From positions 124,001 through 188,000 of the IMG/VR virus record IMGVR_UViG_3300037054_000148: a stretch of 64,000 nt of DNA. One strand, written 5' to 3'. Shown here piece by piece: positions 1-64,000 of the stretch. Each line of letters opens with the position of its first letter. Within the stretch, counting starts at the first letter, position 1. The notes under the pieces were generated by a model that was not told where the DNA came from, searched no databases, and worked only from the letters and a program-made list of their open reading frames with translations. The position numbers and the translations under genes are program-made.

Positions 1-1122
1 GAAATCCAGTACAAACTCGCTTCCTCACTCTTGGCGAATAGCACCAAGTCGTTGACCGCAATGTTGCGTCAGACGGCTATCAATGCTCATTATACCAAGG
101 TCGCTGAGAAGTTCGAACAGGTACACAAAGTCGAACTCAATGAATTCCTTGAAGATGAGTCCTTCCTCAAGAAGATGAAGGGTGAAGTCGAGAAGGAATT
201 GAAGAGTGAGCCTAAGTCAGCCAAGTTGAAGAAGGCTGATGAAACTGAAGAGCCCAAGGATGAGGCTCCGAAGGATGAGGCTCCGAAGGATGAGGGAGTG
301 CCCCCAATGGACGAAATGCCCCCAGAGGGTGATGTTCCCCCAGTTGACGAGGCTATGCCCCCAGTTGACGAGACGACTCCTCCAATGGATGAGACGACGC
401 CCCCTGAAGGTGGTGCCCCTGCGGGTGAGCCTATTCCTGACGAAAAGAAGCAGGAACTCCAAGAAAAGATCGATAATCTTGAAGCTGATGTTACTTCCCT
501 TGAGGAAGCGATTGAAGGCGAAGAGGAACTCGATTTCACCAAGATCTTCAATGAAGACGACATGGGCGACAAGACCGATGCGTTGGCGAATGAGGGTGAG
601 GGCGAAGAGTTCGGTGAAGATGGTCTTCCAGTCGAAGCTGATGGTGGTGCAGGATTCTTCGGATCCGAGCCCAATGAGCTTGAAGAGGGTGGAGCAACCG
701 CATCCCCAGAGGATTTCTTCCACCATGCATCTCGTTACGACATCTCTTCCCTTGATGTGTTGCTTGCCGATCAGAAGGTAGCCGCAAAGGTCCAGGGTGT
801 GGATGATCCAATTGTCGAGCGTGGCGATATGGCTGACGACCTTCTGAATGAAGGCGGAGTGCCAGACGCTGAGGAAGATCATGAAGATGTGATTCTTTAT
901 GAGGTTCTGAAGACCCTGGGTGTGGATAAGTATGATCCGGGTGCCAAGCGTGAGGGTGAGCCCAAGCTCGAACCCCCAAAGAAGTCTGTCGCCTCCAAGG
1001 CCCCTGCCAAGCCAGCCTCCAAGGCCGCTTCAATCCGCAGTCTCGGCAATGTCAAGACCGCCACGGATATGAGTAAAGAACAGGCAATGCTTGCCAATCT
1101 TGTCTTCACGGACGACATCTAA
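1..1122 (+). CDS. Probable capsid scaffolding/head assembly protein (5' truncated)
   Basis: Frame is open from base 1. The product is very acidic, low-complexity and Pro/Glu-rich (EAPKD repeats, PPxDE repeats) with several K-x-A motifs. It lies two genes upstream of the major capsid protein. Function is inferred from composition and position. Confidence 0.55.
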   Translation, partial: EIQYKLASSLLANSTKSLTAMLRQTAINAHYTKVAEKFEQVHKVELNEFLEDESFLKKMKGEVEKELKSEPKSAKLKKADETEEPKDEAPKDEAPKDEGVPPMDEMPPEGDVPPVDEAMPPVDETTPPMDETTPPEGGAPAGEPIPDEKKQELQEKIDNLEADVTSLEEAIEGEEELDFTKIFNEDDMGDKTDALANEGEGEEFGEDGLPVEADGGAGFFGSEPNELEEGGATASPEDFFHHASRYDISSLDVLLADQKVAAKVQGVDDPIVERGDMADDLLNEGGVPDAEEDHEDVILYEVLKTLGVDKYDPGAKREGEPKLEPPKKSVASKAPAKPASKAASIRSLGNVKTATDMSKEQAMLANLVFTDDI

Positions 1123-1148
1123 ACAGTAGGCAAATAGCTCTCTGAACT

Positions 1149-1180
1149 ATCAGCCCCTCTTACGAGGGGCTGATTTTTAT
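1149..1180 (+). terminator. Rho-independent terminator
   Basis: ATCAGCCCCTC-TTAC-GAGGGGCTGAT, a perfect 11-bp stem followed by a T-tract. Confidence 0.85.
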
Positions 1181-1631
1181 GTGGACGAATGAAAGCGAAA
1201 CTTGGGAGTTGATTTATATTCTTAAAGAAAAGAAGATGATGACTTCCAGGATTTGGAATTCGCTTAAACAGCGAACCTCTACGGCCAAGTTTTACTACTT
1301 CACCAGTCGTAATGGTTTTCAATTCTTTCAAAATAGAGTTTATACGGCTCAATATGTTAGAAATTGGATGTGGGTCTACGAACAGTTTAAGAACAAACTT
1401 TCTAACCCTAACGCCAATTACATGAATGTAAAATATCAGGTTAGTGTGGAAGACGTAGAGCACCCAGAAGGCTGTAAATGGGCCGAAGTAACTGGCCTAA
1501 ACCTGGATGATATGGACTCCCTCTCCAGTCAGTGCGACACCTTCGCCTATCAGAGTGATGCGGAGCCGAAGGTGCTCAGGGAGTTCCCGTTGACCACATT
1601 TACTCAAAATAAGGCGGAATTGCTGTATTAA
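1179..1631 (+). CDS. Hypothetical protein (start uncertain, may be ~1237)
   Basis: 150-aa ORF filling the gap between the terminator and the convergent endonuclease; no recognisable motif. Confidence 0.5.
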   Translation: MWTNESETWELIYILKEKKMMTSRIWNSLKQRTSTAKFYYFTSRNGFQFFQNRVYTAQYVRNWMWVYEQFKNKLSNPNANYMNVKYQVSVEDVEHPEGCKWAEVTGLNLDDMDSLSSQCDTFAYQSDAEPKVLREFPLTTFTQNKAELLY

Positions 1632-1633
1632 CT

Positions 1634-2188
1634 CTATCTAGTTAATGACCAGCCCTCGTTCAAATAGTAATCAATCTGCTGATTTCTCACTCGCTTATAC
1701 TTCTGTCCCTTATACATTTTTATTGTATTAGCAAACATTTCTTTCATTGATTGTCTCCACTCCTCATTGTTGGCCACATTATTATTCCCGCGCTTCTTTG
1801 CAATGGCTGACATTTTTTGTTTAGTTTCTTTCGAGCGTTTCACTCCAAGCTGAGACCCAGCGGTTACACAGGTATTATATAGTTCCACTCCATCAGATTT
1901 CAGTTTTTCCAACCAATACTGCTCTCTAAGCAGGAGAGCTTCTCGGGTGGGCTCAGTAACCTCTATAACTGACCATTGGAATGCGTTGACTCCATATCTT
2001 TCCCACGCCCGACTTAAATGCTCATTACTGTGGATTTTTTTGTTAAGCTCATTATGGTGCCGCCGCCATCTTCGGTAGAAGTTCAGGGCTGAACCTATAT
2101 AGCAGACTCCGCTCTCCTTATTATCTATGCGATACACCCCCGCCCTCATGTCGTACGGAAAGGGGTAGGTTCCCAATGGTCTCGCCAT
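1634..2188 (-). CDS. GIY-YIG homing endonuclease, free-standing, with NUMOD3-like segment
   Basis: GVYRIDN..CYIGSA.NFYRRWRRH, conserved E (LLLREQYWL) and YN; downstream KRSKETKQKMS motif; GAGGAG RBS upstream on the minus strand. Confidence 0.93.
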   Translation of the reverse strand: MARPLGTYPFPYDMRAGVYRIDNKESGVCYIGSALNFYRRWRRHHNELNKKIHSNEHLSRAWERYGVNAFQWSVIEVTEPTREALLLREQYWLEKLKSDGVELYNTCVTAGSQLGVKRSKETKQKMSAIAKKRGNNNVANNEEWRQSMKEMFANTIKMYKGQKYKRVRNQQIDYYLNEGWSLTR

Positions 2189-2354
2189 TATTTTTTCTCC
2201 TCATTAATAGAACGCGAATATCATGTGATAAAAGTAACCTTGTTTTATAAATACCCCTTCCTTCTTTGCACAAGCAACTTCACATTGTAGTGATCTCGCC
2301 ACCTCGGCTGATCCGTGAAGAAGCGATAAAAATCAACTCATATAGGAGAGATTA

Positions 2355-3166
2355 ATGTATCTCGAACTTAGTGACTTGGGTCTTCACAGTGGAAACGTTG
2401 TGAATGTAAGGTTTAAACTTGGAGAACGCTTAACAGATAATGCTGATGCCAATTCCAAACGAAGCCGGTCAATTGGTGCAGGATCGGAACGCTTAGAGGC
2501 CATAATAACCCACCTAAATTGAAAGCTAAGCTTTTAATATGGTGAAGGAATGGTCCAGACCACGAACACCCATTTGGGGTGGCGGTGAAAACCGAAGTGG
2601 TAGAGAAAAAAGCAAATATGGGGTTAAAACCATAAAAAGCTTAGAATAGTGAGTACTACGGTCAGAATGACGGAACTTGCGTCCCCAATCTGACTCTCAC
2701 AGGTGATCCTGGGACTGATAATGCTGCATTGACTGCTGCTGGCTACAATTCTGGAGCCATCGTTAGCATTCTTTACAATGGGACAACCACCCCTGGCGTT
2801 CTCAACCTGATCATCCACCCTCTGGACGGCGCAAACTCCCTCACCGGAGCCGGTCCAGAAGTGCCCTACGGCTTCCTGCTCTTGGGTGCTGGCCAGTTCT
2901 CGTCTTCCATTACCCCTTCGGGCTCTGGCAAGACCCCTGTGGTCCGCGCATTCCCCAAGTTCAAGGTTCCCGCCGCTCAGGTCACGGGCAGCACCCCTCT
3001 CAACGGGCAGCGTCTCTACACTGCTAACGTTGGTGGTGGCGTTGGTCCTGGTATGTTTACCGCAACCCCTGGTTCGGCTAACACCGCTGGTTCCATCGTC
3101 GTGGGTATCTGCACCCACCCAATCTCCGCCACCGAGCCTTGGCTTGGCGTTGCTTCGTTCTTGTAA
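2355..3166 (+). CDS. Capsid decoration/cement-like protein interrupted by a group I intron: join(2355..2368,2650..3166), 176 aa
   Basis: AGGAGAG RBS precedes ATG 2355. Removing 2369-2649 gives MYLEL-EYYGQNDGTCVPN.., in frame with ORF 2729..3166. The product is small, Gly/Thr-rich and beta-like, and sits directly upstream of the major capsid protein. Confidence 0.75.
2369..2649 (+). ncRNA. Group I self-splicing intron without internal ORF (281 nt)
   Basis: P-like AAACTTGGAGAAC, Q-like AATTCCAAACGAAG, R-like GCTTAGAGGCCAT and S-like AAGGAATGGTCC (P7 GGCCA/TGGTC). P9-type hairpin CGGT-GAAA-ACCG. The IGS GTGACTTGGGT pairs with both exons, with U.G at the 5' splice site. The intron ends in G. Confidence 0.85.
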
Positions 3167-3181
3167 AGGGAGACAAATACA

Positions 3182-4120
3182 ATGACTATTCTATCCCGCA
3201 CCCAAGCACAGACCGCCCAGCTTGGTCAGATTCTGAAGACCGCAGCCGGTCGCCAGAAGCTAGCCGCCGCTCTAGGCCCCTCTCTTCGTCGTCGCCGTGA
3301 CTACATGTCAATCGCCCGTAAGGCATTGATGGTAGAAACACTTCCCGATGGAGCCCTCCCGATTTACGACAAGGAATTTGACGAAACCGGACGCAGCTTC
3401 GTGCAGGCGTTCGTGGTCGGTGAACAGGGTGGAGACGTTGTAAACGTTGCCAACCCAATCCGTGTCACGGTCCCCACGTTTGAAATCGTGTCCAACCCCA
3501 TGATTCCAATCACCCAGATCAAAGAGCGCAGATTCGATATCGTTTCTCGCGCCCTCAATCTGGCTAAGGCCGAAGTCGGTGCCGCTGAGGACAACTACGT
3601 CTTCAACCTCTTCCTGAAGATTGATGCTGCGGCCACTACCGCAACCTCTTCGACCGGATACACTGATTACGTTTACAACAAGAGCCTTGCCTATAACGTC
3701 TCTTCATCTTCCGGACCTTACGGCCTCGCCGTTGATCCTTTCGCAGATGCTTTCGGTATGGTGCAGCGTCACGATCTCTCTGTTGCCTACATCTTCATGA
3801 ACCCTCGTGATTATGTGGACATCCTGAAGTGGACTGATGACAACATCGACCGTGAGACTCAGCGTCACTTGCTGAAAACCGGTATCATGGGCTACCTCTG
3901 GGGCGCAACGATCTTGCAGTCCAGAAAAGTCGCTTACGGTGATGTCTGGGTCATGGCTGATGCCGAGTTCCTTGGTGTCATCCCTGAGCGTGTCCCCCTG
4001 ACCGTTCTAAGTGCTGATCGCCCTGACCTTCGTCAGATTGGCTTCAGTGTTTTCGAGATTCTGGGATTTTTAATTTTCAATCCTTCTGGATTGGAGAGAA
4101 TCGTAATCACCCGGTCTTAA
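3182..4120 (+). CDS. Major capsid protein (HK97 fold)
   Basis: 312 aa with strongly C-ending codons typical of high expression. Sequence fits large-phage MCPs (ETLPDGALPIYDKE; VTVPTFEIVSNPMIPITQIKERRFDIV; YIFMNPRDY; GYLWGATI). Followed by a strong terminator. Confidence 0.85.
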   Translation: MTILSRTQAQTAQLGQILKTAAGRQKLAAALGPSLRRRRDYMSIARKALMVETLPDGALPIYDKEFDETGRSFVQAFVVGEQGGDVVNVANPIRVTVPTFEIVSNPMIPITQIKERRFDIVSRALNLAKAEVGAAEDNYVFNLFLKIDAAATTATSSTGYTDYVYNKSLAYNVSSSSGPYGLAVDPFADAFGMVQRHDLSVAYIFMNPRDYVDILKWTDDNIDRETQRHLLKTGIMGYLWGATILQSRKVAYGDVWVMADAEFLGVIPERVPLTVLSADRPDLRQIGFSVFEILGFLIFNPSGLERIVITRS

Positions 4121-4142
4121 AAAGTCCTTGATAATTAAGGCA

Positions 4143-4172
4143 AAGGGCCTCTTCGGAGGCCCTTGTTATTTC
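4143..4172 (+). terminator. Rho-independent terminator after the major capsid gene
   Basis: AAGGGCCTC-TTCG-GAGGCCCTT, a 9-bp stem with UUCG loop and a T-rich tail. Confidence 0.9.
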
Positions 4173-4292
4173 TTACAAAAATTAGTAAAAAATCGGCACC
4201 GGCCTCCACTCAATCTCAATTACTCTTAACCCAATTCATCCTACGTAAAACTAATCCAACTCAGTAAAATAATCTATCCAATTCCCTAGAAT

Positions 4293-4315
4293 ACCGAGTA
4301 TTATATTGTAGGAGG
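4293..4315 (+). promoter_or_regulatory. Putative promoter -10 plus RBS motif, copy 1
   Basis: ACCGAGTATTATATTGTAGGAGG is 21/23 identical to 63277-63299. It contains TATTAT and AGGAGG just upstream of ATG 4320. Confidence 0.55.
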
Positions 4316-4319
4316 TCCC

Positions 4320-5570
4320 ATGGACCAGACAATCAAAGATGCTTTTGCGGAAATACCCCATGATCCAGATTGGTTGGATCGCTACTTGAATTTTCTTGAG
4401 GAATCCACTATTCCGACTGAGGATGACTACTCCGAGTCTCATCATATTCTTCCCAGGAGTCTGTTTCCTGACTTTCAGTTGTTTACTCAGAACCCTTGGA
4501 ATCGCATTGACTTGAAGGGGACGGACCATCTGATCGCTCACTACTTCCTACTGAAAGCTTTACCAGAGGTTCATGCACTCAGACATGCGTTCTGCTTCAT
4601 GGTGGGCATTAGGCAGGATCAGCCGGTTCCTGATATCTCTCCCATCCTTCTTCAAGAGATGGCTGAAGAGTATGTGTTTCAGAAAACTGGGCTCAGATGG
4701 GTAACTAAAGATGGTCAGGAGCTGAAGATTTTGCCTCATGAACACACGAAGTATTTAATGGACGGGTGGGCTCTGGGTAGGGCTTATACCCATTCTAATG
4801 AAACTCGGCTAAAAATTATTGATGGAAATAGGGAGTGGCACCGACTTGAATCTCTCAAGTCTGACGCTTATGTATATCTGCCCCACGGTGATCAACATCA
4901 TCGTCGTATATTTGGCTGCCCCCCAGAAGTTAGGGCAAAAATTTCTGCTGGGCTGACCGGATTGGTTCAGTCTGCTGAAACGATTGAAAAGCGGCGGCTG
5001 AAAATAGTTGGGACACATTGGGTCTGGAACCCAGACTCCAAGAAACAGTTATCCGTTTCTCGCCAGGGTGAGGGCAACAACCGCTTTGGCCAAGTTGGTT
5101 ATTGGCGAGACAAACATCATTCTGAAGAGGAAAAGCAAAAAACCTCTGAGTCTCTCAAGCAGTTCAACAGGGAACACCCTGATGTGAATCGGGATAACAA
5201 GCCCAGAGGGGAGGATCATTGGACGTTCGGCAGGGAGCGACCAGAGGAGACGAGACAGAAGATATCTGCCTCGCTGACGGGCAAGAAACAGTCCACAGCG
5301 ACCAAACAGAAACGTGCGGAGTCCCTAGCGATGACTAAACTTCCCTCTTTTACTCCAGAAGAGGAAAGTATTTTTCATCGCATCCTCTCTGCCCCGACTG
5401 ACAGAGAGCGAGAGTGTCTGGCTAGGTTGATTAGTTCCACCAAGCAAGCACCGGCCAAATCCTTAGCTCTGGGTCTCTGCTTCCTTCTCAACGGAGAGTG
5501 GCAGACTCGTGACCGCCGCTACTGGAGGACGGCTGAAACTTGGCTGAAGAAAAATAACATCGTTATTTGA
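4320..5570 (+). CDS. HNH homing endonuclease with NUMOD3-type DNA-binding repeats
   Basis: ESHHILPRS..NRIDL..DHLIAHYFL HNH core; repeated modules such as HSNETRLKI, PEVRAKISAGLTG, HSEEEKQKTSESLK and PEETRQKISASLTG. Confidence 0.88.
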   Translation: MDQTIKDAFAEIPHDPDWLDRYLNFLEESTIPTEDDYSESHHILPRSLFPDFQLFTQNPWNRIDLKGTDHLIAHYFLLKALPEVHALRHAFCFMVGIRQDQPVPDISPILLQEMAEEYVFQKTGLRWVTKDGQELKILPHEHTKYLMDGWALGRAYTHSNETRLKIIDGNREWHRLESLKSDAYVYLPHGDQHHRRIFGCPPEVRAKISAGLTGLVQSAETIEKRRLKIVGTHWVWNPDSKKQLSVSRQGEGNNRFGQVGYWRDKHHSEEEKQKTSESLKQFNREHPDVNRDNKPRGEDHWTFGRERPEETRQKISASLTGKKQSTATKQKRAESLAMTKLPSFTPEEESIFHRILSAPTDRERECLARLISSTKQAPAKSLALGLCFLLNGEWQTRDRRYWRTAETWLKKNNIVI

Positions 5571-5628
5571 CAACAAACAGAGTAATAGTTCAATATCCCC
5601 TACGGGGGAACTCTTCCATGGAGAACAA

Positions 5629-6312
5629 ATGAACAAATGCTATAAATTCACCCGAGACGTTAACTTCCCTCAGAAGGGACCGGACGGGAAAACTCCCAAC
5701 GGTTTCGTCGCTTTGCCTGGGGACACGATTACCCAGATTTCTCACACCACCTATCAGTTTTCAGATGGATATAAGGAACGTGAACTCACATTAACCGACC
5801 AGGGTATTGAGACTATGCTGGGTCATGGCTGGATTGAAGAAATTGGTGTTGAGGGTGAGGAGGGAGAGGAACAAGAGGTCTCCACAGATCCCTATGAGAT
5901 CATCGCTGCGGCTCAGGCACAGATTGCTGCGGCTCAGGCTGCCATCAATCAGGCGACTGCCAGCAAGGCTATCTCTAAGGCAGCGGCTCTGCGTCCTGCA
6001 AATCGCCCTAATACCCCCACAGCTAAGCCTGTCCCCACTCCCCAGGCCCCTCGTCCTGTCCCTCCTCCGGCAAGGCCAGTAGTTCCAGCCCCCTCTCCTA
6101 AGCCAGCCCCCAAGCCCCTTCCTAAGCCCATTGGAAAGGTCGTGGCTCCCGCCGCCCCCGAGCGGGTATCCCCCATTCTTGAGTCCGCTCTGGGAGAAGA
6201 CCCCACGCAGGGTCATGGTCAGCTTTCAGAAGCTGAGGCAGTTGATGCCGTTCTATCCAGAGTCAAGAGGGTGAACCGCCCCCGTACCCCAGCAGGAACG
6301 GCAAAGGGTTAA
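5629..6312 (+). CDS. Hypothetical protein with Ala/Pro-rich linker
   Basis: 227-aa ORF with GGAG RBS and a long PxP tract. Confidence 0.7.
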   Translation: MNKCYKFTRDVNFPQKGPDGKTPNGFVALPGDTITQISHTTYQFSDGYKERELTLTDQGIETMLGHGWIEEIGVEGEEGEEQEVSTDPYEIIAAAQAQIAAAQAAINQATASKAISKAAALRPANRPNTPTAKPVPTPQAPRPVPPPARPVVPAPSPKPAPKPLPKPIGKVVAPAAPERVSPILESALGEDPTQGHGQLSEAEAVDAVLSRVKRVNRPRTPAGTAKG

Positions 6313-6313
6313 A

Positions 6314-6763
6314 ATGCTGCATCAGTATCAGTCAGATCGTGAGTTGAAGTTCCCTGATCAACGGCTTTACACTAAGCCGGGGGATATTTTAATGTATAAC
6401 GACCTAACCTTTGCACTGACCATTTATCGGAACTCAGTTTTGATGGGAACAGTTCAGTTCTCTCGAAGCGGCCTCCAGGAGTTCTTGAGACTCGGTTGGG
6501 TAAAAAAGCCGACTGAAATCAATTCTCTCCCCACTGTTTCCACCCCTCCTTACATCGTTGGGGTGGACCTGGGGTTTGGTGAGGGTAAGTCGGTCGAGGT
6601 GACAGCTATTCAGACACCTGAAGGGGATATCAAAATTACAAATATCGCAGAGGTTAAAGGGATCCCAGATTCCATGCTTCCGCTGGTTCCCGGCATCACC
6701 TCTGAAGATAGAATGGTCGAAACTATGGCCATCCCCAAACTACGCAAAGCGAAAAAGTCTTAG
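6314..6763 (+). CDS. Hypothetical protein
   Basis: 149-aa ORF starting 1 nt after the preceding stop; its N-terminal part resembles that of 5629..6312 in length and pattern. Confidence 0.65.
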   Translation: MLHQYQSDRELKFPDQRLYTKPGDILMYNDLTFALTIYRNSVLMGTVQFSRSGLQEFLRLGWVKKPTEINSLPTVSTPPYIVGVDLGFGEGKSVEVTAIQTPEGDIKITNIAEVKGIPDSMLPLVPGITSEDRMVETMAIPKLRKAKKS

Positions 6764-6826
6764 ACTATTGCCCTCTCTTATTGAAGGTGTGGGTCTACAA
6801 AATAGACCACTGACACAGAGTGATCA

Positions 6827-7735
6827 ATGTCCGATAGTCCCAAACAGCCAGAAGAAGTGTGGGTGAGCATCCCACTCCCCTATCTGGCTGTATCTCGTTA
6901 TAAAATTGCTTTGAACATCCGAGAGCTTACCACTCTGACTAATCAGTTCAGTTTGAAATACGTCAAGGGCTGTGTTCCCACGTTGATTCGCTCTCTCCCC
7001 AAAGAACTTTCAATGCAATACAGGGTGAAGTGCCAGAAAGAGGACTCTGATCCTGCTGGTCATGAGGTTAGAGTCAAATTCGATATATCTCAGGTAACCA
7101 AAGATACTACCCTGAATGACCTTCAGGTTCGTTGTTCCTGCACGTGCCCCGCCTTTTTATACTGGGGGGCTCAGTGGCACCTCCATGAGAAGGACGGCTT
7201 AGAGGGCCAGCCAAGGCCCCTCTTACAGGCCCCCCAGGAGCGGCTAGATTTGCGAAATGGATACTTGATTTGCAAGCACGTGAAAGTCGTCGCGGATCGT
7301 ATCATCCCTTCTATTAGCAAGGTCATCAAAAATATCTCCAGAGATCTTTTAGTTCAAGAGAACAAATCTCGTGAAGAGCAGGAACGCTTGGATCAGGAAG
7401 CTGACGATAAGTTGCAACAGGCTCTACCCCATGAAAAGGGCAAGCCAGTCGCCCCAAGGCCCACTAAAGCCCCAAAACCCACTCCTCCCCAGAAAGCTCT
7501 CACTCAGATGCAAGGGCCTAGCCCACAGGAAGTTCAGCGCAGACAAGATCTTCTTCAGAAAGAGCAAGACCGTTTGATGGATCTGGTTATGAAGCCTATC
7601 GAAGAAACTAAATCGGTAGAGGATATGCAGGGGACTCCAAATAGGCCAGCGAAGCCTAAAAAGCCAGAACGGAGTGGTCTGGACATGAGCCTCAAGCCCG
7701 GTCAAAAAGTTCGCACACGCCAGGGAGTTATTTGA
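6827..7735 (+). CDS. SWIM-type zinc finger protein
   Basis: VRCSCTCPAFLYWG...ICKHV pattern (CxC-x-C...CKH); basic Pro-rich C-terminus. Confidence 0.7.
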   Translation: MSDSPKQPEEVWVSIPLPYLAVSRYKIALNIRELTTLTNQFSLKYVKGCVPTLIRSLPKELSMQYRVKCQKEDSDPAGHEVRVKFDISQVTKDTTLNDLQVRCSCTCPAFLYWGAQWHLHEKDGLEGQPRPLLQAPQERLDLRNGYLICKHVKVVADRIIPSISKVIKNISRDLLVQENKSREEQERLDQEADDKLQQALPHEKGKPVAPRPTKAPKPTPPQKALTQMQGPSPQEVQRRQDLLQKEQDRLMDLVMKPIEETKSVEDMQGTPNRPAKPKKPERSGLDMSLKPGQKVRTRQGVI

Positions 7736-8712
7736 TGAAAAACGCCGCTCTTCCCGATACTATTAATCTTCCCAAACAACCGATGTCTAAGGAGTTTGAT
7801 GCGGTTCGCCGCACCTATCAGACTATGGCAGATGAGGGCATTCAAGCCTTGAGTTGGAGAGAGTTCCAACAAAAGTTCCAACAGGCCGTGAAGCAGTATC
7901 CTCAATTGTTCACAGAAATTCGCCACAATAAACCCACTGTCCAGCAGTCTGATCTGAAGAGTTGGGTTGATAAGCAGCAGAGCCGTGGAAACTATAATAT
8001 CACCTATGATAAATATCATAGTCCCGAGCACTCCTACCGAGATGTTGAACAATTGGTTATGCAGTTGAACAGGGGAGCCGATGCAAATAAAATATTGGAA
8101 GAGGACTCTCCGTTAGGTCAATTTATTGATATGGTAGGTCAGGCTAGTGGGCCTTCTGGGCACCCCGCCAAACGAGATACAGTAGGGTGGCTGCGGGTTG
8201 ACTTCGTGGATGAAGACTACCTGTTTGTTGACGAGATTCAGTCTGATTTGGTAAACGGAGTCTCCCAGGCTCAGGCATTTCTTAAGCACCCAAACTATCA
8301 GGCATGGTATGAGGCTCAGAATGCTGGGGTCAGAACCCAGATTGACGCGATTCCCGATGCGAGACAGCGGTTCAATGGAGCAAAGGGCCAGTTTCAAATG
8401 ATGGGTTACACGATTGAGAGTCTAGAAGAAATCAAGGGTAAACTAGTCCAGTTGTTTGAAGATTGGAGCGAGTATGCGTTAGCCACAATCTTGGAAATTG
8501 CAAGGTCACACGGGATCAAATATGTGGCCATTAATAGCTCTGACAGTATTGCTACGAGAGACCCCTCGGTAGACCCACAGAAAATCAAGATGTATTACGA
8601 TAATCTGGCAAAATCCTTTGGATTCAAAAAAGAGAAGGTCGATACGGGCCAGATTTCAGGCATCTTCTGGGTCCGCAAGGCTTCTATTCCCTCCTACCTG
8701 ACAGCCCGGTAA
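7732..8712 (+). CDS. Putative internal virion protein with LFVDEIQSD motif
   Basis: GWLRVD..YLFVDEIQSD motif recalls domains in phage large internal/polyvalent proteins; N-terminus MKNAA. Confidence 0.45.
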   Translation: MMKNAALPDTINLPKQPMSKEFDAVRRTYQTMADEGIQALSWREFQQKFQQAVKQYPQLFTEIRHNKPTVQQSDLKSWVDKQQSRGNYNITYDKYHSPEHSYRDVEQLVMQLNRGADANKILEEDSPLGQFIDMVGQASGPSGHPAKRDTVGWLRVDFVDEDYLFVDEIQSDLVNGVSQAQAFLKHPNYQAWYEAQNAGVRTQIDAIPDARQRFNGAKGQFQMMGYTIESLEEIKGKLVQLFEDWSEYALATILEIARSHGIKYVAINSSDSIATRDPSVDPQKIKMYYDNLAKSFGFKKEKVDTGQISGIFWVRKASIPSYLTAR

Positions 8713-8777
8713 GGACAAGTCTTCATCACAAATGGACTTCCTAATTCTTAGGATGTAGACTTTTACTAGGAGCCCCT

Positions 8778-8981
8778 ATGACTACAAAAATTGCTGCCGT
8801 TGACGCTGAGGCGATGAACAACCTCTTCGCTGAAGAACTCACTAAGACAGGTTCTAAGGTCGCTGCCGGAGAAAAGCTCCAGTGCTTTGACGATCACAAG
8901 GATTATGTGTCCACCCTCGAATCCGTCCTGAGTGACGACAAGAACGATGCGTGGGAACCAAATGACATGATTCTCGATTAA
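8778..8981 (+). CDS. Small acidic hypothetical protein
   Basis: 67 aa with AGGAG RBS; contains KIAA and KVAA motifs. Confidence 0.7.
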   Translation: MTTKIAAVDAEAMNNLFAEELTKTGSKVAAGEKLQCFDDHKDYVSTLESVLSDDKNDAWEPNDMILD

Positions 8982-8993
8982 TCGAGATAAATA

Positions 8994-9899
8994 ATGAAGC
9001 TCTCGGCTGGCCTAGTTCTCTCAGGTTTGAGAACACAAGAACAAGGACGGATAAAATCATCCGCCCTTTCCCGTTCTGTGTTTTCAAGTCTGGTGAGAAT
9101 TATGAGTTTCAACGAGGATTTCAACATCTATGTTCATGAGGCCCTAAAGGCCCATAATCTCCCTATTGACCCAAAAATGGACTGGGCCAAGTGGCTCAAT
9201 GCAGTGTATCGAACCAAGGTCGCCCCTCATAACGAGGAAATGCGTGATGAGGCGATTCACGAAGTCCTGGTCCACCACTTGTTCGAAGAAAAGTCGGATG
9301 TGTTGAGTAAATTTGACCCAGCCCGACTCCCTGAGAAAGTTCAGCAACGCCCTCTTGAAGAACAGGTTTCTTCTTATCTGAAAACCTGCTTTATTTACAT
9401 GATGGGAGACGCAATTAAGTATCTCCGTAAAATGTATCCCGAACAGGAGACCGCGATGGGTCTGACTACAGAAGATCCTGACGCCCCGAGCATTCTTAAC
9501 AAAATTCAACATGGAGTGGTCGATCAGGAAGAGGAGGAGCTTGTACAGAATGTTGAAATGCGTAAACTCCGTCATGCTTTTGACGAATGGTGTACACGAA
9601 AGCTACGGCCAGCTACGGCCAAGCAGATAAGGCAGTTTTTCGATCTGATTATCATCTTTGATGGGGGTCAGGGAGAGATGCTAGATGAGTTTGCTTCTCG
9701 TTCTGGGGTTAGTCGTGCGAGAGCCAACCAGCTTCTGTACCATGAATTACCCCGCTACCTACGTCAATTCTCTAGTTCCCCGGAAGGAAAAGGTTTTAGT
9801 CTTGCTAAGCGTATTCGCACCAAGATTGAAAACGAAGGGCGTGAATCCAAACAGCCTGCGGTCGAACCAGAACCAGAACTTGCCCAATCAAACCCCTAA
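8994..9899 (+). CDS. Sigma70-family/ECF-like sigma factor (start may be 9102)
   Basis: Region 2-like RDEAIHEVLVHHLF..FDP..SYLKTCF..DAIKYLR and C-terminal HTH DEFASRSGVSRARANQLL resembling sigma region 4. Confidence 0.55.
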   Translation: MKLSAGLVLSGLRTQEQGRIKSSALSRSVFSSLVRIMSFNEDFNIYVHEALKAHNLPIDPKMDWAKWLNAVYRTKVAPHNEEMRDEAIHEVLVHHLFEEKSDVLSKFDPARLPEKVQQRPLEEQVSSYLKTCFIYMMGDAIKYLRKMYPEQETAMGLTTEDPDAPSILNKIQHGVVDQEEEELVQNVEMRKLRHAFDEWCTRKLRPATAKQIRQFFDLIIIFDGGQGEMLDEFASRSGVSRARANQLLYHELPRYLRQFSSSPEGKGFSLAKRIRTKIENEGRESKQPAVEPEPELAQSNP

Positions 9900-9916
9900 T
9901 CCTTTGGAGGAACCTC

Positions 9917-10399
9917 ATGCGTGAGAAAAGAGAACTAGAAACCCCGGTTGTTGCTGCTGAACAGCCCGTCAAATTTGCCCGATTCAAGCAGATTGCCAAT
10001 GAAGATCCTGCCGCTCTGTCGGATGCCCTGTGTGAATTGTCAGAGGCATTTTCCAGTATGGCAGAGGCTTCAGAAGCATTGATCGAGAACCTCGATCTAA
10101 CCCCAACCCCTAAAGAAGCCTCTATTCGTGAAAAAGTAGCAGCCCGAAAGAAGTTCGCTACTATGTTGAAGAAGTTGGCTGAAGAGGCCCCCGAGAAGGT
10201 GGAAGAAGCTCTAAACGAGATTTATAACGCCGTAGATGAAGTGGCTCTCGCAATTGAGAACCTTTCTGGTAATCTTGGCTTTAATCTTGGAGAGACCGCT
10301 GAAGAACCAGTTGAGGGACCAGTAGATGAGGTTGAATTGGCTGAAGAGCATCTTGGAGAGCCCCCAGTTGCCCCAGCCGAAGAAAAATGCATGATGTAA
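9917..10399 (+). CDS. Acidic helical hypothetical protein (possible head/scaffold component)
   Basis: GGAGG RBS; internally duplicated helix (KQIANEDPAAL / KKLAEEAPEKV). Confidence 0.65.
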   Translation: MREKRELETPVVAAEQPVKFARFKQIANEDPAALSDALCELSEAFSSMAEASEALIENLDLTPTPKEASIREKVAARKKFATMLKKLAEEAPEKVEEALNEIYNAVDEVALAIENLSGNLGFNLGETAEEPVEGPVDEVELAEEHLGEPPVAPAEEKCMM

Positions 10400-10412
10400 T
10401 GCATCACAAAAT

Positions 10413-10462
10413 TAAGCTAAACTGCGTGATAGGTAAAAATTACCCTCACGCAGTTTAGCTTA
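10413..10462. repeat. Perfect 17-bp inverted repeat (long hairpin)
   Basis: TAAGCTAAACTGCGTGA ... TCACGCAGTTTAGCTTA flanking an inner GGTAA/TTACC stem, upstream of a homing endonuclease. Confidence 0.85.
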
Positions 10463-10503
10463 TACAGTAATATACAGAAGAATCACATCTTAAGGAGCTT
10501 GAT

Positions 10504-11193
10504 TTGGGCGCACGAAGAATCTATAAGAAACAACCGTACGAAACTGGTATTTACCACATAAAAAACAGTGTGACTGGTAAATACTACATCGGTTCCTCAA
10601 TTGAATTATCGAAACGAATGGGGAGGCACCTGTGGGGACTGCGAAAAGGTATTCATCATTCACTCAAGCTCCAGAGGTCTTTCGATAAGCACGGTGAAGT
10701 TGCGTTCGAATTCAAGATCCTGCTGGTGTGCGAGGCCAAGGATGTCGAGATGTTCGAGACCAGAGCCATCCATGCCTATGACTCTTACCAGAATGGCTAC
10801 AACGTAGCCCCAGAGGCCAAGGGAGGGTTCATGCGGGGCCGCAAGTGGCCCGAGAGGACTAAGGAAGCTAGAGTCGAAGCTATGCGAGGGCGCACTCACA
10901 CAGAAGAGTCAAAAGCACGAATTCGAGAAGGACTAGCCAAACTGACTGAAGAAGAGAAGCAGGCCCATCGAGATTGTATTGGGGCCGCTAATCGTAAACC
11001 TAAAAGTGAGAAAGGCAAGAAAGCCATCATCCAGGGATTGAAGAAACGCTATGAGTCCGCTAAGGCGCATGAACAGACGGCAGAGGCCACAAGAAATTCT
11101 TGGGCTGCAAGGCGGGAAAAATACGGCCCGACTGGACGAAAACCGAAAAATAGTGCAGTTGTAAGTTGTTCTGAGGAGGTGATTTACGGCTGA
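10504..11193 (+). CDS. GIY-YIG homing endonuclease, free-standing
   Basis: GIYHIKNSVTGKYYIGSS..LSKRMGRH, E (EMFETRAI), GYNV; NUMOD3 MRGRTHTEESKARI. Confidence 0.93.
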   Translation: MGARRIYKKQPYETGIYHIKNSVTGKYYIGSSIELSKRMGRHLWGLRKGIHHSLKLQRSFDKHGEVAFEFKILLVCEAKDVEMFETRAIHAYDSYQNGYNVAPEAKGGFMRGRKWPERTKEARVEAMRGRTHTEESKARIREGLAKLTEEEKQAHRDCIGAANRKPKSEKGKKAIIQGLKKRYESAKAHEQTAEATRNSWAARREKYGPTGRKPKNSAVVSCSEEVIYG

Positions 11194-11233
11194 GAATTCG
11201 CCTTATTTCGAGTCAATTGTAGCATCTAGGGCT

Positions 11234-11935
11234 ATGCTCTTGGACCCCGATGACTACCAGGGAGACCACACCCTTTCCTTGGAAACTCAGGCAGATATGG
11301 TCTCTCAAAGTACCATATCCTACATCCAGGACAATTTTGGCAAATTTATGGAATATCTGAAGTTTTTGAGTTTCGAAGACCAAGAACTGCTCCTATCCTA
11401 CTATTTGCTTAGTAAAACCCAATGGTCTATAGCGCGACTTCACGGTTCCACACAGACAATTTGCAGTTTCAAATTGCGCCTAGCCATGAAACGTCTAGGC
11501 ACCTATATTCTCATGGGTATCCCTTCAAAGGAAAAGATAAACCAGACGTTAGGGACCATTGATATGGTGAATTTTCAACCGGAAGAGTCTGCCGCCCCCA
11601 TCCCTTATTCGGATATGATTGACCTCTATGCTAAGACCCGTTCTTTCAAGACTGTGGCGTTGGCTTTTGGGGTAAAGCGTCCCGATGTGAGAAGAGCCCT
11701 CTCCTCTCTCTCTAAAACCCTCCTAGCCACCAAGGAATCTCCTACGTTGGCCCTAGGAGCCTATGTATTCGGCTTAATTGACAAGGCATCCGCACAGGGA
11801 AGGGGCCTGAGCCAGCGAGAACGTGCCAAGATATGCCCCATTTACCGAAGAGACCCAGACATGCTGGGGAAATTCGAAATCAACGTAGCAGCCCCAGAAT
11901 TTGATCATTTCCTTCTGTCTCGTGCGAACAATTAA
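11234..11935 (+). CDS. Sigma70 region 4-like HTH protein
   Basis: LKFLSFEDQELLLSYYLLSKTQWSIARLHGSTQTICSFKLRLAMKRL fits the sigma4 consensus; a second HTH-like segment is RSFKTVALAFGVKRPDVRRAL. Confidence 0.65.
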   Translation: MLLDPDDYQGDHTLSLETQADMVSQSTISYIQDNFGKFMEYLKFLSFEDQELLLSYYLLSKTQWSIARLHGSTQTICSFKLRLAMKRLGTYILMGIPSKEKINQTLGTIDMVNFQPEESAAPIPYSDMIDLYAKTRSFKTVALAFGVKRPDVRRALSSLSKTLLATKESPTLALGAYVFGLIDKASAQGRGLSQRERAKICPIYRRDPDMLGKFEINVAAPEFDHFLLSRANN

Positions 11936-11968
11936 GACCATCGCTAAAAAAGACTATCTGACCCATTA

Positions 11969-12283
11969 ATGAAATGGAGTCGCACACCCATGCAAGCCGA
12001 TATTAACCAGCAAGTTTACTACCTATCTGGCAAGCCCCAGAAGCTGGCGTCTTCGAAACGAGCGTCAGATAAAGGGTTGAAGAAGGCTGCGTCGATGGGG
12101 CTCATCAGGGTCGCTGGAAACTTTTTCGAATGCCCAAGCAGTAAGGATTTATGGAAAGTGGACGGGGATAAAGTGAAACGTGTGTCTTCAGTAGAAGTGG
12201 ACTTCAACGAAAAACTTTCCGCAGCCGACCCTGAAGATCCCAATGGATATTTGAAAGATATCCTGGCCCAACTCGATTTCTAA
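11969..12283 (+). CDS. Hypothetical protein
   Basis: 104-aa ORF; contains KLAS and KKAAS motifs. Confidence 0.65.
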   Translation: MKWSRTPMQADINQQVYYLSGKPQKLASSKRASDKGLKKAASMGLIRVAGNFFECPSSKDLWKVDGDKVKRVSSVEVDFNEKLSAADPEDPNGYLKDILAQLDF

Positions 12284-12297
12284 AAAGGTAAACCCTA

Positions 12298-13620
12298 ATG
12301 GACGACAACAAGCAATTCTCTCTTATCGACTCTTTCCTTCAGGATGTAGAACCCGACTATGGGAATATTGGCCTAAAAAAGCCTCAGAAGATGGATGAGC
12401 AATTCACTGATGCCTCGTCCCAGGTGGATAACGCCTTCCTTGACCAAATTGGGGGGAGGTCCGAGCACACTGTTGTTCCTTCTGGCCGAACTGCTGCTGG
12501 GGGTCGTGAGACTAAACCCATCAGGGACGCGACTACCGGAGACTCTGCTCTTGCTGATGCGTTCAAAGCCCTTGGAGCCGTAGAGCAGCATAACGAGCTT
12601 GATGTGCTCACGGATGCAGAAATCAAAAATCGTGTCAATTACCTACTGAGTTTGGGACACAAACCCAGTCGTGTGGCGGGTATGATGGAGAAGATGGCCG
12701 AGTCGGCTCTGAAGGTCTATGACAAGAAGACCACAACTGAGTTTCTTAAAGATCAGGCTGGGCAGGCTGGACTGGCCTATTTGGAGCCTAATTTTTACAT
12801 GAATTCTTGTGTGGCATCTGCTAAGGAGATCCAGAAGAACGGTCATCTAAACGCTATGTCAGTTAAAAAGATTGCCGCTTGCCCCGGATGCAAGTATAAC
12901 AATTGCGGTAATTGCACCCTTTATAGCCGCCCCATTGTTGCTTCGGCCAAAGAGCTTGAGACTGTGGTCAAGGCAAATTTGAAGGCCAAGGATATAAAAA
13001 TTGCCGGAACTTTGAAATCCACATTAGTCAAGATGCACGAAGGTGGGGAAAAAGAGGCCCAGGCCCTCCCATATAGCCGGAATACTGAAAAGTATGTGGT
13101 CAGGACTGCTGGTGATAAGCAGTCTATGGTCCACAAAGAGGCCAGTGTTGAAGAGATTGGCACTATGGTCAGTTCAGGCATCCCCCTTAAGGATGTGTAT
13201 AAGACCGCTGCGGCTCAGTATGGTAAGACTTCTGCAATGGCTGCGATTAAACGCTACATTACGGGCCTTAAGAAGAGTGGTGCAAAAGTGGTGCTGGCTG
13301 CGGTTGACTGCACTCTGCTGAAAAACAAGCTAGCAACTGGAAATGCCATTGTTGGTGAGAGTAAGTGTGCCTCCTGCTCCTATCGAAACGGAATGCACTG
13401 CGGTTTGACTGGTGGGACGCTCCTGACATTCCCTGGGATGGATCGCGTATCTTCTAAACATATCGCTCACGAAGGCGTGAAAGACGGGCGTGAAGTTCTA
13501 TTTGAGTTTGACCTTCTTGACACCGGAGAAGATAGCCCCATCGAGTATAAGGAAGTGCCAGAGCAGGCAGATACTGATGTGGAACTGACTCGTTCGTCAG
13601 AAATCAACATCGAGGACTAA
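12298..13620 (+). CDS. Cys-rich protein with duplicated putative zinc-binding domain (probable head-associated)
   Basis: Two similar clusters, C..CPGCKYNNCGNCTL and C..CASCSYRNGMHCGL; RTA, KIA and KTA motifs. Confidence 0.6.
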   Translation: MDDNKQFSLIDSFLQDVEPDYGNIGLKKPQKMDEQFTDASSQVDNAFLDQIGGRSEHTVVPSGRTAAGGRETKPIRDATTGDSALADAFKALGAVEQHNELDVLTDAEIKNRVNYLLSLGHKPSRVAGMMEKMAESALKVYDKKTTTEFLKDQAGQAGLAYLEPNFYMNSCVASAKEIQKNGHLNAMSVKKIAACPGCKYNNCGNCTLYSRPIVASAKELETVVKANLKAKDIKIAGTLKSTLVKMHEGGEKEAQALPYSRNTEKYVVRTAGDKQSMVHKEASVEEIGTMVSSGIPLKDVYKTAAAQYGKTSAMAAIKRYITGLKKSGAKVVLAAVDCTLLKNKLATGNAIVGESKCASCSYRNGMHCGLTGGTLLTFPGMDRVSSKHIAHEGVKDGREVLFEFDLLDTGEDSPIEYKEVPEQADTDVELTRSSEINIED

Positions 13621-14118
13621 ATGGAAAAAGACGGATTAATCACTTTTACGGTTCAGTCCACAGAGGCGGCTGGGAAGCCCTCTGAGGGGGAACTGTCAAA
13701 GCGTATGGTTGAGATTCTGGGGAAAATTAATGACCCCAGCCAGCCCGTATCCGAAATTAATCGACTGATTGCCGGTGAGATTGCCGTGGTCACGGGGGAG
13801 ATGAGTATGCTCTCTCAGGCCAATATGTACAAGCAGAAGCTCTATACCGAACAGATCAGATCTCTCAGAGATCTCTCTAAGACCCTCAGTGAGTCTGAGC
13901 TTCTTTCTAAGAAGGATTTCTTGAACTTTGATGGTCCGAAGTTCCAGTTCGTTTTCCAGGAACTTGCCGGTGCGGTTAGAAAGTCAGCCAAAGACTCCGG
14001 ATTCAGCGAAGATCAAACCAACACTCTGCTCCGTAATTTCCGAGACACGGTAACTCAGATGGAACCAGAGCTTCGCAAACAAACCGAAAAAATTGATTCC
14101 AGTTTTCTTCAGAGGTAA
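13621..14118 (+). CDS. Helical hypothetical protein
   Basis: 165-aa ORF starting immediately after the preceding stop; no diagnostic motif. Confidence 0.65.
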   Translation: MEKDGLITFTVQSTEAAGKPSEGELSKRMVEILGKINDPSQPVSEINRLIAGEIAVVTGEMSMLSQANMYKQKLYTEQIRSLRDLSKTLSESELLSKKDFLNFDGPKFQFVFQELAGAVRKSAKDSGFSEDQTNTLLRNFRDTVTQMEPELRKQTEKIDSSFLQR

Positions 14119-14120
14119 TA

Positions 14121-16856
14121 ATGGCACGAGTAGAAAAATCATTCACAACGCTAGGCTTGGAGGGCATCCTTCAGGGTGTCGTCGCTTGCCTCATTGATGC
14201 CGAGAAGAAGGCTCAGTCCTCTCGTGAGATTCAGTCTATTGATGTCAGTCGCCGTGGTCTCAGACAAGACCTCTACGTTGGCAAATTGATGGTGATCCCA
14301 GCTTCTGTCATGGATGAAATGGATAAGATTCCTGATCCGCTCCTCAAGGGCGCGGTTATCCGTCTCTTCGATGGAGAGGATGCCTCCTACCTGGAGATGC
14401 ACCGACTCAGCACGAGCGAGTTTGACAATTTGACTCCGAAAGAGATTAATGAATACAAGGATAAGGTGTTCAAGGATGCGGACGGAAAGATGGGGTGCAT
14501 CGTTATCTTCCAGCCAGCCTGGGGTAACGTTCGTGATCTTCATGCATTCCGTTTCACTAAGGAAGTCCCCAAACTGACTCTGCTGGTTCGTCACCTTGTA
14601 TTCTCCGCCTACTACAACCCCAGTCTTTCCGCATTGTTTGATACGCTAGCCGAAGACGCAATCAAACTGGATGCGGTGAACATCACCCACGATCACCTTG
14701 GCCCAGCTTATGAGTTTCAGTCTAAAGAGAATGTTTACCCTAAACTGGACAAACTGGCAAAGATTGCCGCCATCATGAAGATGAGCCCCGATGAGTTCAC
14801 TACAGCCTATCTGGAAGCCGCAGTGTGGACCGGAACGGATGAAACGGGTGAACCGCTGGATCGAGAAGGAAAATTCTCTATTGAGGATTTCTCCACCGAA
14901 GCTCTTCGAAAAGCTGAAGAAGATTGCACAGCCTTCATGGAGATGGCCGGTCCAGAATTGGACGCCCTGAGTTCCGATCAAGCGGGGCATCTGTTTTGGT
15001 TGAATCGTAACGGCCACGGCACCGGTTTCTGGGATGAGGATAAGCTCTCCCCAGAAGCTCAACAGTCCCTGGACAAACTAGCCCATTCATTTGGGGAATG
15101 TGATATGTATGTCAGTGATGACGGGGAGTTGGAACTCTCTGGAGGCCAGATTCCCGCACCCACTCCACAGCCTGGAAGTGGGCATATCCTCCCCAAGGAA
15201 TCTAAGTGGATTCGCCTAAACGCCGCCGCTCTGCCACTGATTTTGGCTGACAAGATCACACCTGAAGAGTCTAGTGTTTTTGACGAATTGACTATACAAT
15301 TAAAAAAAAAGACCGCTGGTAGCAAGACTGCTGTTGAAGTAGGGCCTTACGAAGGCTACTGCCCAATTTGTGGGACTCCTGGATGCCAGGGAGAGTGCTC
15401 CTCAGCCGGAACGGGGAATAAGGAAAATTTTACTGATCGAACCGCCACTGGGGATGCCGGTTCGGTAAGAATTCCCACCTCTCCTAATACCGGAACCCGA
15501 GCACAAGAAGATTTTCAGGATCCCGGTTCCCAACCGACTGAAGAGGAGCCGGTGCATTTTGGGTCAGCCAGGATGGCAGCTTTTTTAGAGAAAGTAGCAA
15601 GTGGTGAGGTTCTTAATGGGTATACACAGATGCGAGAGACTTTCAAATCTGACTTTGCTTCTAAGAACGAACCCACTAAGGAAACAGATCACGCAGAGGA
15701 TTTGGTCGCAAACAAGAAGGCAGCCGATCAGGCTGTTAGCTCTGCGGCTAACCGGCTGATAGAGCAGCATGAGGGGGAGTACCTCTCTAAAGAAAACTTG
15801 ATGCGACTCATATCCCACATGACGAACAATGTCAAAGCAGTGTTCTCCTTCCTAACACAGCAAGGGCTTCTTCAACCATACGGCAAGGATAGTTTCAAAG
15901 TTATGACCCGCACTGAGCAGGAGGATACCCATGGAGACGGGGTGTTCTGCCCTAACTGCGCTGGCCCTGGTGTTTCAATGGGGAACCTTGGTGGCCGTGA
16001 ACACTTCCGTTGTAGGAATTGCGGAACTGATTTCAGTCAAAAAACAGCCGGTGACGTTAAAACTGCGTCTACTCATAAGCTGGCCCTAACCTACATGCAT
16101 CCAGGTGAAGCCTTGGAGCAATTTTACCCGGAAATCCTGAAGGACACCTCTGACTATCCCATCGGTTACCCAGAGCGCAACTCCACCCCACCACCCCTCT
16201 CCTTGGAATTGCAGAATGAGCCGGGTGGCGAGTCTCAAGTAACGGACAAGGACTATAGTGATAATGGAATGAAGCACTCTTTAGGGGAGCCTGGACTGCT
16301 CCAAACTGAACAGGACAACTCCTCCGTTCCTCTCAAACCGAATGAACGTTCGATACGTGGTCCTTTCTTTTCTGACCAATTCTACCGAATCCACACAGAT
16401 ATTGAGCCAGCTTTACTGACCATGAAATCCTCTTTGGAGAACAAGACTGCGGCTGCCCCTGCCAAGGCGACTATTATAGCTGAGTTTCTCCGTAAACTAG
16501 CTGGTGAGATCGCTTCCTCCTTACTGGCCGCTTTTGTGGTAACAGACCGCCCCCTCTTTACCAACAGCCCCTCTTATTCAGTGGTAAACTTGGCAAATGA
16601 GTCTACGATTTGCCCCATGAACCCCCTGCTTACCAGCGGAGGGATGAGCCCCTATGTGGCTCAATTCAAGTCTCTGCTTTCCTCCGTCAATAGCGGAGAA
16701 CTCACTGAAGCAATCAACAACGCTTGGGCTCAGGGTGGGGTATGGCATGATGGTCCGGATGGCCGTTTCCTATACGAAATTTTCGTGAGAATCGAAAAAG
16801 TTGATCTGGAGACGCTGGATATCACGTATAAGTATATTACGGGAACCAAGGAGTAA
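14121..16856 (+). CDS. Large multidomain putative virion (poly)protein
   Basis: 911 aa. Contains a domain with AGHLFWLNRNGHGTGFWD, two zinc-ribbon clusters (CPICGTPGC; CPNC..CRNCG) and many K-x-A motifs at apparent domain boundaries. Confidence 0.6.
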   Translation: MARVEKSFTTLGLEGILQGVVACLIDAEKKAQSSREIQSIDVSRRGLRQDLYVGKLMVIPASVMDEMDKIPDPLLKGAVIRLFDGEDASYLEMHRLSTSEFDNLTPKEINEYKDKVFKDADGKMGCIVIFQPAWGNVRDLHAFRFTKEVPKLTLLVRHLVFSAYYNPSLSALFDTLAEDAIKLDAVNITHDHLGPAYEFQSKENVYPKLDKLAKIAAIMKMSPDEFTTAYLEAAVWTGTDETGEPLDREGKFSIEDFSTEALRKAEEDCTAFMEMAGPELDALSSDQAGHLFWLNRNGHGTGFWDEDKLSPEAQQSLDKLAHSFGECDMYVSDDGELELSGGQIPAPTPQPGSGHILPKESKWIRLNAAALPLILADKITPEESSVFDELTIQLKKKTAGSKTAVEVGPYEGYCPICGTPGCQGECSSAGTGNKENFTDRTATGDAGSVRIPTSPNTGTRAQEDFQDPGSQPTEEEPVHFGSARMAAFLEKVASGEVLNGYTQMRETFKSDFASKNEPTKETDHAEDLVANKKAADQAVSSAANRLIEQHEGEYLSKENLMRLISHMTNNVKAVFSFLTQQGLLQPYGKDSFKVMTRTEQEDTHGDGVFCPNCAGPGVSMGNLGGREHFRCRNCGTDFSQKTAGDVKTASTHKLALTYMHPGEALEQFYPEILKDTSDYPIGYPERNSTPPPLSLELQNEPGGESQVTDKDYSDNGMKHSLGEPGLLQTEQDNSSVPLKPNERSIRGPFFSDQFYRIHTDIEPALLTMKSSLENKTAAAPAKATIIAEFLRKLAGEIASSLLAAFVVTDRPLFTNSPSYSVVNLANESTICPMNPLLTSGGMSPYVAQFKSLLSSVNSGELTEAINNAWAQGGVWHDGPDGRFLYEIFVRIEKVDLETLDITYKYITGTKE

Positions 16857-17339
16857 TTGATGTCTGATACGAATATTGTCATCGCTCAACTGAAGAGTAT
16901 GATGAGTGAGGTTCTGGAACTTCGGGATCAAAAACCTGAAGCACAATCCAAGGCCATTGAACTCTTGAAAAATGTAATCAATGCTCTCCATCTGGGGCGT
17001 AAAACAGGGGCAAAGAGGGCTGCCACAGCCCCCAGGAGCTTTGATACCCCAGCCACCGAGTATTTGTACGGTCTGAAACCTGACCTCGAATCTGGCGACC
17101 CCAACCATGATAACGGCTGGTGGGGGCTTTATCTGGGTATGCTCTCAGAGGGCAGTCCAGAAGGTTCCGGTGTTTCCAGTGGGGCCGACTCTGATATGCT
17201 TAAGCGTAATCATGGTGCTATCATCCACGAAGCAGAAGATGGCTCTGTTACCGGTCAATTCTTTCCTCTTGAAGAAGATGCGGTTGACCAATGGGAAGAG
17301 TCTATCAGTGGCGACGAACCCGAACTTTCTCACATTTAA
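16857..17339 (+). CDS. Hypothetical protein
   Basis: 160 aa; helical N-terminus ending in KRAA, followed by a small acidic domain (NGWWGL..AIIHEAEDGSV). Confidence 0.65.
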   Translation: MMSDTNIVIAQLKSMMSEVLELRDQKPEAQSKAIELLKNVINALHLGRKTGAKRAATAPRSFDTPATEYLYGLKPDLESGDPNHDNGWWGLYLGMLSEGSPEGSGVSSGADSDMLKRNHGAIIHEAEDGSVTGQFFPLEEDAVDQWEESISGDEPELSHI

Positions 17340-17351
17340 TAGAGGTAATAC

Positions 17352-18617
17352 ATGAAACTCTCACTCACTGCAAGACTTTTCCTGGCTGATGTCTCTGGGT
17401 CTACCAAGGCCACCATCGTACAGATGTACAAAGCCAAGCCCACTTTCCCCAAAGATGACGCTCAGATCGGAGCAGTTCTTGCAGCTTTGGACTCCACTCT
17501 CCCCCCAGGTCTTCCTCCCAATCGTCAGAAGGTTTATTTGAAATATTTGGCCAAGCAGCTTTGGGGCATCACCCCTCCAGGATTCGTTTTGAAGATGAGT
17601 CCGGAGGGGCAGATCGACTTCGAGGATAAGCCCCGTGTCAGTTCTACGCTGGCTAATTTTGAGCAGGCCGTTAAGGACCAGACTCTAACCGGAGAGGCTA
17701 CGAATGTGGAAGCCTATGCCACCCTATCAGATATGCAGGAAGCTGCTGCCACGGAGAAGGGACAGAAAGTCAAGGCTAAGTTCACCATTGATAACCTTCC
17801 TGAAGAGGCAGAGTCCTCTAAGGGCGGTCAGCCCGGTAATCCCCGGCAGGCCGTAGCTGAGGGCAGCAAGGTGATTGCCCAGGACGGACCCTGGAAGTGC
17901 TACAAGATTAATGCCGGTGATCCAAAAGGTAAAGAAGCTGGAAGTTGGCTGGGAATGAACGGCTGGTGGGGCGTGAGTTGGTGTGTGGGCCGCGATTACA
18001 GCGGTGATGCCTGGAAGAGCCGCCCTTACATGAACGAAGGGGATTTTTATTTCCTGGTTCGTGATGGCATTAGCCGCTATGCCATTGCTACGGATGGATC
18101 CAAGGCGGATGTTTATAACCCTGCGGATGACGTGATTTGGCAGACCGGTGGAGCGAGTGGTGGAAACTTCCCGTCCCTGAAGGCCACAGCCAAGCAATTA
18201 GGGGCTGAGTTCAACGCAAGCTCTGTTTCTAGTCTTCCCCAAGAAGCTCTGGGTATCCTTCGTGCTGCTACGGCTGCTGACCCCTATCTGGCTGGTCTGA
18301 TCCCCCCAGACCAATTGAATGAGACTGACACATCCTCTCTGGACAAGGTTATTGCTTCTTGCCCTGCTGAGGGGTTGGTGAAGGATCTGAACTCCAACTC
18401 AGGCTATCGTGGCAAGGGAGTGACGGCTGGCATCATCAATCGTTGCGTGGCCAAGAATAATAAATTTGGCGCAAAGGATTTTTCCACTGTTTGGGATCAG
18501 TTCGGGGAGCAGGCTATGATCATGTATATTGAAGCTCTTGCCTCCAATGGTTACAAAGAGCTACCCCCCACATTGGAGGCTTACTTTGTCAAGGAGGCGG
18601 AGAACTTCGAGTTCTAA
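17352..18617 (+). CDS. Hypothetical phage protein with a WC-motif domain
   Basis: GAGG RBS; GWWGVSWCVG..PYMNEGDFYFLV resembles the W-C-x..Y..lyf domain common in large phage proteins. Confidence 0.6.
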   Translation: MKLSLTARLFLADVSGSTKATIVQMYKAKPTFPKDDAQIGAVLAALDSTLPPGLPPNRQKVYLKYLAKQLWGITPPGFVLKMSPEGQIDFEDKPRVSSTLANFEQAVKDQTLTGEATNVEAYATLSDMQEAAATEKGQKVKAKFTIDNLPEEAESSKGGQPGNPRQAVAEGSKVIAQDGPWKCYKINAGDPKGKEAGSWLGMNGWWGVSWCVGRDYSGDAWKSRPYMNEGDFYFLVRDGISRYAIATDGSKADVYNPADDVIWQTGGASGGNFPSLKATAKQLGAEFNASSVSSLPQEALGILRAATAADPYLAGLIPPDQLNETDTSSLDKVIASCPAEGLVKDLNSNSGYRGKGVTAGIINRCVAKNNKFGAKDFSTVWDQFGEQAMIMYIEALASNGYKELPPTLEAYFVKEAENFEF

Positions 18618-18640
18618 GCTGACTGAGAAAGTAAGGTAAT

Positions 18641-20494
18641 GTGAGTAGCAGACAGAGATTTAGCCAAAAGTCAAGGGAGTCGGTGCTGGGTGGGTTGGTT
18701 GATACTCACATCACAGACAGTACAACTCTGCTTAATGCCCTGGAATTCATTGAATCTCCTAGTGGGCTGAATATAACCTTATACCCAGTTCAGCGTGTTT
18801 TGATCAAATTGATATTTGGCATTCCGATGGACTGGGACGAACGGGAAGTGCCCGTTTACGACCAATTCTGTGAAAAGCTCCTCTTTACTTTTACAGAACG
18901 TGAATATATCCGTTATGTATTCGAGAAGGGTCGGATCAACATCCCCACCTGGGAGGATGCCAACCCGCTGGGATATAATGAGATTGACATGATTGTCGGT
19001 CGCCGTGGTGGTAAGAGCGTTGTGGTCGCCGCAGTTGCTGCCTACAAGCTCTACCTCTTGTTAAGCCATCGAGACCCCCAGGAATACTACGGCTTGGTCC
19101 CCGGTTCCCCGATTGATCTGACTATGATGGCCCAGGATTCCAAGGGGTCTAGTCGGCTTTATGATCAGCTTAAAGAGGATATCAACCGAGCCCCCTTCTT
19201 CGCCCCTTACATTAAATCCATGACAGGTGAGGAGATGACCTTCATCTCTGAATCTGACCGTGGTAAGCGAGAACTCACCCCCTCCATCAAAGCCGCCGCT
19301 TACCCCTGCACCACTAATGCCGTGCGTGGACCCAGCAGTTATTTCCTAGCCTTGGACGAGTTTGCTCACTATCGGCAGCAGATCGGTTCCACCTCTGATG
19401 AGATGTATTCCGCCGCCGCCCCCGCTACTATGCAATTCAAGGGTGGAGGAACCCGTGACGGTCTGAGGGAAAGTATGATTTTTATCATAACTTCCCCAGT
19501 AAATAAAATTGGTAAGTACTATACTTTGTTCAGGGATGCTTTATTGGAAGGCCCTTCTAGTCCTGTCCTAGCCTTCCAATGCTCAACCGCAGAGATGAAC
19601 CCTCGCTCCGACACTCCGTTCTTGAAGAAGGAGTACAAGGATAATCCTGAAAAGTTCAAGGCTGAGTATGGTGGGGAGTTTCTGGATGCATCTGAGACCT
19701 ATGTTAAAGGTTTAACGATTGATGAGTGTGTTGACCAAGATCGGGGTAATGTGACTATCCTCACTTCTTCTATGATAGGCCACAATTACTTCTGGGGTCT
19801 TGATTTGGGTATGAAACATGACGCTACGGCCCTTGCGGTCTGCCACTGGGAGGGGGGTCAGAACAAGGCATGGCTCGTATATGATTACATTGATAGGTTA
19901 ATGGTGGGCCTGGGTAAATATAAAGATGTTGCTGAACTTCCACTAGATGATGTGCTGGACTGGCTAAAGGACGCACATGCAATGCTCCCCTGCTTCCAGG
20001 GTGTGACTGACCAGTATGGTGGTTCCCTTCTGGTTCAGCTACTGAATGCAAATCAGGTAACTGGGATTGAGTTGCTTCATTTGACCTCTGGTGTTAACTC
20101 GCAAATGTACCTCACACTTAAAACTCTCATGGAGAATCGTCAGGTAAAGTTCCCTAATGTGTCTGCATTTGTCTTAGAAATGAAGCTCCTGGAAGCCTCT
20201 TTCATTAATAAATATCAGGTTATCGTTAAGGCTCCGACCGAAAAAGATGCTCATGATGATATGGCAGATGCGGCAGCTCTTGCAGCCTATAAAGCTCAGC
20301 TATGGGCCATAGGTGACGGTAAGCGTGTCATGTGGGACATCATGCAAGGGGTTCCGCAAAACATGATCCCCGGCACTATCAGGGGTGGGTGGGATATGAA
20401 TGGCTCCCTTGCCCATCTCAGATCCTACGAACGACAGCTTCAACATCAATTAAATCCCTATGGTGCGGTTCAAAACCCATGGAGAAGACATTAG
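18641..20494 (+). CDS. terL: Terminase large subunit
   Basis: Walker A VGRRGGKS, Walker B LALDEFAH, coupling motif ITSP, nuclease GLDLGMKHD and HDDMAD. Confidence 0.92.
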   Translation: MSSRQRFSQKSRESVLGGLVDTHITDSTTLLNALEFIESPSGLNITLYPVQRVLIKLIFGIPMDWDEREVPVYDQFCEKLLFTFTEREYIRYVFEKGRINIPTWEDANPLGYNEIDMIVGRRGGKSVVVAAVAAYKLYLLLSHRDPQEYYGLVPGSPIDLTMMAQDSKGSSRLYDQLKEDINRAPFFAPYIKSMTGEEMTFISESDRGKRELTPSIKAAAYPCTTNAVRGPSSYFLALDEFAHYRQQIGSTSDEMYSAAAPATMQFKGGGTRDGLRESMIFIITSPVNKIGKYYTLFRDALLEGPSSPVLAFQCSTAEMNPRSDTPFLKKEYKDNPEKFKAEYGGEFLDASETYVKGLTIDECVDQDRGNVTILTSSMIGHNYFWGLDLGMKHDATALAVCHWEGGQNKAWLVYDYIDRLMVGLGKYKDVAELPLDDVLDWLKDAHAMLPCFQGVTDQYGGSLLVQLLNANQVTGIELLHLTSGVNSQMYLTLKTLMENRQVKFPNVSAFVLEMKLLEASFINKYQVIVKAPTEKDAHDDMADAAALAAYKAQLWAIGDGKRVMWDIMQGVPQNMIPGTIRGGWDMNGSLAHLRSYERQLQHQLNPYGAVQNPWRRH

Positions 20495-20504
20495 AAATCA
20501 AAAC

Positions 20505-20530
20505 TTTCCTCTGCTATGATAGAGAGGAAA
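20505..20530 (+). promoter_or_regulatory. Hairpin sequestering the RBS of the downstream gene
   Basis: TTTCCTCT-G-CTAT-G-ATAG-AGAGGAAA; the 3' arm is the SD for GTG 20535. Confidence 0.5.
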
Positions 20531-20534
20531 GCGT

Positions 20535-20732
20535 GTGTCAGACTCTGATGAACTGCTATTCAAAATCCAACAGGATATCGAGCATCTGACTAATAGGGTT
20601 GGTCAGATAGAAGAGGATACAGGCTCCTTAGTAATGGTTCAAAGCCGAATCTTGAATTCTTTAAATGATTTGCAGACTTCTGTATTAAAAGTGCGTGAAG
20701 CCCTATTGAGAGTGAGAGAGAAACTAGGATGA
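20535..20732 (+). CDS. Small coiled-coil protein
   Basis: 65 aa with a heptad pattern and GAGG RBS. Confidence 0.65.
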   Translation: MSDSDELLFKIQQDIEHLTNRVGQIEEDTGSLVMVQSRILNSLNDLQTSVLKVREALLRVREKLG

Positions 20733-21412
20733 GCGAAGAACTGTTCGATGACGAAGAGACCACCGAGAGTGGGAAAAAATCTGGCCCTCGGTTCTTACCG
20801 AGCAAGACCACTATAAAGGATGATCTTCAAGAAATTTATGACACCGAACGCCAGATCGGCTCTGCGGTATTCAAACTCCACCAACTTATCGGTCAGGTGC
20901 AGGAGACATTGGGCAAGAAAGCCGATTCAGAAGAGGTTAGCGAGGGCCTTGAGGATCTCAACCTCTATCTTGAGACCAATAGTAAAGCTGTGCAGGACCG
21001 TCTGACAGAGATCAAGGCGGCGGCGGATGTGTTTACCAACCACTTGGCTAAAATCGATAATGATTGGCTTCGGGTGCAAAGGGCAACCAACGAGACCCTC
21101 AGATCTCATGGAATTGACCCCCAGACCCTGGCTGAGGAATCAGACAAAATAAAAAAACTTGGGCGATGGATGACGGCAATCCAGATGGTTGGAGTATCAA
21201 TCATAGTGACCCTCATTTCGGCCTGGATTATGTCCTCGGTCAGCAAAACGATTGTCACCGACCAGAAAGCAGTAAATGATCAATTATTGCAACAGAACCA
21301 ACAAATTTTGTTGCAAAATCAGCAGCTTGAACGCACAATGGAAGAGCACATACTCTTGGACGAACAGAAGTTCAGGCGTAGTAATGACCATTCTCCGGAA
21401 CACTCCCACTAG
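20729..21412 (+). CDS. Coiled-coil protein with one transmembrane segment
   Basis: Heptads, then hydrophobic WMTAIQMVGVSIIVTLISAWIM, then a Gln-rich coil. Confidence 0.7.
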   Translation: MSEELFDDEETTESGKKSGPRFLPSKTTIKDDLQEIYDTERQIGSAVFKLHQLIGQVQETLGKKADSEEVSEGLEDLNLYLETNSKAVQDRLTEIKAAADVFTNHLAKIDNDWLRVQRATNETLRSHGIDPQTLAEESDKIKKLGRWMTAIQMVGVSIIVTLISAWIMSSVSKTIVTDQKAVNDQLLQQNQQILLQNQQLERTMEEHILLDEQKFRRSNDHSPEHSH

Positions 21413-21481
21413 GCAAAAATTTCCGTATAGGTTTTCGCTGGGAAGTGGGTATAATAGGTTGCAGGACCACAGGAGGTTTTC

Positions 21482-22294
21482 TTGACAGACTCTTTTGTTT
21501 TCTCTTCAAAAATGCTAGGACACGGCTCAGATGCTGTGCCTGAGTACGAGGGTGAGCCGTTCACTGGGGACGGAACTCACTTCATCGGTCAGGACGGATT
21601 CGTCGTTCCGGCAAACTTCATCGAGTTCTTCGAACGCTACCCCGTGTACGTTCGGAACTGGGTGTCGAAGAAACTCCGCAAGTGCAGCAGCCATCCGGAT
21701 GTGGAGGACTGGACCCAAACGCTGCTGACCCACTTGTACCAGCTTCATCACGGGCGCACCATCAAAGGGGGTGAAGGTGAGGAGGATCGTGAAATCGGTG
21801 GAACTCTCTATAAATTGGGGTTCACGGACGTAATCCATGCCTTCAACCCATGGGCACAGCATGGAGCCTCGGCTCGTCGGTTTTTCAATTTCGTCAACAC
21901 GTGCCTGAGCAACAAGTACATCAGCCTTCGGTCCAAGTATGGCAAGGATGCGACCAGCCACTCCCTGTTCAGCCTGGATTCTCCCACTCCCATCCAGGGC
22001 ATGGATGAGTCCAATGGCCCCATCAGCCGTGAATACCTGCTGATGGACCGCTCTAGTCTCTATCGGGATCAGGTGGCTGAGAACCGCCCTCTCACTGCTG
22101 ATGATGTGTTCGTCCAGCAGTTCAGGGATTTCGTGGAGCGGAAGGATCCGAATCTGCTCCCTCTGGTTAGTGCGATCATGAACAAGGATAAGGTGGATGA
22201 GATCCTGGAGGTGCTGGGTTATGACCAGAACCGCTACCTTCGTGACCGGAAGAAGCTGATCCGGCTTTCCAAGTCGTTCCAGGCAGGGGACTAA
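21482..22294 (+). CDS. ECF-like sigma factor homolog
   Basis: YPVYVRNWVSKKL..DVEDWTQTLLTHL..FNP..RFFNFVNTCLSNKYIS resembles sigma region 2; C-terminal VDEILEVLGYDQNRYLRDRKKL resembles region 4. AGGAGG RBS and an upstream TATAAT. Confidence 0.55.
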   Translation: MTDSFVFSSKMLGHGSDAVPEYEGEPFTGDGTHFIGQDGFVVPANFIEFFERYPVYVRNWVSKKLRKCSSHPDVEDWTQTLLTHLYQLHHGRTIKGGEGEEDREIGGTLYKLGFTDVIHAFNPWAQHGASARRFFNFVNTCLSNKYISLRSKYGKDATSHSLFSLDSPTPIQGMDESNGPISREYLLMDRSSLYRDQVAENRPLTADDVFVQQFRDFVERKDPNLLPLVSAIMNKDKVDEILEVLGYDQNRYLRDRKKLIRLSKSFQAGD

Positions 22295-22330
22295 CAACGT
22301 CAACATCACTTCAAACCCGGAGGAGTTTAA

Positions 22331-22663
22331 ATGAGTAAGGCCAATAAGATTCAGGGAACCCCGAAACCAGCCGATGTGAAGCGGGTTGACTCACCTGATC
22401 TGCACCATCTTAAGGCTCGTCAGCGCAAGGTGTACCCACCACATATGCAAGTGCGAAGATGTGGAAACGGGGACTTCTTCGTCAAGCCGCATGGACTCCC
22501 CCACCTTAACCACTGGATCTACTATGACCACTGGGTGGATCGGAAAGACTTGCCGAGCATTATCCACTGGTTTGAGGGGCGCTACCCCGAAACCTGTGGT
22601 TTACCAGTTCGATTCATCAATTGTCCCCCCTTCGAGTGCGGACGGGAAGCTATTCCCAATTGA
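22331..22663 (+). CDS. Hypothetical protein (His/Trp-rich)
   Basis: 110 aa with strong GGAGGAG RBS. Confidence 0.6.
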   Translation: MSKANKIQGTPKPADVKRVDSPDLHHLKARQRKVYPPHMQVRRCGNGDFFVKPHGLPHLNHWIYYDHWVDRKDLPSIIHWFEGRYPETCGLPVRFINCPPFECGREAIPN

Positions 22664-22670
22664 AGTAAAA

Positions 22671-22781
22671 GTGCGGATGACCTGGGACCACGGCTCCCAT
22701 GCCTCACGGCGGGTCATCTCCTGGGTAGCGGGTGGGGTTAAACTCCCCGTCTGCGGAAAGGTTCGAATCCTTTCGCACCTA
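22671..22781 (+). ncRNA. tRNA-like structured RNA, non-canonical
   Basis: T-arm AAAGG-TTCGAAT-CCTTT; termini GTGCG/CGCAC pair; internal hairpins GATGACC/GGTCATC and GGGG-TTAAACT-CCCC. Intergenic. No canonical cloverleaf fit. Confidence 0.5.
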
Positions 22782-23675
22782 CAGTCTTCCCCGCGCAAAA
22801 CCTTCAGCTACTTCAGAGGGTTTTGCGCGAAGTTCTATGACCCCATTGTTATACCAATAAACCCCTAGAAGGGGACTCTCACCATCCGGTGTGCTAAACA
22901 CTTTCTTTCGACCTTTCAGTGCTTTTGACTTGGCTTTATTTTGTTTTTCTTTTTCCTCATCAGTCAAGCTAGCCCAGTAGGCTCTCTGTTTAGCTGATGC
23001 TATTTCGCTTCGTAGTTCTCGCTGCTCTTCTGTCATTGCAGCTTCGCGTCTAGCTGCTACATCTCTTCCGATTTGAGTGAGACGTTCTTTATCCTCCTCT
23101 GTTAGACTAACTCTATAGTTCTTTATACCTTCTCGTTGCGCTTGAACAGTCTTGGTGTAGAGAGCTTCCTGTTCTTCCTGAGTTAACTGTCTCTTCCATG
23201 TCTTCAATCGCTCTGCTCCAGCTACCTGTAAAGCAGTCCGCTTCTTTGAATTCTTTTCCCAGAACTCAACTGTTCCTTGCAGTCTTTCCTTTTTCTCCTC
23301 ATCTGAGCATTCTTTCCAATAATTTACCATCTGGGCCGAATGTAAAGCTCTCGTTTCATCGGTGCAATTCTTCAAGGGGTTCACGGCAATGGGGCAGACG
23401 TTATATCCAATCTCTCTGTCGTATGATTTTAACAAATCCAGATACCGCTGCTCTTTTTGATCAAGTTCTTCCACTGAGCATTCACATAAAACCTCAAATG
23501 TAAACTTTTCAATTCCATATTTTTTGACAGCCGCCAGCAGATGCCGATTGTGGTGGGTGCCTTTTCTGAGTTTGCTCAGGTGTGACCAGAGCCGCCCTTG
23601 AAGATTGATGGATTGACCCACATAGACCTTGCCGTTCACAGTATTAGTTATTAGATAGATACCACTTTTCCGCAT
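22779..23675 (-). CDS. GIY-YIG homing endonuclease, free-standing
   Basis: SGIYLITNTVNGKVYVGQS.NLQGRLWSH, E (DQKEQRYL), GYNVC; helical repeats in the C-terminus. Confidence 0.93.
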   Translation of the reverse strand: MRKSGIYLITNTVNGKVYVGQSINLQGRLWSHLSKLRKGTHHNRHLLAAVKKYGIEKFTFEVLCECSVEELDQKEQRYLDLLKSYDREIGYNVCPIAVNPLKNCTDETRALHSAQMVNYWKECSDEEKKERLQGTVEFWEKNSKKRTALQVAGAERLKTWKRQLTQEEQEALYTKTVQAQREGIKNYRVSLTEEDKERLTQIGRDVAARREAAMTEEQRELRSEIASAKQRAYWASLTDEEKEKQNKAKSKALKGRKKVFSTPDGESPLLGVYWYNNGVIELRAKPSEVAEGFARGRL

Positions 23676-23686
23676 GGAGCCCTTTC

Positions 23687-24316
23687 GTGGAAGAAAATCT
23701 TGATTTTGAGTTTGGAGACAAGCTACCCTATCTGGATGATGAGATTCATCCTGACAGGTGGCTTCGGGCCAGAAATGAAATTGATCACGTAGCCCTTTTG
23801 GAAGAGTTCATTAAGAAACCCATAATGGGGAATGTCATAAATTGCCCGTTGGGGATTCACCGAGACTCTACCCCTTCCTTTAATATATACAGACAGTCCA
23901 ATTCTTCACATTGCTTTGGTTGCCCTGGAACCACGAAAGAGCAGTACAATGACAACGTGAACCTCGTCTCCAAATGGTTTGGTATCAATAAAGTAGCTGC
24001 CTTGCAATGGCTAGAGAAGCATTTTAAGCTCCCCCCGATTGCAGGACAACCTATCGAACCTGACGAGGAAGAAGAAAGGGACGAGGAGGAATCCGATCCA
24101 TTCACGGTGAAGGATCTGGTTCCAATGTTCCTTACGATAGCCCCCACTCTGATTGAAACAGTGGATGACGCTAAGTATCTGATAAAGAAATACTTCTTGG
24201 CTCTTCATCTTGACGATCCACTATTTTTGGCACGGGTTCTTGGACGAAAGCGGCTTGAGAGTATTAGATTATCAGGACGAGTGTCGAATGAAGGAATTGG
24301 AAGAAGCAATAAATGA
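23687..24316 (+). CDS. DNA primase zinc-binding (CHC2) domain protein
   Basis: INCPLGIHRDSTPSFNIY..HCFGC..DNVNLVSKW..AALQWL matches the DnaG CHC2 zinc finger; no Toprim domain in this ORF. Confidence 0.85.
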   Translation: MEENLDFEFGDKLPYLDDEIHPDRWLRARNEIDHVALLEEFIKKPIMGNVINCPLGIHRDSTPSFNIYRQSNSSHCFGCPGTTKEQYNDNVNLVSKWFGINKVAALQWLEKHFKLPPIAGQPIEPDEEEERDEEESDPFTVKDLVPMFLTIAPTLIETVDDAKYLIKKYFLALHLDDPLFLARVLGRKRLESIRLSGRVSNEGIGRSNK

Positions 24317-27300
24317 GCAAGATCCTGTAATAACGGGAAAGAAGCCTCGTAAAAAGAAGGAAAAGGCTGAGAAAAAGCCCAAGGCCCCCAAAGTAATTAA
24401 AACCCTCCGTGAGATATTTATGGAGAGGTTGGCCCTCATCGATATCGAAAACTTGAAGAAGCCATGGATGGCTACCAAATCGTTCAGGTTGATTGATACG
24501 GCGGAGGAGCTTCAACGCTGGGTTGATATGGTCATGAGCGATCCTGGACGCTCCCAGACCCACTCATGGGCTGCTCACACTGGCCCCGTCATTGCGGTGG
24601 ACACCGAGACGGATGGCCTGGATATTCGTGTAGTTGAAGGGAAGATGCGAACCAAGCTGGCAGGAGTCTGTCTGTCAGCCGATGGACTGGAAGGTCTCTA
24701 CATTCCGGTCGGGCATGAGAATGGGAAGAACATTCCCGCCACTGAGTTGGCCCCGATCCTCCAGAAGCTCTTTGACCAGTGCCACCTCGTATTTTTTAAC
24801 GCCAAATTTGACCGTGAGGTATTGCGACTCAGCCTTGGTCTGACTTTCAGGGATTACCCGTTCTTTGAAGATGTACAGACGCTGACCTACCTGGATGACC
24901 CTAAAGCCAAAGTTGATGACAAAGGGGCTGGCAGCCTTCAAGAGGGCCTGAAGAATCTTTCCAAGGTGAAGCTGGGGTTTGAACAGATTGAACTGGAAGA
25001 TCTGGTCAAGGTCAAGGCCAAGGTATGGAATGTGGAGTTGGAGAAGTACACCCAGCGTATGGTTTACTGCCCATTCACTTGGGTTCCTACAGAAATGGCT
25101 CTTTGGTACGCGGCTTCTGATGCAATTACCACTTGGCTGCTCTGGCGATTATTCCACCAGGAGCGAGATTTCTCCCAGATGTTGGGGGTCCATCGACTTG
25201 ACCATCTATTAGTGGACACCATTACCTGGATTGAGCGGCAGCGTCCTCGTGTGGATGGGGATCGTCTGCAAAATACTATTGACTTTCACGCTAGTCGGGT
25301 GAAGCAACTTACTGAAGAATTGGGTAAGATTTCCGGCATCGAAAATTTCAATCCCGGCTCTACTCCTCAGATCACCAAAATTCTTTTTGAGGACAGGGGT
25401 ATGGAGGTGATTGAACGGTCTGAGAAGACTAACGATCCGTCTACAGCTATTGGGGTGCTGAAAGAGCTTCATAAACGATACCCTACTGATGAATTTCTGA
25501 TTAAATTGATGGATTTTCGTGAGTACGCGGCTCTGCATCCAGCTAGTATGCGTTATGACCCAGTTGACCACACAATTAGGTTCTACCTCAAACAGAACGT
25601 TGTGGCTGGCGGTCGTCTCGCGGCTGCGGGTGGAGAGTTTGAAAAGGATGGCGGGTGCCAACTTAACCCCCAGGCTATCAAGAAGGTGGGTGGAAATTGG
25701 TGGGTCAAAGGGTGGCTGTTGGACACGCTTCCAGAAGAGTTCGCCGCTCTGACGATTCTCACGGAGTATCCGGACCCCTCTATGCTAGAACCCTCTTGTG
25801 TTAAGGATGGAAAGATCGCCCCCAATATCGACTCCAATAACCACACGGCCACCTATTTTGGCAGACGCTACTGCATGGTCCCCTCCTGTAAGTCTTGTTT
25901 ACGGGCGCTAAAACCAGAGCGGATAGACGCCAATGAGATTATCAATTTCCGAGGTCTGATTGTTGCGGATCCAGGCTGGACGATGTTCAGTTCTGACTAC
26001 AGCAATATTGAAATGAGAGTAGCAGCAAACATTTCAAAAGAACCGCTATTCATCAAGGAGTTCATGGAAGGGGCGGGAGACTTCCACTCTCTCACCGCTA
26101 TGGCCCTTTTCCCTGAGTTTTCTAATCCCAACACCCCCAAGGCCAGAAAAAAAGAGCTTCGTGCATTGGCCAAAATTATTAACTTCGCTTTGTTGTATGG
26201 CGGGACTGCCTATACGATCAAAGAGAACATGAATAAGGAGGGGTTCAACATTAGCTTTGAAGAAGCTGAAGAACTGGTCCAAAAATATTGGGATTCAGTG
26301 CCCACGTTCGCCGCATGGTGCCAGAATAAGCGTGATGTGGCCAGAGCGAAATTGATCTGCCGTACTCCAACGGGTCGGATCGTTAATTTTGAATCAGCCA
26401 TGAAGGGATTCCGTATCCATAAGCCAGAGCAGTGGGAGAAGGACAATTTCTGGGAGTGGAAGAAGTTATGTAAGCGTGAGGTAGAGCTTACTCGCTTGGA
26501 GCTTAAAGAGGATGCGTTGGCGGTAAAGAGGACTGCGGAGGCAATTTGGGCTAATCCTAAATCTGGAGTGCGTAACGTTCAGGAGTTCAATCGTTTCCTG
26601 GGCAAGGCAGAGCGGGTAGCCATCAACATCCCGCTTCAGGGGACCGCAGGAGATCTAATGCGCTCCGCCCTAAATCGGATTCGTATTTGGGCATTGGCCA
26701 ACCCAGGTCTAGAGAAGGTGTTCCGTCTTCACCTTACTGTGCATGATGAAATTGACTTTTCAGTGAAGAATGAGTTCGTACCCTATGTGCTGCCTAGGGT
26801 TAACCGATTGATGAAGCTCCGCAAACTCCATGCATCTAAGGGATGGCCGGTACCTATCGAAACAGACTGTGAGTATGGACAGACCTGGGATGTGAACCAG
26901 CACCTTACTGGAGATGATGGTCATAAGGCGGCTGGATGGACGGCCATTGCGGGAATGGAAGCTTACACCCCTCCTGATTTCGCTGAAGATGTGGTAGACC
27001 GGATTGTTGACACATGGATGAAGGGCGACCGAGAGCGGGTAACTAAGTGGTTGCAACAGCTTCATCCCAGAGTTCATGGCTATTTGGCAGAGTTTAATGA
27101 TGACCCTGAGACGGTCCGTCATTACCTCATTGTAATGCTCCAACTCCACGAATTTTGGAAAATCGATGAAGATGAAAGTGACACGTTGACCTTGTTGGAG
27201 TATGCGGAGGAGAATGGTTTGAAGATAACTGAAGAGCCCCTGGTGGGTAATCTTTCGGGCTATTTGAACTCCGTCCCCCCGGAGGACATACCTATTGTCA

Positions 27301-27677
27301 CAGAGGTGGTGTTGGAACCAGAGGCTCAGTCTGAGCCAGAGCTAGCGGTAGAGCCGGAAACTGAGAAAATCACTTCCATCGAACAGCTTCATGAAATGGT
27401 ACAGAATGTCGTAGAGATGGCAGCAGCCGGAGAAGTGGAAGAGGAAGTGTTCTTTCAGGAACCCCCTCGTAAAGAGGTAGCTCAGGTTGTGGGTACAGCC
27501 CCAAAAATTCCAGTTGTTCGGAATATGGACCTGGATGAACAAAAGGTGTTCAAGACACTAATAGGAGCAGGTTTGGGTAGAAAGGAGATCGAATTTGTTT
27601 ACGAATTTGATAGCAAATATTACAAGATACCTAACACTATTACTGATGTGATTCCCAAGGAATACCTGCTATGTTAG
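24288..27677 (+). CDS. polA: Family A DNA polymerase with 3'-5' exonuclease, no 5'-3' exonuclease (ORF open from 24210)
   Basis: ExoI AVDTETDG, ExoII FFNAKFD, ExoIII YAASDA; motif A DYSNIEMR, motif B RALAKIINFALLYG, motif C LTVHDEI. Confidence 0.95.
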   Translation: MKELEEAINEQDPVITGKKPRKKKEKAEKKPKAPKVIKTLREIFMERLALIDIENLKKPWMATKSFRLIDTAEELQRWVDMVMSDPGRSQTHSWAAHTGPVIAVDTETDGLDIRVVEGKMRTKLAGVCLSADGLEGLYIPVGHENGKNIPATELAPILQKLFDQCHLVFFNAKFDREVLRLSLGLTFRDYPFFEDVQTLTYLDDPKAKVDDKGAGSLQEGLKNLSKVKLGFEQIELEDLVKVKAKVWNVELEKYTQRMVYCPFTWVPTEMALWYAASDAITTWLLWRLFHQERDFSQMLGVHRLDHLLVDTITWIERQRPRVDGDRLQNTIDFHASRVKQLTEELGKISGIENFNPGSTPQITKILFEDRGMEVIERSEKTNDPSTAIGVLKELHKRYPTDEFLIKLMDFREYAALHPASMRYDPVDHTIRFYLKQNVVAGGRLAAAGGEFEKDGGCQLNPQAIKKVGGNWWVKGWLLDTLPEEFAALTILTEYPDPSMLEPSCVKDGKIAPNIDSNNHTATYFGRRYCMVPSCKSCLRALKPERIDANEIINFRGLIVADPGWTMFSSDYSNIEMRVAANISKEPLFIKEFMEGAGDFHSLTAMALFPEFSNPNTPKARKKELRALAKIINFALLYGGTAYTIKENMNKEGFNISFEEAEELVQKYWDSVPTFAAWCQNKRDVARAKLICRTPTGRIVNFESAMKGFRIHKPEQWEKDNFWEWKKLCKREVELTRLELKEDALAVKRTAEAIWANPKSGVRNVQEFNRFLGKAERVAINIPLQGTAGDLMRSALNRIRIWALANPGLEKVFRLHLTVHDEIDFSVKNEFVPYVLPRVNRLMKLRKLHASKGWPVPIETDCEYGQTWDVNQHLTGDDGHKAAGWTAIAGMEAYTPPDFAEDVVDRIVDTWMKGDRERVTKWLQQLHPRVHGYLAEFNDDPETVRHYLIVMLQLHEFWKIDEDESDTLTLLEYAEENGLKITEEPLVGNLSGYLNSVPPEDIPIVTEVVLEPEAQSEPELAVEPETEKITSIEQLHEMVQNVVEMAAAGEVEEEVFFQEPPRKEVAQVVGTAPKIPVVRNMDLDEQKVFKTLIGAGLGRKEIEFVYEFDSKYYKIPNTITDVIPKEYLLC

Positions 27678-28138
27678 TGACATCTAAAAATCCAAAATAT
27701 CTCAATTTAGGGCGAGATATTGAGAACGCTACGCTTCGAATGGCTCATATGCGGCGATTAATCGATATGATGCAGGGGTGCCTTGGGTCTGGCGTGACAG
27801 TCCTGGAGTCCTTCAAGGAATTAGATAATAAGGGAAAGTATGCCAAAGTTGAAGGTGAGAAACTGGAACATCTGGTTCAAGTCAAAATGATTTTGTCAAA
27901 TATCCAGGAGTGTATTTCTATCGCTGATAGCGAATTTGAGAAATATGCAAATGAGTTTGACAAATTAGATAAGACATTCATTAGACTGAAGAATGCCCCT
28001 CAACCCAAAGAGAAGAAAGCGGCAGAACCCCAGCCCCAGCTTCCCGAGGCTACAGCAGCCTCATTCCCCGATGCCTTACCGGCTCCCATAGAACCACCCG
28101 AACTGCCCGAATCCCCAGAAGAGTCCAAGGACAACTGA
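27671..28138 (+). CDS. Coiled-coil hypothetical protein with Pro-rich tail
   Basis: 155-aa ORF overlapping the polymerase stop. Confidence 0.65.
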   Translation: MLVTSKNPKYLNLGRDIENATLRMAHMRRLIDMMQGCLGSGVTVLESFKELDNKGKYAKVEGEKLEHLVQVKMILSNIQECISIADSEFEKYANEFDKLDKTFIRLKNAPQPKEKKAAEPQPQLPEATAASFPDALPAPIEPPELPESPEESKDN

Positions 28139-28182
28139 TAAAAATGGACTTTTCCTCCCTTTCGTAGGGAGTTTGGTGGTAT

Positions 28183-30498
28183 ATGGCAGGAAGACGTAGG
28201 CAGACGAGAATCAAAGTAGCAAGTAAGGATATTCCGCAGTTCTCTGTGGGGAAATACTCCAGTTTTGATACCAATGGCACAGTTGTGGACCCCATTAGGA
28301 GTGCCTCCTCTGCTGATGCTAAAGTCAGAATGGCCAATAAGATGCGGAAGAGTGCTGATCTATGGGCTGGAGAGAATGGTCCTGCCAACATTTCTGATTC
28401 TGAGAATATTGGCTATTATAGCTATGAGTTCCCTGTGGATGCGTTGGAACTCCCGCAATCCAGAGCCCAGGAACTCCGATTTTACCGTCTAGCCTATGAT
28501 CGTGACCCCATCGTTGGAAGGGGTATTGATCTCCATACTGAAATCCCCATGAACAAGATCAACCTTGATCGTCCTAAGTGCTCATCTGAGGCTTTTGGAG
28601 ATTACATTTACGACTTCTATCAGGGATTGGTAACCAATTCAAGATTGTTTGAGACCCTTCTTCACGCTAGCCGTGAGTATTGGAACATTGGTGAAGCCTT
28701 CCTATTCGTAGAGGACGACCCTGACATCAAGCCATCTGAGGCGGCTGAAGAGTATGTTCAGGCCATGGATGAACAAGACGATCAGAAAATGGCAGAACAG
28801 GGTCAGTCCCGTTCTTATTTCGAAACTGACAACACCTCTTGGGGTTCTGAAGCGGTCAGCATGACCACCAAGCACTCCTCCGCCAAGTTGGCAGCCCAAT
28901 TGGGGTTTGATCCTCTTGCTGAGACTGACAAGGCTATTCGCAAGAAAGTAGCGGCTCTGACTCAGATTATGAGTGACTTGAAGACCTTGGAAAAGACTGC
29001 TGAGGCTAAACAAGCTGCCCCCCCAGCAGATGATGGAGGTGGAGCAGCCGTTGGAGAATCAACTGATGCCCCAACCGGTGGAGCGGATCTTCCGGCCCCA
29101 GGGGATGAGACGGGTGGGGGTGACGCAGACTTAGGCTTCGAAGACGACACGGCTGGTGGAGGTGGTGGAATTATGCCCTCCAGCGGTGGCGGAGGCGGGG
29201 GAGGGGGCTTTGGTGGCGGTGGCATGGATATGGGCCTGGATGATACGGGCACTGGCATGGAGCAGCCTGTTCCTCCTAAAGACTTAGAAACTCGCAGAAT
29301 GGAAGAAGTGATCAAGCTCTTGAGGAGAAAGAAAGACCTCTTGGAGGAGTTAGAAGATCTTCATGAGATCCGAAAGAACGACTTCGAGCTTTTCTCGCAT
29401 CTGTGCAACAAGAATTACATGGGATTTGACCGTATTCAGCTTCTTCCGCCTGAAAATGTGGAAATCAAGAAATCTTCAACCTTTGGTTCTGAACCTACGA
29501 TATTCTATAAGCCCCCAGAAGACGCCAAGGCGTCCTATATTGACAATCCGGATACCCCGGATGCGGTCCGAGATAGCCTTTCGGCGGATGGGGTCATCCC
29601 CTTGAATGATAACCCATTCAAGGGCTCTTATGCGATTCATTTCGCTCGTAAAAAAGCCCCATTTGAGGATCATGGACGTAGTATTCTTCAGCGTTGCATG
29701 AGAAGTATCATCTACCGTGAGAAGCTCCGTCAGGTCCAGACAACCATCGCTTCCCGCAATATGACCCCTAAAACTTTAGTGGTCGCTCCGGGTGTGGCGA
29801 ATGGAGAATTGATGGCCCTTAGAGGCCATATTGACGAGGCCAAAGCGGATCCGGATTATACCGTAGTGGTGAACTATGAATGCACCTGGAACGAGATTGG
29901 TTCTGAGGGTCGCCTTCTCACCCTGGATGGTGAGTGGAGCCATACCGGCAATGATCTAGCCATCGGTTTGGGCTTCAGTCCTGATATCCTCAACGGCGAA
30001 GGGCTCTACAGCAACACCCGTACTCAGTTGGATATCCTTAGCACTACCTACCTCCAGTTCCGCGCAGTCGTTGCTTATATCGTGCAGGAATTGATATTCA
30101 AGCCCATCGCAATGAAGAAGGGCTTCTATGAGATCGACCGTTATGGCCGTCCCCGCTGGCTCTACCCAGAAGTAAAATTTGGCCGCATGGCTCTTCGCAA
30201 TGCCGGAGAGACCTATCAGATGCTGTTTGATCTTTACCAGAAGGGTTCGGTGCCGGTTAGCGTCCTGCTTGAGCTTCTTGATGTAGACCCAGAAGTTTGC
30301 CGTAAGAACCTGGAGGCTGACCTCTTTACTGTCAATGACTCTAAGTTTAACGCTTTCTTGGAGAACCTCTATAGCAACGTTGCTGGCTCTGGCTCGTTCA
30401 CTACAACTGACATTGCAGATAAATTCAAACGTGCGCTTGGTTTGAAGGAAAAGGATATCGATGAATCTGAGATCGAAGGTTCTGGCGAGGGCATCTAA
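28183..30498 (+). CDS. Portal protein with a large low-complexity internal insertion
   Basis: FYRLAYDRDPIVGRGIDLHTEIP, EYW..GEAFLF and HFARK..PFEDHGRSILQRC..YREKLRQVQ fit large-phage portals; Gly/Asp-rich insert in the middle. Confidence 0.82.
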   Translation: MAGRRRQTRIKVASKDIPQFSVGKYSSFDTNGTVVDPIRSASSADAKVRMANKMRKSADLWAGENGPANISDSENIGYYSYEFPVDALELPQSRAQELRFYRLAYDRDPIVGRGIDLHTEIPMNKINLDRPKCSSEAFGDYIYDFYQGLVTNSRLFETLLHASREYWNIGEAFLFVEDDPDIKPSEAAEEYVQAMDEQDDQKMAEQGQSRSYFETDNTSWGSEAVSMTTKHSSAKLAAQLGFDPLAETDKAIRKKVAALTQIMSDLKTLEKTAEAKQAAPPADDGGGAAVGESTDAPTGGADLPAPGDETGGGDADLGFEDDTAGGGGGIMPSSGGGGGGGGFGGGGMDMGLDDTGTGMEQPVPPKDLETRRMEEVIKLLRRKKDLLEELEDLHEIRKNDFELFSHLCNKNYMGFDRIQLLPPENVEIKKSSTFGSEPTIFYKPPEDAKASYIDNPDTPDAVRDSLSADGVIPLNDNPFKGSYAIHFARKKAPFEDHGRSILQRCMRSIIYREKLRQVQTTIASRNMTPKTLVVAPGVANGELMALRGHIDEAKADPDYTVVVNYECTWNEIGSEGRLLTLDGEWSHTGNDLAIGLGFSPDILNGEGLYSNTRTQLDILSTTYLQFRAVVAYIVQELIFKPIAMKKGFYEIDRYGRPRWLYPEVKFGRMALRNAGETYQMLFDLYQKGSVPVSVLLELLDVDPEVCRKNLEADLFTVNDSKFNAFLENLYSNVAGSGSFTTTDIADKFKRALGLKEKDIDESEIEGSGEGI

Positions 30499-33400
30499 TG
30501 ATTACACAACTTGGAACCCAGTCATGGACCTCTGAAGTCCTTACCGGTAACGGGGAATTTCTGGAAACATCTCCAGGGACTTTTTACGTTGTATCCAATA
30601 GCTTATCTAATGGAACGTTCCAAATATTCAAATCAACAGATCATGGTAATACTTTTACCGCAACCGTAACTTACACATTCCCCACCGTAGGGGACATTGC
30701 GTTTGACCCAGCCATCAGCTATGATGGGACTTTAGTCCATATCATTGGGGCGGTTACCAACGCCACAAATAGCACTCTTACTGACTTGGTAGTCTTTACC
30801 CTCACTCCTGGGTCCACGGACACTCTCTCGGCCCCTTCAATCGTGATTACTGGCACCCGTATTCACTCTGGATACGACATCGTTTCACAGTCTGATGGGA
30901 CGAGCGTTATCGTCACAGCCGTCACCAATCCTACCGTGCCCACTTTGACGAACGATTATACGCTAGTGGGTATCGTCTTAGCTTCGAATAACACAGTAAG
31001 CAGCATCACACCACTACTTGCTCCGGCTTGGGCTGCCTCCACTATGTATGTAGTTGGAAATCGAGTATCCTACGGTGGGGTGGGGTATGTCTGCATCAAA
31101 GCCAACACTTCTGGCTCTTCCTTCGTCACTGATAAGGCGGCTGGGGATTGGGCCGTAGAGTCAATTCGAACCGGTGAGACTTATGGAGCCGTCTCCCTCA
31201 CGACCGATGGAACCACTGTTGAAGCCTACTATACGGCTCACCTTAAAGTATTGACTTTTGGCTCTGCCTTGCAACAAATTAGAGTGCGGACATTCCATAG
31301 TGGAGTATGGTCTGCGGAAACAGTTGTGTATTATTACGCCAGCAATTTCATCGACACCAAGCTCACTGTTCTCCCACTGACCGATCCAACCTATGATCGA
31401 GTCATGTCTCATTTGTATTACACTCAGGTTGGCAATCAGCTTTCCTCAACTCTTCTAGTCGGAACTAGAGCTTATGGAACTTGGCATTTCATTACCTACA
31501 CAGGGTCAACCACTCAGACTTACATGGAGCCAACGCTTATATACGACTCAGGGGATAACATTCACCTTAATTACTTATGGGGGAACGTTAATGCGGGTGC
31601 GGGAGGGCTTTTGGTCTCCAATTTGCTAGACCCCACAACGCTGAAATACACATTCCAACCGGGTCATTATGACCAATTACTCCTAACATGGCTGAGAGGG
31701 ACTAAGAGTGTAGTGGATACAGCCTCTGCCTGGGCTGTGATTGGAGAGCAGACCCCCGCCACCCCCACTATTCCTCCCTCTTACACCCCCTTATTCGTCT
31801 CCTTTTACAACTCTCCCCCTGTGGTAAGTCTAGTTATTGATGCGGGTAACCACACAACCATCACCCCTCCAATTGAGACAGTAAAAAGAGGGGCTGTAAC
31901 TATTCTAGATGCAACAGGAACTTTTGATCCGGATTATGATCCGATGCGTTTCATTTGGAGTAGTGATGATGGGACTGGGCTGGTTCAACTCATCCCAGTT
32001 GCCGGTAACCCAGCCCTTCTCAATGTTGTCATCCCTAATCAGATAGGCCCTTCCTCATTCACCGTGCATATCACGGTTTCCGTAGTTGACCTCGCTCAGG
32101 ATGGCCTCACCCCGCTGCACTCTCCCGTGACCGCCACCGCGACCCTCACAGTTGCAACCACAGCCCCTCCGGTCGTCACCTGGGATCCAGCCCTCTTTAC
32201 TTACAATTCCATGACGAGCCAGTGGGATATCCCACTTCCCCGAAATAGCACGGTTGCCCTGGTTCCAACTATTGTGGGTTCCTACGGGGCGACAGCTAGT
32301 TTCGCCACCAATGTGATGACCCTTCAGACCGTTCCATCTGAAGGAGAGATTGCAATAGGACAGACATTACAAGGGGCTGGTGGCGCACCCAATGCCCTAT
32401 CGGGTCTGACCATTACGGGACTCCTTTCAGGTGTGTTAAATGAGGTAGGATCTATCTACTCGCTTTCCGGAACAGTGGGAACCATCGCAACGGAAGACAT
32501 CTCTACCGGAAGCTACTACCCCTTAACTTATTCATGGGCTCAGATTTCTGGGACACCCATTCCTATCCTGAATAGCACTAGCCTTTCTTATCTTTGGATA
32601 CTGCTGAGCGGAACTTACGTGCTGGGCAGCACTGTGGTTTTCCAAGTTACCGTATCAGATGGGATCAACACTCCAGTGGTCTCCACGGTAGCTGTTGCGA
32701 TCTCAGCTATCAACACTACCGCCCTGGATGGGAATTTCATAAGCAGGGCCGTTTACTCCACTCCAGCCCTATCTTCAATCACCACGCGCAATAATCCAAC
32801 TGATCAGTCAGCCTGGGGTGCCATTGAGGTAGGGCTTGTCACATCAGATTTTGTCCAGATGAAAATCTCTCGGAACTCTGCTACGGGGGCCAGACGACAG
32901 ACTTACATCGGAGATTATTCCATTGCGATTATAGGAGAAGAGGGCTCTGGGGACATATATTATAGGAAGGTGTTCCTCCTTGGAAATGATCGTGGGAAGA
33001 TCGTGGATGCGGTCCTTTTAGAGGATGATGATCTGATGGTTTTGACGGACGATCACCAGCTTCTCCGATACACAGACCTAGGTCTTTACAACATTTCTGA
33101 CTATTATCAGAACTCTATCGATCTTAGCTCTTATTTTTCTGCTAATACGGAAGTAATGTGGTTTTCTGCCACTCCTTCGTTTAATGGCTCTAGAGTTTTT
33201 GCTTTTGCCACCTCAGCAGGGGCTTTCCTCATCCAAGTGGCGGAAACCGGTTTGGTCCTTGGGGATGTTTTGCTCCTATCTACTTCTAGCTTCAATCTGT
33301 ATGGTGGAGACTACATTGTGTTCATTAGATTCCAGCAGGTTGAAAGTCTTCGTCAGGGCACAATTTTGGTGGGAAGCCTCGCCCCCAAGACTCAAACGTC

Positions 33401-33695
33401 TGCTCTTCAATACTTTGAAACGGTGTTCGATCTCAGTCTGAGATCGATTGTTAATGTGTGGGATCGCACCAGCCGTATCAATCAGAGCGTGGTTACGGGC
33501 GAGTTTCTCAGTAACTTCGAGTCCAACTACACCGGAGTTCTCCAGGCTCCCATTCTTACTCTTACTCAAAATACCAATACAGCCGTGACCCTTACGTGGA
33601 CTCAGGTTAGACCAGACTTAGTTGAGACCTATCAAGTATTTGGTAGCTCTACACCTGGGGTGTCGGTGGCCCCACTTTCTGATGCGACGAGCTAG
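30498..33695 (+). CDS. Large beta-rich tail/virion adhesin with carbohydrate-binding and PKD/Ig-like domains
   Basis: Thr/Ser/Val-rich; CBM5/12-like AWAASTMYVVGNRVSYGGVGYVC; PKD-like LDATGTFDPD..FIWS and LTYSWAQISG; ends in half of an FN3 domain. Confidence 0.7.
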   Translation: MITQLGTQSWTSEVLTGNGEFLETSPGTFYVVSNSLSNGTFQIFKSTDHGNTFTATVTYTFPTVGDIAFDPAISYDGTLVHIIGAVTNATNSTLTDLVVFTLTPGSTDTLSAPSIVITGTRIHSGYDIVSQSDGTSVIVTAVTNPTVPTLTNDYTLVGIVLASNNTVSSITPLLAPAWAASTMYVVGNRVSYGGVGYVCIKANTSGSSFVTDKAAGDWAVESIRTGETYGAVSLTTDGTTVEAYYTAHLKVLTFGSALQQIRVRTFHSGVWSAETVVYYYASNFIDTKLTVLPLTDPTYDRVMSHLYYTQVGNQLSSTLLVGTRAYGTWHFITYTGSTTQTYMEPTLIYDSGDNIHLNYLWGNVNAGAGGLLVSNLLDPTTLKYTFQPGHYDQLLLTWLRGTKSVVDTASAWAVIGEQTPATPTIPPSYTPLFVSFYNSPPVVSLVIDAGNHTTITPPIETVKRGAVTILDATGTFDPDYDPMRFIWSSDDGTGLVQLIPVAGNPALLNVVIPNQIGPSSFTVHITVSVVDLAQDGLTPLHSPVTATATLTVATTAPPVVTWDPALFTYNSMTSQWDIPLPRNSTVALVPTIVGSYGATASFATNVMTLQTVPSEGEIAIGQTLQGAGGAPNALSGLTITGLLSGVLNEVGSIYSLSGTVGTIATEDISTGSYYPLTYSWAQISGTPIPILNSTSLSYLWILLSGTYVLGSTVVFQVTVSDGINTPVVSTVAVAISAINTTALDGNFISRAVYSTPALSSITTRNNPTDQSAWGAIEVGLVTSDFVQMKISRNSATGARRQTYIGDYSIAIIGEEGSGDIYYRKVFLLGNDRGKIVDAVLLEDDDLMVLTDDHQLLRYTDLGLYNISDYYQNSIDLSSYFSANTEVMWFSATPSFNGSRVFAFATSAGAFLIQVAETGLVLGDVLLLSTSSFNLYGGDYIVFIRFQQVESLRQGTILVGSLAPKTQTSALQYFETVFDLSLRSIVNVWDRTSRINQSVVTGEFLSNFESNYTGVLQAPILTLTQNTNTAVTLTWTQVRPDLVETYQVFGSSTPGVSVAPLSDATS

Positions 33696-33703
33696 GAGTA
33701 AAG

Positions 33704-34360
33704 ATGTCCGCACCCTTTAGTCTTTTACAAACGATTGGTAGTGGGGCCATAACCACTGCCTCACTGACTGGACTGGACCCCACCCTAACCTATAAATTCT
33801 ACGTAAACTCCACAAATAGTGATGGGACGAGCCCTAATTCAAACGTGGTAACCTTCGGAGCCCCTCCGCTCTTCTTTACTTATCTACCAAAATTCTTTAA
33901 GACTGTTCCTGGCACCTCTGGAATTCTAACTCAACCGGTCACTATGGTGGATGGCTCAGACCCCACCTCTTACACCTGGACCGCTACGTTGACAATGCTG
34001 AGTGTCATCCTTAACTTCCCTCCTAATACCTCTGATGACACCATCTTAAGTATCCCTGCGTCTACCACAGCCCCGACTCAAATCACCAATTATGAGTGGA
34101 CATGGTTCGACCCCGCTACAGGGACATTTTACCTTTCGAATAATTATACTAGCTGGTTCACCAATGGAGCCCGACTTTCGTTTGATGTTACGGCCACCAG
34201 AATTTCAGATGGGTTGATTTTGCAGGGAGCCTATTACTCTTTCCAAGCCCCGCCATCACTTGAGGTTGACCCCCTAACAACTTTTGGTTTTGCAGGATCA
34301 GGATTCCAGCCCTTCGGTCAGGGAACGTTCTCTCAGGGAGTTGTAAATGTCCGCAGTTAG
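33704..34360 (+). CDS. Virion protein beginning with the C-terminal half of a fibronectin type III domain
   Basis: [30 protein letters not shown] matches FN3 strands E-G; AGGAG RBS. Confidence 0.7.
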
Positions 34361-35864
34361 TAAACCCGTAATTCAGACTAATCCATTCGCCTACGCAGGG
34401 TTGAAAAATGCTATCTCGTATGCATCCAACTCCCCGGCTGCCTCCACACATGATGGGTTCCCTCAGACCACAATGCAGCCCATTGCCTTCGGCGGTCAGC
34501 CACCCACCGGTCAAGATTTTAATGGTATTTTCAATTTTATAACCGCTTCTCAGGTTTGGACTAATTGTGGCGGCTACTGGTGGTACGATTCCAACTTTGC
34601 CGATACGATTGGTTATCCAATTGGTGCGGTGTTGAAGACTAACGATTTAGGCTATGAATTTGCCTGTATTGAAGACGGAACAGCCGTGGATCCTAATGTG
34701 AGCGGTCCAGACGGCACCAACTGGGCCTCTTGGGGTGGTCTGGTCTCCGGGGCTTTGAGACATGTTCAAGATACTGGGCTAATTAATGCTCTAGTTGTTA
34801 CCACTAAGCCTATTGTTACCAACCTCTATGATGGCATGAGTTTCAGCGTTGTGGTAAAAAACACTATCACAGGTGCTTGCACATTGAATGTGGGAACGGG
34901 GGCCATCTCTATTGTTCGCTCTGATGGCTCGACCCCCCATCCTAATGATATGGTAGCCGGGGGTTGCTACGAACTTGTGTATGACAAGACCAAGAACAAG
35001 TTCTTTGTTGGCTCCAGTGTGATGGGTGCGACCGGTTCGACTGGTCCGACTGGTGCCCAAGGGCAAACCGGAAAAACTGGGCTGACCGGTGCGACTGGTT
35101 TGACGGGCCTCACAGGTCAGAGTGGGTACACCGGGTACACGGGGTCTACTGGGCCAACTGGTGCGGCTGGAATGACCGGAGCGACCGGTTTGACTGGCAT
35201 TAACGGTAACACCGGCCTGACTGGAATCGTGGGGCCGACCGGACCGCAAGGCAATCAGGGTATCCAAGGTATCCAAGGTATCCAAGGTATCCAGGGTATC
35301 CAAGGTAATCAAGGTAATCAAGGTATCCAGGGGGTGGCTGGGGCTGCTGCCTATTCAGGCTACTTTACTGTGATCAACGGAATGGTTACCGCTGGAGTCA
35401 ACCCAGCCGGTGCATCCATTTCCGGCTCTTCTACCAAGTTGTCAGCCACTTATAATTCAGGTAATACGGTTGAATTCACCGCTAACACTTCCTGCCTTGT
35501 AATCATTGGAGGGTGGCTATGGGCTCAAGGTTATGATGATACGGGCTACGGAGGAGGTCACTGTGGTTACATTGGCTCCATATACAATCAACAGACTAGT
35601 GTCGGAGGGTCCATTACAATTTGGCTTAGTAATGCAAGCAGCAGTGATGGCCTTCCTATTTCTTACATTTTGAATAATCCTTATTGGAACCAGATGGTGC
35701 TCAATAGTTCTGGGAACGCCCCTTGGGCAACGGTTGCGATGGGTCAAATCACTGTTCCCCTGGCCGCAGGACAAGTGCTAGTCCTGACGATGAATAATAC
35801 GTGGAACACTTCCGCTTGGGTTCAGAGCACTTGGTACTGGTACAACTCTATCGCGGTCGTCTAA
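34347..35864 (+). CDS. Tail fibre protein with collagen-like repeats
   Basis: N-terminal [33 protein letters not shown] motif typical of tail-fibre baseplate anchors; central Gly-X-Y run. Confidence 0.85.
35025..35345 (+). repeat. Collagen-like Gly-X-Y coding repeats
   Basis: GAT/GPT/GLT triplets, then near-perfect 9-bp CAAGGTATC / CAAGGTAAT tandem repeats (QGI/QGN). Confidence 0.9.
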
Positions 35865-35890
35865 CCGCTCCCTATGGAGTAATAGGTTAG

Positions 35891-36577
35891 ATGGACTTCA
35901 ACTCTCAATTCGAATCTGTGCGCTCCGGACTACTCACCGAACAGACCATTCTACAACGAAACCAAGTCAAGATTGATGATCTGGAAGCTCAGAAAATCAT
36001 GAATACAAAAGCCTTGGGGGTCATAGACAAGGCCATCCAGGTCATCAGTGCAAATGGCATTGGCAAGGTGGAGTCCATCGTTTCAGATGGATTGAAACTA
36101 GTTTTTGACCAGGATCTCCAACTTGTGATTGAACGTAAGGAAGGGGCCAGGGGGGACTCCTATCGTCTCATGGTCCAGGAAGGTGATGTGATTGGCCCCC
36201 CAATCGACACGATGGGTGGGGGCGTGGTCAATGTCATCTCCTTCCTCCTCAGAGTCATCATGATCCAGCGGTTCAAATTGAATAAACTGATCATCTTGGA
36301 TGAAGCGTTCAATAACGTATCAGCGGACCGGCTCCCCAAGGTCTCAGAAATGCTCAAATCTCTCTGTGATGACCACGACTACACTATTTTATCAATAACC
36401 CAGCAGCCCTTGCTGGCGTGTGCGGCAGACCGAGTATTGAGTGTAGAGACGGGGCCGCTCCTGCGGGAGCTTACCTCTGATGAACTGGATGAATTGAGGG
36501 CAAATGGCTCAAATCAAAGTAAAGTCCGATCTGGAGATTCTGGCAAGGCTAAAAGAACTCCTTCAGCGACATCGTAA
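35891..36577 (+). CDS. SbcC/Rad50-like ABC ATPase, C-terminal half only
   Basis: Short coiled coil, signature-like MGGG, Walker B LIILDE, D-loop AFNNVS, H-loop ITQ; no Walker A. Confidence 0.85.
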   Translation: MDFNSQFESVRSGLLTEQTILQRNQVKIDDLEAQKIMNTKALGVIDKAIQVISANGIGKVESIVSDGLKLVFDQDLQLVIERKEGARGDSYRLMVQEGDVIGPPIDTMGGGVVNVISFLLRVIMIQRFKLNKLIILDEAFNNVSADRLPKVSEMLKSLCDDHDYTILSITQQPLLACAADRVLSVETGPLLRELTSDELDELRANGSNQSKVRSGDSGKAKRTPSATS

Positions 36578-36920
36578 ACGATATGTTAAGGCCAGACTCA
36601 AGCCCAAGGGCTCAAACTGTGCTCACAAAGTGTGGGACGATGCGAAAAAGGAGTGGTTCTGTGAGGGCTGTGGGTCCAGAGACCCCGAACTATGCCTCAA
36701 CCCTATGTGTTTCGAGCCTGAACTAACCAAAGAAGAACTGGCCGTGGCCTTCAGGGAGGATATCTGCAATACGCAGCGGATGCTTCGTGATTACCGGGAT
36801 ATTGCCACGCTTTTGTGGGTTCTGAGTCAGTTTGACGATCCGGCTGAGTATGAGCGGACCAAGGAAGGGTTGATTGGAATGGAGCAGCGACAGATCTCTG
36901 ACACTCCGGAGAAAAAATGA
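36504..36920 (+). CDS. Hypothetical protein with Cys cluster
   Basis: CAHK..CEGC..C..C putative zinc site. Confidence 0.6.
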   Translation: MAQIKVKSDLEILARLKELLQRHRKRYVKARLKPKGSNCAHKVWDDAKKEWFCEGCGSRDPELCLNPMCFEPELTKEELAVAFREDICNTQRMLRDYRDIATLLWVLSQFDDPAEYERTKEGLIGMEQRQISDTPEKK

Positions 36921-37012
36921 ACAAAGAGCCTATACGGATTGTCGATGTTGTGGGTATAATAGCTGTAGTGGCCATCCTCTTGGTCGCTCATTTTTTTCTG
37001 CATTGGATCTGA
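36917..37012 (+). CDS. Small membrane protein (31 aa)
   Basis: MNKEPIRIVDVVGIIAVVAILLVAHFFLHWI; overlaps the previous stop (ATGA) and ends 1 nt before the next gene. Confidence 0.45.
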   Translation: MNKEPIRIVDVVGIIAVVAILLVAHFFLHWI

Positions 37013-37013
37013 T

Positions 37014-38015
37014 ATGAAACTTCTGGTTAAAACGATCTACGGTTCTAAACTGTTCGGCACCGCCCTCCCCACTTCTGATACGGACCTAAAAGCCGTGTTC
37101 GTATGCGACATGGAGGGGTTGGTTTTCAATAAAACCGATGCGGAGAACACGGTGGAGGGAAAGGGAAGCCAGAAGGTCGAGTTCGAAGCACACCACATTT
37201 CCAACTTTTGCCGTATGCTCAAGCAGGGGCAGACTCTGGCCTACAGCATGTTGTTCACGCCAAAGGATTTGGTGGTCAGCACCTCTGATGCATGGGAGGA
37301 GTTGGTGGAGAACAAGGCTCGGCTGGTGAGCAAGAATCTTCGGCCCTTTGTCGGCTATGCTCGTTCCCAGGCTCAGAAATACAGTCTGAAGGGGGAGCGT
37401 CTGGCCACTCTTGATCATTTCATTGAGGACATTAAGATGTTCCTGGATGAAAAAGAAGTCACCCCCAATGGTCGTCTTTATGAATCCGCTTTTTGTGGGC
37501 TCATGGAGCATTACAAGGATGCTGAGGGTGCTAGACTTTGGACTGAGCACACAGCCAACATGGACGTTCGGCATATCGAGATCTGTGGCAAGAGTTTCGG
37601 TGAGACTACCCCTCTGAAGTTGTGGGTAACACCCCTGATGGAGCTTCGCAGTCGCTACGGGGGCCGCTCCCAACAGGCCAAAGAGGACAAGGGCATTGAT
37701 TTGAAGGCCATGTATCATGCGGTTCGGATCACAAGTGAGATGAACGAAATCCTCACCACTGGTAGTCTCACATACCCTAGGCCAGAGGCCCCACTGCTCA
37801 TGGATATTCGCAATGGCAAGTTGACGAATCGTGAGGTTGGTGATATCATCGACCGTCTCATCTGTACGGGTGACGAGTTGTTTGAAACCTCCACTCTTCG
37901 GGATAAACCTGATGCTGAGTGGCTGGATGACTGGCAGCTTCGCACTCAAGGTGACGCAGCCTTCTGGGCTTGGAGTAATCGAAATGCCATGGTGAGGCCC
38001 AATGCACGTTCCTGA
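37014..38015 (+). CDS. Nucleotidyltransferase (Pol beta superfamily, YcgL/RlaP-like)
   Basis: YGSKLFGTALPTSDTDLKAVF (GS..xDxD motif) and C-terminal KAMYHAVR..E..TG.LT.PR..LL.IR.G typical of the family. Confidence 0.85.
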   Translation: MKLLVKTIYGSKLFGTALPTSDTDLKAVFVCDMEGLVFNKTDAENTVEGKGSQKVEFEAHHISNFCRMLKQGQTLAYSMLFTPKDLVVSTSDAWEELVENKARLVSKNLRPFVGYARSQAQKYSLKGERLATLDHFIEDIKMFLDEKEVTPNGRLYESAFCGLMEHYKDAEGARLWTEHTANMDVRHIEICGKSFGETTPLKLWVTPLMELRSRYGGRSQQAKEDKGIDLKAMYHAVRITSEMNEILTTGSLTYPRPEAPLLMDIRNGKLTNREVGDIIDRLICTGDELFETSTLRDKPDAEWLDDWQLRTQGDAAFWAWSNRNAMVRPNARS

Positions 38016-38181
38016 TCCCGTAGAACTCTCAGAGGCGCGGATCGACCGGCTCATGGCCTTGTTTGTCGATGAACATACCTGCATGGAGTGTGGAAAGCAC
38101 GTAGACTACGAGTTGTACTGTATGTCACCACAAGGGGATGGCCCGTGCGTTTGCATGGAATGCGCGGGGGTTAGCGAGTAG
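38002..38181 (+). CDS. Small zinc-finger protein (59 aa)
   Basis: Own translation: MHVPDP..TCMECGKH..CVCMECAGVSE; fills the gap between neighbours. Confidence 0.6.
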   Translation: MHVPDPVELSEARIDRLMALFVDEHTCMECGKHVDYELYCMSPQGDGPCVCMECAGVSE

Positions 38182-38184
38182 TCT

Positions 38185-38916
38185 ATGGGTTTATACTTAC
38201 AAGACGCATGGTGGAACGACCTTAACGAATTGAGGTCCAGGACAGAGAAGCTGTATGAGAAAATAGGTCGTGATATGTGGCAAGTCACGGCTGAAAAAAT
38301 GATTGCGCTTCGAGGCTGGAAAATCAAGGAGTCTGAGGTCATTCCAGTTTTGCAGGAATTGGGAGCGTATTATGTCCCCAAGAAAATGATTCCTGGCCCC
38401 ATGTTCGTGTTCCCCAAGGTGGATGCGGCGGGGCATACCACTAGTGCTCAGACAAAGCCTCTCCACGACTTGTTTGGCCCCGGTAAGTATCATACACTAG
38501 GGGTGAGTCAGAAAGTCTTTCTAGGCCCTACCTGGATAGGGAATACAGATGAGACGCTGGAGAAGATCCTACGGCTAAAATCGGTCACACTGGCAGAGGG
38601 TCCGTTTGATTTGGTGGCCGCGAAGATCCTGGCCCCCCTCCTCCCTATTATGTCTTCCCTCACCAAGTCTATTGGAGAGAAGCATGTCGCGTATTTGAAG
38701 ATCCTTGGAGTTCAGCATCTCTACCTGTTGTTTGATCATGATGAGGCTGGTGAAAAATCTAAAATCATTCTGAGTAAAATTCTGGACATTCCGGTAGAGG
38801 CGATTGGTGATTGCCCAGGAGACGATCCTTCTGGGGCGTTAAAGACTAAAGGTACAAAAGATGCTCTCCGTCGAGTATTAAAGACCATAGAAGAGGATCA
38901 TGAACATGATGATTGA
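38185..38916 (+). CDS. DNA primase catalytic (Toprim) domain protein
   Basis: VTLAEGPFDLVA..SSLTKSIGEKHVAYLK..LYLLFDHDEAG..DDP matches DnaG Toprim; lacks the zinc-binding domain. Confidence 0.82.
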   Translation: MGLYLQDAWWNDLNELRSRTEKLYEKIGRDMWQVTAEKMIALRGWKIKESEVIPVLQELGAYYVPKKMIPGPMFVFPKVDAAGHTTSAQTKPLHDLFGPGKYHTLGVSQKVFLGPTWIGNTDETLEKILRLKSVTLAEGPFDLVAAKILAPLLPIMSSLTKSIGEKHVAYLKILGVQHLYLLFDHDEAGEKSKIILSKILDIPVEAIGDCPGDDPSGALKTKGTKDALRRVLKTIEEDHEHDD

Positions 38917-39274
38917 CTCCATCCCTTTGCTTAGAGGAGCCCTCTATAAGGTCTTCAAACACCGTGACACAGCGGAGATGATGGATGTATTTATCTCCGG
39001 AGAGTGTGGTCGCTATTGGATTTATGACCTCACTTTGGAGGATGGAACCGTTACCCCGTTTATCTACTATTCTCTCCAAGATGGAGGAGGCTGGCTCAAT
39101 ACGGGCTGCTCCTATACAGATTTTGTAGCTGCGGTGGACCAAATCATTTCCACTTGGCCTCTGTCTGAGGGTATCAAAACAATTCTTGAAAATGAAAAAT
39201 CCAGGCTTGCAAAATTGATGCAAGACAGTATCAGTAATAGCAAGCCTGATTCACTGCCCAAGGAGGCAAAATGA
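38900..39274 (+). CDS. Hypothetical protein
   Basis: ~124-aa ORF overlapping both neighbours. Confidence 0.6.
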   Translation: MNMMIDSIPLLRGALYKVFKHRDTAEMMDVFISGECGRYWIYDLTLEDGTVTPFIYYSLQDGGGWLNTGCSYTDFVAAVDQIISTWPLSEGIKTILENEKSRLAKLMQDSISNSKPDSLPKEAK

Positions 39275-39423
39275 ACAACGTAGCGAAGTTTTTTTACTCG
39301 GTCGGTGGGGTGGCGGTCGTCACTCTCGGCTCCTGGCTCCTCAATTTCGGACTCATCCATGGCCTTATCGCGGGTGTGATCCTCTGCATCGGAGCCCACA
39401 TCTTTCTTAAGCTGAAGGGGTAA
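39271..39423 (+). CDS. Small two-helix membrane protein (50 aa)
   Basis: Own translation: MNNVAKFFYSVGGVAVVTLGSWLLNFGLIHGLIAGVILCIGAHIFLKLKG; AGGAGG RBS. Confidence 0.65.
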   Translation: MNNVAKFFYSVGGVAVVTLGSWLLNFGLIHGLIAGVILCIGAHIFLKLKG

Positions 39424-39429
39424 GTCACA

Positions 39430-40737
39430 ATGATGTTTGGTAAAGGAACATGGACCCTGCTGAAACTAGTGCAGGGTGATGGGGGTGTGACCCCATTGGA
39501 AGCCTTCAAGACAGCGTTTGAAGCCGCTGGGTCTCGCTATATTCCCCTTGTGGCCATTAGCGAGGCTATCCACGAGAAGTCTTCCACGATTGGCCTCGCT
39601 CCCTTTTCTCAGCCCCGCATGGGGGATCTGGAAGAGATCGAGTTCTACGTGGACAAGGCGGCAAAGGACTTCAAATCAGAAGATACGGAGTGTTTTATCA
39701 ATAACCAGACCAACCTCCGTGAATGGGAGATGGTCGATGGGGAGCTTCTTTCGGGGCAGATTCATGTCCCCCTGGACCCTTTCTGGGAGCCAAGTTTTGA
39801 TCAGTGGCAGTTCTCCCCTGGTGTTTACGGTATGTGGGTAATGATGTTCGAGTATATCGACGCGATGGATGTGAACAGCAAGAAAGAGCATCTGGCCTAC
39901 AATTACGGTGCCCCTTTCAAGTTCCAGTCTGCGGATATCAAGAAGCAGATCACCGAACAGGTGGAGGATATCAACACCTTCGTTCGCAAGCACCATCAGG
40001 TGGTGATTGACTTCAATATGGGCTACATCTGGATTAGTAGTGGGGCAAAGGCAATTCTTGAACCCGTCATGACCTTGCTGGATGAAATGGGCCTGATTTT
40101 TGAAACCCCCACTGATTTGGTGGGAGACATCAACGCAGATGACGTTTCTGAGGCTCTGGAGACGCTGTACAACGCTTCCGTGATCAAGGATGATGTGGTG
40201 CGCCGTCTGGAAGAGTTCAAGCTCCACGGAGCCGATGGGGTTGAACCAGACTCCAACGCAGTGATGGAGAAGATCCTGAAGGCTTATTGTGCATTCAGCG
40301 AAATTCAGGGGTTCCATGTCGGCATGTCCGCGCCATTGGCCCTTTTTCTGGATCCCCGCTTCGTCTCACCCACAGCAGCCAGGAGCACCTACGAGGTGAC
40401 AGAGCTTCTCAACTCGCATGAGTCGGCACGGGTAGCAGTCGCAGATTTGACGTTCTGTCATTACACTGATCGGATTGCCAAGAACGGAGAACCCAGGAAG
40501 TTTCTGGAGAAGCTGTTCAGCATTCAGGCATCCCCTGTGTTATTCCATAAGGATATTCCAGGGCTTCGAGTCTGTGGTTTGAATATCGATAACTACAGAC
40601 GGATGATCAAGGTTCATATCAAAGCCACTGGTAATGCCCCAACGATTGCGGAATACTGGAAGATGAGTCACGACTCCATGAAGGAATCGGTGTTCACTTA
40701 CTACTCCGTGCTGAAGGACATCAAAGAATCCAGGTAA
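39430..40737 (+). CDS. Hypothetical protein, weak resemblance to RdgC
   Basis: 435 aa with GC3-rich codons; HHQVVIDFNMGYIWISSGAKAILE recalls RdgC. Tentative. Confidence 0.35.
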   Translation: MMFGKGTWTLLKLVQGDGGVTPLEAFKTAFEAAGSRYIPLVAISEAIHEKSSTIGLAPFSQPRMGDLEEIEFYVDKAAKDFKSEDTECFINNQTNLREWEMVDGELLSGQIHVPLDPFWEPSFDQWQFSPGVYGMWVMMFEYIDAMDVNSKKEHLAYNYGAPFKFQSADIKKQITEQVEDINTFVRKHHQVVIDFNMGYIWISSGAKAILEPVMTLLDEMGLIFETPTDLVGDINADDVSEALETLYNASVIKDDVVRRLEEFKLHGADGVEPDSNAVMEKILKAYCAFSEIQGFHVGMSAPLALFLDPRFVSPTAARSTYEVTELLNSHESARVAVADLTFCHYTDRIAKNGEPRKFLEKLFSIQASPVLFHKDIPGLRVCGLNIDNYRRMIKVHIKATGNAPTIAEYWKMSHDSMKESVFTYYSVLKDIKESR

Positions 40738-40762
40738 TAGATAGTAGGAAGAGGGAGCACTG

Positions 40763-41794
40763 TTGAATTTCTGGGCACCGGTATCGCTGAATCAAATTGT
40801 GGGCAACACTAGATCATTGGAGTTGCTTAGAGCGATCCTGGAGAACCGGGATCGTGCTCCCTCCTGCTATGTGTTAGACGGGCTGAATGGAGTCGGGAAG
40901 AACGCCATGGCTAAGCTGTTTCTCCATGAGTTGTTTCCCGATGTCAAACCTAAAGTTGTCCAGCCTGAATTTTTCACACAAACGCTACAACAGGAAGACC
41001 TGGACGAGTATACTTGTCTGATTTGGGATCATGCGGAGCGGCTATCCACCGAACAGGCGGATCAACTTTGCGCTTATTTGGATCGATCAGATGTGAAATC
41101 GGTTTCGGTGTTCCTCTGTGTTAATTACAACAAGGTGCATAAAGGGCTCAGGGCCAGGGCCTTACGAATTCCTTGCTTGAAGCCAAGTCGAGCGGATCTG
41201 GTTGGTCTGCTTGGCTCCATTTGCGCGAGTCACCATCTTAACTTTGAGCTAGAGGCGCTTAACCTCATAGCTGCCCGAAGTTCAGATACCCCTTCACGAG
41301 CTATTCTAGACCTTCAGGCTATTTCAGTGATGGGAGGGGTAACAACTAAGACGGTGTGTAAATTGCAAGTAAATATTGAGGAGCAAGCCATCCAGCTTCT
41401 AACTAATATTGATCATCCGGATATCATGAAAATGGCTAGTTTGATTAAGGATATGCACCCCATGGAGGAGCTTATCGATGCTTTATTTGAAGTATATTCG
41501 ACAGCTTTTTATGATAGTACAAAATCTCTTGGGGTTATTGCCGAAAAACTGAGTAATAATAAAAGGGTGGGAGACATTTTCATTAAATGGAAATCTGTTG
41601 TGGCTCCTCCCTCCTCAGCGTTGTTTATTCTCATAAAAGAACTAGTAGATTCAAGAAAAGCAGTGGAAATGCCAGTTTTCATCTCCTCCCCTTCTCCAAA
41701 AAAGGAGGTCCAACGGGCTCCCATTGCCACGGAGGAAAGTTGGAACAAAATTATTTCTGAAGCGAGTAATATCGGTGATTCTTCAATACGGTGA
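40763..41794 (+). CDS. Clamp-loader AAA+ subunit (DnaX/RFC-like)
   Basis: WAPVSLNQIVGN, YVLDGLNGVGKN, LIWDHAERLS, sensor/lid PSRAILDLQ. Confidence 0.8.
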   Translation: MNFWAPVSLNQIVGNTRSLELLRAILENRDRAPSCYVLDGLNGVGKNAMAKLFLHELFPDVKPKVVQPEFFTQTLQQEDLDEYTCLIWDHAERLSTEQADQLCAYLDRSDVKSVSVFLCVNYNKVHKGLRARALRIPCLKPSRADLVGLLGSICASHHLNFELEALNLIAARSSDTPSRAILDLQAISVMGGVTTKTVCKLQVNIEEQAIQLLTNIDHPDIMKMASLIKDMHPMEELIDALFEVYSTAFYDSTKSLGVIAEKLSNNKRVGDIFIKWKSVVAPPSSALFILIKELVDSRKAVEMPVFISSPSPKKEVQRAPIATEESWNKIISEASNIGDSSIR

Positions 41795-42872
41795 TATCAA
41801 AAAGCTCAAAGGACTCAAGTGGTATATCCTTGAAGTCAGATCAGAGCGAACAGTAGAGAACGTAATTCGTCGTGTTGGTAAGACCATGCCTACTATATTT
41901 AAGGACGGAGGGTCTTGTGAGGTGTTTGTTCCGATAGAGGACCGAGATCTCAATTTGTTTAGCCTATCCACCTCCTCCTATGTGTTTCTCCGTTCTGATC
42001 GAAAGAAAGAATTACAGAAGTTCAAAGGGGTCACAGGTGTGGTAGGGATCCTCTGTGAGGGGGAGCAGCAGCGGATTGATAAGGCCCTGATGGTGGAGGA
42101 TGACTACGTTCAGGAATTAATCAAGATGACAGAGGAGAAGTTTATGAAGAGCCCAGAGTCCATACAGGTCGGCTCCTTTGTTCGTATTCTGGATGGTTTG
42201 GATAAAGGGTTCTGTGGGCATGTATCTCGCATAGATCGAGGCTACGCCCTGATCCGGGTTGAGCTTAAAACTAGACAGATGTTCATTGATACTCCTCTGC
42301 ACAATCTCAAAGATTTGAGTTTTGTGCCACCCAACTCAAGAGTGTTTTACTACTCTGACTTAGTGGACGAGTATGTGAAGGATTACAGTGATGAGGCCAT
42401 CATGACCCTAGCTAAGGATTTGGAGTTTGTGATGGAGGTGACTGAACCCCTCCCCTCTGATGAACCAGATGAAAAGAAAGTCAAGTATGGTCGGCAGAAG
42501 ACCGTTACGGCCATGACAAAGAAATTGATATTCAGCGGCATCAAAGACCCAAAGGTCATAATTAAAGAAGCATTGGCAGCCATTGAATCAAGTGACATCA
42601 AAAAACCGAAGAGTGCGTTTATCTTCTATTCAATCCTTAAACAGGCCATCATGGAGACCCTGTTCAAAGATGATAGTAGGATCAAAACTTATAAAGATGT
42701 GGTCAAGTATTACGGGGATTCTTACCGTTTTTCTCCAAAAATGATCGCTGAATTGGATGAACATTCGATCCTATCTCCAAAAAGCGAGACCTCGGATAAA
42801 TCGAATCAGCACTCTACAGTAATAAAAATCAAACTGACCAAGGAGTCAAAATGTCAAACACCACCGGAATAG
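41775..42872 (+). CDS. NusG-family transcription factor (NGN + KOW) with a ~200-aa C-terminal extension
   Basis: KWYILEV, EVFVP, SYVFL, GVVGIL (NGN); IQVGSFVRILDGLDKGFCGHV (KOW). ORF is open from 41724. Confidence 0.85.
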   Translation: MILQYGDIKKLKGLKWYILEVRSERTVENVIRRVGKTMPTIFKDGGSCEVFVPIEDRDLNLFSLSTSSYVFLRSDRKKELQKFKGVTGVVGILCEGEQQRIDKALMVEDDYVQELIKMTEEKFMKSPESIQVGSFVRILDGLDKGFCGHVSRIDRGYALIRVELKTRQMFIDTPLHNLKDLSFVPPNSRVFYYSDLVDEYVKDYSDEAIMTLAKDLEFVMEVTEPLPSDEPDEKKVKYGRQKTVTAMTKKLIFSGIKDPKVIIKEALAAIESSDIKKPKSAFIFYSILKQAIMETLFKDDSRIKTYKDVVKYYGDSYRFSPKMIAELDEHSILSPKSETSDKSNQHSTVIKIKLTKESKCQTPPE

Positions 42873-43933
42873 GATTAGATATTGGTACCGCTTACATCGT
42901 CTCTGCCAAATCTGACATCGACAATAAAGTCAAAATTAGCTCGGTAAGGGACTGCTTTCTTGCTCTCCCTCTGGATCAATCTCCCGCATTGGAGATTGCG
43001 GGAGTGGAGTTCATTGAGGGTGCAGAGGAGGTCTATGTGGTCGGTAACGATGCGATCAATTTGATTGGTGTCCTCGGAGGGGAGCTACGCCGTCCTCTCA
43101 GCAAGGGCTTTATCAGTCCCAAGGAAGAAGATGGGAAGGAGATACTTCAACTCATCCTTCAGCAGATCCTTGGAAAGCCCCAGGTTCCGGGGGAGCTTGT
43201 GGCTTTCTCAGTACCTGGGCCTATTTTTGACGTTGAATCCACGGTCGCCCCTAAACCCAGCCATGATTCCTCTCTGACCTTCCATACCAGCTTCTTCAAG
43301 AATCTGATCACCGATCTGGGTTATACGGCCCGTCCGGTCAACGAAGCGGTAGCAGTCTGCTTCAATGAAACCGTGGTCCCCAAGAACCCATCTGAAACCC
43401 CCCTAACCGGACTCTCAATTTCGTTTGGTGCTGGCACTACAAATTTGGCCTTAACATTCAAATCTATTCCTGTTAAGTGCTTTGCTCTTCCCTTCGGCGG
43501 AGATTATGTAGACCAGATGGCAGCCAAGGCCACTGATTCCACACTTTCTCATGTAACTTTGTTGAAAGAACGTGGTGTTGATTTGATGACTGGACTCGTA
43601 ACAACCAAGGGTGAGTTTGACGATACCCAGACTGAACGTCAGGCCGAAGCAATTGCAGTCGCCTATGCAGACCTAATCACTAAATTGGTCAACGCCACCA
43701 ATAAATTCTTCAGCTTCAATGAGAATCGTGTGGAAATCCCTGATACTATTCCGGTCATCCTGGCGGGTGGGACTACTAAGGCCCCCAATTTCATGAAACT
43801 TTTCAATAAAATTTTCATGGAGAATCTTGATGTGAGATTCAAAGTTTCAGAGGCAAGGCTGTCCGCAACTCCTTTGGATGCTACGGCCAGTGGCTGCTTG
43901 AACTTCGTCCGGATCCTTCAGAAAAGAGGCTAA
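42851..43933 (+). CDS. Actin-fold ATPase (MreB/MamK/ParM-like)
   Basis: Phosphate 1 GLDIGTAY, connect 1 NEAVAV, phosphate 2 SFGAGTTN, FGGDYVD, adenosine LAGGTTKAPNF. Confidence 0.88.
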   Translation: MSNTTGIGLDIGTAYIVSAKSDIDNKVKISSVRDCFLALPLDQSPALEIAGVEFIEGAEEVYVVGNDAINLIGVLGGELRRPLSKGFISPKEEDGKEILQLILQQILGKPQVPGELVAFSVPGPIFDVESTVAPKPSHDSSLTFHTSFFKNLITDLGYTARPVNEAVAVCFNETVVPKNPSETPLTGLSISFGAGTTNLALTFKSIPVKCFALPFGGDYVDQMAAKATDSTLSHVTLLKERGVDLMTGLVTTKGEFDDTQTERQAEAIAVAYADLITKLVNATNKFFSFNENRVEIPDTIPVILAGGTTKAPNFMKLFNKIFMENLDVRFKVSEARLSATPLDATASGCLNFVRILQKRG

Positions 43934-43985
43934 TCGGAGTAGTGGGCTACCCGTTTCTCTGTTTGTAGCGGAACAGGTAACTCTC

Positions 43986-44873
43986 ATGAATGACGATAAA
44001 GCTCTCCTTAATTCAGTCCCAGCATTGGTCCCAGCCCCAGCGGTTACCCCGCTCCCCGTGGCCCCCCCGAGACTTCAAATGCCCACCATTAATTTCAGTG
44101 GTGGGCATTTTATCATAATGCTCATAGCCATTGGAATCACATGGTGGGTGACTAAACGCAATCTCCCTACTCAAGCCATCGCTCAGACTCAGATGGCTCA
44201 ATTCCAAGCCCTTTCTGATAAAGTTGACCAACTAGCCGGTCACGTAGTCACACAATCTGACCTTGAAGACAAGGTTAAGGCTCAGATGGGATCAGCCTTC
44301 TCCGCAGCGGTAGCCAAACAGGATGGAACCCTCACTAATCTTGCCACAGCAGTTGGGCAAATCCAGGGGCAATTATCAGCTATGGGTCAGACCACGGTAC
44401 AGAAAACACCTACCGGAGGCTTCAGCACCACTCTGAATCAGGATAGAGGGGCAGCCCCCCCGCTTACCAGTGTAAATCTCACATATGATCCGACCTCCTC
44501 TGGGCTTAAAAGTCAGTGGGATAATCATACTGAAAAATTTACAGCAAGTTATGGAGAGTGGAGAACTAGCGGGGATGGCGCGAGAGCGGCACTTACACTG
44601 TCTAGGGATGTGTATAACGGCTCAGTGAAAGTTGGAACTGAACAGATCCCCCTAGTCAACGGAGACGCCTATTTCAGTCAATCTGATATTGCTCGAACTG
44701 CTCCAACACCAAAGTATACGTTTATGATTGGATCCAGTTATGATATGCAAACAGGGAAACCCCACCTGAGTGGTCTGATCGGAAAGCAGTTCTCCCCAGT
44801 ATCTGGGATTGCTACCGGCTATGTGAATAACGGATGGACAGTCCTTTATACCTATAGGTTTGGCACGAAATAG
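43986..44873 (+). CDS. Membrane-anchored protein with coiled coil and beta-rich C-terminus
   Basis: Hydrophobic FIIMLIAIGITWWV, Gln-rich coil, alternating beta strands ending in YTYRFGTK. Confidence 0.7.
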   Translation: MNDDKALLNSVPALVPAPAVTPLPVAPPRLQMPTINFSGGHFIIMLIAIGITWWVTKRNLPTQAIAQTQMAQFQALSDKVDQLAGHVVTQSDLEDKVKAQMGSAFSAAVAKQDGTLTNLATAVGQIQGQLSAMGQTTVQKTPTGGFSTTLNQDRGAAPPLTSVNLTYDPTSSGLKSQWDNHTEKFTASYGEWRTSGDGARAALTLSRDVYNGSVKVGTEQIPLVNGDAYFSQSDIARTAPTPKYTFMIGSSYDMQTGKPHLSGLIGKQFSPVSGIATGYVNNGWTVLYTYRFGTK

Positions 44874-45018
44874 TGTATTTTTAACACTGAGTCAGAATCG
44901 TAGTTTTATGCGAGTTCCTCAACAACATAAAAGTAAATTTTGGCCTTAATAAACTGAATATTCAGTACCTAGAATAGGTGAGGAACTTCCCCCTTTTTGA
45001 TATCATAGGAGACGCAAC

Positions 45019-45525
45019 ATGGCAGCACCCATCAATGCAACTGGAGTGACTGGAGCAACCGGAGCAACTGCTCCTCCCCTCCCCCCCATCACTATTGTAA
45101 TCAACAAGGCACAGTTTGAGGCGGCGGTCCAGCAGTATCTCAACTTATCCCCCGCAAAGGCAGAGTTGGATGTCATCAAGTCGTTGAGTTGGCCGTCCTG
45201 CTGCACCCCCCCAGCCCTTTGGACTACTATGGCAGATGTGGAGACCCTGATTGCCTTGGTCGCCTCAGCTTGTGAGTTGGCAAAGACGGCTATCCTGAAA
45301 CAGTATGACCCTGCGGGAACCTTGGGAAACAAGATTGACAACGAGATCGTACTCGCTGTGGCAGTGCAGATTGTGGGTCAGGCCATTTCCTTTGGTGGCA
45401 TTTTCGGGGTACTGGCCGAGCATCTGAAAGAGGGGCTCCTCTCTATGCTGGTAAGCGTCTGGGTAGACCAGCAGCCCACAAACTGGGTTTCGCTGGCAGA
45501 AAAAATTCTCGGCCTCAGTCTCTAA
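45019..45525 (+). CDS. Hypothetical protein
   Basis: AGGAG RBS; short GAT repeats at the N-terminus; hydrophobic C-terminal helices. Confidence 0.65.
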   Translation: MAAPINATGVTGATGATAPPLPPITIVINKAQFEAAVQQYLNLSPAKAELDVIKSLSWPSCCTPPALWTTMADVETLIALVASACELAKTAILKQYDPAGTLGNKIDNEIVLAVAVQIVGQAISFGGIFGVLAEHLKEGLLSMLVSVWVDQQPTNWVSLAEKILGLSL

Positions 45526-45536
45526 TCGAGGTCAAT

Positions 45537-45812
45537 GTGTGCCTTCTTGCTAAAATCGGAGATCATGAATACCTGGCCTTTTTTAAGCCAGTGCATGGCA
45601 GCACCGACTACAGCGGGAGAATAGAACTCCGAGACTCCACCTTTCAAACTATCCCTCTTGATTCTCTACTCGGCCCCATTGGTAGTATCCTGGTTAAGGA
45701 TCCCGCTGAGGCCGATTGGCATGAAATGTCTATAGAAGATTTAAAACAACTGGCCAAGGATTCTATGGCGAAATCTCTCGTCGGCCTGCAAAGTCTTTCG
45801 AAGCAGTCATGA
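45537..45812 (+). CDS. Hypothetical protein
   Basis: 91 aa with GAGG RBS. Confidence 0.55.
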   Translation: MCLLAKIGDHEYLAFFKPVHGSTDYSGRIELRDSTFQTIPLDSLLGPIGSILVKDPAEADWHEMSIEDLKQLAKDSMAKSLVGLQSLSKQS

Positions 45813-45851
45813 CAAAACGCAGTATTAGTAGAGCAGGTAGAAGGAGTTTGG

Positions 45852-46097
45852 GTGGGTGTCTTGAGCCTTAGTAAGTTAGACCGTATTGAACCGAAGGGCG
45901 GGACACGCTCCACATATGAGAAGAGGGCACCGGCAGGTTCCAAGGCAATTCCGTGCTGTCTCCAATGTAGGGCACCCTTTGACTTGGCAGAATTGTCTAT
46001 GGTAGATCAGATGGACGCCCTGGACGGTGTTTTGATTTGTGAAGATTGCAAGAAAGAGAACAAACTTTCTGAGCAAAAGCATCACCATTTCGAGTAA
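45852..46097 (+). CDS. Small zinc-finger protein
   Basis: CLQC...CEDC; AAGGAG RBS. Confidence 0.6.
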   Translation: MGVLSLSKLDRIEPKGGTRSTYEKRAPAGSKAIPCCLQCRAPFDLAELSMVDQMDALDGVLICEDCKKENKLSEQKHHHFE

Positions 46098-46151
46098 TAC
46101 ATAACATACCAGCGGAATCCTCCGCACCCCGTTAACTCAAAGGAGAGTCCT

Positions 46152-46358
46152 ATGACCACCAAGCCCGATGTAACCTCAGTCATCAGAGGAGAGTTCGCCA
46201 AGACCGACACGCTCACCGTCAAGCAGATCAGAGCCATCAGTCCCGAACTCGACAACGCCAATCTCGTTCGCAAGGGGTTCAAGGCCCTGATTGCCGAGAA
46301 TCTCTGCACTCTGGAGGGCAGCAAGCGCGGATCCAAATACGTCCGCAAGCAGTCCTAA
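46152..46358 (+). CDS. Small basic winged-helix DNA-binding protein
   Basis: LTVKQIRAI..LVRKGFKALIAENLCTLEGSKRGSKY; strong RBS and its own terminator. Confidence 0.65.
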   Translation: MTTKPDVTSVIRGEFAKTDTLTVKQIRAISPELDNANLVRKGFKALIAENLCTLEGSKRGSKYVRKQS

Positions 46359-46392
46359 CCAGACCCCAAGAGCACAGCAAGTTGATGAGTAG

Positions 46393-46422
46393 ACCGAGGC
46401 TTAAATGAGCCTCGGTTTTTTA
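46393..46422 (+). terminator. Rho-independent terminator
   Basis: ACCGAGGCT-TAAATG-AGCCTCGGT followed by a T-tract. Confidence 0.88.
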
Positions 46423-46460
46423 TTGCTGGACTTTTTGTCCCTCCTGTAGAGGGGGTAGCC

Positions 46461-47246
46461 ATGCGACCCATATGTTTTGCCCTAGTGATGGGGTTGGTAT
46501 TAATGGTAAATTGCGGGAGGACACCTCCCCCCATAAAGACGGTGGCCCCCGTTCCGGCTGAAACAACCATTCGGACTAAGGTAGAGGAACAGGCCGTTTC
46601 TAAATCAGTGGCGAAAGCTGTCCAGCAGTCTCATCTTAAGATAGCAGCCACTCCTAAACCACCTCCTAAACCCCCTGAGAAGGAAGCAATGGATACTTTG
46701 GAAGTGGAAACTGACACCTCTGTTTGGACAGTGGGGAAGACGGGGATCATTACAGTGGTGATCGCTGAGCCGGAACTAGTAGCGGACGCCTCTCATTCGA
46801 ATGAGATTGGCATCGGGTCCACTTTGGTGCCTATCTCCGCATACTATCTCGTAGCCCTCGAAGGAGCCCTTCCAGGGCAGTTTGATATCGCTCCCGCCCC
46901 AGGACAGCAGGAAAAGCAACACAGGGCTCCAAAGGGCTATCCGGCCACTTGGCGATACGAAATCACACCGCTTCGCAAGGGGAAGGTGGACCTTCTCTTC
47001 ACCCTGAAAATTTTTGCGGAGAATGATACGGCTGGGACAGCCATCGCTACCCGTCCCCTTCATCTGGATGTTACCTCAAAATTTCCCTCTTCATTTTTAT
47101 TCAGTCTGAACCACACTATTACCAACGGCCCCGGCTGGGGAGCAGTATTAGGAGTTGTGGCCGCCCTCATCACAGCGTTGGCATATTCAACGTGGTGGAG
47201 AAGTAGGCGCAAAAGTCGTAAAAAGCAAATCGTTTCGAAGGACTGA
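46461..47246 (+). CDS. Putative lipoprotein/secreted protein with C-terminal transmembrane helix
   Basis: N-terminal signal ending in C (LVLMVNC), Pro-rich linker, beta-rich core, C-terminal TM helix and basic tail. Confidence 0.65.
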   Translation: MRPICFALVMGLVLMVNCGRTPPPIKTVAPVPAETTIRTKVEEQAVSKSVAKAVQQSHLKIAATPKPPPKPPEKEAMDTLEVETDTSVWTVGKTGIITVVIAEPELVADASHSNEIGIGSTLVPISAYYLVALEGALPGQFDIAPAPGQQEKQHRAPKGYPATWRYEITPLRKGKVDLLFTLKIFAENDTAGTAIATRPLHLDVTSKFPSSFLFSLNHTITNGPGWGAVLGVVAALITALAYSTWWRSRRKSRKKQIVSKD

Positions 47247-47291
47247 AACCAGCTAGTTTACCACTACCAGCTTCTCTTGAAAGGGGACACA

Positions 47292-47519
47292 ATGGACACC
47301 GTGAAACAGTCTTGTCAGGTGTTGGATCGCATCCTACGTCAGGGTGGGGTGATCGATGAATCTGCGTTACCCTATGATAACGACTTGCTTATGTACAGAC
47401 TAACCCAGAGAAAGTTCATTCAGCCTACCGCTACGTATGACAGCGGGGAACGCATTTTTGCCATAACCGACAAGGGCATTGCAGAATTGGAGCGTCACCC
47501 CAGTCATGCCGGGAACTGA
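47292..47519 (+). CDS. Small winged-helix-like protein
   Basis: LMYRLTQRKFI....RIFAITDKGIAELE, the typical wHTH wing ending (Y.iT.kG..eL). Confidence 0.55.
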   Translation: MDTVKQSCQVLDRILRQGGVIDESALPYDNDLLMYRLTQRKFIQPTATYDSGERIFAITDKGIAELERHPSHAGN

Positions 47520-47793
47520 TATGTTTCCCGTTGACTACCGCATCCACCAGTTGGAATTGCGTGTCAACGGCTGGTTGTTCCCCCATGTATGGCTGGCTAT
47601 TTATTCATTTGATAAAGTCGTGAAGTATGCTCTGATGGTTGAAGACCCCACCTTTGGCAGATTCGAATTATCAAGTAATATGGTAGTAGAATGGAAGACC
47701 AAAGGACGATGGTATCAGACTAAGCCGCAGTTTGTGATTAATCACCTACTCGCTAAAGGAGCGTACGATGACGCAGAGGCCCAAGAAGGTTGA
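47479..47793 (+). CDS. Hypothetical protein (start uncertain)
   Basis: ~100-aa ORF in an operon-like run. Confidence 0.55.
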   Translation: MQNWSVTPVMPGTDMFPVDYRIHQLELRVNGWLFPHVWLAIYSFDKVVKYALMVEDPTFGRFELSSNMVVEWKTKGRWYQTKPQFVINHLLAKGAYDDAEAQEG

Positions 47794-47947
47794 AGATATT
47801 GAAGACCAGATGGACGCAGCGATTGATCAAAAAGATCATAAGGAAATGAGAAAGTGCCGCCATGGGATCAGCAAACATATCGAATCCAGCGTTAAGCTCA
47901 GGATTTCTGATGAGGTGGAAGATCCCCCATCCTGGAAATACGAGTAA
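47768..47947 (+). CDS. Small hypothetical protein (59 aa)
   Basis: Own translation: MTQRPKKVEDIEDQ..WKYE; AAGGAG RBS. Confidence 0.55.
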   Translation: MTQRPKKVEDIEDQMDAAIDQKDHKEMRKCRHGISKHIESSVKLRISDEVEDPPSWKYE

Positions 47948-47955
47948 TACGTAAG

Positions 47956-49911
47956 GTGAGGGTCGGCGTGGACGAACAGTGCCCACTGGTTACACCATAT
48001 ACGGATAATGAAGGCATCCCAGTAAAGATGCTGGAGTTGCTGTATCGGATCCGAAAGCATGATCCGGAGGACGGGCCTATTCCGGTCCCAGTCCCCTCAT
48101 GCTTTCGAGAATTTTCCCTCACGGCGCATAAACCAGTAAAACTTAAAAACTTCCAGACCCAAATGACGGCCCATCTGATCAAGATGCATCGGTTTATCAA
48201 TGGGGAGGGGACGGGCCTGGGTAAGACCCTGGAGAGCATCGCTGCGGCTGCCTATCTGCATGAGAAGCACGGCTGCAAAATCTTGGTCTTGGGCACTAAA
48301 TCAACTACATATCAGTGGAAGACAGAGGGATTTGACGAGTTCACCACACTCAGGACTCATGTGGCCACCGACACTTACAAGGGGCTGAAGGGGTCGCAAG
48401 CCAGACTCGCTCAGATCACAGATTTTCTTAAAAATGATATGTGTGATGTGATGATATGCAAATATTCCTCTCTCATCGGCAGAACCAAATCTCTAGAAGG
48501 TGAATTTGACGAACAGGGCTACCCAATTGAAAAAGGTCAACGAGAAGAGTTAAGCCAGGAAGTGAAGGATCTGATTCAGATTGTCGAACCTTACGGGGAG
48601 AAACTGATTCTGATTTGCGATGAGGCTCAGAAATTTAAATCCACCACTACCCAGGTTCGCAAAATGATTTTGGAGTTGCAGAGCCGAGTGGGCCGAGTGT
48701 GGGCCATGACTGCTACGGTTATCCAGAATAGTTTGGAAGAATTCTATAGTATCGCTAGCGCGATTGGGATCCGCCCCTTTGGGGGGATGGCTAAGTTCAG
48801 AGATCGCTTCTGCAAGTATCAGATGTCATATATCGGCAACGGGAGGCAGAAGCCTTCGTTAGTGGGTTACCGGAATGTCAAAGAATTCAAGATTGGGATG
48901 CGCCCCTTTTACTTGGGTCGGTCCTGTGCTCAGGTAAAAGAGCCTCTACCTAAGCTCACCACTCTCTATCACCCGATTGATCTGGACGCCAAACAGGTCA
49001 AAATGTTGGAAGACATCCGAAGTAAAAAGCTGGTGCTCCCGCCCTCTATTCACAAAATAGCCGGGGAAATCGTAGAGAAAGAGCGGGATGCGGATAACCG
49101 GATGACTATGTTGTCGGTTATGCAGTTAATTTCAAATCATCCCTGCCTTATTGACCCCACTGACAAAAAAGCCTTCTTCTCTAAGTCCCTTAGCCCGAAG
49201 GAGGAGGCCCTGCTTGAGCTTCTAGACGGAGAGCTTGCGGGGGAGAAGGTCTTAGTCTTCACAAAATCCAGAAAGTGGATTGACCGATTTGAGCAGCTTT
49301 GTAAGGATGGCCATTTTACTAATCGTAAGTTCCTCCGGATCACTGGGGCTGAAGACGAAAAGCAACGGGACACCAACAAACGTCTGTTCCAAACTGACCC
49401 CGACTATAATCTGTTGTTCATCAACACTGCAATTATGGAGGGGGCAAACCTTCAACAATCTGCCCATATGATTCTCTTGGATGCTCCGTGGGGTTGGGGG
49501 GCACTGATTCAATTGGTGGGCCGGATGGTCCGGATGTCAAGTCCTCACTCGGTTTGTACCTTGCATGTGGTATGTGCTAAAGGCACGATTGATGAATATG
49601 TGATCGATACGCTGCGAGGCAAGAAAGGGGTGTTTGACATCATTCTTGGAGAGTCCCATGCGGCGGGACTGCTGGACACCGGGAATGACCTCGATCTTTC
49701 TAGCGGTATGGAAACCCTGAATGATGACAAGGAGTTTAGGGAACTTTTGACCGCTCATGTCAAAACTACAAAAATGGGCGACTATTTGAAAGGCAAAATC
49801 CTCGCAGAAGCAATAGGGGAGGGGGAAGATTATGTAATGAGCTTCGAGAAGGAGCCCAAAGAGAGTAATAAGAACAAGAAGAAATCATTCGAGTTTTCTG
49901 AGAAATGGTGA
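47956..49911 (+). CDS. SNF2-family (SF2) helicase/ATPase
   Basis: GEGTGLGKT, ICDEAQ, MTAT, EGANLQ..LLDAPW..IQLVGRMVR. Confidence 0.92.
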   Translation: MRVGVDEQCPLVTPYTDNEGIPVKMLELLYRIRKHDPEDGPIPVPVPSCFREFSLTAHKPVKLKNFQTQMTAHLIKMHRFINGEGTGLGKTLESIAAAAYLHEKHGCKILVLGTKSTTYQWKTEGFDEFTTLRTHVATDTYKGLKGSQARLAQITDFLKNDMCDVMICKYSSLIGRTKSLEGEFDEQGYPIEKGQREELSQEVKDLIQIVEPYGEKLILICDEAQKFKSTTTQVRKMILELQSRVGRVWAMTATVIQNSLEEFYSIASAIGIRPFGGMAKFRDRFCKYQMSYIGNGRQKPSLVGYRNVKEFKIGMRPFYLGRSCAQVKEPLPKLTTLYHPIDLDAKQVKMLEDIRSKKLVLPPSIHKIAGEIVEKERDADNRMTMLSVMQLISNHPCLIDPTDKKAFFSKSLSPKEEALLELLDGELAGEKVLVFTKSRKWIDRFEQLCKDGHFTNRKFLRITGAEDEKQRDTNKRLFQTDPDYNLLFINTAIMEGANLQQSAHMILLDAPWGWGALIQLVGRMVRMSSPHSVCTLHVVCAKGTIDEYVIDTLRGKKGVFDIILGESHAAGLLDTGNDLDLSSGMETLNDDKEFRELLTAHVKTTKMGDYLKGKILAEAIGEGEDYVMSFEKEPKESNKNKKKSFEFSEKW

Positions 49912-49914
49912 TAA

Positions 49915-50715
49915 ATGGACCCAAATGAAGTTTCGGAATGCCCTCGTTGCAAAGGCTCCGGATTCATAAGACTTGCTAACGGGATGCTGGACTTCTGCAC
50001 TTGTTTTTTCACGAGGCAGCTAGCATTACAACTAGGCACTCTGACTACCTTCCCTGAGATCAATGTGCCATCCAAGCTCTCTCCGTTCCTGCTCAAACGA
50101 AGAGGGAACGGGCTTATAGAAGTAGACTCCTTGGATGGGAGCATGGAGGCACTCTCGGTCCATTTGCGAAAGGCTCTCACAGACGAATTTTATGACGCGA
50201 TCAATAAGGGTCGTAAGCCTATTACGTGGAGAGAGACTACAATGGTGGAGGTGACAGATATCAGATTTGGTAATATGCCGTACGCGGAGAAATTCGCCCT
50301 CTTGACTGCTCCTCAGCTTCTCATTATCAGAGCCGCCATGTGGCCCCCTTATGTTCAGCACTATGACAATGTTAGGATGTTGATCGGGGACCGAATGGGG
50401 AAGAAGAATCTAACATGGCTGGTCAACCCTAACTTTTCAAAAATGAAGGATGATAAGGCTATCCCCTTGTCATTTAAAGATTTTATTAAGGATATTATGG
50501 GGTTGAACAGGTTTGTTCATATAACCAGGGAAGAATCAAAAGGGGAGAGCGGAGCAAAAGTGAAAAAAACAACTGAAATGGGTATTCACCAGGGGATCGG
50601 GGTAGCGGGTATTAATCAAAAGATGCTGACCGATGCAAACGATCCGGTTCAGACCAGAATAGCCAAGATGGAGAAGACCGTTGACCAATATGACCGTAAC
50701 AGCAGTGATGGTTAG
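49915..50715 (+). CDS. Zinc-ribbon protein resembling a degenerate DnaC/IstB-type loader
   Basis: CPRCKGSG..FCTC N-terminus; C-terminal part resembles the loader ATPase (QLLIIR, LIGDR..LTWLVNPN) but has no Walker A. Confidence 0.4.
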   Translation: MDPNEVSECPRCKGSGFIRLANGMLDFCTCFFTRQLALQLGTLTTFPEINVPSKLSPFLLKRRGNGLIEVDSLDGSMEALSVHLRKALTDEFYDAINKGRKPITWRETTMVEVTDIRFGNMPYAEKFALLTAPQLLIIRAAMWPPYVQHYDNVRMLIGDRMGKKNLTWLVNPNFSKMKDDKAIPLSFKDFIKDIMGLNRFVHITREESKGESGAKVKKTTEMGIHQGIGVAGINQKMLTDANDPVQTRIAKMEKTVDQYDRNSSDG

Positions 50716-51022
50716 CCTTAAAGTTGGGGATGTGGACTACGGACGAGGATCTGAACGATTCGTCTCGCTACGTGGGGAGATCCCTGAAGGCCAGGAAGGT
50801 ATCCCTATCAATGACTACGATGAGATCTTGAAAAGGGTTTTAGATCTTCAATTAGAGGCATGGGAAGCAGTGCAGGGCAGCCGGTATGTGGGAGGGGTCG
50901 TGAAGGCTCCGTTGTTCAAGGATTTGATCGCCATAGGCCGAAAGCGCACCGAACGAGTGAAACAATTTTTGACTGAAAGAGGCGAAGTAGATGTTACCGA
51001 TATTGAATCAACTGAAAGCTGA
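50681..51022 (+). CDS. Hypothetical protein (start may be 50708)
   Basis: ~105-113-aa ORF in an operon run. Confidence 0.6.
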   Translation: MTNMTVTAVMVSLKVGDVDYGRGSERFVSLRGEIPEGQEGIPINDYDEILKRVLDLQLEAWEAVQGSRYVGGVVKAPLFKDLIAIGRKRTERVKQFLTERGEVDVTDIESTES

Positions 51023-52451
51023 GACAGTCCTGGAGGGAACGGGGCTACTTGAGAAGGTGGAAAAACTCCGCTCAACCTTCACTTATAAGTCGTCTGAAGA
51101 GGCTTACTCTTTTGATGACTATTACTTGAGGCTGCTGAAAGAGGCAGATGGGGTTGAACAGATCACCCTCCTGTCCTCCGTAGCTCCTGGCACGGCTCAG
51201 TCTTATTTGGTGCAGCTTACCCAATCTCTGCAATTGGTCACTGATAAAATTGAATCTATCCACAGTCGAGCTTTATTTTTCCTGGGGAAGGTCCGTGCGG
51301 CTATCCACAATAAGGATGGGCTGGAAGCTGCATTCACCGTATGGTACCAGATTGCCATCACCGATGTGCTAAAGGCACATGACCTCAAGTTCACAGCCTC
51401 TGTCTGTAAGGCTTTGGCCGAGTCTGAGTTCACTCGTCTGATTGGTGAAGAGGTGGTCCTGGAAGGCATGGAGGATGCGATCAGTATGCTGATCGAACAT
51501 CTGAAAAGTGCTAAGAAATTGGCCATGGAAAAGTATAAACTCGGCACCGAACAGGCCAATGCCTCTCTCCTACGTATGCCACCCAGTCAGGGCTTAACGG
51601 AGAATGAAGACCCATACCCTCTGCTAAAGCAACGATACGGCTCCCTCACAGAGGAGCCCCAGAAGCCTAAATACGATGATGACGATGAGTCCGAAAACGG
51701 ACTCCCTGCTGAAGAGGGTGACCCTAACTACGTGGAAAGACGCGAGTTTGCTGGACACCCTTTGAGTGACAAGGTAATCAAATTCATTCAGGGCACCGTC
51801 GAACAACCGGAAGTCGGTGTGGTGCTGGGCGGAGAACTTGAAGAAGTGGCGAAGAAGTGGCGTGAAGAGCAGTTGGACGCAGCCCAAGAAGCTGAGGACA
51901 AAGCACTCCTTCAGATGCTAGTTTCTAAGGAACTCACTCCCTTGGTGGAGATGCTGGCTCAGCTTCCAGATACCGGCTTCACTCATAGCGAAGATTCAAA
52001 TGCGGATGCAGAATATGTAGCTGCTCATCCAGAGACCCGGACACCATTGGTGGTGAAGCGGCGTGATTTTGATGAGGCTCTAGAAGTTCAAATAGAGCCC
52101 TCTCCAAACTTGGCCCCCGGCCCCGCCTTTGATGTTGATAAATTTGATGAGGTGCCCTCGGCTCTACCCGCAGATAAAATCATTCACGATCCCTTTGTTG
52201 GAGACGTAAAGGTGGTTCAGGGTGAGGATGGCCCCGCGCTCGTAAAAGAAAAGGGAGAGAAGGCTATTCAGCCCCAGCCTAAGCCAAAAACCAAGCCCAA
52301 ATACGATGATGAAGATGATGAAGATGGTATCTCTGTGCCCTCTTCTACCCCGGAGTCCCTAGCCCCGGAACTAGTAAGTCCAGTAGCACCAGCGGAAGTT
52401 CAACCGGTCAAAAAAGATCGAAGAAAGATCACTTTTGACGACTCATTCTGA
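50991..52451 (+). CDS. Helical protein with long acidic disordered C-terminus (possible recombination mediator)
   Basis: Coiled/helical N-terminal half; lies upstream of SSB, RuvC and RecA. Function is inferred from context only. Confidence 0.45.
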   Translation: MLPILNQLKAETVLEGTGLLEKVEKLRSTFTYKSSEEAYSFDDYYLRLLKEADGVEQITLLSSVAPGTAQSYLVQLTQSLQLVTDKIESIHSRALFFLGKVRAAIHNKDGLEAAFTVWYQIAITDVLKAHDLKFTASVCKALAESEFTRLIGEEVVLEGMEDAISMLIEHLKSAKKLAMEKYKLGTEQANASLLRMPPSQGLTENEDPYPLLKQRYGSLTEEPQKPKYDDDDESENGLPAEEGDPNYVERREFAGHPLSDKVIKFIQGTVEQPEVGVVLGGELEEVAKKWREEQLDAAQEAEDKALLQMLVSKELTPLVEMLAQLPDTGFTHSEDSNADAEYVAAHPETRTPLVVKRRDFDEALEVQIEPSPNLAPGPAFDVDKFDEVPSALPADKIIHDPFVGDVKVVQGEDGPALVKEKGEKAIQPQPKPKTKPKYDDEDDEDGISVPSSTPESLAPELVSPVAPAEVQPVKKDRRKITFDDSF

Positions 52452-52480
52452 GTATCAATTAGAGAGCAAGGAGCACACAT

Positions 52481-53281
52481 ATGGCGAACAAGCCAAAGTT
52501 TGACGAAGACGAAGAGCTAGACCTTAAGGCCGGATCGAAGGCCGGTGCGGGTCAAAAAGGAACCGCTGCTGCGGGAAAGAAGACCCTGGAGAATGAGGAA
52601 GAACTCGACTGCGACTGGGGTGACACCGAACTGATGAAGAAGAAGGATCCGATGCCACGGGTCAAGCCAGAGAAGGGCAAGGCCGTTCGCTTCGCCATTC
52701 TTCCCTTCATCAAGCCGAAGAAGGCGTTTAACCACTATATCGACAAGAAAGGCACTTTCCGTTGCCTCTCCACTGAAGAGAACGAGGGGGTCTGCTGCAC
52801 CTCTGGTCTGGCTGGCAATGCCAATCTGGCCATTGTTGCTCTGGTGGTCAAATACACCAACTGCGATCCCAAGACCGGCAAATACGGCCTGGATAAGGAC
52901 GGTCGAAAGATCGTGGAAACTGACTGGGAGGTGGGCCATGTCAATCTCAGCCGCACCAACTACACGGCCATCAACCGCATGATGGAGGATGAAGACGCCG
53001 CCAACGGGAATCCGGAGACCGTCTATGACTTCGATATCATCATGACTCACAATGAGACCACTGGTATCGGTTATACCCTCACCCGTGCATCTCGTACGCC
53101 ACGCTACCGCAAGGATCCAGAAATGGTCGCGGCCATCGAAGAAGCCGTTCAGCCTCTCATGGACGGCAAGCTCCTCACCGCAAGGCTGGGTCGCAAAATC
53201 AACGCCATCGAGTGGAAGGCCCTGCTCTCCGGCATCTCCGGAGCGAACGATGATGACGCTTCGGATAACGGCGATCTGTAA
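52481..53281 (+). CDS. Single-stranded DNA-binding protein (gp32-like)
   Basis: VRFAILP..HY..FRC..CC zinc-like segment, acidic C-terminal tail (DDDASDNGDL), strongly biased codons, own terminator. Confidence 0.7.
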   Translation: MANKPKFDEDEELDLKAGSKAGAGQKGTAAAGKKTLENEEELDCDWGDTELMKKKDPMPRVKPEKGKAVRFAILPFIKPKKAFNHYIDKKGTFRCLSTEENEGVCCTSGLAGNANLAIVALVVKYTNCDPKTGKYGLDKDGRKIVETDWEVGHVNLSRTNYTAINRMMEDEDAANGNPETVYDFDIIMTHNETTGIGYTLTRASRTPRYRKDPEMVAAIEEAVQPLMDGKLLTARLGRKINAIEWKALLSGISGANDDDASDNGDL

Positions 53282-53300
53282 GTAGCCCAAGAGTTTGACT

Positions 53301-53330
53301 CGGGGAGCCTCGGGGCTCCCCGTTTTATTT
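53301..53330 (+). terminator. Rho-independent terminator
   Basis: CGGGGAGCC-TCGG-GGCTCCCCG followed by TTTTATTT. Confidence 0.88.
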
Positions 53331-53340
53331 TGGAGAAGCA

Positions 53341-54156
53341 GTGGCACCACGTAAACCGAAGAAAACGTTCGCTGAAAAGATTACTTTTCCAGCTACATCC
53401 ACTATCAAAAAATGGCTAGTCATCGGACTTGACCCTTCTCTGAGCCGCACCGGTTTTGCCTTTGCTAAGATGGTCAGCCTCTCCTCCCAATGGTTGAGTA
53501 TTGGCTCTCTTAAACCTGATGATACCTCTCTTCCCATATGGCTCAGATCTCAACAGATAGCCAGTGCGATTGGAGAGATGATGCTACACTGGCAAAATAC
53601 TGCTGTGACCGGTAGCCTGGAACCAACTGGTTTGATTGTCTGTATGGAAGTCCCAACCCCCAGAAACGACTATCTCAATATTCTTTCCAAGACTATTCAT
53701 GCCCACCTTCTCCCTCTCACGGGTAAACTGTTCTCTGAAGTGCATGTGCTTCAGGTAAACGCAGCTACGATGAGATCCAACATGGGTCTGACTGCTACGG
53801 GAGACAACAAATGGGAGAACGTGCGGAAAAGTCAGGAGTTCGCTGATCCGGCAACCTATCCAGGCATTGATTCAGACTCATGCGATGCAATTCTCTTTGC
53901 TGAATATGGTAAGATGGTGGCGGAATTGTTGACTCCCGAAACCAATTTGGTTGGTGAATCCCCAATACTGCTGAGCCTCTGTGACAACACTCCCGTAGTG
54001 AAAGGCAAGGGCAAGAGAGCAAAAATTGTGACCAAAGGTATCCTTCACAATCCGGCATATTGGTACACCTACACCCCCACCGAATACAGTATTAGCTTAA
54101 AAGACGCTACCGTCCCGCCCAAGAAGCGGTTGCAAAAAATTACCATAACCATCTAA
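53341..54156 (+). CDS. ruvC: RuvC-like Holliday junction resolvase
   Basis: VIGLDPSLSRTGFA, VCMEVP, DSCDAILFA. Confidence 0.85.
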   Translation: MAPRKPKKTFAEKITFPATSTIKKWLVIGLDPSLSRTGFAFAKMVSLSSQWLSIGSLKPDDTSLPIWLRSQQIASAIGEMMLHWQNTAVTGSLEPTGLIVCMEVPTPRNDYLNILSKTIHAHLLPLTGKLFSEVHVLQVNAATMRSNMGLTATGDNKWENVRKSQEFADPATYPGIDSDSCDAILFAEYGKMVAELLTPETNLVGESPILLSLCDNTPVVKGKGKRAKIVTKGILHNPAYWYTYTPTEYSISLKDATVPPKKRLQKITITI

Positions 54157-54164
54157 GGAGAACC

Positions 54165-55409
54165 ATGGCTGTAAAGCGCGTTAAACACACTAAGGAAGCA
54201 GGAGAAGTTCCTGATTCCAAAGCAGCATTCCTGGAGGCCCTAGACGGCTTCGGGGAAGACCCCACAATTCAGAAGATGGAGGTCCAGGAGACGTTCGTTC
54301 CTATGGGGTCTATTATCCTTGACCACGTGCTGCAACTGAAGGGCATCCCCGGTGGGGGCCGAGTCATTCAGATTCACGGTAAGGAGCATGGGGGCAAGTC
54401 CACCCTCTGTTACAACATCGTCAAGTCTTATCAGCGGCTGACCGGCAAGGCTGCGGCCATCTTCGATTTTGAGGGCACCAGCACCCCCGAATACTTCAAA
54501 TCTAACGGGGTTAATACCGACCGTGATGCTCTAGTGGTATTCAAGAACAACTCCATTGAGGCCGCAATCCAGAAGTCCATCGTCCTGATGAAGGCCGGAG
54601 TGAAAGTGTTCATTTACGACTCTGTACCTCGTATGAAGTCCATGGTGGATGAGAAAGAAATCATGAATGGCAAGGCTTTCAAGAACACCGTTGGTGCTCA
54701 CGCCAAAACCATGAACATGTTCTTTGACATTCTCCTCCCCTACGCCCAGCACTATGACTGCGTTTTGATCATGGTCAATCAGATCAGAGCTAGGATTGAT
54801 GGATCACGCGAGGGCCAATCGGCTGCGAAATACAGCACCATCACCAATCTCAACTACGTCCTACCCGGAGGATTCGCCATGCGATTCATCCCCTCTCTGA
54901 CCATTGAAGTCAACGTGGCCAAGGCCCTTCGTGCGGGTGGTGGTGAGTCTGATTGGGACATCGAGCCAGGAGAGAACAAGGGGAACAACTATGTGGCGAC
55001 CCGCATCAACGTTCGTGTCTTGAAGAACAAGGTCACGATGGGTGGGTATCGGGCTGGGGTGCTCTACCTCCGTTCCGGCTTGGGGCTGGATGACAATATC
55101 AGCATCCGTGAATTGGCCCATCACTATAAGCTCATCTCCTATGTGGGGCGCAAGTATGTGATCGGATTAGAGTCTGACCCGATCATCATCTATGACTCTA
55201 AGGATGCGGCAATTCGAGATCTGGTGATTGAGCAGAACCCTATAGTTCTTAGTAAACTGCGCGAACTAGTGGTTGCGGCGGTTGAAAATGACCAACACGG
55301 GTTCTCCATCCAGCCCTCTGAGGAAGATTTGGCCTCCTCTGACGAGGACTTCTATCAGAAGATCTCTGCTAAGGTGGCATTTGATGATGAGGACCAGGAT
55401 CTATCATGA
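54165..55409 (+). CDS. recA: RecA/UvsX recombinase
   Basis: GRVIQIHGKEHGGKST (Walker A), VFIYDSV (Walker B), LIMVNQIR, PGGFAMRF, VLKNKV. Confidence 0.93.
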   Translation: MAVKRVKHTKEAGEVPDSKAAFLEALDGFGEDPTIQKMEVQETFVPMGSIILDHVLQLKGIPGGGRVIQIHGKEHGGKSTLCYNIVKSYQRLTGKAAAIFDFEGTSTPEYFKSNGVNTDRDALVVFKNNSIEAAIQKSIVLMKAGVKVFIYDSVPRMKSMVDEKEIMNGKAFKNTVGAHAKTMNMFFDILLPYAQHYDCVLIMVNQIRARIDGSREGQSAAKYSTITNLNYVLPGGFAMRFIPSLTIEVNVAKALRAGGGESDWDIEPGENKGNNYVATRINVRVLKNKVTMGGYRAGVLYLRSGLGLDDNISIRELAHHYKLISYVGRKYVIGLESDPIIIYDSKDAAIRDLVIEQNPIVLSKLRELVVAAVENDQHGFSIQPSEEDLASSDEDFYQKISAKVAFDDEDQDLS

Positions 55410-55969
55410 TTATCGACTCCAACAACCTCCTCCTCAAGACCTTTTGGTTCCTGGCTCTTTTGGGTTCCACCCTCTTCATGGCTTCAAATCTCGCTTACAG
55501 CCCTGCCGCCTCTCAGTACTGGATGTGGGCCGGAGGGGTTATCCTGGGGGCCTATTTGACTGGGTTCCTCGGTGTGCTAACCTATACTGTGGCCCATTCC
55601 GGAGGGGTCGATCAAGCTCTTCGAAAGATGGGCACACTGGAGAAGTTCGTAGACGCTCTAGCTGAGCCATTCCCATGGGCCAATAAGGCGTTCTGGTTCA
55701 CCATTTTCTACTACGCCTCCCTCCTTATTGGCTGGCCCTTATTGCACGGAGCCTTGCTTTGCATCTCAGTCTCTCTCCTTGCTACCACCGTCCTATGCGT
55801 CCTTCGCAATCTTCACCTCATCAGAGCCTTCCTTCGTCTCTCGATCAAGGGGGTAATGATTGAGAGTGCGGTCAAGGATTTAATCTCTCACATTATGGCC
55901 TCTGAAGCAGAGAAAGAATGTGATAAAGAAGGCTGCTCCTGCAAGACCCCACCTGAAGAGGAATCATGA
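55406..55969 (+). CDS. Integral membrane protein (about 4 TM helices)
   Basis: Multiple long hydrophobic segments. Confidence 0.7.
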   Translation: MIIDSNNLLLKTFWFLALLGSTLFMASNLAYSPAASQYWMWAGGVILGAYLTGFLGVLTYTVAHSGGVDQALRKMGTLEKFVDALAEPFPWANKAFWFTIFYYASLLIGWPLLHGALLCISVSLLATTVLCVLRNLHLIRAFLRLSIKGVMIESAVKDLISHIMASEAEKECDKEGCSCKTPPEEES

Positions 55970-57198
55970 AATTTCGGCTTGTAGGCAGGGATTTCCAGTC
56001 TTGGAAACACTTCGATTTGAATGTCAACGGATTCACCATCATCGTTGGCAGTTCAAATCGAGGGAAGTCCGCGATTGTCAGATCCCTGCGTGGTATTCTG
56101 AGGAACCAAGTACAAGATGCTTTCATCCGACATGGCCAGAAAGCTGTTGAGCTTAAGCTCGAAGTAGAAAATGGCCCCACGGCTGTCCTGACCAGAGGGA
56201 AGACTACCACCTACAAAGTCAATGGGGAGGACTTCGCTAAGCTGAATGGAGATGTGCCCCAACTGATCAAAGAACTAAAGCTGGGCGAAATCACCATTGG
56301 TTCTGCTAAGTTGGACCCCACATTCGCAGGGCAGTTTGACAGCCAGTTCATGATGAACCTCTCCCCCAGTGAGTTAAACTCTGTGTTCGGTCTGTTCAGC
56401 AATACGGAGCAATTGAACCAAGGTAAAAAGGCCATCAATCTAAATAACGCAGAGATCAACTCTCAGGCTAAGATGCTGGCTCTGGAGGTTCAAGCCGGTC
56501 ATACGAAAATTGCTGAGATTAGCTCCGTGCTAGGGGCATTTGAATCCCTAAAGCCCAGGCACGATGACACGCGACAGAAAATTACCACGGCTCAAACCGT
56601 ACAAACTTTGTTGAATCAAAGAATTGTGCAATGGAGCCGGGTTGTAACTCTGGAAAGCATAAATCGTATCTCTCCCCCGTCTACCCAAAAAGTGACGAAG
56701 GCCCACAAAGTCCACACGCTCCTATCTCACAAGATGCAGACTTCAAGTCGTGTCAGAGTCCTTCGCCAATCCTCCCAGGTAGCCCCACCTTCAACCGAAC
56801 TGGTTTCCCGCTACCTCCGCCTAGGGAAAAGCCTCAGACATGTCCAGAGGCTCCAGGAGCATGTTGCAATCGGCTCTGAGGTGATGGTTGCGGCCAGACC
56901 GATCAAATGGGGGCTGCTGGTTCGACAATGGAGTCTGTGGAAGGAATATTTTCCTCTTCGAAAGCGGCTCGAAGCAGCCCCATCCGTAGAGCGGATGGAT
57001 GTTAGTAAACCGGAGCATGATCTTATGGTTCTCAGGCTTCTAGCTGCATGGCCTAAGATGCGCACTCTCTTGGCTTCGCGCAAGGAGGACGTATCCGTAG
57101 TTAATCGTCAACTAGCCGACCTCCACAATCAGCTTCATGAACTTACCAAAGACACCATCTCGTGCCCGAAATGCGGGTATCAATTCATCAAGGAGTAA
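55966..57198 (+). CDS. SbcC/Rad50-like ABC ATPase, N-terminal half ending in a zinc hook
   Basis: FQSW, IVGSSNRGKSAIVR (Walker A), Q-loop GQFD, coiled coil, terminal CPKCG; no Walker B. Confidence 0.88.
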   Translation: MKFRLVGRDFQSWKHFDLNVNGFTIIVGSSNRGKSAIVRSLRGILRNQVQDAFIRHGQKAVELKLEVENGPTAVLTRGKTTTYKVNGEDFAKLNGDVPQLIKELKLGEITIGSAKLDPTFAGQFDSQFMMNLSPSELNSVFGLFSNTEQLNQGKKAINLNNAEINSQAKMLALEVQAGHTKIAEISSVLGAFESLKPRHDDTRQKITTAQTVQTLLNQRIVQWSRVVTLESINRISPPSTQKVTKAHKVHTLLSHKMQTSSRVRVLRQSSQVAPPSTELVSRYLRLGKSLRHVQRLQEHVAIGSEVMVAARPIKWGLLVRQWSLWKEYFPLRKRLEAAPSVERMDVSKPEHDLMVLRLLAAWPKMRTLLASRKEDVSVVNRQLADLHNQLHELTKDTISCPKCGYQFIKE

Positions 57199-57200
57199 TC

Positions 57201-57482
57201 GTGGCCATAGCCGAAGAAATCCAGGATCTGAACAAACGTATCTCTGGTTTGGAGAAGAAGCAGGAAGAGGTCAAGCGGACCCTAGCCGTTGAAGAGCACA
57301 AACTATCAGAACTCCAGGCACAACTCAAGGACGAGGGGTATGACGTTTCCAAAATGTCTGATGCAGAGATTGAAGCTCTGATGGATAAACTAGCAGAGAG
57401 CATCGAAACTGAGATGGAAAGACTCAAGGGAATCATCGAAGAGGCCGAAAAGCAATATGAGAAGTTCCAAGAGCTTCGATAA
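57201..57482 (+). CDS. Coiled-coil protein (possible middle segment of the split SbcC)
   Basis: Pure heptad protein with AGGAG RBS, directly after the SbcC N-half. Confidence 0.65.
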   Translation: MAIAEEIQDLNKRISGLEKKQEEVKRTLAVEEHKLSELQAQLKDEGYDVSKMSDAEIEALMDKLAESIETEMERLKGIIEEAEKQYEKFQELR

Positions 57483-57490
57483 GGTAGTCT

Positions 57491-57646
57491 ATGTGGCCCG
57501 AACCCCTCCTCCCGGCTTCCTCTTATTACCCCACCCCTCCAATGCGAAGGGTGGAGCCGGTGGTGCGGATTCAACCGCAAAACTTGGGTAAACGGATTCC
57601 TGTTGGAAACAATCAAGTTGGCACCCTCATTGATGTCTACATCTAA
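57491..57646 (+). CDS. Small protein (51 aa) ending GTLIDVYI
   Basis: Own translation: MWPEPLLP..NQVGTLIDVYI; AAGG RBS; fills the gap. Confidence 0.45.
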   Translation: MWPEPLLPASSYYPTPPMRRVEPVVRIQPQNLGKRIPVGNNQVGTLIDVYI

Positions 57647-57683
57647 CCGAATTGGCTAGCTGTTCCATAATGAGGAGAGTCCG

Positions 57684-58310
57684 ATGGAGTTTAAACTTGA
57701 GCCCCAAGCCCTGATCCCTTGGAAGCTAGTGAATAGTAGTCAGTTGCACCAGGATATGGTTCTGGTAGACACAGATTACATGGCCTTGATGTACGATGAA
57801 GGGTTTGATTGGTGCGATGTCTCACTGCCCAACGATAAAGCACTTAAAGTAGTGCGGCTGTTAGAGACCCCGAACCTCGGTCAGAGGTTAGCATTTTTGT
57901 TCAATTGGATCCAGTCGGAGACCCTTAAATCCGAGTGTCTCCGAAATCATATCGGGGCAGTCGTTACGGATGAGGATTTACGTATCCTCGGATCTGGCTT
58001 TAACCGCAAACCCTCATATTTTACCCATTGTGATACGATGGGGTGCGATCCGGAAAGGATTTGTCGTGCCACCTTTCAGCCAGAATTGATGGCACTGAGC
58101 CAGCTAGAGATGGGTGTCAAACCCTTTGCCATGTTTTCTAGTGTGGCACCAAATTTAAGTAGCATTAATCTGTGTGAGCTACATGGAGTATCAATTATTG
58201 TATACTTGGCTTCCCGAAAATTTTCTAAACTAGACACACCAGTTATCAGTTTTAAGACGGTGAAGTCCGGTATTATTTTTCTGAAAGCCACCATGGGAGC
58301 AGCAGAATGA
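57684..58310 (+). CDS. dCMP deaminase-like protein with degenerate zinc site
   Basis: SECLRNHIGAVV..ILGSGFN..HC..GC matches the dCMP deaminase/ComEB fold, but HAE reads QPE and PCxxC reads PNxxS. Confidence 0.7.
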   Translation: MEFKLEPQALIPWKLVNSSQLHQDMVLVDTDYMALMYDEGFDWCDVSLPNDKALKVVRLLETPNLGQRLAFLFNWIQSETLKSECLRNHIGAVVTDEDLRILGSGFNRKPSYFTHCDTMGCDPERICRATFQPELMALSQLEMGVKPFAMFSSVAPNLSSINLCELHGVSIIVYLASRKFSKLDTPVISFKTVKSGIIFLKATMGAAE

Positions 58311-58588
58311 AACTTCTTATCGACCTACGCAGGAAACGAGTCAAAATTGAGTTTGAAGCCACTCAAGATGAGATGGGTCAGCCTGAGTCTCAGGTCAATG
58401 TCGAGGTCAAGACCAATAAGCGGCAGAACAAGCAGATTCTGGACCAGATCCCCGATATCACAGGTAAGCTGCTGTATTATCTGACTATGACTAATGTTGT
58501 CCTTCTTGACTCGACGTATGAGCAGATGGAACGGATGATTGCCAAGGCTTTAGAAAGCGAAAAGTGCAATGACAAAAGACCCGTTTGA
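58307..58588 (+). CDS. Hypothetical protein
   Basis: 93-aa ORF overlapping neighbours. Confidence 0.6.
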   Translation: MKLLIDLRRKRVKIEFEATQDEMGQPESQVNVEVKTNKRQNKQILDQIPDITGKLLYYLTMTNVVLLDSTYEQMERMIAKALESEKCNDKRPV

Positions 58589-58931
58589 GCAAGCGCACAC
58601 CCACATACTAGAACTCTTGGATCATCTTCACGTAGGAGCCAACTCTCCGGTTCTTTTAGGTGAGTTAATTGACCATTTGAGTAATCATTTCATTGACGAG
58701 GAACGTTTGATGAAGGTCTGCAACTACCCTGAACGGGAAAGGCACATCAACGAGCACCTTCTCATCCAGGATTTCATTCTTCCGCTTCTTCCTCGTCTCG
58801 TGTCGGGTAATAACTTACAGGAGGAACTTGATCTGATACGGGAGAGAATGGCTCTTCATATCTCTGCCGATGACGCTAAGCTCATCCAATACGCCAACAC
58901 CTACACCCCGGAGATCCTCGAAGCCCTATGA
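58569..58931 (+). CDS. Bacteriohemerythrin-like protein
   Basis: H..HFIDEERLM..YP..HINEH..HISADD, the complete hemerythrin H..HxxxE..HxxxH..HxxxxD pattern. Confidence 0.88.
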   Translation: MTKDPFEQAHTHILELLDHLHVGANSPVLLGELIDHLSNHFIDEERLMKVCNYPERERHINEHLLIQDFILPLLPRLVSGNNLQEELDLIRERMALHISADDAKLIQYANTYTPEILEAL

Positions 58932-59944
58932 AATTGAAAAGGATAGATGATGAAGTAAATATTGTGTGGATGACAGATATCCATCTTTCAGATCGCGCTC
59001 CAGGGAGGCGTTCAGACGCTTATAGGGAGCAGATTTTTGATAAGATCCGTCAGGTCCGTAAGATATGTGAGGATAACCACGCGATTTGCTTGGTTGGGGG
59101 GGATGTATTCCACATCAAGACTCCCAAATCCCCGGCCAACAGCCTATCCCTGATCCGAGAGGCCATCGAGATATTCAGCGAATTCCCAGGTGGTTGCGTG
59201 TACGGCTGCGTGGGTAATCATGACATCCAGTTTGACCGCATGGACACACTCCCACACCAACCCTTGGGTATTCTGATGGAGGCAGGGGTATACCGGTCCT
59301 TGAACGAGGAATCTCTGATCATCGAGACACGGGAGGAAGCGTTGTTAGACCCCTCTTTCACCATCCAGGTGGATGCGTGGGACTATGCGGAGCCGGGTGA
59401 CACTTATGAGGCTCTGAAACGGTCTGGGGCTCGTCCAGAGGGTATTGACTATCGCCTTGGAGTCGTCCATGCATCTGGGTGCAGCGGGGACACGAAGGTA
59501 TTTGGGGATCAAGTTAGCCTCATTGGCTACAATCAACTTCGAAAGTTGGATTATGACATCCTGCTTTGGGGGCATGATCACACCAGGACTGAGACGGAAC
59601 GCTGCGGCAATATCACCCACATCAACCTGGGGAGTATCGCCCGTGCGGCCCTTTCCCAGGATGAAGCAGATCGACCCGTAAGTGCGGCGCTGCTCAGATT
59701 CACCTCTGAAGGGGCTAAGATAAAAGAAATCCCACTCAACGTGGTGCCGCTTGAACAAGCATTTCGAACAGAGGACAAGCGAGTAATAGATGTGAAGGAT
59801 AGCACTAGCATGAAGGCGTTTTTCTCAGAATTATCAGAGTCGGTGGATGAGATTGAATCGTCAGACCCCATCACTGTGATTGAAGCCCTGTGCAAGAACG
59901 ACCCCACGTTATGTGCTCATGTAAAGGAGAAGTGCAACCTATGA
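58928..59944 (+). CDS. SbcD/Mre11-like metallophosphoesterase nuclease
   Basis: TDIHL, GGDVFH, GNHD, GVVH, GHDH motifs. Confidence 0.9.
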   Translation: MKLKRIDDEVNIVWMTDIHLSDRAPGRRSDAYREQIFDKIRQVRKICEDNHAICLVGGDVFHIKTPKSPANSLSLIREAIEIFSEFPGGCVYGCVGNHDIQFDRMDTLPHQPLGILMEAGVYRSLNEESLIIETREEALLDPSFTIQVDAWDYAEPGDTYEALKRSGARPEGIDYRLGVVHASGCSGDTKVFGDQVSLIGYNQLRKLDYDILLWGHDHTRTETERCGNITHINLGSIARAALSQDEADRPVSAALLRFTSEGAKIKEIPLNVVPLEQAFRTEDKRVIDVKDSTSMKAFFSELSESVDEIESSDPITVIEALCKNDPTLCAHVKEKCNL

Positions 59945-60762
59945 AATCAATTGAAGAAATCTGGCAATCCGAAGAGTCCATGGGGGAAGCCTACAAGGAC
60001 ATTCTTCATCTCTCAAAGTTCGACCGCACGACTGACGCAAGCAAGCTGGTCAACAGACTAGTGGACAATGAGGTTATGATGGTCCAGAATGGCACCCCCC
60101 TCTACTATGACAAGCGGATTTGGATCCTTCAGCACATTCAGGATTTCAACATCGCCACCCAGCTTCTATTGAATTGTCAAGAAGGCTCTGTGCGGTTTGA
60201 CATTGCGAAGCTAGACAATGATACCCAGCAGTGGCAAAGGGATGGTAATTTCGAAGCTTCCCCCTTCGATAAAAAAGCTAAGTTCATGGAGGGTGAGGAT
60301 GAGAAGTCTAAGAAGTTTAACACTATTCTTGCTGGAATTCGTAATCTTAAGATTCTATCGGCGGGGCTGATTGGGTTAAACAGTTTTCGAATCAGCCCCA
60401 TCGGCTCGACCCCAGCATTTGCTGACATGAACAACTTGTCCAACCTTTCTATCATGGGGTTGAGTAACTACGCTGGTTCTGATGTAAGAATCTGGATGTT
60501 GAATCATAAGGCCATCCAAGAGTTTATCCATGTTCGTCAACAGGATGACGGCGGAACCATTGCTGACGGGCTGGTCTACCCGATCTACTCCAAGAGTGGG
60601 GGGGACATCCTCCTTCGTGCGTTGACTAGTCGCTGGGTGGCCTATCAGGCGCTGAGTGAGCGGTTTCGTATTTATGTGGTTCCCAAGTACGACTCCATCC
60701 TCACGGTCGGAGAGGATCTTCCGGAAGGTTTGAAGGAGTTTGTGAGTGAGTTTAAGGGCTGA
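59941..60762 (+). CDS. Hypothetical protein
   Basis: ATG 59941 with AAGGAG RBS; ORF open from 59890. Confidence 0.65.
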   Translation: MKSIEEIWQSEESMGEAYKDILHLSKFDRTTDASKLVNRLVDNEVMMVQNGTPLYYDKRIWILQHIQDFNIATQLLLNCQEGSVRFDIAKLDNDTQQWQRDGNFEASPFDKKAKFMEGEDEKSKKFNTILAGIRNLKILSAGLIGLNSFRISPIGSTPAFADMNNLSNLSIMGLSNYAGSDVRIWMLNHKAIQEFIHVRQQDDGGTIADGLVYPIYSKSGGDILLRALTSRWVAYQALSERFRIYVVPKYDSILTVGEDLPEGLKEFVSEFKG

Positions 60763-60997
60763 TGTCAAAGATAAGCTCCGTGCGCCAGCCAAGGGTGGGT
60801 GGAAAGAAACGATTCAGGGGAAGCCTGATGTCCAGCAATGCGTAATTGAAATCATAGGTGATACCCTAGGACAAGGCATCGTGGATGCGAAAGGTAAACC
60901 CCCTGACAATTTGGTGATCTTCTTGGACCGAATCCTCCAGAAGAAACAACATATAAACGATCTGGATTTGCTTTTGATTTTGAATGAGGTGGAATAA
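60746..60997 (+). CDS. Small hypothetical protein
   Basis: 83-aa ORF whose stop overlaps the thyX start. Confidence 0.5.
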   Translation: MSLRADVKDKLRAPAKGGWKETIQGKPDVQQCVIEIIGDTLGQGIVDAKGKPPDNLVIFLDRILQKKQHINDLDLLLILNEVE

Positions 60998-61617
60998 TGA
61001 AAATAGTGCAGCCAAGTGTAACCCTCTTACACCATACTCCCGAAGCGGAGAAAGTCATTGAACGTGCGGGGAGGGTCTGCTGGAAGTCGGAGGAGAAGAT
61101 TACTGAAGATTCTCACGTGGCCTTTATCAAAATGATTATGGACCCAAGTCGGAAGCATGAATCTGTATTGGAACACGCTTCCGCTGGATTTAGCATCGTA
61201 TGTGACCGTGGGATCAGTCATGAGATCGTTAGGCACCGCATCGCTTCATATTCTCAGGCTTCGACTCGTTACTGCTGCTATGCGAAAGACAAATTCGGTG
61301 GGGAGATTTCCGTCATCTGTCCAAGTGGCATAGAAGAATGCACGAGTGAGCATATTGCGTGGTACGAGGGCTGTTATGAGGCTGAAAAAGCCTATCTAAA
61401 GCTCATTGAACTGAAGGTTTCCCCTCAGAATGCGCGTTCGGTCCTCCCCACATGCCTCGCAACAGAAATCGTCTGGACGGCAAATCTTCGAGAGTGGATG
61501 CATATCCTCTCCCTCAGATCGGCAAAAGCTGCCCATCCCGATATCCGAATTATCATGGAAATGATTAAACCACACCTAGTAAGTATCGCTCCGACAATAT
61601 TTGCAGATTACGTCTAG
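60997..61617 (+). CDS. thyX: FAD-dependent thymidylate synthase
   Basis: AGRVCWKS, HESVLEH, DRGISHEIVRHRIASYSQASTRY (RHRx7S), ARSVLP, ANLREWMH. Confidence 0.95.
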   Translation: MKIVQPSVTLLHHTPEAEKVIERAGRVCWKSEEKITEDSHVAFIKMIMDPSRKHESVLEHASAGFSIVCDRGISHEIVRHRIASYSQASTRYCCYAKDKFGGEISVICPSGIEECTSEHIAWYEGCYEAEKAYLKLIELKVSPQNARSVLPTCLATEIVWTANLREWMHILSLRSAKAAHPDIRIIMEMIKPHLVSIAPTIFADYV

Positions 61618-61663
61618 GAAAGTCTGAAATAACGGTTCCTCTTCTGTATAGAGAGGAACCCCA

Positions 61664-62215
61664 ATGGATTCACATAATACCTATTTCATTGTAGAGGCGT
61701 CACATTTATTTAGAGCCGGTGAGATTCACTCTTCCCAGCTTTACGTCATAGACGTAGTTAGTTATATCGCACGAGAAATTCTGGATGCTCCGATTACCGA
61801 CACTTGGGTTCTATTCGGTTCGACAAAAGAGCAACAGGCTGATAAATATGTTCAGGCCGTAGAGCGAACTGGCGTAAAAGTTGTCCGAATGGTCCCGATT
61901 GATTCGAGAATCATTCCAGGGAACAAGTTTTATAAGCCCTCTACTTACTTACACGACATTTTTGCCACCTTGCCAATTGGATCCCAGGTCTGCTTGGTGG
62001 GGTTTCATAATACTCGGTTTGAAGACCTGCTTCGTAAATATCAGGAGTCATTCAAGATCAGCATTTGTGCGTTCACTACGAAGTCAAAGACGAATAACGA
62101 TATGCGGATTCCAGAGAATTTCACGCCGCTAGTAGAACGAGCCGTTAGTCTGGATGATCATATCTCAGGCATCAAAAACGAGTATAAGCGGTCTAAGCAG
62201 GTTGAAGTCCAGTAA
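61664..62215 (+). CDS. Possible degenerate NYN/PIN-fold protein
   Basis: YFIVEASHLF..VCLVGFHNTRFEDLLRKY..ISICAF follows NYN (LabA/DUF88) topology but lacks the catalytic Asp residues. Confidence 0.4.
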   Translation: MDSHNTYFIVEASHLFRAGEIHSSQLYVIDVVSYIAREILDAPITDTWVLFGSTKEQQADKYVQAVERTGVKVVRMVPIDSRIIPGNKFYKPSTYLHDIFATLPIGSQVCLVGFHNTRFEDLLRKYQESFKISICAFTTKSKTNNDMRIPENFTPLVERAVSLDDHISGIKNEYKRSKQVEVQ

Positions 62216-62260
62216 TAATTAAGTAAGGATCAAACTTTTTGACACTATGTAGAGGATCCG

Positions 62261-62881
62261 ATGAAGTATAGCACTGTAACAGAGGAACAATTAGACGTAC
62301 TCCAGCAGGGATTAGACTTACTGGCACACGTTAATCACGACCTCGTGCCCACCACGCTGTATTTATACGGCCTGTTAAAACCGGGGAGTCCAGTTCTGGC
62401 AAATGTGGCGGAAGCCGCATGGGAAGATAGCTATGCGGGGGAAGCCAAAGAAAACGATATCCGTATTGAGACTGCTGCGGTGGGAATCCGGCTAAGCAGT
62501 GATATTTTGCAGCATATCCTAGGTTCAGGGTATCGTTCTGATGATGACGACTTTCAGTATATGCTGAACGGGGAGATTCATGAGAGCAGTTTTTCTTATA
62601 CAAGCACCAAGCCAATGCTTTCGTTTTCGCAATTCGCAAAGGTGGCCCTGGCTGATGATTCCTACTGGCTCAAAGATTTCCTACAGGCCGAAGGGGCGGT
62701 TTCTGAGCAGCAAAACCCCAGTGTAGTGACTCGAACCACCCCAGCGACCAAGGAACCTCATGGCGGGGCGGAGGAAGCCCTTCACCAGCAACACCCCCAT
62801 CAGTCCTCTCTGAAGCCCATCGTGGGCAACTTGAGTCCTGAGATGATCGAGCAACTGATCTGGAAGAATCGTCTAAAATAA
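62261..62881 (+). CDS. Hypothetical protein
   Basis: 206 aa with GAGG RBS. Confidence 0.65.
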   Translation: MKYSTVTEEQLDVLQQGLDLLAHVNHDLVPTTLYLYGLLKPGSPVLANVAEAAWEDSYAGEAKENDIRIETAAVGIRLSSDILQHILGSGYRSDDDDFQYMLNGEIHESSFSYTSTKPMLSFSQFAKVALADDSYWLKDFLQAEGAVSEQQNPSVVTRTTPATKEPHGGAEEALHQQHPHQSSLKPIVGNLSPEMIEQLIWKNRLK

Positions 62882-62891
62882 AGGAGTTCCG

Positions 62892-63254
62892 ATGAGAGTC
62901 ATGGATGCCCCACCCGCCACCCAGTCGCCAGTTGAGATCCAATTGGTCGTATCATCGGAGTATGAGCAGGCTGTTAGAAAGCCCAACTATATCAAGGTAC
63001 TGTTATGGTTCAGCACCGAACAACCCCGAACCCTCGCCTCTCGGATCCTTAAGACCTCTCCTTTTGATGTGCCGGGGCCAGTTCTTGAATACGTGGCTAT
63101 TCTAAAGCCAGCCGATAAGACATTTGACCTCCTCTGGGCTTTCCTTGAGGATTTCGAAACCCTCAAGGATAGAGGGGTCGTCCCCCCAGATGCCAAGTTG
63201 GGCAATTTTGACTTCATCGAAGAAGATCAACGTTTTCTCGCTTTCGTAATGTAA
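62892..63254 (+). CDS. Hypothetical protein
   Basis: 120 aa with AAGGAG RBS. Confidence 0.65.
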   Translation: MRVMDAPPATQSPVEIQLVVSSEYEQAVRKPNYIKVLLWFSTEQPRTLASRILKTSPFDVPGPVLEYVAILKPADKTFDLLWAFLEDFETLKDRGVVPPDAKLGNFDFIEEDQRFLAFVM

Positions 63255-63270
63255 ATCCTATACAGAACCC

Positions 63271-63299
63271 CCTCCCACCGAGTATAATATGGTAGGAGG
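63271..63299 (+). promoter_or_regulatory. Putative promoter -10 plus RBS motif, copy 2, within a hairpin
   Basis: CCTCCCACC-GAGTATAATAT-GGTAGGAGG; TATAAT lies in the loop and the SD in the 3' arm. Confidence 0.55.
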
Positions 63300-63304
63300 C
63301 TCTG

Positions 63305-63502
63305 ATGAGCAATAGTTCTGCAAATACGGGTGGGGGATGTGTCACAGTTGGATCGGTGGTCGCGGTGATCCTCAGCGCAGCCCTGAACCACTCCTTCTGG
63401 TGGGGTGTGCTTCATTTCTTCTTCGGGTGGCTCTATGTCATTTATGTGGTCCTGTGCCGCTCCCATGAGATCATGCCTGCGCTGAAGGCAATGTTTTCAT
63501 GA
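63305..63502 (+). CDS. Small membrane protein
   Basis: 65 aa with two hydrophobic segments (NHSFWWGVLHFFFGWLYVIY). Confidence 0.75.
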   Translation: MSNSSANTGGGCVTVGSVVAVILSAALNHSFWWGVLHFFFGWLYVIYVVLCRSHEIMPALKAMFS

Positions 63503-63726
63503 CTTTTGATGAAGTCATTCACGATCTGACCAACTGCATGGTCCTACAAGTCACTGAGCTTCAGCGGGGCATCAAAGAGGCAAAGAATTTGGTGCATGTG
63601 CTTGAAACCTGCCCCATTTCTACCAACGAAGCAGAACAGAAAAAGGTGGATGACTTCATTAATCTGTATTCCAGCTATGCCATGGCACTAGAAGCGGCTG
63701 TGGATATCGTAAATCAAAGCAAGTAA
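63499..63726 (+). CDS. Small helical hypothetical protein
   Basis: 75 aa with ATGA overlap. Confidence 0.6.
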   Translation: MTFDEVIHDLTNCMVLQVTELQRGIKEAKNLVHVLETCPISTNEAEQKKVDDFINLYSSYAMALEAAVDIVNQSK

Positions 63727-63737
63727 TCGAGGAAAGC

Positions 63738-64000
63738 ATGGCAGAAGATAAAAGGACATTCGAGGAGGCGGGTAAGGGCCTGATCCTCGATACGAACAAC
63801 GAACTGATTAATGCCCGTCACGCATACTACGCGCTGGCCCAACCCATTATGACCGATGCAGAATATGATCGGCTGGAGCGACAGCTATATGACATGGTGA
63901 AAGGGTTGCCCCAATTCAAGTCGCTGGCCACAGTCCTGACGACTGTTGGATCTGACTTGGTAAACACGGGGGGTCGGATCAAACATCAGACTCCTATGTT
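63738..64000 (+). CDS. ligA: NAD-dependent DNA ligase, N-terminus (3' truncated)
   Basis: Own translation: ..ARHAYYALAQPIMTDAEYDRLERQL..TVGS..IKHQTPM, the LigA Ia-domain motif (YY..P.mtD.eYD). Confidence 0.9.
   Translation, partial: MAEDKRTFEEAGKGLILDTNNELINARHAYYALAQPIMTDAEYDRLERQLYDMVKGLPQFKSLATVLTTVGSDLVNTGGRIKHQTPM

What the first reader, a model, noticed from the sequence alone, without database searches (positions are those of the whole stretch)
1..30498. Recurrent K-x-A motif across head-region proteins: a candidate virion-wide proteolytic processing or packaging signal
Seen: many head-region ORFs carry K-(T/V/I/L/Q/K/A)-A motifs, often in pairs or close to termini. Examples: scaffold (KLAS, KVAE, KVAAK, KAAS, KTAT), capsid N-terminus (ILKTA-AGRQKLAA), 7732 (MKNAA), 8778 (KIAA, KVAA), 11969 (KLAS, KKAAS), 12298 (KIAA, KTAA), 14121 (many), 16857 (KRAA) and portal (KVAS, KLAA, KVAA, KTAEAKQAA). 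By eye they look sparse in the replication genes. Established: T4 gp21 and phiKZ gp175 prohead proteases cleave many head proteins at short motifs (L/I-x-E; S/A/G-x-E). Inference: this phage may use an analogous system with K-x-A specificity. The protease itself is not in this window.
Basis: partly seen in the sequence, partly recalled or inferred. Interest (0 to 1): 0.7.

Follow-up and report, generated by a model that had tools for sequence, protein, structure and literature searches.

The report
Lys-x-Ala head-protein cleavage motif
In this 314-kb jumbo phage the short motif Lys-x-Ala, usually followed by Ser, Ala or Gly, is strongly over-represented only in head-assembly proteins; it brackets the catalytic core of a herpesvirus/T4-like prohead protease encoded just upstream of the window, so it is most likely that protease's previously undescribed cutting signal.

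Summary
In window 1-30498, K-x-A occurs 81 times against 50.5 expected (z 4.7); the rest of the window has 37 against 42.9. Of all 400 a-x-b patterns, K-x-A ranks first in the whole head module (117 vs 65.1, z 6.4). It also ranks first in the head genes of Tunturiibacter phage Tunturi_5 and Bacillus phage G. The refined motif K-x-A-[A/S/G] gives 56 vs 15.3 (z 10.6) in the head module and 73 vs 60 elsewhere in the genome. Block shuffles, mirror motifs and codon usage rule out composition or a DNA-level word.

The protease sits 223 nt upstream of base 1. Its model has the T4 gp21 / herpesvirus assemblin fold (Z 10.1 and 9.1). Conserved K-x-A-S/A sites lie in the disordered flanks on both sides of its core. 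The C-side site is basic-x-Ala in about 95% of 77 diverse homologues.

The best reading is a gp21/gp175-like, virion-wide processing system with new specificity: P3 Lys, P1 Ala, small P1', as in herpesvirus Ala|Ser sites. Cleavage itself is inferred, not shown, and MCP cleavage is uncertain. I found no published report of this motif. I rate it a new variant of a known kind, of moderate to high interest.

The parts
1..1122 (+). Scaffold-like protein. It is 419 aa and its ORF starts 137 nt before the window. It is acidic and Pro-rich, and lies between the protease and the MCP.
   Evidence: It has 9 K-x-A vs 4.2 expected. K-x-A-[ASG] sites are K51 (nt 13-24), K305 (775-786), K383 (1009-1020) and K387 (1021-1032), plus KTAT at K398. 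A cluster of sites 20-40 residues from the C-terminus recurs in all orthologues. It has no PHROG hit, so the scaffold role is inferred from synteny and composition.
3182..4120 (+). Major capsid protein (312 aa) with two N-terminal motif copies: K19-T-A-A (nt 3236-3247) and K26-L-A-A (nt 3257-3268).
   Evidence: It matches phrog_2522 at E 3.6e-41. It is 66% identical to Tunturi_5 gp334 and 36% to phage G gp27, and matches PDB 6WKK at E 4e-53. It has 2 K-x-A-[ASG] vs 0.24 expected. At least one of the two sites is kept in every clade relative, and both are absent in phage G.
7732..8712 (+). A 326-aa protein of unknown function with K-N-A-A at residues 3-6.
   Evidence: It is one of 12 of 32 head-module proteins with K-x-A in the first 30 residues; elsewhere the figure is 32 of 341 (Fisher p 6.6e-5).
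8778..8981 (+). A 67-aa protein with KIAA (K4) and KVAA (K27).
   Evidence: It has 2 K-x-A-[ASG] vs 0.12 expected. The orthologue in L016 also has 2.
9917..10399 (+). A 160-aa protein with 5 K-x-A, clustered at residues 66-88.
   Evidence: 5 vs 1.7 expected, p 0.01; site contexts.
11969..12283 (+). A 104-aa protein with four overlapping sites at residues 25-42 (KLAS, KRAS, KKAA, KAAS).
   Evidence: It has 4 K-x-A-[ASG] vs 0.30 expected.
12298..13620 (+). A 440-aa Cys-containing candidate internal head protein, syntenic with Tunturi_5 gp348.
   Evidence: It has 8 K-x-A vs 4.5 and 5 K-x-A-[ASG] vs 1.14. Tunturi_5 gp348 has 18 vs 7.4 and the L031 orthologue 10 vs 4.0.
14121..16856 (+). A 911-aa candidate ejection or internal head protein. 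Its C-terminal third matches Tunturi_5 gp350, annotated 'DarB-like antirestriction protein'.
   Evidence: It has 16 K-x-A vs 4.6 and 8 K-x-A-[ASG] vs 1.17. It matches phrog_1915 and Tunturi_5 gp350 by tblastn. gp350 has 16 vs 8.9.
16857..17339 (+). A 160-aa protein with a single KRAA (K53).
   Evidence: It is not individually significant (1 vs 0.7).
27671..28138 (+). A 155-aa protein immediately upstream of the portal gene, with 5 K-x-A.
   Evidence: 5 vs 1.3 expected, p 0.007.
28183..30498 (+). Portal protein (771 aa). Sites are K11 and K56, ahead of the conserved core, and K235, K255, K271 and K276 inside a Gly/Asp-rich insert (about residues 195-360) that phage G lacks.
   Evidence: It matches phrog_16240 at E 8e-26 and has 9 K-x-A vs 3.8. 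In the alignment with L043, L045, Tunturi_5 gp7 and phage G gp14, a K-x-A site before the core is kept in all five, and the insert carries K-x-A-A sites at shifting positions.
18641..20494 (+). Large terminase. This is an internal negative control and not part of the system.
   Evidence: It matches phrog_2 and has 3 K-x-A vs 2.3-2.5 expected.
24210..27677 (+). DNA polymerase embedded in the head module. This is an internal negative control.
   Evidence: It matches phrog_17 at E 5.5e-80 and has 4 K-x-A vs 6.2 expected.

Best explanation
K-x-A followed by a small residue (A/S/G) is the recognition motif of the phage's prohead (head maturation) serine protease. The protease is encoded at genome 122896-123777, 223 nt upstream of the window. 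It has the T4 gp21 / herpesvirus assemblin fold.

Proposed mechanism, all steps inferred:
1. The protease is built into the procapsid.
2. It frees its own core by cutting the K-x-A-S/A sites in its disordered N- and C-terminal flanks.
3. It detaches and fragments the scaffold-like protein at the site cluster near its C-terminus and at internal sites.
4. It trims the portal N-terminus and/or its disordered insert.
5. It processes about ten further head-internal or ejection proteins at multiple sites.
6. It may remove 21-28 residues from the MCP N-terminus.

By analogy with every characterised enzyme of this fold, which reads P3-x-P1 and cuts after P1, the scissile bond is predicted to follow the Ala: K-x-A | S/A/G.

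Shown here: the enrichment, its restriction to head proteins, its conservation across relatives, the protease's identity and fold, and the motif's position around the protease core. Inferred: that cutting occurs, where it occurs, and which proteins are true substrates.
For: 1. Enrichment. K-x-A is rank 1 of 400 a-x-b patterns in the head module (117/65.1, z 6.4). K-x-A-[ASG] is 56 vs 15.3 (z 10.6) there and 73 vs 60 elsewhere. P1' is A/S/G in 56 of 117 head sites vs 25.7 expected, whereas non-head K-x-A sites are followed by E/K.

2. Not composition and not DNA. Block shuffles and mirror motifs, codon usage, and specificity for K at P3 and A at P1 all agree.

3. Internal negative controls. Homing endonucleases, TerL and DNA polymerase inside the module show 13 vs 14.0.

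4. Independent lineages of different base composition.
- Tunturi_5: rank 1, 105/59.6. gp328 has 19 vs 9, gp332 16 vs 5.6, gp348 18 vs 7.4 and gp350 16 vs 8.9. K-x-x-S is top at spacing 3.
- Phage G head genes: rank 1, 59/32.5. The adjacent non-head genes rank 125.
- Nine IMG/VR relatives at GC 42-54% show the same pattern.

5. Protease.
- It matches phrog_18299 'head maturation protease'.
- The AF2 model has core residues 56-246 at block-mean pLDDT above 90 almost throughout (one block 83) and low-confidence flanks.
- The best structural matches are T4 gp21 5jbl (Z 10.1), VZV protease (Z 9.1), HCMV (7.4) and KSHV (5.8).
- H60, H114 and S170 are invariant in 77 homologues.

6. Autoprocessing-like layout.
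- Six of the protease's seven K-x-A lie in the flanks.
- The N-side site just before the core and the C-side site K271-A-A273-S are conserved out to phage G gp19 at 30% identity.
- In 77 homologues the C-side columns are K/R in 70 of 73, A in 68 of 72 and S in 37.
- 99 of 141 family representatives carry [KR]-x-A-[SAG] within 60 aa after the core, vs 31.4 +/- 5 in shuffles.

7. C-terminal extensions of 141 representatives. K-x-A is the top a-x-b pattern (468/256, z 13.3) and P1' is Ser in 116 vs 34 expected.

8. N-terminal bias. K-x-A falls in the first 30 residues in 12 of 32 head proteins vs 32 of 341 others (p 6.6e-5).

9. Precedent.
- SPN3US gp245 cuts after A-x-E in many head proteins, with several motif copies per propeptide (PMC10052503).
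- Herpesvirus assemblin self-releases at an R-site and frees the scaffold at a C-terminal M-site, for example YLQA-T and VQA-S in PrV (PMC4498786).
Against: - There is no experimental evidence of cleavage for this phage or any relative that I could find. The one paper likely to hold phage G virion mass spectrometry (PMC7316594) is not in the library.
- MCP cleavage is doubtful. Its whole N-terminus is highly conserved, so site conservation there is not specific to the motif. One relative has lost the first site and another has Thr at P1' of the second. Phage G's MCP has no K-x-A, and the sequence deposited with its capsid structure (280 residues) is nearly as long as the annotated 282-aa gp27.
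- The protease matches no Pfam protease family and no PDB sequence, and Foldseek E-values are weak, about 0.1. Fold assignment therefore rests on one aligner's Z scores on an AF2 model.
- The third catalytic residue is not identified. H196 behaves as a zinc ligand, interchanging H and C.
- More distant carriers of the protease family do not share the signal. Erwinia Alexandravirus shows none, and two loci at about 40% identity are mixed.
- The complex prediction of the protease core with the scaffold C-end gave no answer.
Confidence: 0.65

Rival explanations
1. K-x-A-[S/A/G] is a short linear binding motif rather than a cleavage site. It could be a capsid-targeting or packaging tag, or a tether recognised by the scaffold, the portal or the inner shell surface, that brings these proteins into the procapsid without being cut.
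For: The motif is restricted to head-module proteins. It lies in disordered flanks and at termini, as targeting motifs do. The protease's C-terminal tail and the scaffold C-terminus are the regions that usually tether to the shell.
Against: There are up to 16-25 copies per protein, often overlapping or a few residues apart. That pattern fits multi-site propeptide degradation (SPN3US gp53) better than a targeting tag. The motif sits exactly at both boundaries of the protease core, the classic autoprocessing layout. Its P3-x-P1 form with small P1' matches the substrate grammar of assemblin-fold proteases.
Confidence: 0.15
2. The motif is read by a different enzyme: a second phage or host protease, or a lysine-modifying enzyme acting on head proteins. 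The assemblin-like protease would then have another specificity.
For: Nothing links the motif to this particular enzyme except co-location and the flanking sites. The wider protease family does not always co-occur with the enrichment.
Against: The motif is conserved at the protease's own core boundaries across 77-141 homologues. The Erwinia phage, whose protease ends right at the core with no tail, also lacks the enrichment, which is the co-variation expected if this enzyme reads the motif. T4/phiKZ-type x-E motifs are not enriched (AxE 71/74, LxE 89/77), so there is no competing candidate motif.
Confidence: 0.08
3. It is a chance or compositional artefact: Lys/Ala-rich helical or low-complexity segments in scaffold-like proteins give many K-x-A by accident, and the reader picked the pattern by eye.
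For: The enriched proteins are rich in K and A, and several are low-complexity.
Against: Block-wise shuffles that keep local composition leave z at 5.6-6.4 for K-x-A and about 10.5 for K-x-A-[ASG]. The mirror motifs are flat or slightly depleted. Other K...A spacings except +3 are near 1.0-1.3. The pattern is rank 1 of 400 in three phages of very different base composition.
Confidence: 0.03

Closest known systems
Motif-directed head-protein processing by the T4 gp21 / phiKZ gp175 / SPN3US gp245 prohead proteases
   Same: A single prohead serine protease of the same fold (5jbl Z 10.1). A three-residue P3-x-P1 motif. Many head and ejection proteins carry it, often several copies per propeptide. 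The portal and the protease itself are among the carriers (SPN3US). The gene sits beside the scaffold and MCP genes.
   Different: The motif is K-x-A with small P1', not (L/I)-x-E, (S/A/G)-x-E or A-x-E, and x-E motifs are not enriched here. The protease matches no Pfam protease family and carries a Cys/His zinc-knuckle insert. [quoted passage not shown] Cleavage here is predicted, not measured.
Herpesvirus assemblin (pUL26) with its release (R) and maturational (M) sites
   Same: The fold (VZV Z 9.1, HCMV 7.4, KSHV 5.8). Predicted P1 Ala with Ser-type P1', as in PrV YLQA-T and VQA-S. One conserved site directly after the protease core, like the R-site, and sites a few tens of residues from the scaffold C-terminus, like the M-site.
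   Different: P3 is Lys (or Arg in relatives) rather than the aliphatic residue seen in herpesviruses. In this phage the protease and scaffold are separate genes. Many homologues have 200-270-aa C-terminal extensions, but these are not detectably homologous to this scaffold. The Ser-His-His triad is not established. Many more substrates are predicted than in herpesviruses.
HK97-type (Peptidase S78) prohead proteases
   Same: The same general role and gene neighbourhood: the protease gene sits next to the scaffold and capsid genes (own knowledge).
   Different: There is no sequence match to the S78 model. As far as I know, HK97 mainly removes the capsid delta domain rather than processing many internal proteins at a repeated motif.

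Membership tests
Assemblin / T4 gp21-fold ('SH') prohead serine proteases | Characteristic beta-barrel protease fold shared by T4 gp21 and herpesvirus proteases | tested here: met
   AF2 model with a 77-sequence alignment: mean pLDDT 78.6, core block means above 90 almost throughout. VIA-align top hits are 5jbl_A at Z 10.1 (130 residues aligned), VZV protease at Z 9.1 and HCMV at 7.4. The next hits are unrelated MCE domains at Z 6.6 or below. Foldseek is weak (E about 0.1), but its top list is dominated by the same proteases.
Assemblin / T4 gp21-fold ('SH') prohead serine proteases | Invariant catalytic Ser and His | tested here: met
   S170 (S-M-G), H114 (E-H) and H60 are invariant in 77 of 77 homologues. 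From memory, the H114-S170 spacing of 56 is close to T4 gp21's. The third triad member is not identified, and geometry in the model was not inspected.
Assemblin / T4 gp21-fold ('SH') prohead serine proteases | Match to a curated family model (Pfam S21, S77, S78 or S80) | tested here: not met
   There is no Pfam protease hit for the protein or for any of the 77 aligned homologues, only zinc-ribbon noise. There is no PDB sequence hit. Only phrog_18299 'head maturation protease' matches (E 1.5e-18).
Assemblin / T4 gp21-fold ('SH') prohead serine proteases | Gene placed next to the scaffold and major capsid genes | tested here: met
   The order is protease, scaffold-like protein, MCP within 5 kb. 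The same order is seen in Tunturi_5 (gp331, gp332, gp334) and phage G (gp19, gp21, gp27).
Assemblin / T4 gp21-fold ('SH') prohead serine proteases | Proteolytic activity and autoprocessing | not testable with these tools
   This needs recombinant enzyme or virion mass spectrometry.
Virion-wide motif-directed head processing (T4 / phiKZ / SPN3US type) | One short motif statistically over-represented in head proteins only | tested here: met
   replicated in Tunturi_5 and phage G.
Virion-wide motif-directed head processing (T4 / phiKZ / SPN3US type) | Motif at the boundaries of the protease's own catalytic domain | tested here: met
Virion-wide motif-directed head processing (T4 / phiKZ / SPN3US type) | Mature virion proteins begin immediately after the motif | not testable with these tools
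   No proteomic data with semi-specific searches were accessible. The phage G proteomics paper does not discuss cleavage, its supplements are not held, and PMC7316594 is not held.
Virion-wide motif-directed head processing (T4 / phiKZ / SPN3US type) | Glu at P1 | tested here: not met
   A/L/I/S/G/V-x-E are all within about 15% of expectation, so this is not the same specificity class.
Herpesvirus-type R-site/M-site architecture | Ala at P1 with Ser-like P1', one site after the protease domain and one near the scaffold C-terminus | tested here: inconclusive
   The sequence pattern fits, but the scissile bond is not demonstrated. P3 is basic rather than aliphatic. The protease and scaffold are separate genes here.

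The most novel reading that the evidence does not exclude
A very large, almost wholly uncultured clade of assemblin-fold prohead proteases uses a previously unrecognised specificity, basic-x-Ala | Ser/Ala/Gly. The clade has 1,525 representatives of 50%-identity clusters at E<=1e-3 and includes phage G, Tunturi_5 and cluster C mycobacteriophage fusions. The Ala|Ser scissile pair and the arrangement 'release site after the protease core plus site near the scaffold C-terminus' are the same as in herpesviruses. That would imply this cleavage grammar predates the split of tailed phages and herpesviruses, rather than being a herpesvirus peculiarity. It would also allow sequence-only prediction of the processed head proteome of megaphages.
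Probability: 0.3. Interest if true: 0.75.

Novelty: new variant of a known kind. Interest (0 to 1): 0.62.

Why it matters
Prohead-protease specificities are known for only a few phage groups: T4, the phiKZ-like phages and SPN3US (all cutting after Glu), and HK97-type phages.

If K-x-A | S/A/G is confirmed, four things follow.
1. It would give the first cleavage rule for the phage G / Tunturi-type jumbo phages and for hundreds of uncultured relatives.
2. The mature head and ejection proteome of such phages could be predicted from sequence. About 12 candidate substrates are predicted here.
3. It identifies which large unknown proteins are probably packaged inside the head.
4. It adds a phage counterpart to the herpesvirus Ala|Ser sites, which bears on the shared ancestry of capsid maturation in tailed phages and herpesviruses.

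It can be tested directly in cultured phages: phage G, Tunturi 5 and cluster C mycobacteriophages.

Tried and rejected
- Nucleotide search of the phage collection with window 4320-8712 found nothing.
- The first structure prediction, with 8 close sequences, was unusable (pLDDT 36.7). It was replaced by a 77-sequence alignment.
- Profile searches of the protease against PDB sequences and Pfam gave only zinc-finger noise.
- Complex prediction of protease core 50-252 with scaffold residues 372-419 returned 'no answer' (score 0.03). This is not evidence either way.
- I looked for published cleavage data:
  - The phage G megaphage paper has proteomics but no cleavage analysis, and no supplements are held.
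  - Gonzalez et al. 2020 is not held.
  - The Tunturi paper does not mention a protease.
  - Text searches for K-X-A/KXA with prohead terms found nothing relevant.
- I tested whether the C-terminal extensions of ~500-aa homologues are scaffold fusions. There is no detectable homology to this scaffold (best E 0.003), so I do not claim it.
- I tested whether the motif extends to all carriers of the protease family. It does not. The Erwinia Alexandravirus locus is negative, two metagenomic loci at about 40% identity are mixed, and mycobacteriophage Myrna shows it mainly in the protease-fusion protein gp97, as K/R-x-A.
- I considered H196 as a herpes-like third catalytic His. It interchanges with Cys, so it is more likely a zinc ligand.

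Full report
**Context.** The window is bases 124001-188000 of a single 313,597-bp contig with 49% GC, so this is a jumbo phage. Its major capsid protein (window 3182-4120) is 66% identical to that of Tunturiibacter phage Tunturi_5, a 309-kb myovirus of Acidobacteriota. It is 49% identical to an uncultured 485-kb phage and 36% to Bacillus phage G gp27. It matches the solved phage G capsid protein 6WKK.

Window 1-30498 contains the following genes:
- a scaffold-like protein, whose ORF starts 137 nt before the window
- the MCP
- an HNH homing endonuclease and three GIY-YIG homing endonucleases
- about ten proteins of unknown function
- the large terminase
- a DNA polymerase
- the portal

The rest of the window holds tail-fibre-like and replication or recombination genes: clamp loader, helicase, UvsX-like recombinase and exonuclease.

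Among the nine genes in the whole genome with p<=0.02, eight lie between 118 and 154.5 kb. That head module extends about 6 kb upstream of the window. It includes an 843-aa protein (16 vs 8.1), a 221-aa protein (6 vs 1.5), the protease (7 vs 1.9) and the scaffold-like protein (9 vs 4.2).

To remove the bias of a pattern picked by eye, I scored all 400 a-x-b patterns. K-x-A is first in the head module (117 vs 65.1, z 6.4; the runner-up has z 3.4) and unremarkable elsewhere.

Further controls:
- Other K...A spacings are near expectation, except +3, which reflects K-x-A-A. A-x-K is 0.87 of expectation.
- Shuffling only within 10-, 20- or 40-residue blocks keeps z at 5.6-6.4, so locally K/A-rich segments are not the cause. 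The mirror motifs are flat.
- Codon usage at motif Lys and Ala equals background, so there is no underlying DNA word.
- Only Lys at the first position and Ala at the third are enriched.
- Genes that lie inside the module but are not virion parts (three homing endonucleases, terminase, DNA polymerase) show 13 vs 14.0.

**Refining the motif.** In head proteins the residue after K-x-A is A, S or G in 56 of 117 cases against 25.7 expected. In non-head proteins it is mostly E or K. K-x-A-[ASG] occurs 56 times vs 15.3 expected in the head module (z 10.6) and 73 vs 60 in the other 85,000 residues of the genome. K-x-A falls within the first 30 residues in 12 of 32 head-module proteins and in 32 of 341 others (p 6.6e-5).

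**Relatives.**
- *Tunturi_5.* The head module is syntenic, and K-x-A is again the top pattern (105 vs 59.6). K-x-x-S is the top pattern at spacing 3, which points to K-x-A-S. The carriers are gp328, annotated 'DNA ejection protein' (19 vs 9.0), the scaffold-position protein gp332 (16 vs 5.6), gp348 (18 vs 7.4) and gp350, annotated 'DarB-like' (16 vs 8.9). Its replication genes are flat.
- *Phage G.* In head genes gp4-gp28, K-x-A is rank 1 (59 vs 32.5). It is rank 125 in the next 25 kb. The carriers are the protease gp19 (8 vs 2.5), gp21 (7 vs 2.7), gp7 (14 vs 7.5) and the portal.
- *IMG/VR loci.* Nine loci with proteases 59-84% identical and 42-54% GC show the same enrichment in the protease, the downstream scaffold-position protein, the large upstream protein and, with two sites, the MCP.
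- *Pattern of conservation.* In the variable proteins, site positions drift while site numbers are maintained. That is how short linear motifs in disordered regions behave.

**The protease.** It matches phrog_18299 'head maturation protease' but no Pfam family and no PDB sequence.

A whole-library profile search found 1,525 representatives of 50%-identity clusters at E<=1e-3. Many are about 500 aa, with the protease domain first.

With a 77-sequence alignment, AlphaFold gives a confident core at residues 56-246 and low-confidence flanks. An exhaustive structural comparison places T4 gp21 first (Z 10.1), followed by the varicella-zoster (9.1), cytomegalovirus (7.4) and KSHV (5.8) proteases. H60, H114 and S170 are invariant. 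A Cys/His cluster forms a probable zinc knuckle.

**The motif brackets the protease core.** Six of the enzyme's seven K-x-A lie in the disordered flanks.
- *N-side.* A site immediately before the first core strand is conserved from this phage to phage G: K-N-A-S and K-I-A-G here, and K-T-A-A and K-I-A-P in gp19.
- *C-side.* K271-A-A273-S274 sits in an otherwise unalignable tail, yet K271 and A273 are invariant in the 10-sequence alignment that includes phage G. In 77 homologues of 35-86% identity the columns are K/R in 70 of 73, A in 68 of 72 and S in 37.
- *Family-wide.* Of 141 representatives, 99 carry [KR]-x-A-[SAG], most often K-A-A-S, within 60 residues after the core. Shuffled tails give 31.4 +/- 5.
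- *C-terminal extensions.* In the same proteins K-x-A is the top a-x-b pattern (468 vs 256), and Ser follows it 116 times vs 34 expected.

**Mechanism.** Enzymes of this fold read a P3-x-P1 motif and cut after P1:
- SPN3US gp245 cuts after A-x-E, with several motif copies in some propeptides and with self-cleavage (PMC10052503).
- Herpesvirus assemblin cuts after Ala at an R-site that releases the protease and at an M-site near the scaffold C-terminus. In pseudorabies virus these are YLQA-T and VQA-S (PMC4498786).

The layout found here matches that grammar. There are sites on both sides of the protease core, a cluster 20-40 residues from the scaffold C-terminus, sites near many N-termini, and numerous sites in large internal proteins. 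I therefore read the motif as P3 Lys, P1 Ala and a small P1', with the cut after Ala. T4/phiKZ-type x-E motifs are not enriched, so the specificity differs from the known jumbo-phage systems and resembles the herpesvirus one at P1/P1'.

**Limits.**
- Nothing here shows a peptide bond being cut.
- The capsid protein is the weakest case.
  - Its two sites are conserved, but so is its entire N-terminus.
  - One relative lacks the first site and another has Thr after the second.
  - Phage G's MCP has no K-x-A, and its deposited sequence (280 residues) is nearly as long as the annotated 282-aa gp27.
- The signal is specific to this clade.
  - An Erwinia Alexandravirus has a 29%-identical protease that ends at the core with no tail. 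It shows no enrichment. This co-variation mildly supports the link between enzyme and motif.
  - Myrna shows K/R-x-A mainly in its protease-fusion protein gp97.
  - Two metagenomic loci at about 40% identity are mixed.
- A complex prediction gave no answer.
- I found no paper that reports this motif, but the phage G capsid paper with virion mass spectrometry could not be read.

**Verdict.** It is a new variant (new specificity, uncharacterised protease clade) of a known kind of system, and mass spectrometry of cultured relatives can test it directly.

Noticed in passing
window 1634-2188 (-), 4320-5570 (+), 10504-11193 (+), 22779-23675 (-); also L001:12720-13421 and L001:16737-17561 upstream: The head module carries at least six free-standing homing-endonuclease genes: five GIY-YIG/NUMOD3 and one HNH. 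They sit between essential structural genes, some on the opposite strand. Tunturi_5 annotates none at the corresponding positions.
   Followed up: partly
window 24210-27677: A family-A-like DNA polymerase gene (phrog_17) lies between the large terminase and the portal, inside the head module. Tunturi_5 has the same arrangement (gp1 TerL ... gp5 polymerase, gp7 portal).
   Followed up: partly
window about 28765-29260 (portal residues about 195-360): The portal protein carries a Gly/Asp/Ala-rich, apparently disordered insert of about 165 residues. Phage G's portal lacks it. Its sequence varies among relatives, but it always holds several K-x-A-A sites.
   Followed up: partly
window 12298-13620, 14121-16856; L001:14182-16713: C-x-x-C is strongly over-represented in head-module proteins (14 vs 1.7, z 9.5). 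The pairs look like zinc knuckles in the 843-, 440- and 911-aa candidate internal proteins. Scaffold-position proteins of relatives have Cys-rich stretches interleaved with K-x-A sites.
   Followed up: no
L001:18896-19777 (protease, upstream of the window): The protease core contains an invariant C180/C183/C194/C219 cluster, with H196 interchanging with Cys. This is a probable zinc-binding insert that, to my knowledge, has not been described in T4 gp21 or the herpesvirus proteases.
   Followed up: partly
window 30498-35864: A block of three ORFs (1065, 218 and 505 aa) has only 1-2% Lys. The last has tail-fibre and collagen-like matches. They contrast sharply with the 6-12% Lys of the head proteins.
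   Followed up: no
G000 genome 38807-40957 (-), 77429-81883 (+), 86036-88657 (+), outside the window: Three large proteins are made of collagen-like G-x-T triplet repeats (162-282 G-x-T each; G 28-36%, T 22-27%). They dominate the residue-pair statistics of the non-head genome.
   Followed up: no
L047:10701-14336 (Mycobacterium phage Myrna gp97): The 1211-aa protein annotated 'tape measure' begins with a domain of this prohead-protease family (H-E-N and S-M-G motifs and the Cys knuckle). It sits just upstream of the capsid gene, so the annotation is probably wrong. It carries K/R-x-A at about twice expectation.
   Followed up: partly
window 1-64000: ARAGORN finds no tRNA genes in the window, although the related Tunturi_5 genome encodes 43 (PMC11924767).
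   Followed up: no

What the first reader, a model, noticed from the sequence alone, without database searches (positions are those of the whole stretch)
2355..3166. Hidden group I intron 14 nt into the gene upstream of the major capsid protein
Seen: a strong SD and ATG at 2355, then 281 nt with P/Q/R/S-like core elements, a P7 helix (GGCCA/TGGTC) and a GNRA-capped P9. The internal guide GTGACTTGGGT pairs with the spliced junction ACT/TGAGTAC, and the intron ends in G. Splicing restores MYLELEYYGQNDG.. (176 aa). The ORF track misses this and starts the gene at TTG 2729. An ORF-less intron in an abundant head-decoration gene, with a 5' exon of under five codons, is an unusual host site and could make capsid stoichiometry depend on splicing.
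Basis: partly seen in the sequence, partly recalled or inferred. Interest (0 to 1): 0.72.

Follow-up and report, generated by a model that had tools for sequence, protein, structure and literature searches.

The report
Hidden self-splicing intron in phage head gene
A 281-base self-splicing group I intron, missed by gene callers and by the standard RNA-family model, interrupts a giant peat-soil phage's probable head-decoration gene just 14 bases after its start codon, and it travels with a neighbouring homing-endonuclease gene.

Summary
[quoted passage not shown] It splits a 176-aa gene into a 14-nt first exon (2355-2368) and a second exon (2650-3166).

- Intron-less homologues in related phage contigs start exactly MYLELEYYGQNDG.
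- Four diverged intron variants occupy the same site. Across them, 98.5% of cells in the proposed P1-P9 helices pair, and 20 of 66 pairs show compensatory changes, including the P3/P7 pseudoknot.
- All four variants end in G and keep a U.G wobble at the 5' splice site. Their guide sequence co-varies with synonymous changes in exon 2.
- Peat and permafrost metatranscriptome contigs carry exon 1 joined to exon 2 at the predicted junction, for a sister allele. Intron depth is about a tenth of exon depth.
- Rfam RF00028 gives no hit. The core is nevertheless homologous to bacterial tRNA anticodon-loop introns (IC3-like), with an extra 44-nt 3' hairpin.
- An intact antisense GIY-YIG homing endonuclease lies upstream in every intron-bearing genome. 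Endonuclease and intron form one divergent cassette, which suggests collaborative homing.

This is a new member of a known kind. The idea that splicing sets capsid stoichiometry is untested.

The parts
2345..2350 (+). Shine-Dalgarno sequence (GGAGAG) of the split gene
   Evidence: Read directly. A matching purine-rich box sits at the same distance before the ATG in all intron-bearing and intron-less loci.
2355..2368 (+). Exon 1: ATG plus 11 nt (M Y L E and the first two bases of L). It ends in U2368, the 5' splice site.
   Evidence: The identical 14-mer lies 275-281 nt upstream of exon 2 in all 11 intron-bearing IMG/VR loci. Intron-less homologues start MYLELEYYGQ. RNA contigs join it to exon 2.
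2369..2649 (+). ORF-less group I intron, 281 nt, IC3-like, with terminal omega-G at 2649
   Evidence: Covariation over four variants. Homology to bacterial tRNA introns. Low RNA depth relative to the exons.
2366..2381 (+). P1 hairpin: exon A2366 C2367 U2368 pair with U2381 G2380 G2379, with a U.G wobble at the splice site. The internal guide sequence is 2371-2381.
   Evidence: The pairs are invariant in all variants.
2382..2406 (+). P2 hairpin with a GAAA tetraloop (2392-2395)
   Evidence: 5 of 10 pairs show compensatory changes. The loop is invariant.
2410..2413 (+). P3 5' strand (GGUU). It pairs with 2507-2510 (AACC) and forms the pseudoknot with P7.
   Evidence: Variant D has GACG/CGUC, so 3 of 4 pairs are compensatory.
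2419..2458 (+). P4-P5 domain (P4 2419-2424 with 2453-2458; P5 inside), preceded by an AAA J3/4
   Evidence: Compensatory pairs in P4 (2) and P5 (1). It aligns with P4 of the tRNA introns.
2459..2494 (+). P6 hairpin
   Evidence: 3 compensatory pairs.
2498..2555 (+). P7 (2498-2503 with 2550-2555) enclosing P3' (2507-2510), P8 (2511-2544, with a tetraloop-receptor-like CCUAAA/UAUGG) and J8/7 (2545-2549)
   Evidence: P7 is GGCCA/UGGUC in variants A and D and GACUA/UAGUC in B and C. The R-like AGAGACUA and S-like AAGGCAUAGUCC motifs are shared with tRNA introns.
2559..2605 (+). P9 three-way junction (P9 2559-2563 with 2597-2601; P9a 2567-2581; P9b 2583-2594 with a GAAA loop), followed by AGAG
   Evidence: Compensatory pairs in P9a and P9b. 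The sequence matches tRNA introns L042 and L044, which appear (read by eye from the 3'-exon sequence; ARAGORN called no tRNA) to end at this GAG.
2606..2649 (+). Phage-specific 3' extension: a two-tier hairpin (2610-2613 with 2639-2642; 2617-2621 with 2630-2634) and a 7-nt tail to omega-G
   Evidence: Each of the four variants folds to the same shape despite a different sequence. Profile matches to the tRNA introns stop at profile positions 186-244, short of this extension.
2650..3166 (+). Exon 2 of the 176-aa putative head-decoration protein. The first 5 nt form P10 with 2374-2378.
   Evidence: EYYGQNDG..LTGDPG, encoded at 2651-2728, is the most conserved part of the protein yet lies upstream of the called TTG start. 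Fold matches go to capsid decoration proteins.
1634..2188 (-). Free-standing GIY-YIG homing endonuclease gene (184 aa), transcribed away from the split gene
   Evidence: PF01541 at E = 1.5e-13 and phrog_314 at E = 3.5e-23. It is present and intact next to all four intron variants.
1151..2650 (.). Divergent cassette: ORF150, the GIY-YIG gene, the 5' UTR, exon 1 and the intron
   Evidence: In the comparison of variant A with variant B, the flanks are 92-100% identical and this block only 50-80%. The 3' border falls at the intron/exon-2 junction.
3182..4120 (+). Major capsid protein gene, co-transcribed downstream, with a terminator at 4143-4164
   Evidence: phrog_2522 at E = 3.6e-41. Terminator scan. 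RNA depth runs from about 2256 to about 4139.

Best explanation
Window 2369-2649 is a self-splicing, ORF-less group I intron of the compact IC3-like type, the lineage otherwise found in bacterial tRNA anticodon loops. It interrupts the gene just upstream of the major capsid gene, 14 nt after the start codon.

Proposed splicing steps:
1. The late transcript runs from a promoter between 2189 and about 2280 to the terminator at 4143-4164.
2. The guide sequence 2371-2381 pairs with exon 1 and sets the U2368.G2379 wobble at the 5' splice site.
3. P2's GAAA loop and the receptor-like internal loop in P8, together with the P3/P7 pseudoknot, build the core.
4. Guanosine attacks after U2368.
5. The guide then pairs with the first 5 nt of exon 2 (P10), and the terminal G2649 enters the G-site.
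6. The exons are ligated to give a 176-aa protein starting MYLELEYYGQNDG, most likely a head-decoration or cement protein.

The sequence, the structure, the exon junction and the RNA junction (for a sister allele) are shown. The chemistry is inferred from family membership.

The intron is probably kept and spread at the DNA level together with the antisense free-standing GIY-YIG endonuclease 166 nt upstream. In this collaborative (trans) homing model, the enzyme would cut intron-less alleles near the insertion site, and repair would copy the endonuclease gene, the intron and a few exon bases. This step is inferred.

The confidence of 0.9 applies to the claim that this is a spliced group I intron. 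The homing link stands at about 0.55 and the decoration role at about 0.65.
For: Exon junction
- Intron-less homologues start MYLELEYYGQNDG.
- Tunturiibacter phage Tunturi_5 gp333 starts MLKLVNYGQNEG.
- The segment 2651-2728 encodes the best-conserved residues of the family but has no start codon of its own.

Intron structure
- Four variants (281, 277, 276 and 275 nt) sit at the same site. All end in G and follow ...ACU.
- 260 of 264 cells pair, and 20 of 66 pairs are compensatory, including 3 of 4 in P3 and one in P7. Slid controls give 25-40% paired and 1-3 compensatory pairs. Column shuffles give at most 94.7% and at most 15.
- P10 co-varies with synonymous exon-2 changes: TGAGTAC in variant A, CGAATAT in B and C, TGAATAT in D.

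Homology
- 3 of 14 of these pass the RF00028 gathering score, and L044 scores 48.7 bits.
- A profile of the phage introns matches these tRNA introns over positions 9-241, with E down to 5e-21.
- A profile built from bacteria only hits window 2510-2602 at E = 5.6e-12 and finds no other intron core in the genome.

RNA
- In four metatranscriptomes, depth is 3-12 over the intron and 17-190 over exon 2 and the capsid gene. It is 0 over 1000-2255 and 4140-4924.
- Contigs in X3 and X4 read ...GAGTAGAGAATGTATCTCGAACT|CGAATAT and continue into exon 2.

Endonuclease link
- GIY-YIG domain identified.
- An intact endonuclease gene lies next to 4 of 4 intron variants but only 1 of 9 intron-less types.
- The cassette 1151-2650 is far more diverged than its flanks.
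Against: - Rfam RF00028 gives no hit on the window, even at E<=10 on a 371-nt query.
- No RNA contig with the window's own (variant A) ligated junction was seen. X1 holds only an unspliced 2277-2700 contig, at depth 9.8.
- The ligated RNA contig matches none of my DNA loci base for base. An intron-less strain with a B/C-type leader cannot be fully excluded. A scan of IMG/VR for the ligated exon junction itself (ATGTATCTCGAACTYGARTAYTACGG) found it only in the intron-less L023 contig, whose leader differs.
- The four variants are few and related, so the covariation counts are not independent events.
- The bacterial intron set was retrieved with a motif taken from the phage intron, which makes the E-values optimistic.
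- One intron-less lineage (L012 type) also carries a GIY-YIG gene, 35% identical, and no cleavage data exist.
- In variant A the exon-1 frame runs 55 codons into the intron core with no early stop. In coupled transcription-translation this would be expected to hinder folding.
Confidence: 0.9

Rival explanations
1. There is no intron. The gene really starts at TTG 2729, as the ORF caller has it, and 2355-2728 is a leader with a small unrelated ORF (2355-2522, 55 aa).
For: the ORF listing reports these two ORFs. Rfam finds no intron.
Against: - Residues encoded at 2651-2728 (EYYGQNDG...LTGDPGTDN) are invariant or nearly invariant across homologues down to 45% identity. In intron-less genomes they are preceded by MYLEL.
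- The 55-aa ORF is not conserved. Variants B and C stop after 18 codons (read from alignment A1).
- There is a rich covariation pattern typical of a structured RNA.
Confidence: 0.02
2. The insertion is a dead or non-splicing remnant. The gene is a pseudogene in this phage, and the ligated RNA contigs come from a co-occurring intron-less strain.
For: No variant-A ligated contig was recovered. The ligated contig's SNP pattern matches no DNA locus exactly. Intron-less alleles exist in nature (L023).
Against: - Exon 1, the splice-site nucleotides, the guide pairing and the whole core are maintained by compensatory change across four lineages.
- Exon 2 is 85-100% conserved at the protein level among the loci carrying variants A-C (57% in variant D, L018) and is under evident purifying selection.
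- In the same libraries, intron depth is about 10% of exon depth while neighbouring DNA has zero depth.
- All DNA contigs with the B/C-type leader carry the intron.
Confidence: 0.05
3. The intron is real, but the GIY-YIG endonuclease is an unrelated free-standing homing gene that happens to sit in the same intergenic hotspot. The intron is then immobile or spreads by other means, such as reverse splicing or ordinary recombination.
For: - Free-standing endonuclease genes are common between conserved phage genes. This window has a second one (HNH, 4320-5570) with no intron nearby.
- The L012-type genomes have a GIY-YIG gene without an intron.
- The endonuclease region shows no RNA depth.
Against: - 4 of 4 intron variants, against 1 of 9 intron-less types, have the endonuclease gene. 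No genome has the intron without it.
- The divergent block shared by the endonuclease gene and the intron ends exactly at the intron's 3' edge. A shared co-conversion unit would look like this.
- The arrangement matches published collaborative homing cases (PMC3984707, PMC2790892).
Confidence: 0.35
4. The two coding pieces are joined by the ribosome (translational bypassing, as in T4 gene 60) and not by RNA splicing.
For: The same protein would result. The take-off and landing codons are both Leu: CUU spans 2367-2369, and the ligated codon is CU|U.
Against: - A 281-nt gap is far beyond known bypass distances. This rests on my own knowledge of the 50-nt T4 gene 60 gap.
- The RNA itself is found ligated.
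- The gap has a full group I core with covariation.
Confidence: 0.01

Closest known systems
Bacterial tRNA anticodon-loop group I introns, subgroup IC3 (tRNA-Leu(UAA) of cyanobacteria and plastids, tRNA-fMet, the Azoarcus tRNA-Ile intron; PMC3984707)
   Same: - Compact core with no P5abc or P7.1/7.2 elements.
- Short P1 with only three exon pairs.
- GAAA-capped P2 and a receptor-like CCUAAA/UAUGG internal loop in P8.
- GAAA-capped P9 arm.
- Near-identical R (GUAGAGACUA) and S (GAAGGCAUAGUCCAG) elements.
- Profile matches over most of the intron.
   Different: - It sits in a phage protein-coding gene, not in a tRNA.
- It carries an extra 44-nt two-tier hairpin after the position where the tRNA introns end, so its omega-G is a new one.
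- P3 is only 4 bp.
- It scores nothing with RF00028.
- The IC3 label rests on homology and secondary structure. The resemblance to the Azoarcus sequence itself is from memory and was not tested.
Collaborative (trans) homing pairs: the cyanophage S-PM2 psbA intron with free-standing F-CphI, and phage Aeh1 nrdA / T4 mobE (PMC3984707, PMC6083498, PMC2790892)
   Same: [quoted passage not shown] Endonuclease and intron are inherited together.
   Different: - The endonuclease family differs: GIY-YIG here, Endo VII-like F-CphI or HNH MobE there.
- The endonuclease gene is antisense and upstream.
- The insertion site is at codon 5, next to the ribosome-binding site.
- Cleavage specificity is unknown here.
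Group I introns in phage virion genes: mycobacteriophage LittleE capsid and BAKA tail genes, lactococcal phage Tuc2009 capsid gene (PMC3706429)
   Same: Efficiently expressed late structural genes interrupted by small introns that follow a U and end in G. The BAKA intron (265 bp) is also ORF-less.
   Different: Those introns lie well inside the coding region. This one leaves a 14-nt first exon, so the splice site lies within the footprint of an initiating ribosome. The lineage (IC3-like) and the host (a jumbo phage from peat, kin of Tunturiibacter phage Tunturi_5) also differ.
Phage head-decoration, cement and head-fibre proteins (lambda gpD, phi29 gp8.5 N-terminal base, T1 and Pam3 capsid decoration chains)
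   Same: The gene sits between the scaffold and the major capsid gene. RNA depth is similar to the capsid gene's. The best fold matches are almost all capsid-surface proteins.
   Different: - There is no sequence-family hit in Pfam or PHROGs.
- Fold matches are weak (E about 0.005-0.06, TM 0.34-0.49) on a model with pLDDT 70.
- The Tunturi_5 homologue is annotated 'tail fiber protein'.

Membership tests
Group I intron | 5' splice site after a U held in a U.G wobble by an internal guide sequence (P1) | tested here: met
   U2368.G2379, flanked by C2367-G2380 and A2366-U2381. Invariant in all four variants.
Group I intron | Terminal guanosine (omega-G) at the 3' splice site, and P10 pairing of the guide with the 3' exon | tested here: met
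   All four variants end in G. P10 is 5 bp in variant A (2650-2654 with 2374-2378). It co-varies with synonymous exon-2 changes in variants B, C and D.
Group I intron | Conserved core: P3-P8 and P4-P6 domains with the P3/P7 pseudoknot, in the canonical order | tested here: met
   98.5% of cells pair and 20 of 66 pairs are compensatory, including P3 (3 of 4) and P7. Controls are far lower.
Group I intron | Conserved R and S sequence elements around P7 (the guanosine-binding helix) | tested here: met
   Variants B and C carry GUAGAGACUA and GAAGGCAUAGUCCAG. The same pair marks at least 120 bacterial genome stretches; of the 80 fetched, ARAGORN as intron-bearing tRNA genes. Variant A has compensated changes (GGCCA/UGGUC).
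Group I intron | Score at or above the Rfam RF00028 gathering threshold | tested here: not met
   No hit at E<=10 on the window, on a 371-nt sub-query or on the whole genome. Homologous tRNA introns reach only 48.7-52 bits against a cut-off of 50, so this failure reflects the model's limited reach.
Group I intron | Exon ligation in RNA | tested here: inconclusive
   Contigs in two metatranscriptomes join exon 1 to exon 2 at the exact predicted site. They belong to a B/C-type allele whose DNA was not recovered. Variant A appears only unspliced, at low depth.
Group I intron | Guanosine-dependent self-splicing in vitro | not testable with these tools
   This needs a bench assay.
IC3 subgroup (tRNA-type group I introns) | Sequence and structure homology to anticodon-loop tRNA introns; compact core without P5abc or P7.1/7.2; an L2 GAAA loop and a receptor in P8 | tested here: met
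   Profile hits over positions 9-241, with E down to 5e-21. The reverse profile gives E = 5.6e-12. Alignment A2. GAAA at 2392-2395 and CCUAAA/UAUGG in P8. Tertiary docking itself was not testable.
IC3 subgroup (tRNA-type group I introns) | Location in a tRNA anticodon loop | tested here: not met
   The intron lies in a protein-coding gene, after nucleotide 14 of the CDS. It therefore works like an IC3 intron, and is homologous to that lineage, but sits in a new kind of host site.
Collaborative (trans) homing system | An ORF-less intron with a free-standing homing endonuclease gene beside it, the two inherited together | tested here: met
   A GIY-YIG gene at 1634-2188 on the minus strand. It is intact beside all four variants, and no genome has the intron without it. 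Shared divergent block 1151-2650.
Collaborative (trans) homing system | The endonuclease cuts the intron-less allele at or near the intron insertion site and spares the intron-bearing allele | not testable with these tools
   There are no cleavage data. A candidate natural target is the L023 allele, whose exon sequence equals the ligated B/C exons.
Phage head-decoration protein | Fold and family membership of a capsid-surface decoration protein | tested here: inconclusive
   No Pfam or PHROG family. The AlphaFold model has pLDDT 70 and pTM 0.70. Top Foldseek matches are phi29 gp8.5, Pam3, T1, FCWL1 and lambda gpD-type chains, but at E 0.05-0.7. BFVD gives E of 0.005 or weaker.

The most novel reading that the evidence does not exclude
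The 5' splice site lies 14 nt from the AUG, inside the footprint of an initiating ribosome. The exon-1 frame runs on into the ribozyme core with no conserved stop. Ribosome loading and P1 formation could therefore be mutually exclusive. Splicing would then be a kinetic gate that sets how much decoration protein is made relative to the co-transcribed capsid protein, or that ties its synthesis to GTP supply late in infection. A tRNA-type (IC3) ribozyme would have been recruited into a phage ORF, with a new 3' domain and a new omega-G, to do this.
Probability: 0.12. Interest if true: 0.75.

Novelty: new member of a known kind. Interest (0 to 1): 0.52.

Why it matters
- Annotation: gene callers truncate this conserved virion gene by 31 codons (the five exon-1 codons plus the 26 exon-2 codons before TTG 2729). 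The standard Rfam model sees nothing in the window, and I saw no intron annotation on the related contigs. Similar tRNA-type introns may be overlooked in other uncultured phages.
- Evolution: the locus links the bacterial tRNA intron lineage to a phage protein-coding gene. It shows what was added on the way: a 44-nt 3' domain and a new terminal G.
- Mobile-element biology: related genomes offer a natural series. Some have neither endonuclease nor intron, some have the endonuclease alone, and some have both. None has the intron alone. Cassette borders are sharp. This suits a test of the collaborative-homing route to mobile introns.
- Mechanism: a 14-nt first exon puts splicing and translation initiation on the same few nucleotides. 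This is a clean system for asking how the two processes coexist.

Tried and rejected
- Rfam was run three ways on the window: gathering thresholds over the whole window, E<=10 on 4.7 kb, and E<=10 on 371 nt. RF00028 was also run on the whole 313.6-kb genome. There was no group I hit. The only nearby match is a weak LOOT RNA hit (RF03000, 22 bits) at 2511-2634. I attribute it to the receptor-like loop and the hairpins, not to family membership.
- ARAGORN found no tRNA in L042 or L044, because those contigs start inside the tRNA.
- The exact P7'-P9 motif has no match in the species-representative genome collection.
- A DNA search and a profile search of the phage's own genome found no second copy of the intron.
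- The 55-aa ORF at 2355-2522 was considered as a real gene and rejected, because it is not conserved in the other variants.
- ORF150 (1179-1631) has no Pfam or PHROG hit, and its Atlas score of 0.83 is below the useful range.
It was rerun without that row.
- I did not build a covariance model. The 289-320-column alignments exceed the tool's calibration limit.
- I did not use the pair-counting tool, which needs a long typed structure string. The counts and controls were scripted instead.
Full report
**1. What is in the sequence**

The window is bases 124001-188000 of a 313,597-bp IMG/VR phage genome. Its nearest cultured relative is the 308-kb Tunturiibacter phage Tunturi_5.

Around the finding, the gene order is:
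- a scaffold-like gene ending at 1122;
- a terminator at 1149-1174;
- ORF150 (1179-1631, + strand);
- a GIY-YIG homing-endonuclease gene (1634-2188, - strand);
- a 166-nt spacer;
- GGAGAG (2345-2350) and ATG 2355;
- the called ORF TTG 2729-3166;
- the major capsid gene (3182-4120);
- a terminator at 4143-4164;
- an HNH/NUMOD3 endonuclease gene (4320-5570).

The frame of the 2729 ORF is open back to 2645 but has no ATG, GTG or TTG before 2729. Removing 2369-2649 (281 nt, ending in G) joins ATGTATCTCGAACT to TGAGTAC... in frame. The product is 176 codons starting MYLELEYYGQNDG.

**2. The exon junction is confirmed by relatives**

Tunturi_5 gp333 has no interruption and starts MLKLVNYGQNEG...LTGDPGTDN. 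The conserved residues encoded at window 2657-2728 therefore belong to the protein, although they lie upstream of the called start.

A scan of IMG/VR found 25 related loci.
- Intron-less loci: thirteen have an uninterrupted gene; seven of them (L012/13/25, L015-17, L023) begin exactly MYLELEYYGQNDG and the other six (L019-L022, L024, L026) begin differently or are cut at the contig end.
- Intron-bearing loci: eleven loci, plus the window, have the same 14-nt first exon 275-281 nt upstream of exon 2.

EYYGQNDG is invariant in an 11-sequence alignment that reaches down to 45% identity.

**3. The intervening sequence is a conserved, structured RNA**

The interrupted loci fall into four variants:
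- A: the window and six loci, 281 nt;
- B: L005 and L006, 277 nt;
- C: L010 and L011, 276 nt;
- D: L018, 275 nt.

All follow ...ACU and all end in G. Their alignment has 84% mean column identity. RNAalifold recovers P1, P2, P4, P5, P6, P7, P8 and a three-way P9. I added the P3 pseudoknot by hand: 2410-2413 with 2507-2510, which is GGUU/AACC in variants A-C and GACG/CGUC in D.

Over 66 pairs, 260 of 264 cells form standard pairs. 20 pairs show changes on both sides. Two controls were run:
- sliding the 3' partners by 1-3 columns gives 25-40% paired and 1-3 compensatory pairs;
- shuffling within columns gives at most 94.7% paired and at most 15 compensatory pairs in 1000 trials.

P7 is GGCCA/UGGUC in variants A and D and GACUA/UAGUC in B and C.

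The guide sequence behaves as expected. The exon bases A-C-U pair with U-G-G, with the U.G wobble at the splice site. The bases just 5' of that pair with the start of exon 2. The synonymous exon-2 differences (TGAGTAC, CGAATAT, TGAATAT) are matched by changes in the guide.

The last 44 nt (2606-2649) differ greatly in sequence between variants. Each variant still folds into the same two-tier hairpin with a 6-7-nt tail to the terminal G.

**4. Which kind of intron it is**

Rfam RF00028 finds nothing. A motif scan of metagenome contigs with the P7'-P9 sequence found two things:
- the same phage locus again, in five contigs;
- two related introns (L042, L044) that lie in what appear to be tRNA(CAU) anticodon loops; I read this from the 3'-exon sequence, and ARAGORN called no tRNA there because the contigs start inside the gene. 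They appear to end at the GAG that in the phage precedes the 44-nt extension.

L044 scores 48.7 bits with RF00028, at E = 2e-11. It aligns with the phage introns through J3/4-P4, P4', the R element, P8, the S element and P9.

ARAGORN of the 80 fetched loci as intron-bearing tRNA genes, and 33 of those are tRNA-Leu(UAA). Three of 14 tested pass the RF00028 gathering score, at 52 bits.

Two profile searches link the phage intron to this lineage.
- A profile of the four phage introns matches the bacterial introns over positions 9-241, with E down to 5e-21. These E-values are optimistic because the database was pre-selected.
- A profile built only from the bacterial segments finds window 2510-2602 at E = 5.6e-12. 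This is its only intron-core hit in the 313.6-kb genome. Its other hits are T-arm matches to tRNA clusters.

The intron is therefore a member of the compact tRNA-type lineage, classed as IC3 in the literature (PMC3984707). It has GAAA-capped P2 and P9b, and a CCUAAA/UAUGG receptor-like loop in P8. The weak LOOT hit probably reflects that loop.

**5. RNA evidence**

Twenty peat and permafrost metatranscriptomes hold this stretch. I laid the contigs of four of them on 1000-5700.
- Depth: 0 over 1000-2255 and over 4140-4924; 3-12 over the intron; 17-190 over exon 2 and the capsid gene. The signal is therefore RNA, not phage DNA. The transcript spans roughly 2256-4139, in line with the terminator at 4143-4164.
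- Ligated junction: in X3 and X4, a contig that lies on exon 2 from 2657 carries 92-96 further letters ending ...GAGTAGAGAATGTATCTCGAACTCGAATAT. This is the B/C-type leader and exon 1, ligated to B/C-type exon 2 at the predicted junction.
- Unspliced form: X1 holds an unspliced variant-A contig (2277-2700) at depth 9.8.

Two caveats apply. The ligated contig's SNPs match none of my DNA loci exactly, and no ligated variant-A contig was listed. Against an intron-less source, every DNA contig with the B/C leader has the intron. A scan of IMG/VR for the ligated exon junction itself found it only in the L023 contig, which has a different leader.

**6. The endonuclease next door**

The minus-strand ORF 1634-2188 is a GIY-YIG homing endonuclease (PF01541 at 1.5e-13; phrog_314 at 3.5e-23). 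An intact homologue of 184-220 aa, 41-100% identical, lies in the same place and orientation beside all four intron variants.

Among nine intron-less sequence types, only the L012 type has one, at 35% identity. No genome has the intron without the endonuclease gene.

Between variants A and B, the scaffold gene, exon 2 and the capsid gene are 92-100% identical at the DNA level. The block 1151-2650 is only 50-80% identical. Its 3' border falls at the intron/exon-2 junction, and the first seven exon bases are also exchanged.

A cassette that moves as a unit with a short co-conversion tract would leave this pattern. It matches the published collaborative, or trans, homing arrangement of a free-standing endonuclease and an ORF-less intron converging on one site (PMC3984707, PMC6083498, PMC2790892). 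Cleavage specificity is untested, so I give this part about 0.55.

**7. The host gene**

The gene has no Pfam or PHROG family. An AlphaFold model of exon 2 has pLDDT 70 and pTM 0.70. Its Foldseek matches are weak but consistent:
- phi29 head-fibre base gp8.5;
- decoration or cement chains of the Pam3, T1, FCWL1, XM1 and YSD1 capsids;
- lambda gpD;
- DUF2190-type proteins.

These come, with E 0.005-0.7 and TM 0.34-0.49. The gene also sits between the scaffold and capsid genes, and its RNA depth resembles the capsid gene's. On that basis a head-decoration or cement protein is the best reading, at about 0.65. The Tunturi_5 label 'tail fiber protein' is probably inherited from this shared fold.

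**8. How it most likely works, and what is not known**

Shown:
- the split gene;
- the structured RNA, with all the sequence-level hallmarks of a group I intron;
- homology to tRNA introns;
- a ligated RNA in nature;
- linkage to the endonuclease gene.

Inferred:
- guanosine-initiated self-splicing;
- docking of L2 on the P8 receptor;
- homing driven by the GIY-YIG enzyme.

Open: the splice site lies within reach of an initiating ribosome. The exon-1 frame runs 55 codons into the core in variant A, 18 codons in variants B and C, and further in D, so there is no conserved early stop. Reviews regard translation into the core as harmful to folding (PMC3984707).

**9. Novelty**

Group I introns in phage genes, including capsid and tail genes (PMC3706429), are established, and so are pairs of an ORF-less intron and a free-standing endonuclease. 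This is a new member of that kind.

Its unusual traits are:
- tRNA-type ancestry in a protein-coding gene;
- an added 3' domain;
- a 14-nt first exon;
- invisibility to RF00028.

I found no paper reporting an IC3-type intron in a phage ORF, but that search is not exhaustive.

Noticed in passing
window 4320-5570 (+): A second free-standing homing endonuclease (HNH-like, with a NUMOD3 motif; phrog_655) sits after the capsid-gene terminator. It is present only in variant-A genomes (window, L002-4, L008-9). L005 and L010 go straight from the capsid gene to orf227, so this is a presence/absence polymorphism.
   Followed up: partly
window 1179-1631 (+): ORF150 has unknown function: no Pfam or PHROG hit, and an Atlas score of only 0.83. 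It travels with the GIY-YIG gene in variants A-C (67-100% identical). Variant D (L018) instead has a different 176-aa minus-strand ORF at that place.
   Followed up: partly
window 2290-2320, and the same position in L005, L010, L018 and L023: A conserved motif, GTGATCTCGCC..GGCTGATCC, lies 35-65 nt upstream of the ATG. It is inside the 5' UTR of at least 71 nt seen in the RNA contigs, and it is also kept in intron-less loci. It could be a late-promoter element or a leader element.
   Followed up: no
window 2511-2634: There is a weak match to the LOOT RNA model (RF03000, 22 bits, E = 0.034 on a short query). It covers P8, J8/7, P7' and P9, and the shared part is the CCUAAA...AUGG receptor-like loop and the hairpins. 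LOOT RNAs might share a tetraloop-receptor module with these introns.
   Followed up: no
window 3864-3954 (inside the capsid gene): RNA contigs in X1 and X4 skip 89 nt here, with only 23 letters on the shorter side. Loose ends occur at 3842 and 4006. This is probably divergent co-occurring strains and not a second intron, because 89 is not a multiple of 3.
   Followed up: no
G000 about 12-17 kb, 201-207 kb and 262 kb (outside the window): The bacterial tRNA-intron profile gives many weak T-arm-like hits here. This suggests large tRNA gene clusters in this jumbo phage. None shows an intron core.
   Followed up: no
L012, L013 and L025 (IMG/VR contigs), about 3200-3826 (-): This intron-less lineage still has a GIY-YIG gene (35% identical) upstream of the decoration gene. 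Its first codons differ from the intron-bearing exons at four synonymous positions (CTT GAG TTA). An endonuclease-free relative (L015) shares similar codons, so this is not clearly a resistance signature.
   Followed up: partly
window 1-1122 (+): The scaffold-like protein is highly acidic, with proline-rich near-repeats (PPMDE / PPVDE / PPEGG). It has no Pfam or PHROG family.
   Followed up: no
L049-L109 (bacterial genome loci): RF00028 reaches its gathering score in only 3 of 14 bacterial tRNA-intron loci tested, at 52 bits against a cut-off of 50. Routine Rfam annotation probably misses most introns of this lineage.
   Followed up: partly

Follow-up and report, generated by a model that had tools for sequence, protein, structure and literature searches.

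A two-ended modular protein family of jumbo phages with conserved K-x-A junctions, a candidate protease-processed head cargo

An open reading frame at positions 14121 to 16856 of the window, by which we mean the whole 64,000-nucleotide stretch analysed (positions 124,001 to 188,000 of IMG/VR record IMGVR_UViG_3300037054_000148, a phage genome of 314 kb), encodes a 911 aa member (P0001) of a two-ended modular jumbo phage family, in which conserved termini enclose a variable middle made of small domains. A short motif, K-x-A, is enriched in this protein beyond chance, is conserved in position between its domains, and is shared with the flanks of the head maturation protease and with other head proteins. 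The explanation that we tentatively favour, with a confidence just short of even, is that P0001 is a protease-processed, head-packaged modular cargo protein of this jumbo phage lineage; the cleavable-cargo polyprotein proposed for this gene in a first-pass annotation is thereby partly supported. All features described below lie on the + strand.

Architecture and family of the 911 aa protein

The frame is open throughout, and its start is confirmed by the conservation of N-termini among homologues. From end to end the protein comprises an N domain, a phrog_1915-type domain, a Cys4 knuckle, a winged helix with zinc ribbon and a C-terminal domain. AlphaFold2 (AF2) predicts beads on a string, with four separate confident domains (aa 11-170, 221-345, 530-642 and 779-911) and the Cys4 knuckle separated by disordered, low-confidence linkers (pTM 0.36), giving at least two unrelated domains in the chain. 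The N-terminal alpha/beta domain (aa 11-180; 14151 to 14660) is conserved in 56 of 56 family members and may be a prohead-targeting or propeptide part. It has no fold relative by Foldseek against the PDB or by VIA-align of a minimal family member, the wide VIA-align search with that member reaching a best Z of 6.2, under the level that counts as a relative; the ESM Atlas returned nothing for the N domain or an N+C model, and the family profile found no relative in a sequence search of solved structures. At the other end, a conserved, mostly disordered C-region (aa 656-774; 16086 to 16442) carries the short linear motifs PG-x-V/L-x-x-FYPE and PLR-x-E-x-x-IRGP-x-F-x-x-x-FY, and is followed by a conserved alpha/beta domain, D4 (aa 779-911; 16455 to 16853; pLDDT 85-97), for which fold searches indicate a weak PAS-like resemblance.

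The N-terminal (aa 1-215) and C-terminal (aa 647-911) segments co-occur in 56 proteins of 494 to 1521 aa, encoded on contigs of up to 286-313 kb and by the isolate Tunturi_5 (homologue gp350). Only the two ends are common to all relatives; the middles range from 50 to 1181 aa (median ~500 aa, with 9 K-x-A sites), and minimal members of ~500 aa consist almost of N and C alone. Even at 55-65% identity, a median of only 46% of the middle is alignable (blastp alignments covering the N domain). Cassette content varies across orthologues while both flanks are conserved, as the first-pass annotation had anticipated for an alignment of this kind. Two apparent cases of natural gene fission were discarded: P0020 is C-only because it is a contig fragment, and P0088, which is N-only, has been frameshifted or split. 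Phage G, which has a related capsid and protease, contains no family member (gp7 profile comparison and a protein search of the whole record), an absence that weighs against the cargo reading.

The first cassette of the middle, D2 (aa 221-345; 14781 to 15155), carries the HLFWLNRNGHGTGFWD motif. The first-pass annotation had described it as a stand-alone small protein of other phages, which proved correct: the phrog_1915 profile matches aa 224-335 with an E value of 1.7e-16 over profile positions 10-136 of 141, and D2 occurs in many phages as a separate protein of 115-150 aa belonging to this unknown-function family. Structural matches to stand-alone viral proteins reach TM scores of 0.85-0.9, those in the BFVD and AFDB clusters being uncharacterised D2-like proteins; a sequence search found no relative among solved structures. 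Stand-alone D2 genes lie amid small genes of early type and, in Caulobacter jumbo phages, within the terminal repeats, locations consistent with a product required as soon as infection begins. The Cys4 knuckle, C414-x2-C417-x4-C422-x3-C426 (15360 to 15398), is part of an insertion confined to the closest orthologues that starts at a pair of motifs, K397-T-A and K402-T-A (15309 to 15332), and is missing from orthologues P0004, P0005, P0007, P0008 and P0009. Cassette D3 (aa 525-642; 15693 to 16046) consists of a helix, a winged helix and a zinc ribbon (C610-x2-C613...C631-x2-C634) of IS1 InsA-like shape (AFDB/BFVD fold searches), and is present, partial or absent among orthologues. Foldseek against the PDB gave winged-helix matches for D3 and weak PAS-like matches, and nothing else. 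Pfam assigned no function to the cassettes, with no family at E<=0.01 in P0001, nothing useful in its neighbours, and nothing useful among the few sub-threshold or unrelated zinc-motif and DUF matches in nine relatives and 52 middles. PHROGs yielded unknown-function families only, phrog_1915 being the sole repeated match in the middles of relatives.

This architecture could also be that of a head or neck protein with a structural or assembly role, in which N and C form the working core and the middle is a permissive insertion hot spot collecting selfish or neutral small domains that have no cargo function, an alternative we consider unlikely. The minimal members indicate that the middle is dispensable for the core role, the strongly conserved linear motifs of the C-region are typical of binding partners, and the many homing endonucleases point to a genome that tolerates insertions; against the cargo reading, both conserved ends could equally be the functional core with the middle merely tolerated. 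However, the inserts are folded domains that exist as separate genes in other phages and they usually bring their own K-x-A, a median middle of this length and motif content is hard to call neutral, and AF2 does not confidently pack the N domain of the family against its C domain (pTM 0.47).

Statistics and placement of the K-x-A motif

P0001 contains 16 K-x-A sites compared with 4.6 expected from its own lysine and alanine content (Poisson 2.7e-5), ranking first in enrichment among the 388 ORFs of the genome; the complete proteome has 35 KTA tripeptides, 5 of them in this protein. The motifs quoted in the first-pass annotation are all present, including K491-V-A, K532/K533 and K775-T-A-A. No gapped pair is more over-represented than K.A in the variable middles of 54 relatives (502 vs 254 expected, 1.98x, z 15.6). 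KA (1.04x), K..A (1.18x) and A.K (1.07x) show no enrichment. Local Lys/Ala richness was rejected as the cause of the motif since neither other spacings nor the reverse order are enriched. Codons at K-x-A sites differ synonymously, which places selection at the protein level; a DNA-level repeat was rejected as the cause for this reason. The consensus around the motif in linkers is (S/A)-K-(T/Q/K)-A-(A/S).

According to the AF2 model, the sites at 211, 214, 402, 647 and 653 lie within linkers (pLDDT <50) and those at 397, 641 and 775 on linker edges. The remaining eight of the 16 fall in folded or helical parts, so that the motif alone is insufficient to define a cut. Three inter-domain junctions stand out in the family. 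Junction 1 (K211-L-A and K214-I-A; 14751 to 14768) is a linker with K-x-A kept in 49 of 54 relatives; junction 2 (K641-T-A, K647-T-A and K653-L-A; 16041 to 16085) is a disordered linker with K-x-A kept in 50 of 54, K653 and A655 being invariant in 8 orthologues; and junction 3 (K775-T-A; 16443 to 16451), immediately N-terminal to the C-terminal domain, is kept in 54 of 54. Retention at these junctions is thus 91-100% of the 54 members as opposed to 15.5% in background windows. Coincidence of K-x-A with domain boundaries, which had been set beforehand as a check, holds for the predicted boundaries and, at the three junctions, family-wide. In addition, 28.6% of homology-block ends are within 5 aa of a K-x-A compared with 18.8% of random positions, and the insertions in P0003, P0004, P0005 and P0007 open with the motif.

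A second alternative, to which we assign a similarly low probability as to the insertion hot spot, is that P0001 is a multidomain internal head protein or polyvalent protein that stays uncleaved and is packaged, and perhaps ejected, whole, with K-x-A serving as a linker feature for docking (for example to capsid, portal or DNA) or for lysine modification. The N4 virion RNA polymerase, as well as many polyvalent proteins, is transferred without processing (PMC5512222), half of all K-x-A sites are in structured parts, and DNA binding within the head would be a fitting role for the winged helix, the zinc ribbons and the Lys/Ala-rich linkers. Conversely, the three junction sites fall exactly between domains, and one would not expect a motif for docking or modification to surround a protease core, as this one does in 119 homologues and in phage G, or to be enriched in a scaffold-like protein, which normally must exit the head.

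Head protease, head genes and a possible route into the cell

The head maturation protease (293 aa; genome positions 122896-123777) was found through PHROGs and looks HK97-type, with His114 and with Ser170 in an SMGC motif; the Pfam S77 and S78 protease models have no match in the genome, and a sequence search found no relative among solved structures. Positions 15, 42, 48 and 271 retain K-x-A across 119 protease homologues, in which the motif occurs 6.2 and 4.1 times per 100 aa in the two flanks but only 0.47 times in the core. These homologues are 56-86% identical, so that plain relatedness may explain part of the flank conservation. The same bracketing of the catalytic core is seen in Tunturi_5 gp331 and Bacillus phage G gp19. 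Immediately downstream is a scaffold-like gene (419 aa) whose 3' part occupies positions 1 to 1122 of the window, its start being 137 nt upstream, and which has 9 K-x-A sites. Both the scaffold-like and the ejection-like proteins of the present phage are enriched in the motif, as are Tunturi_5 gp332 (scaffold-like; 16 sites where 5.6 are expected) and gp328 (labelled 'DNA ejection protein'; 19 sites where 8.8 are expected). The major head protein (3182 to 4120; phrog_2522), 66% identical to Tunturi_5 gp334 and 36% to phage G gp27, has K19-T-A-A in its N-arm, and the portal protein (28183 to 30498) has K11-V-A-S near its N-terminus among 9 K-x-A sites. Of the 11 most K.A-enriched ORFs of the genome, 9 are in the 36-kb head region (binomial 1.5e-7). 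K-x-A is therefore probably the cutting site of the phage head protease, a link for which the evidence is consistent, if indirect; a co-fold of the protease with P0001 peptide 636-662 scored 0.03, a value that weighs neither way on binding.

The P0001 gene is located between the major head protein and terminase genes in a region whose gene order is conserved in Tunturi_5 and on contigs of 286-305 kb. Upstream are three syntenic genes (11969 to 14118; 104, 440 and 165 aa) conserved in Tunturi_5 and metagenomic relatives. The 104 and 440 aa products have several K-x-A sites each, those of the latter, which also has Cys motifs, being kept in position in both orthologues. Downstream, genes for 160 aa and 421 aa proteins and the terminase large subunit (18641-20494) follow end to end (16857 to 20494), a packing that places P0001 in a packaging/morphogenesis block. 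The genes starting at 16857 and 17352 had been thought to share the design of P0001, which their content does not bear out: they have one and two K-x-A respectively, and the site in the 160 aa protein (gene 16857) is not at the same place in its L003 orthologue. The genome is also full of homing endonucleases.

It is improbable, in our estimation, that P0001 is instead a non-virion protein of infection, such as a regulator with DNA-binding modules that is either unprocessed or cut by a host or other phage protease. The winged helix and IS1-like zinc ribbon would fit such a role, and packaging of P0001 is itself a prediction, but the gene is in a tightly packed block of conserved synteny between capsid genes and terminase, and its motif is common to head-module proteins.

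Under the favoured reading of P0001 as processed head cargo, a late, morphogenesis-linked protein with fixed ends (the conserved N-terminal domain and C-terminal region) would carry between them an exchangeable string of small autonomous domains, the pieces being joined by flexible, motif-bearing linkers. The conserved ends would recruit the precursor into the prohead, where the HK97-type head maturation protease would then cut accessible K-x-A sites; it would likewise process the scaffold-like and ejection-like proteins and remove the extensions at both of its own termini. Once freed, the cassettes may stay inside the head and accompany the DNA into the cell as pre-made factors; the bond cut and any effector role of the cassettes are likewise predictions. 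A bolder version, which we regard as doubtful, is that Tunturi_5-related huge phages, whose capsid and protease resemble those of phage G, have a dedicated plug-in carrier: its two conserved ends would bring the chain into the prohead, and any small domain inserted between them along with a K-x-A site would be cut free and injected, under a new clade-wide prohead-protease specificity; its cargo may be pre-made takeover or anti-defence factors. Should K-x-A be the protease code, one could predict from sequence the mature virion proteins of a huge-phage clade that is large and mostly uncultured. The family would then also be a catalogue of small proteins delivered ahead of any gene expression, its cassettes a good place to seek new inhibitors of bacterial defences, and its two conserved ends potential handles for loading foreign proteins into capsids.

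Comparison with known head-packaged proteins

The first-pass annotation considered this the best candidate in the window for an undescribed system. The family, its two-ended architecture and its motif are new, but the logic is that of polyvalent and protease-processed head proteins. Delivery together with the DNA has been proposed for the polyvalent proteins that phages and conjugative elements encode, some of which are proteolytically processed (Iyer, Burroughs, Anand, de Souza, Aravind 2017; PMC5512222). Like P0001, they combine many unrelated small domains per chain, are encoded beside virion and packaging genes, and are mosaic in content. None of their domain families (MuF, ArdC-N, ParB-like, methylases, SNF2, zincin peptidase, LPD) was found by Pfam in P0001, nine relatives or 52 middles. 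Unlike polyvalent proteins, the P0001 family has two conserved ends around its variable part, and its junction motif suggests processing by the prohead protease and not by a zincin peptidase within the chain.

A closer parallel for processing is provided by T4 (IPs, Alt), phiKZ, 201phi2-1 and SPN3US, in which the prohead protease cleaves head-packaged proteins at a three-residue motif whose central residue is free to vary. Substrates of the T4/phiKZ/SPN3US type have long N-terminal propeptides and several cuts, and the protease trims itself (PMC10052503); SPN3US gp245, for instance, cuts at A-x-E, trims its own C-terminus and removes propeptides of 111-254 aa by multiple cuts (PMC10052503). 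In the present phage, similarly, a short motif is enriched in several head proteins (P0001, scaffold-like, ejection-like and portal) and shared with the extensions of the protease. However, the motif is K-x-A followed by A/S, and not (L/I)-x-E or (S/A/G)-x-E, which are cut after the Glu. Moreover, the P0001 family, for which cleavage is predicted, has exchangeable folded cassettes, whereas the T4/phiKZ/SPN3US substrates have one mature domain behind a propeptide.

The P1 Dar system (DarA, DarB, DdrA, DdrB, Hdf and Ulx) loads defence-countering proteins into the head during morphogenesis via an N-terminal targeting signal, and DarA and DdrB are processed. In contrast to P0001, these are separate gene products and not a single chain, and no sequence similarity between P1 Dar proteins and P0001 was found. 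The 'DarB-like' label on Tunturi_5 gp350, which originates from the automatic structure-based annotator Phold, is unsupported, as neither gp350 nor P0001 has a Pfam domain corresponding to the N6-adenine methyltransferase or helicase of DarB, a protein of ~250 kDa. MuF polymorphic toxins and SPP1 gp7-like head proteins fuse variable cargo domains to a conserved head-incorporation domain. P0001 has no Pfam match to Phage_Mu_F, and its N domain has no fold match. The cargo of P0001 also differs in being internal, between conserved ends, where that of MuF toxins is C-terminal, and in comprising several cassettes per chain.

Domain architecture and the two-ended family

The ORF at 14121-16856 (+) is intact, encodes a protein of 911 aa and abuts its neighbours end to end (13620/13621, 14118/14121, 16856/16857), indicating that it is part of a morphogenesis/packaging block. 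The protein is predicted by AlphaFold2 (87-row alignment; mean pLDDT 70.9, pTM 0.36) to resemble beads on a string, comprising an N domain (aa 11-170), D2 (aa 221-345), a helix (aa 381-401), a Cys4 knuckle (aa 414-426), two weak helices (aa 483-509), D3 with a winged helix and a four-cysteine zinc ribbon (aa 530-642), a conserved, mostly disordered stretch (aa 656-774) and D4 (aa 779-911), with low-confidence linkers at 183-218, 400-410, 645-659 and 768-774. D2 matches phrog_1915 by profile and resembles numerous viral proteins of 115-150 aa that stand alone; their genes are located in arrays of small early-type genes and also in terminal repeats of Caulobacter jumbo phages. Fold searches relate D3 to winged-helix domains and its ribbon to those of IS1-type transposases, and found no convincing relative of the N domain or D4.

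A search of 1.84 billion representatives gave 66 matches at E<=1e-30, and the N part (aa 1-215) and C part (aa 647-911) occur together in 56 proteins, including gp350 of the cultured phage Tunturi_5. This two-ended family, with cassette exchange between conserved ends, is new. Its members are 494-1521 aa long with middles of 50-1181 aa, the minimal ones (~500 aa) being nearly N plus C alone. As the first-pass annotation had anticipated, cassettes vary between conserved flanks: close orthologues variously have or lack the Cys4 knuckle, D3 and additional segments, a median of 46% of the middle aligns even at 55-65% identity (blastp alignments covering the N domain), and distant members have none of the middle in common with the 911-aa protein. 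Almost nothing was recognised in the middles by Pfam and PHROGs. Beside this variability stands the reading that the protein is a structural core tolerating insertions, which we consider unlikely. Tunturi_5 and contigs of 286 and 305 kb retain the same gene order (exonuclease, ~100 aa, ~440 aa, ~165 aa, family gene). In one metagenomic member (L013:1160-4677) a frameshift and a stop appear to divide the gene into three ORFs, which may reflect either a genuine split or faulty assembly; several zinc-ribbon cassettes are present in the middle of this member, each close to a P-K-T-A site.

The K-x-A motif

The motifs first quoted for the 911-aa protein are all where they had been placed, and the reported clustering of K-x-A is real: 16 sites vs 4.6 expected from its own composition (p 2.7e-5), the strongest enrichment among the 388 ORFs of the genome, with 5 of the 35 KTA tripeptides of the whole proteome. 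Codon choice varies synonymously between these sites, which places the signal at the protein level and rules out a DNA repeat as its source. Across the middles of 54 family members, no spaced pair is as over-represented as K.A (502 vs 254, z 15.6), and enrichment of KTA reaches 5.5-fold; KA, K..A, K...A, AK and A.K stand at 0.86-1.18x, and K.A in the whole proteome at 1.12x. The family logo is (S/A)-K-(T/Q/K)-A-(A/S).

Three junction sites, all present in minimal members, keep their position while their surroundings vary: K-x-A follows the N domain in 49/54 members, precedes the PG-x-V/L-x-x-FYPE segment in 50/54 and precedes D4 in 54/54, compared with an average of 15.5% in background windows. 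Homology-block ends lie nearer to K-x-A than random, and inserted segments tend to begin with it. The first-pass parsing of domains at K-x-A is borne out in the AlphaFold2 model by sites 211/214, 397/402, 641/647/653 and 775, which are in or directly touching low-confidence linkers; the eight others fall in structured parts. That the protein is an uncleaved multidomain internal protein seems to us a rather doubtful alternative to a cleaved precursor. The disordered middle of most members is also strongly enriched in a separate short linear motif, GLR-x-Q-PDYGE with GDAGS-x-R-x-P ahead of it (PDY 35 vs 2.8 expected). In the 911-aa protein this motif is degenerate (15480-15540, aa about 455-472); it might serve for docking.

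Head protease and proposed processing

The head maturation protease (genome 122896-123777, just upstream of the window start; 293 aa, phrog_18299) has His114 and Ser170 (SMGC motif) with HK97-like spacing, and looks like an HK97-type (S78) enzyme; the Pfam S77 and S78 models did not detect it. A conserved Cys3His insertion (C180, C183, C194, H196) separates the Ser170 motif from the C-terminal half, and is also seen in phage G gp19. Positions 15, 42, 48 and 271 retain K-x-A across 119 homologues, whose flanks contain 6.2 and 4.1 such sites per 100 aa vs 0.47 for the core, a layout shared by Tunturi_5 gp331 and phage G gp19. Herpesvirus assemblin cleaves (V/L/I)-x-A|S, and a K-x-A|(A/S) specificity would therefore be chemically plausible for this fold; HK97 itself involves cleavage after a lysine. 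K-x-A is a new candidate cleavage code for a clade reaching phage G. Its distribution follows the pattern of A-x-E in SPN3US and phiKZ and L/I-x-E in T4, where the protease trims itself and long propeptides are cut multiple times (PMC10052503).

Nine of the 11 most K-x-A-enriched ORFs of the genome fall in the 36-kb head region, and enrichment extends in Tunturi_5 to scaffold-like gp332 (16 vs 5.6 expected) and to gp328, which is annotated as a 'DNA ejection protein' (19 vs 8.8). Genes 16857 and 17352, claimed to be of similar design, are not supported as such; the motif is instead shared by the head-module genes and by two genes lying upstream (104 and 440 aa). That the 911-aa protein is a non-virion regulator is very improbable in our estimation. 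The cargo-polyprotein interpretation is partly supported, by the modular architecture, the variable middle, the real motif and its sharing with the protease and head-module proteins, and from these we infer cleavage, packaging, ejection and an effector function of the cassettes. The conserved ends would bring the precursor into the prohead, exposed K-x-A sites would then be cleaved, and the cassettes would stay inside the head for delivery with the DNA.

The family works like polyvalent proteins (PMC5512222) and like the head proteins that undergo processing in T4, phiKZ and SPN3US; it belongs to no defined family. Pfam found no polyvalent-associated domains in the 911-aa protein or relatives searched, no MuF domain in the 911-aa protein, and no DarB methylase/helicase in it or gp350, whose 'DarB-like' name, an automatic structure-based annotation, is unsupported. 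An 843-aa protein (L002:12182-14713; genome 118182-120713, ~3.3-5.8 kb before the window begins), with 16 K-x-A and several Cys-x2-Cys zinc motifs, follows the tail sheath and a small ORF and precedes the protease, by position the slot of Tunturi_5 gp328; it appears to be another modular head protein that is possibly processed.

The morphogenesis region

The window spans positions 124001-188000 of one jumbo phage record of 313,597 bp. Tail sheath (1291 aa) and scaffold-like (419 aa) genes lie upstream of or across its start, followed by the major head protein (3182-4120, phrog_2522), terminase large subunit (18641-20494), DNA polymerase (24210-27677) and portal (28183-30498). The capsid protein shares 66% identity with its counterpart in Tunturi_5, an Acidobacteria jumbo phage, and 36% with Bacillus phage G gp27; it is without a delta domain, is distantly related to capsid proteins of mycobacteriophages (e.g. 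Myrna, I3, ScottMcG), and carries an N-arm K19-T-A-A that is K-S-A-A in Tunturi_5 and absent from phage G.

The region is unusually dense in homing endonuclease genes, with several GIY-YIG and HNH genes neighbouring the 911-aa ORF. Profile matches identify an HNH (4320-5570, +) and a GIY-YIG gene (10504-11193, +); putative GIY-YIG genes at 1634-2188 (-) and 22779-23675 (-), and more ORFs just upstream, are named from an N-terminal sequence motif alone. The terminase homologue of the 305-kb relative (L003:14850-17855) has 1001 aa, vs 617 aa here, and a faint LAGLIDADG match; an inserted intein or endonuclease is likely in the relative's terminase. Directly 3' of the portal lies a 1065-aa protein with a CBM_5_12 carbohydrate-binding module (30498-33695), followed by a collagen-like tail-fibre protein (34347-35864).
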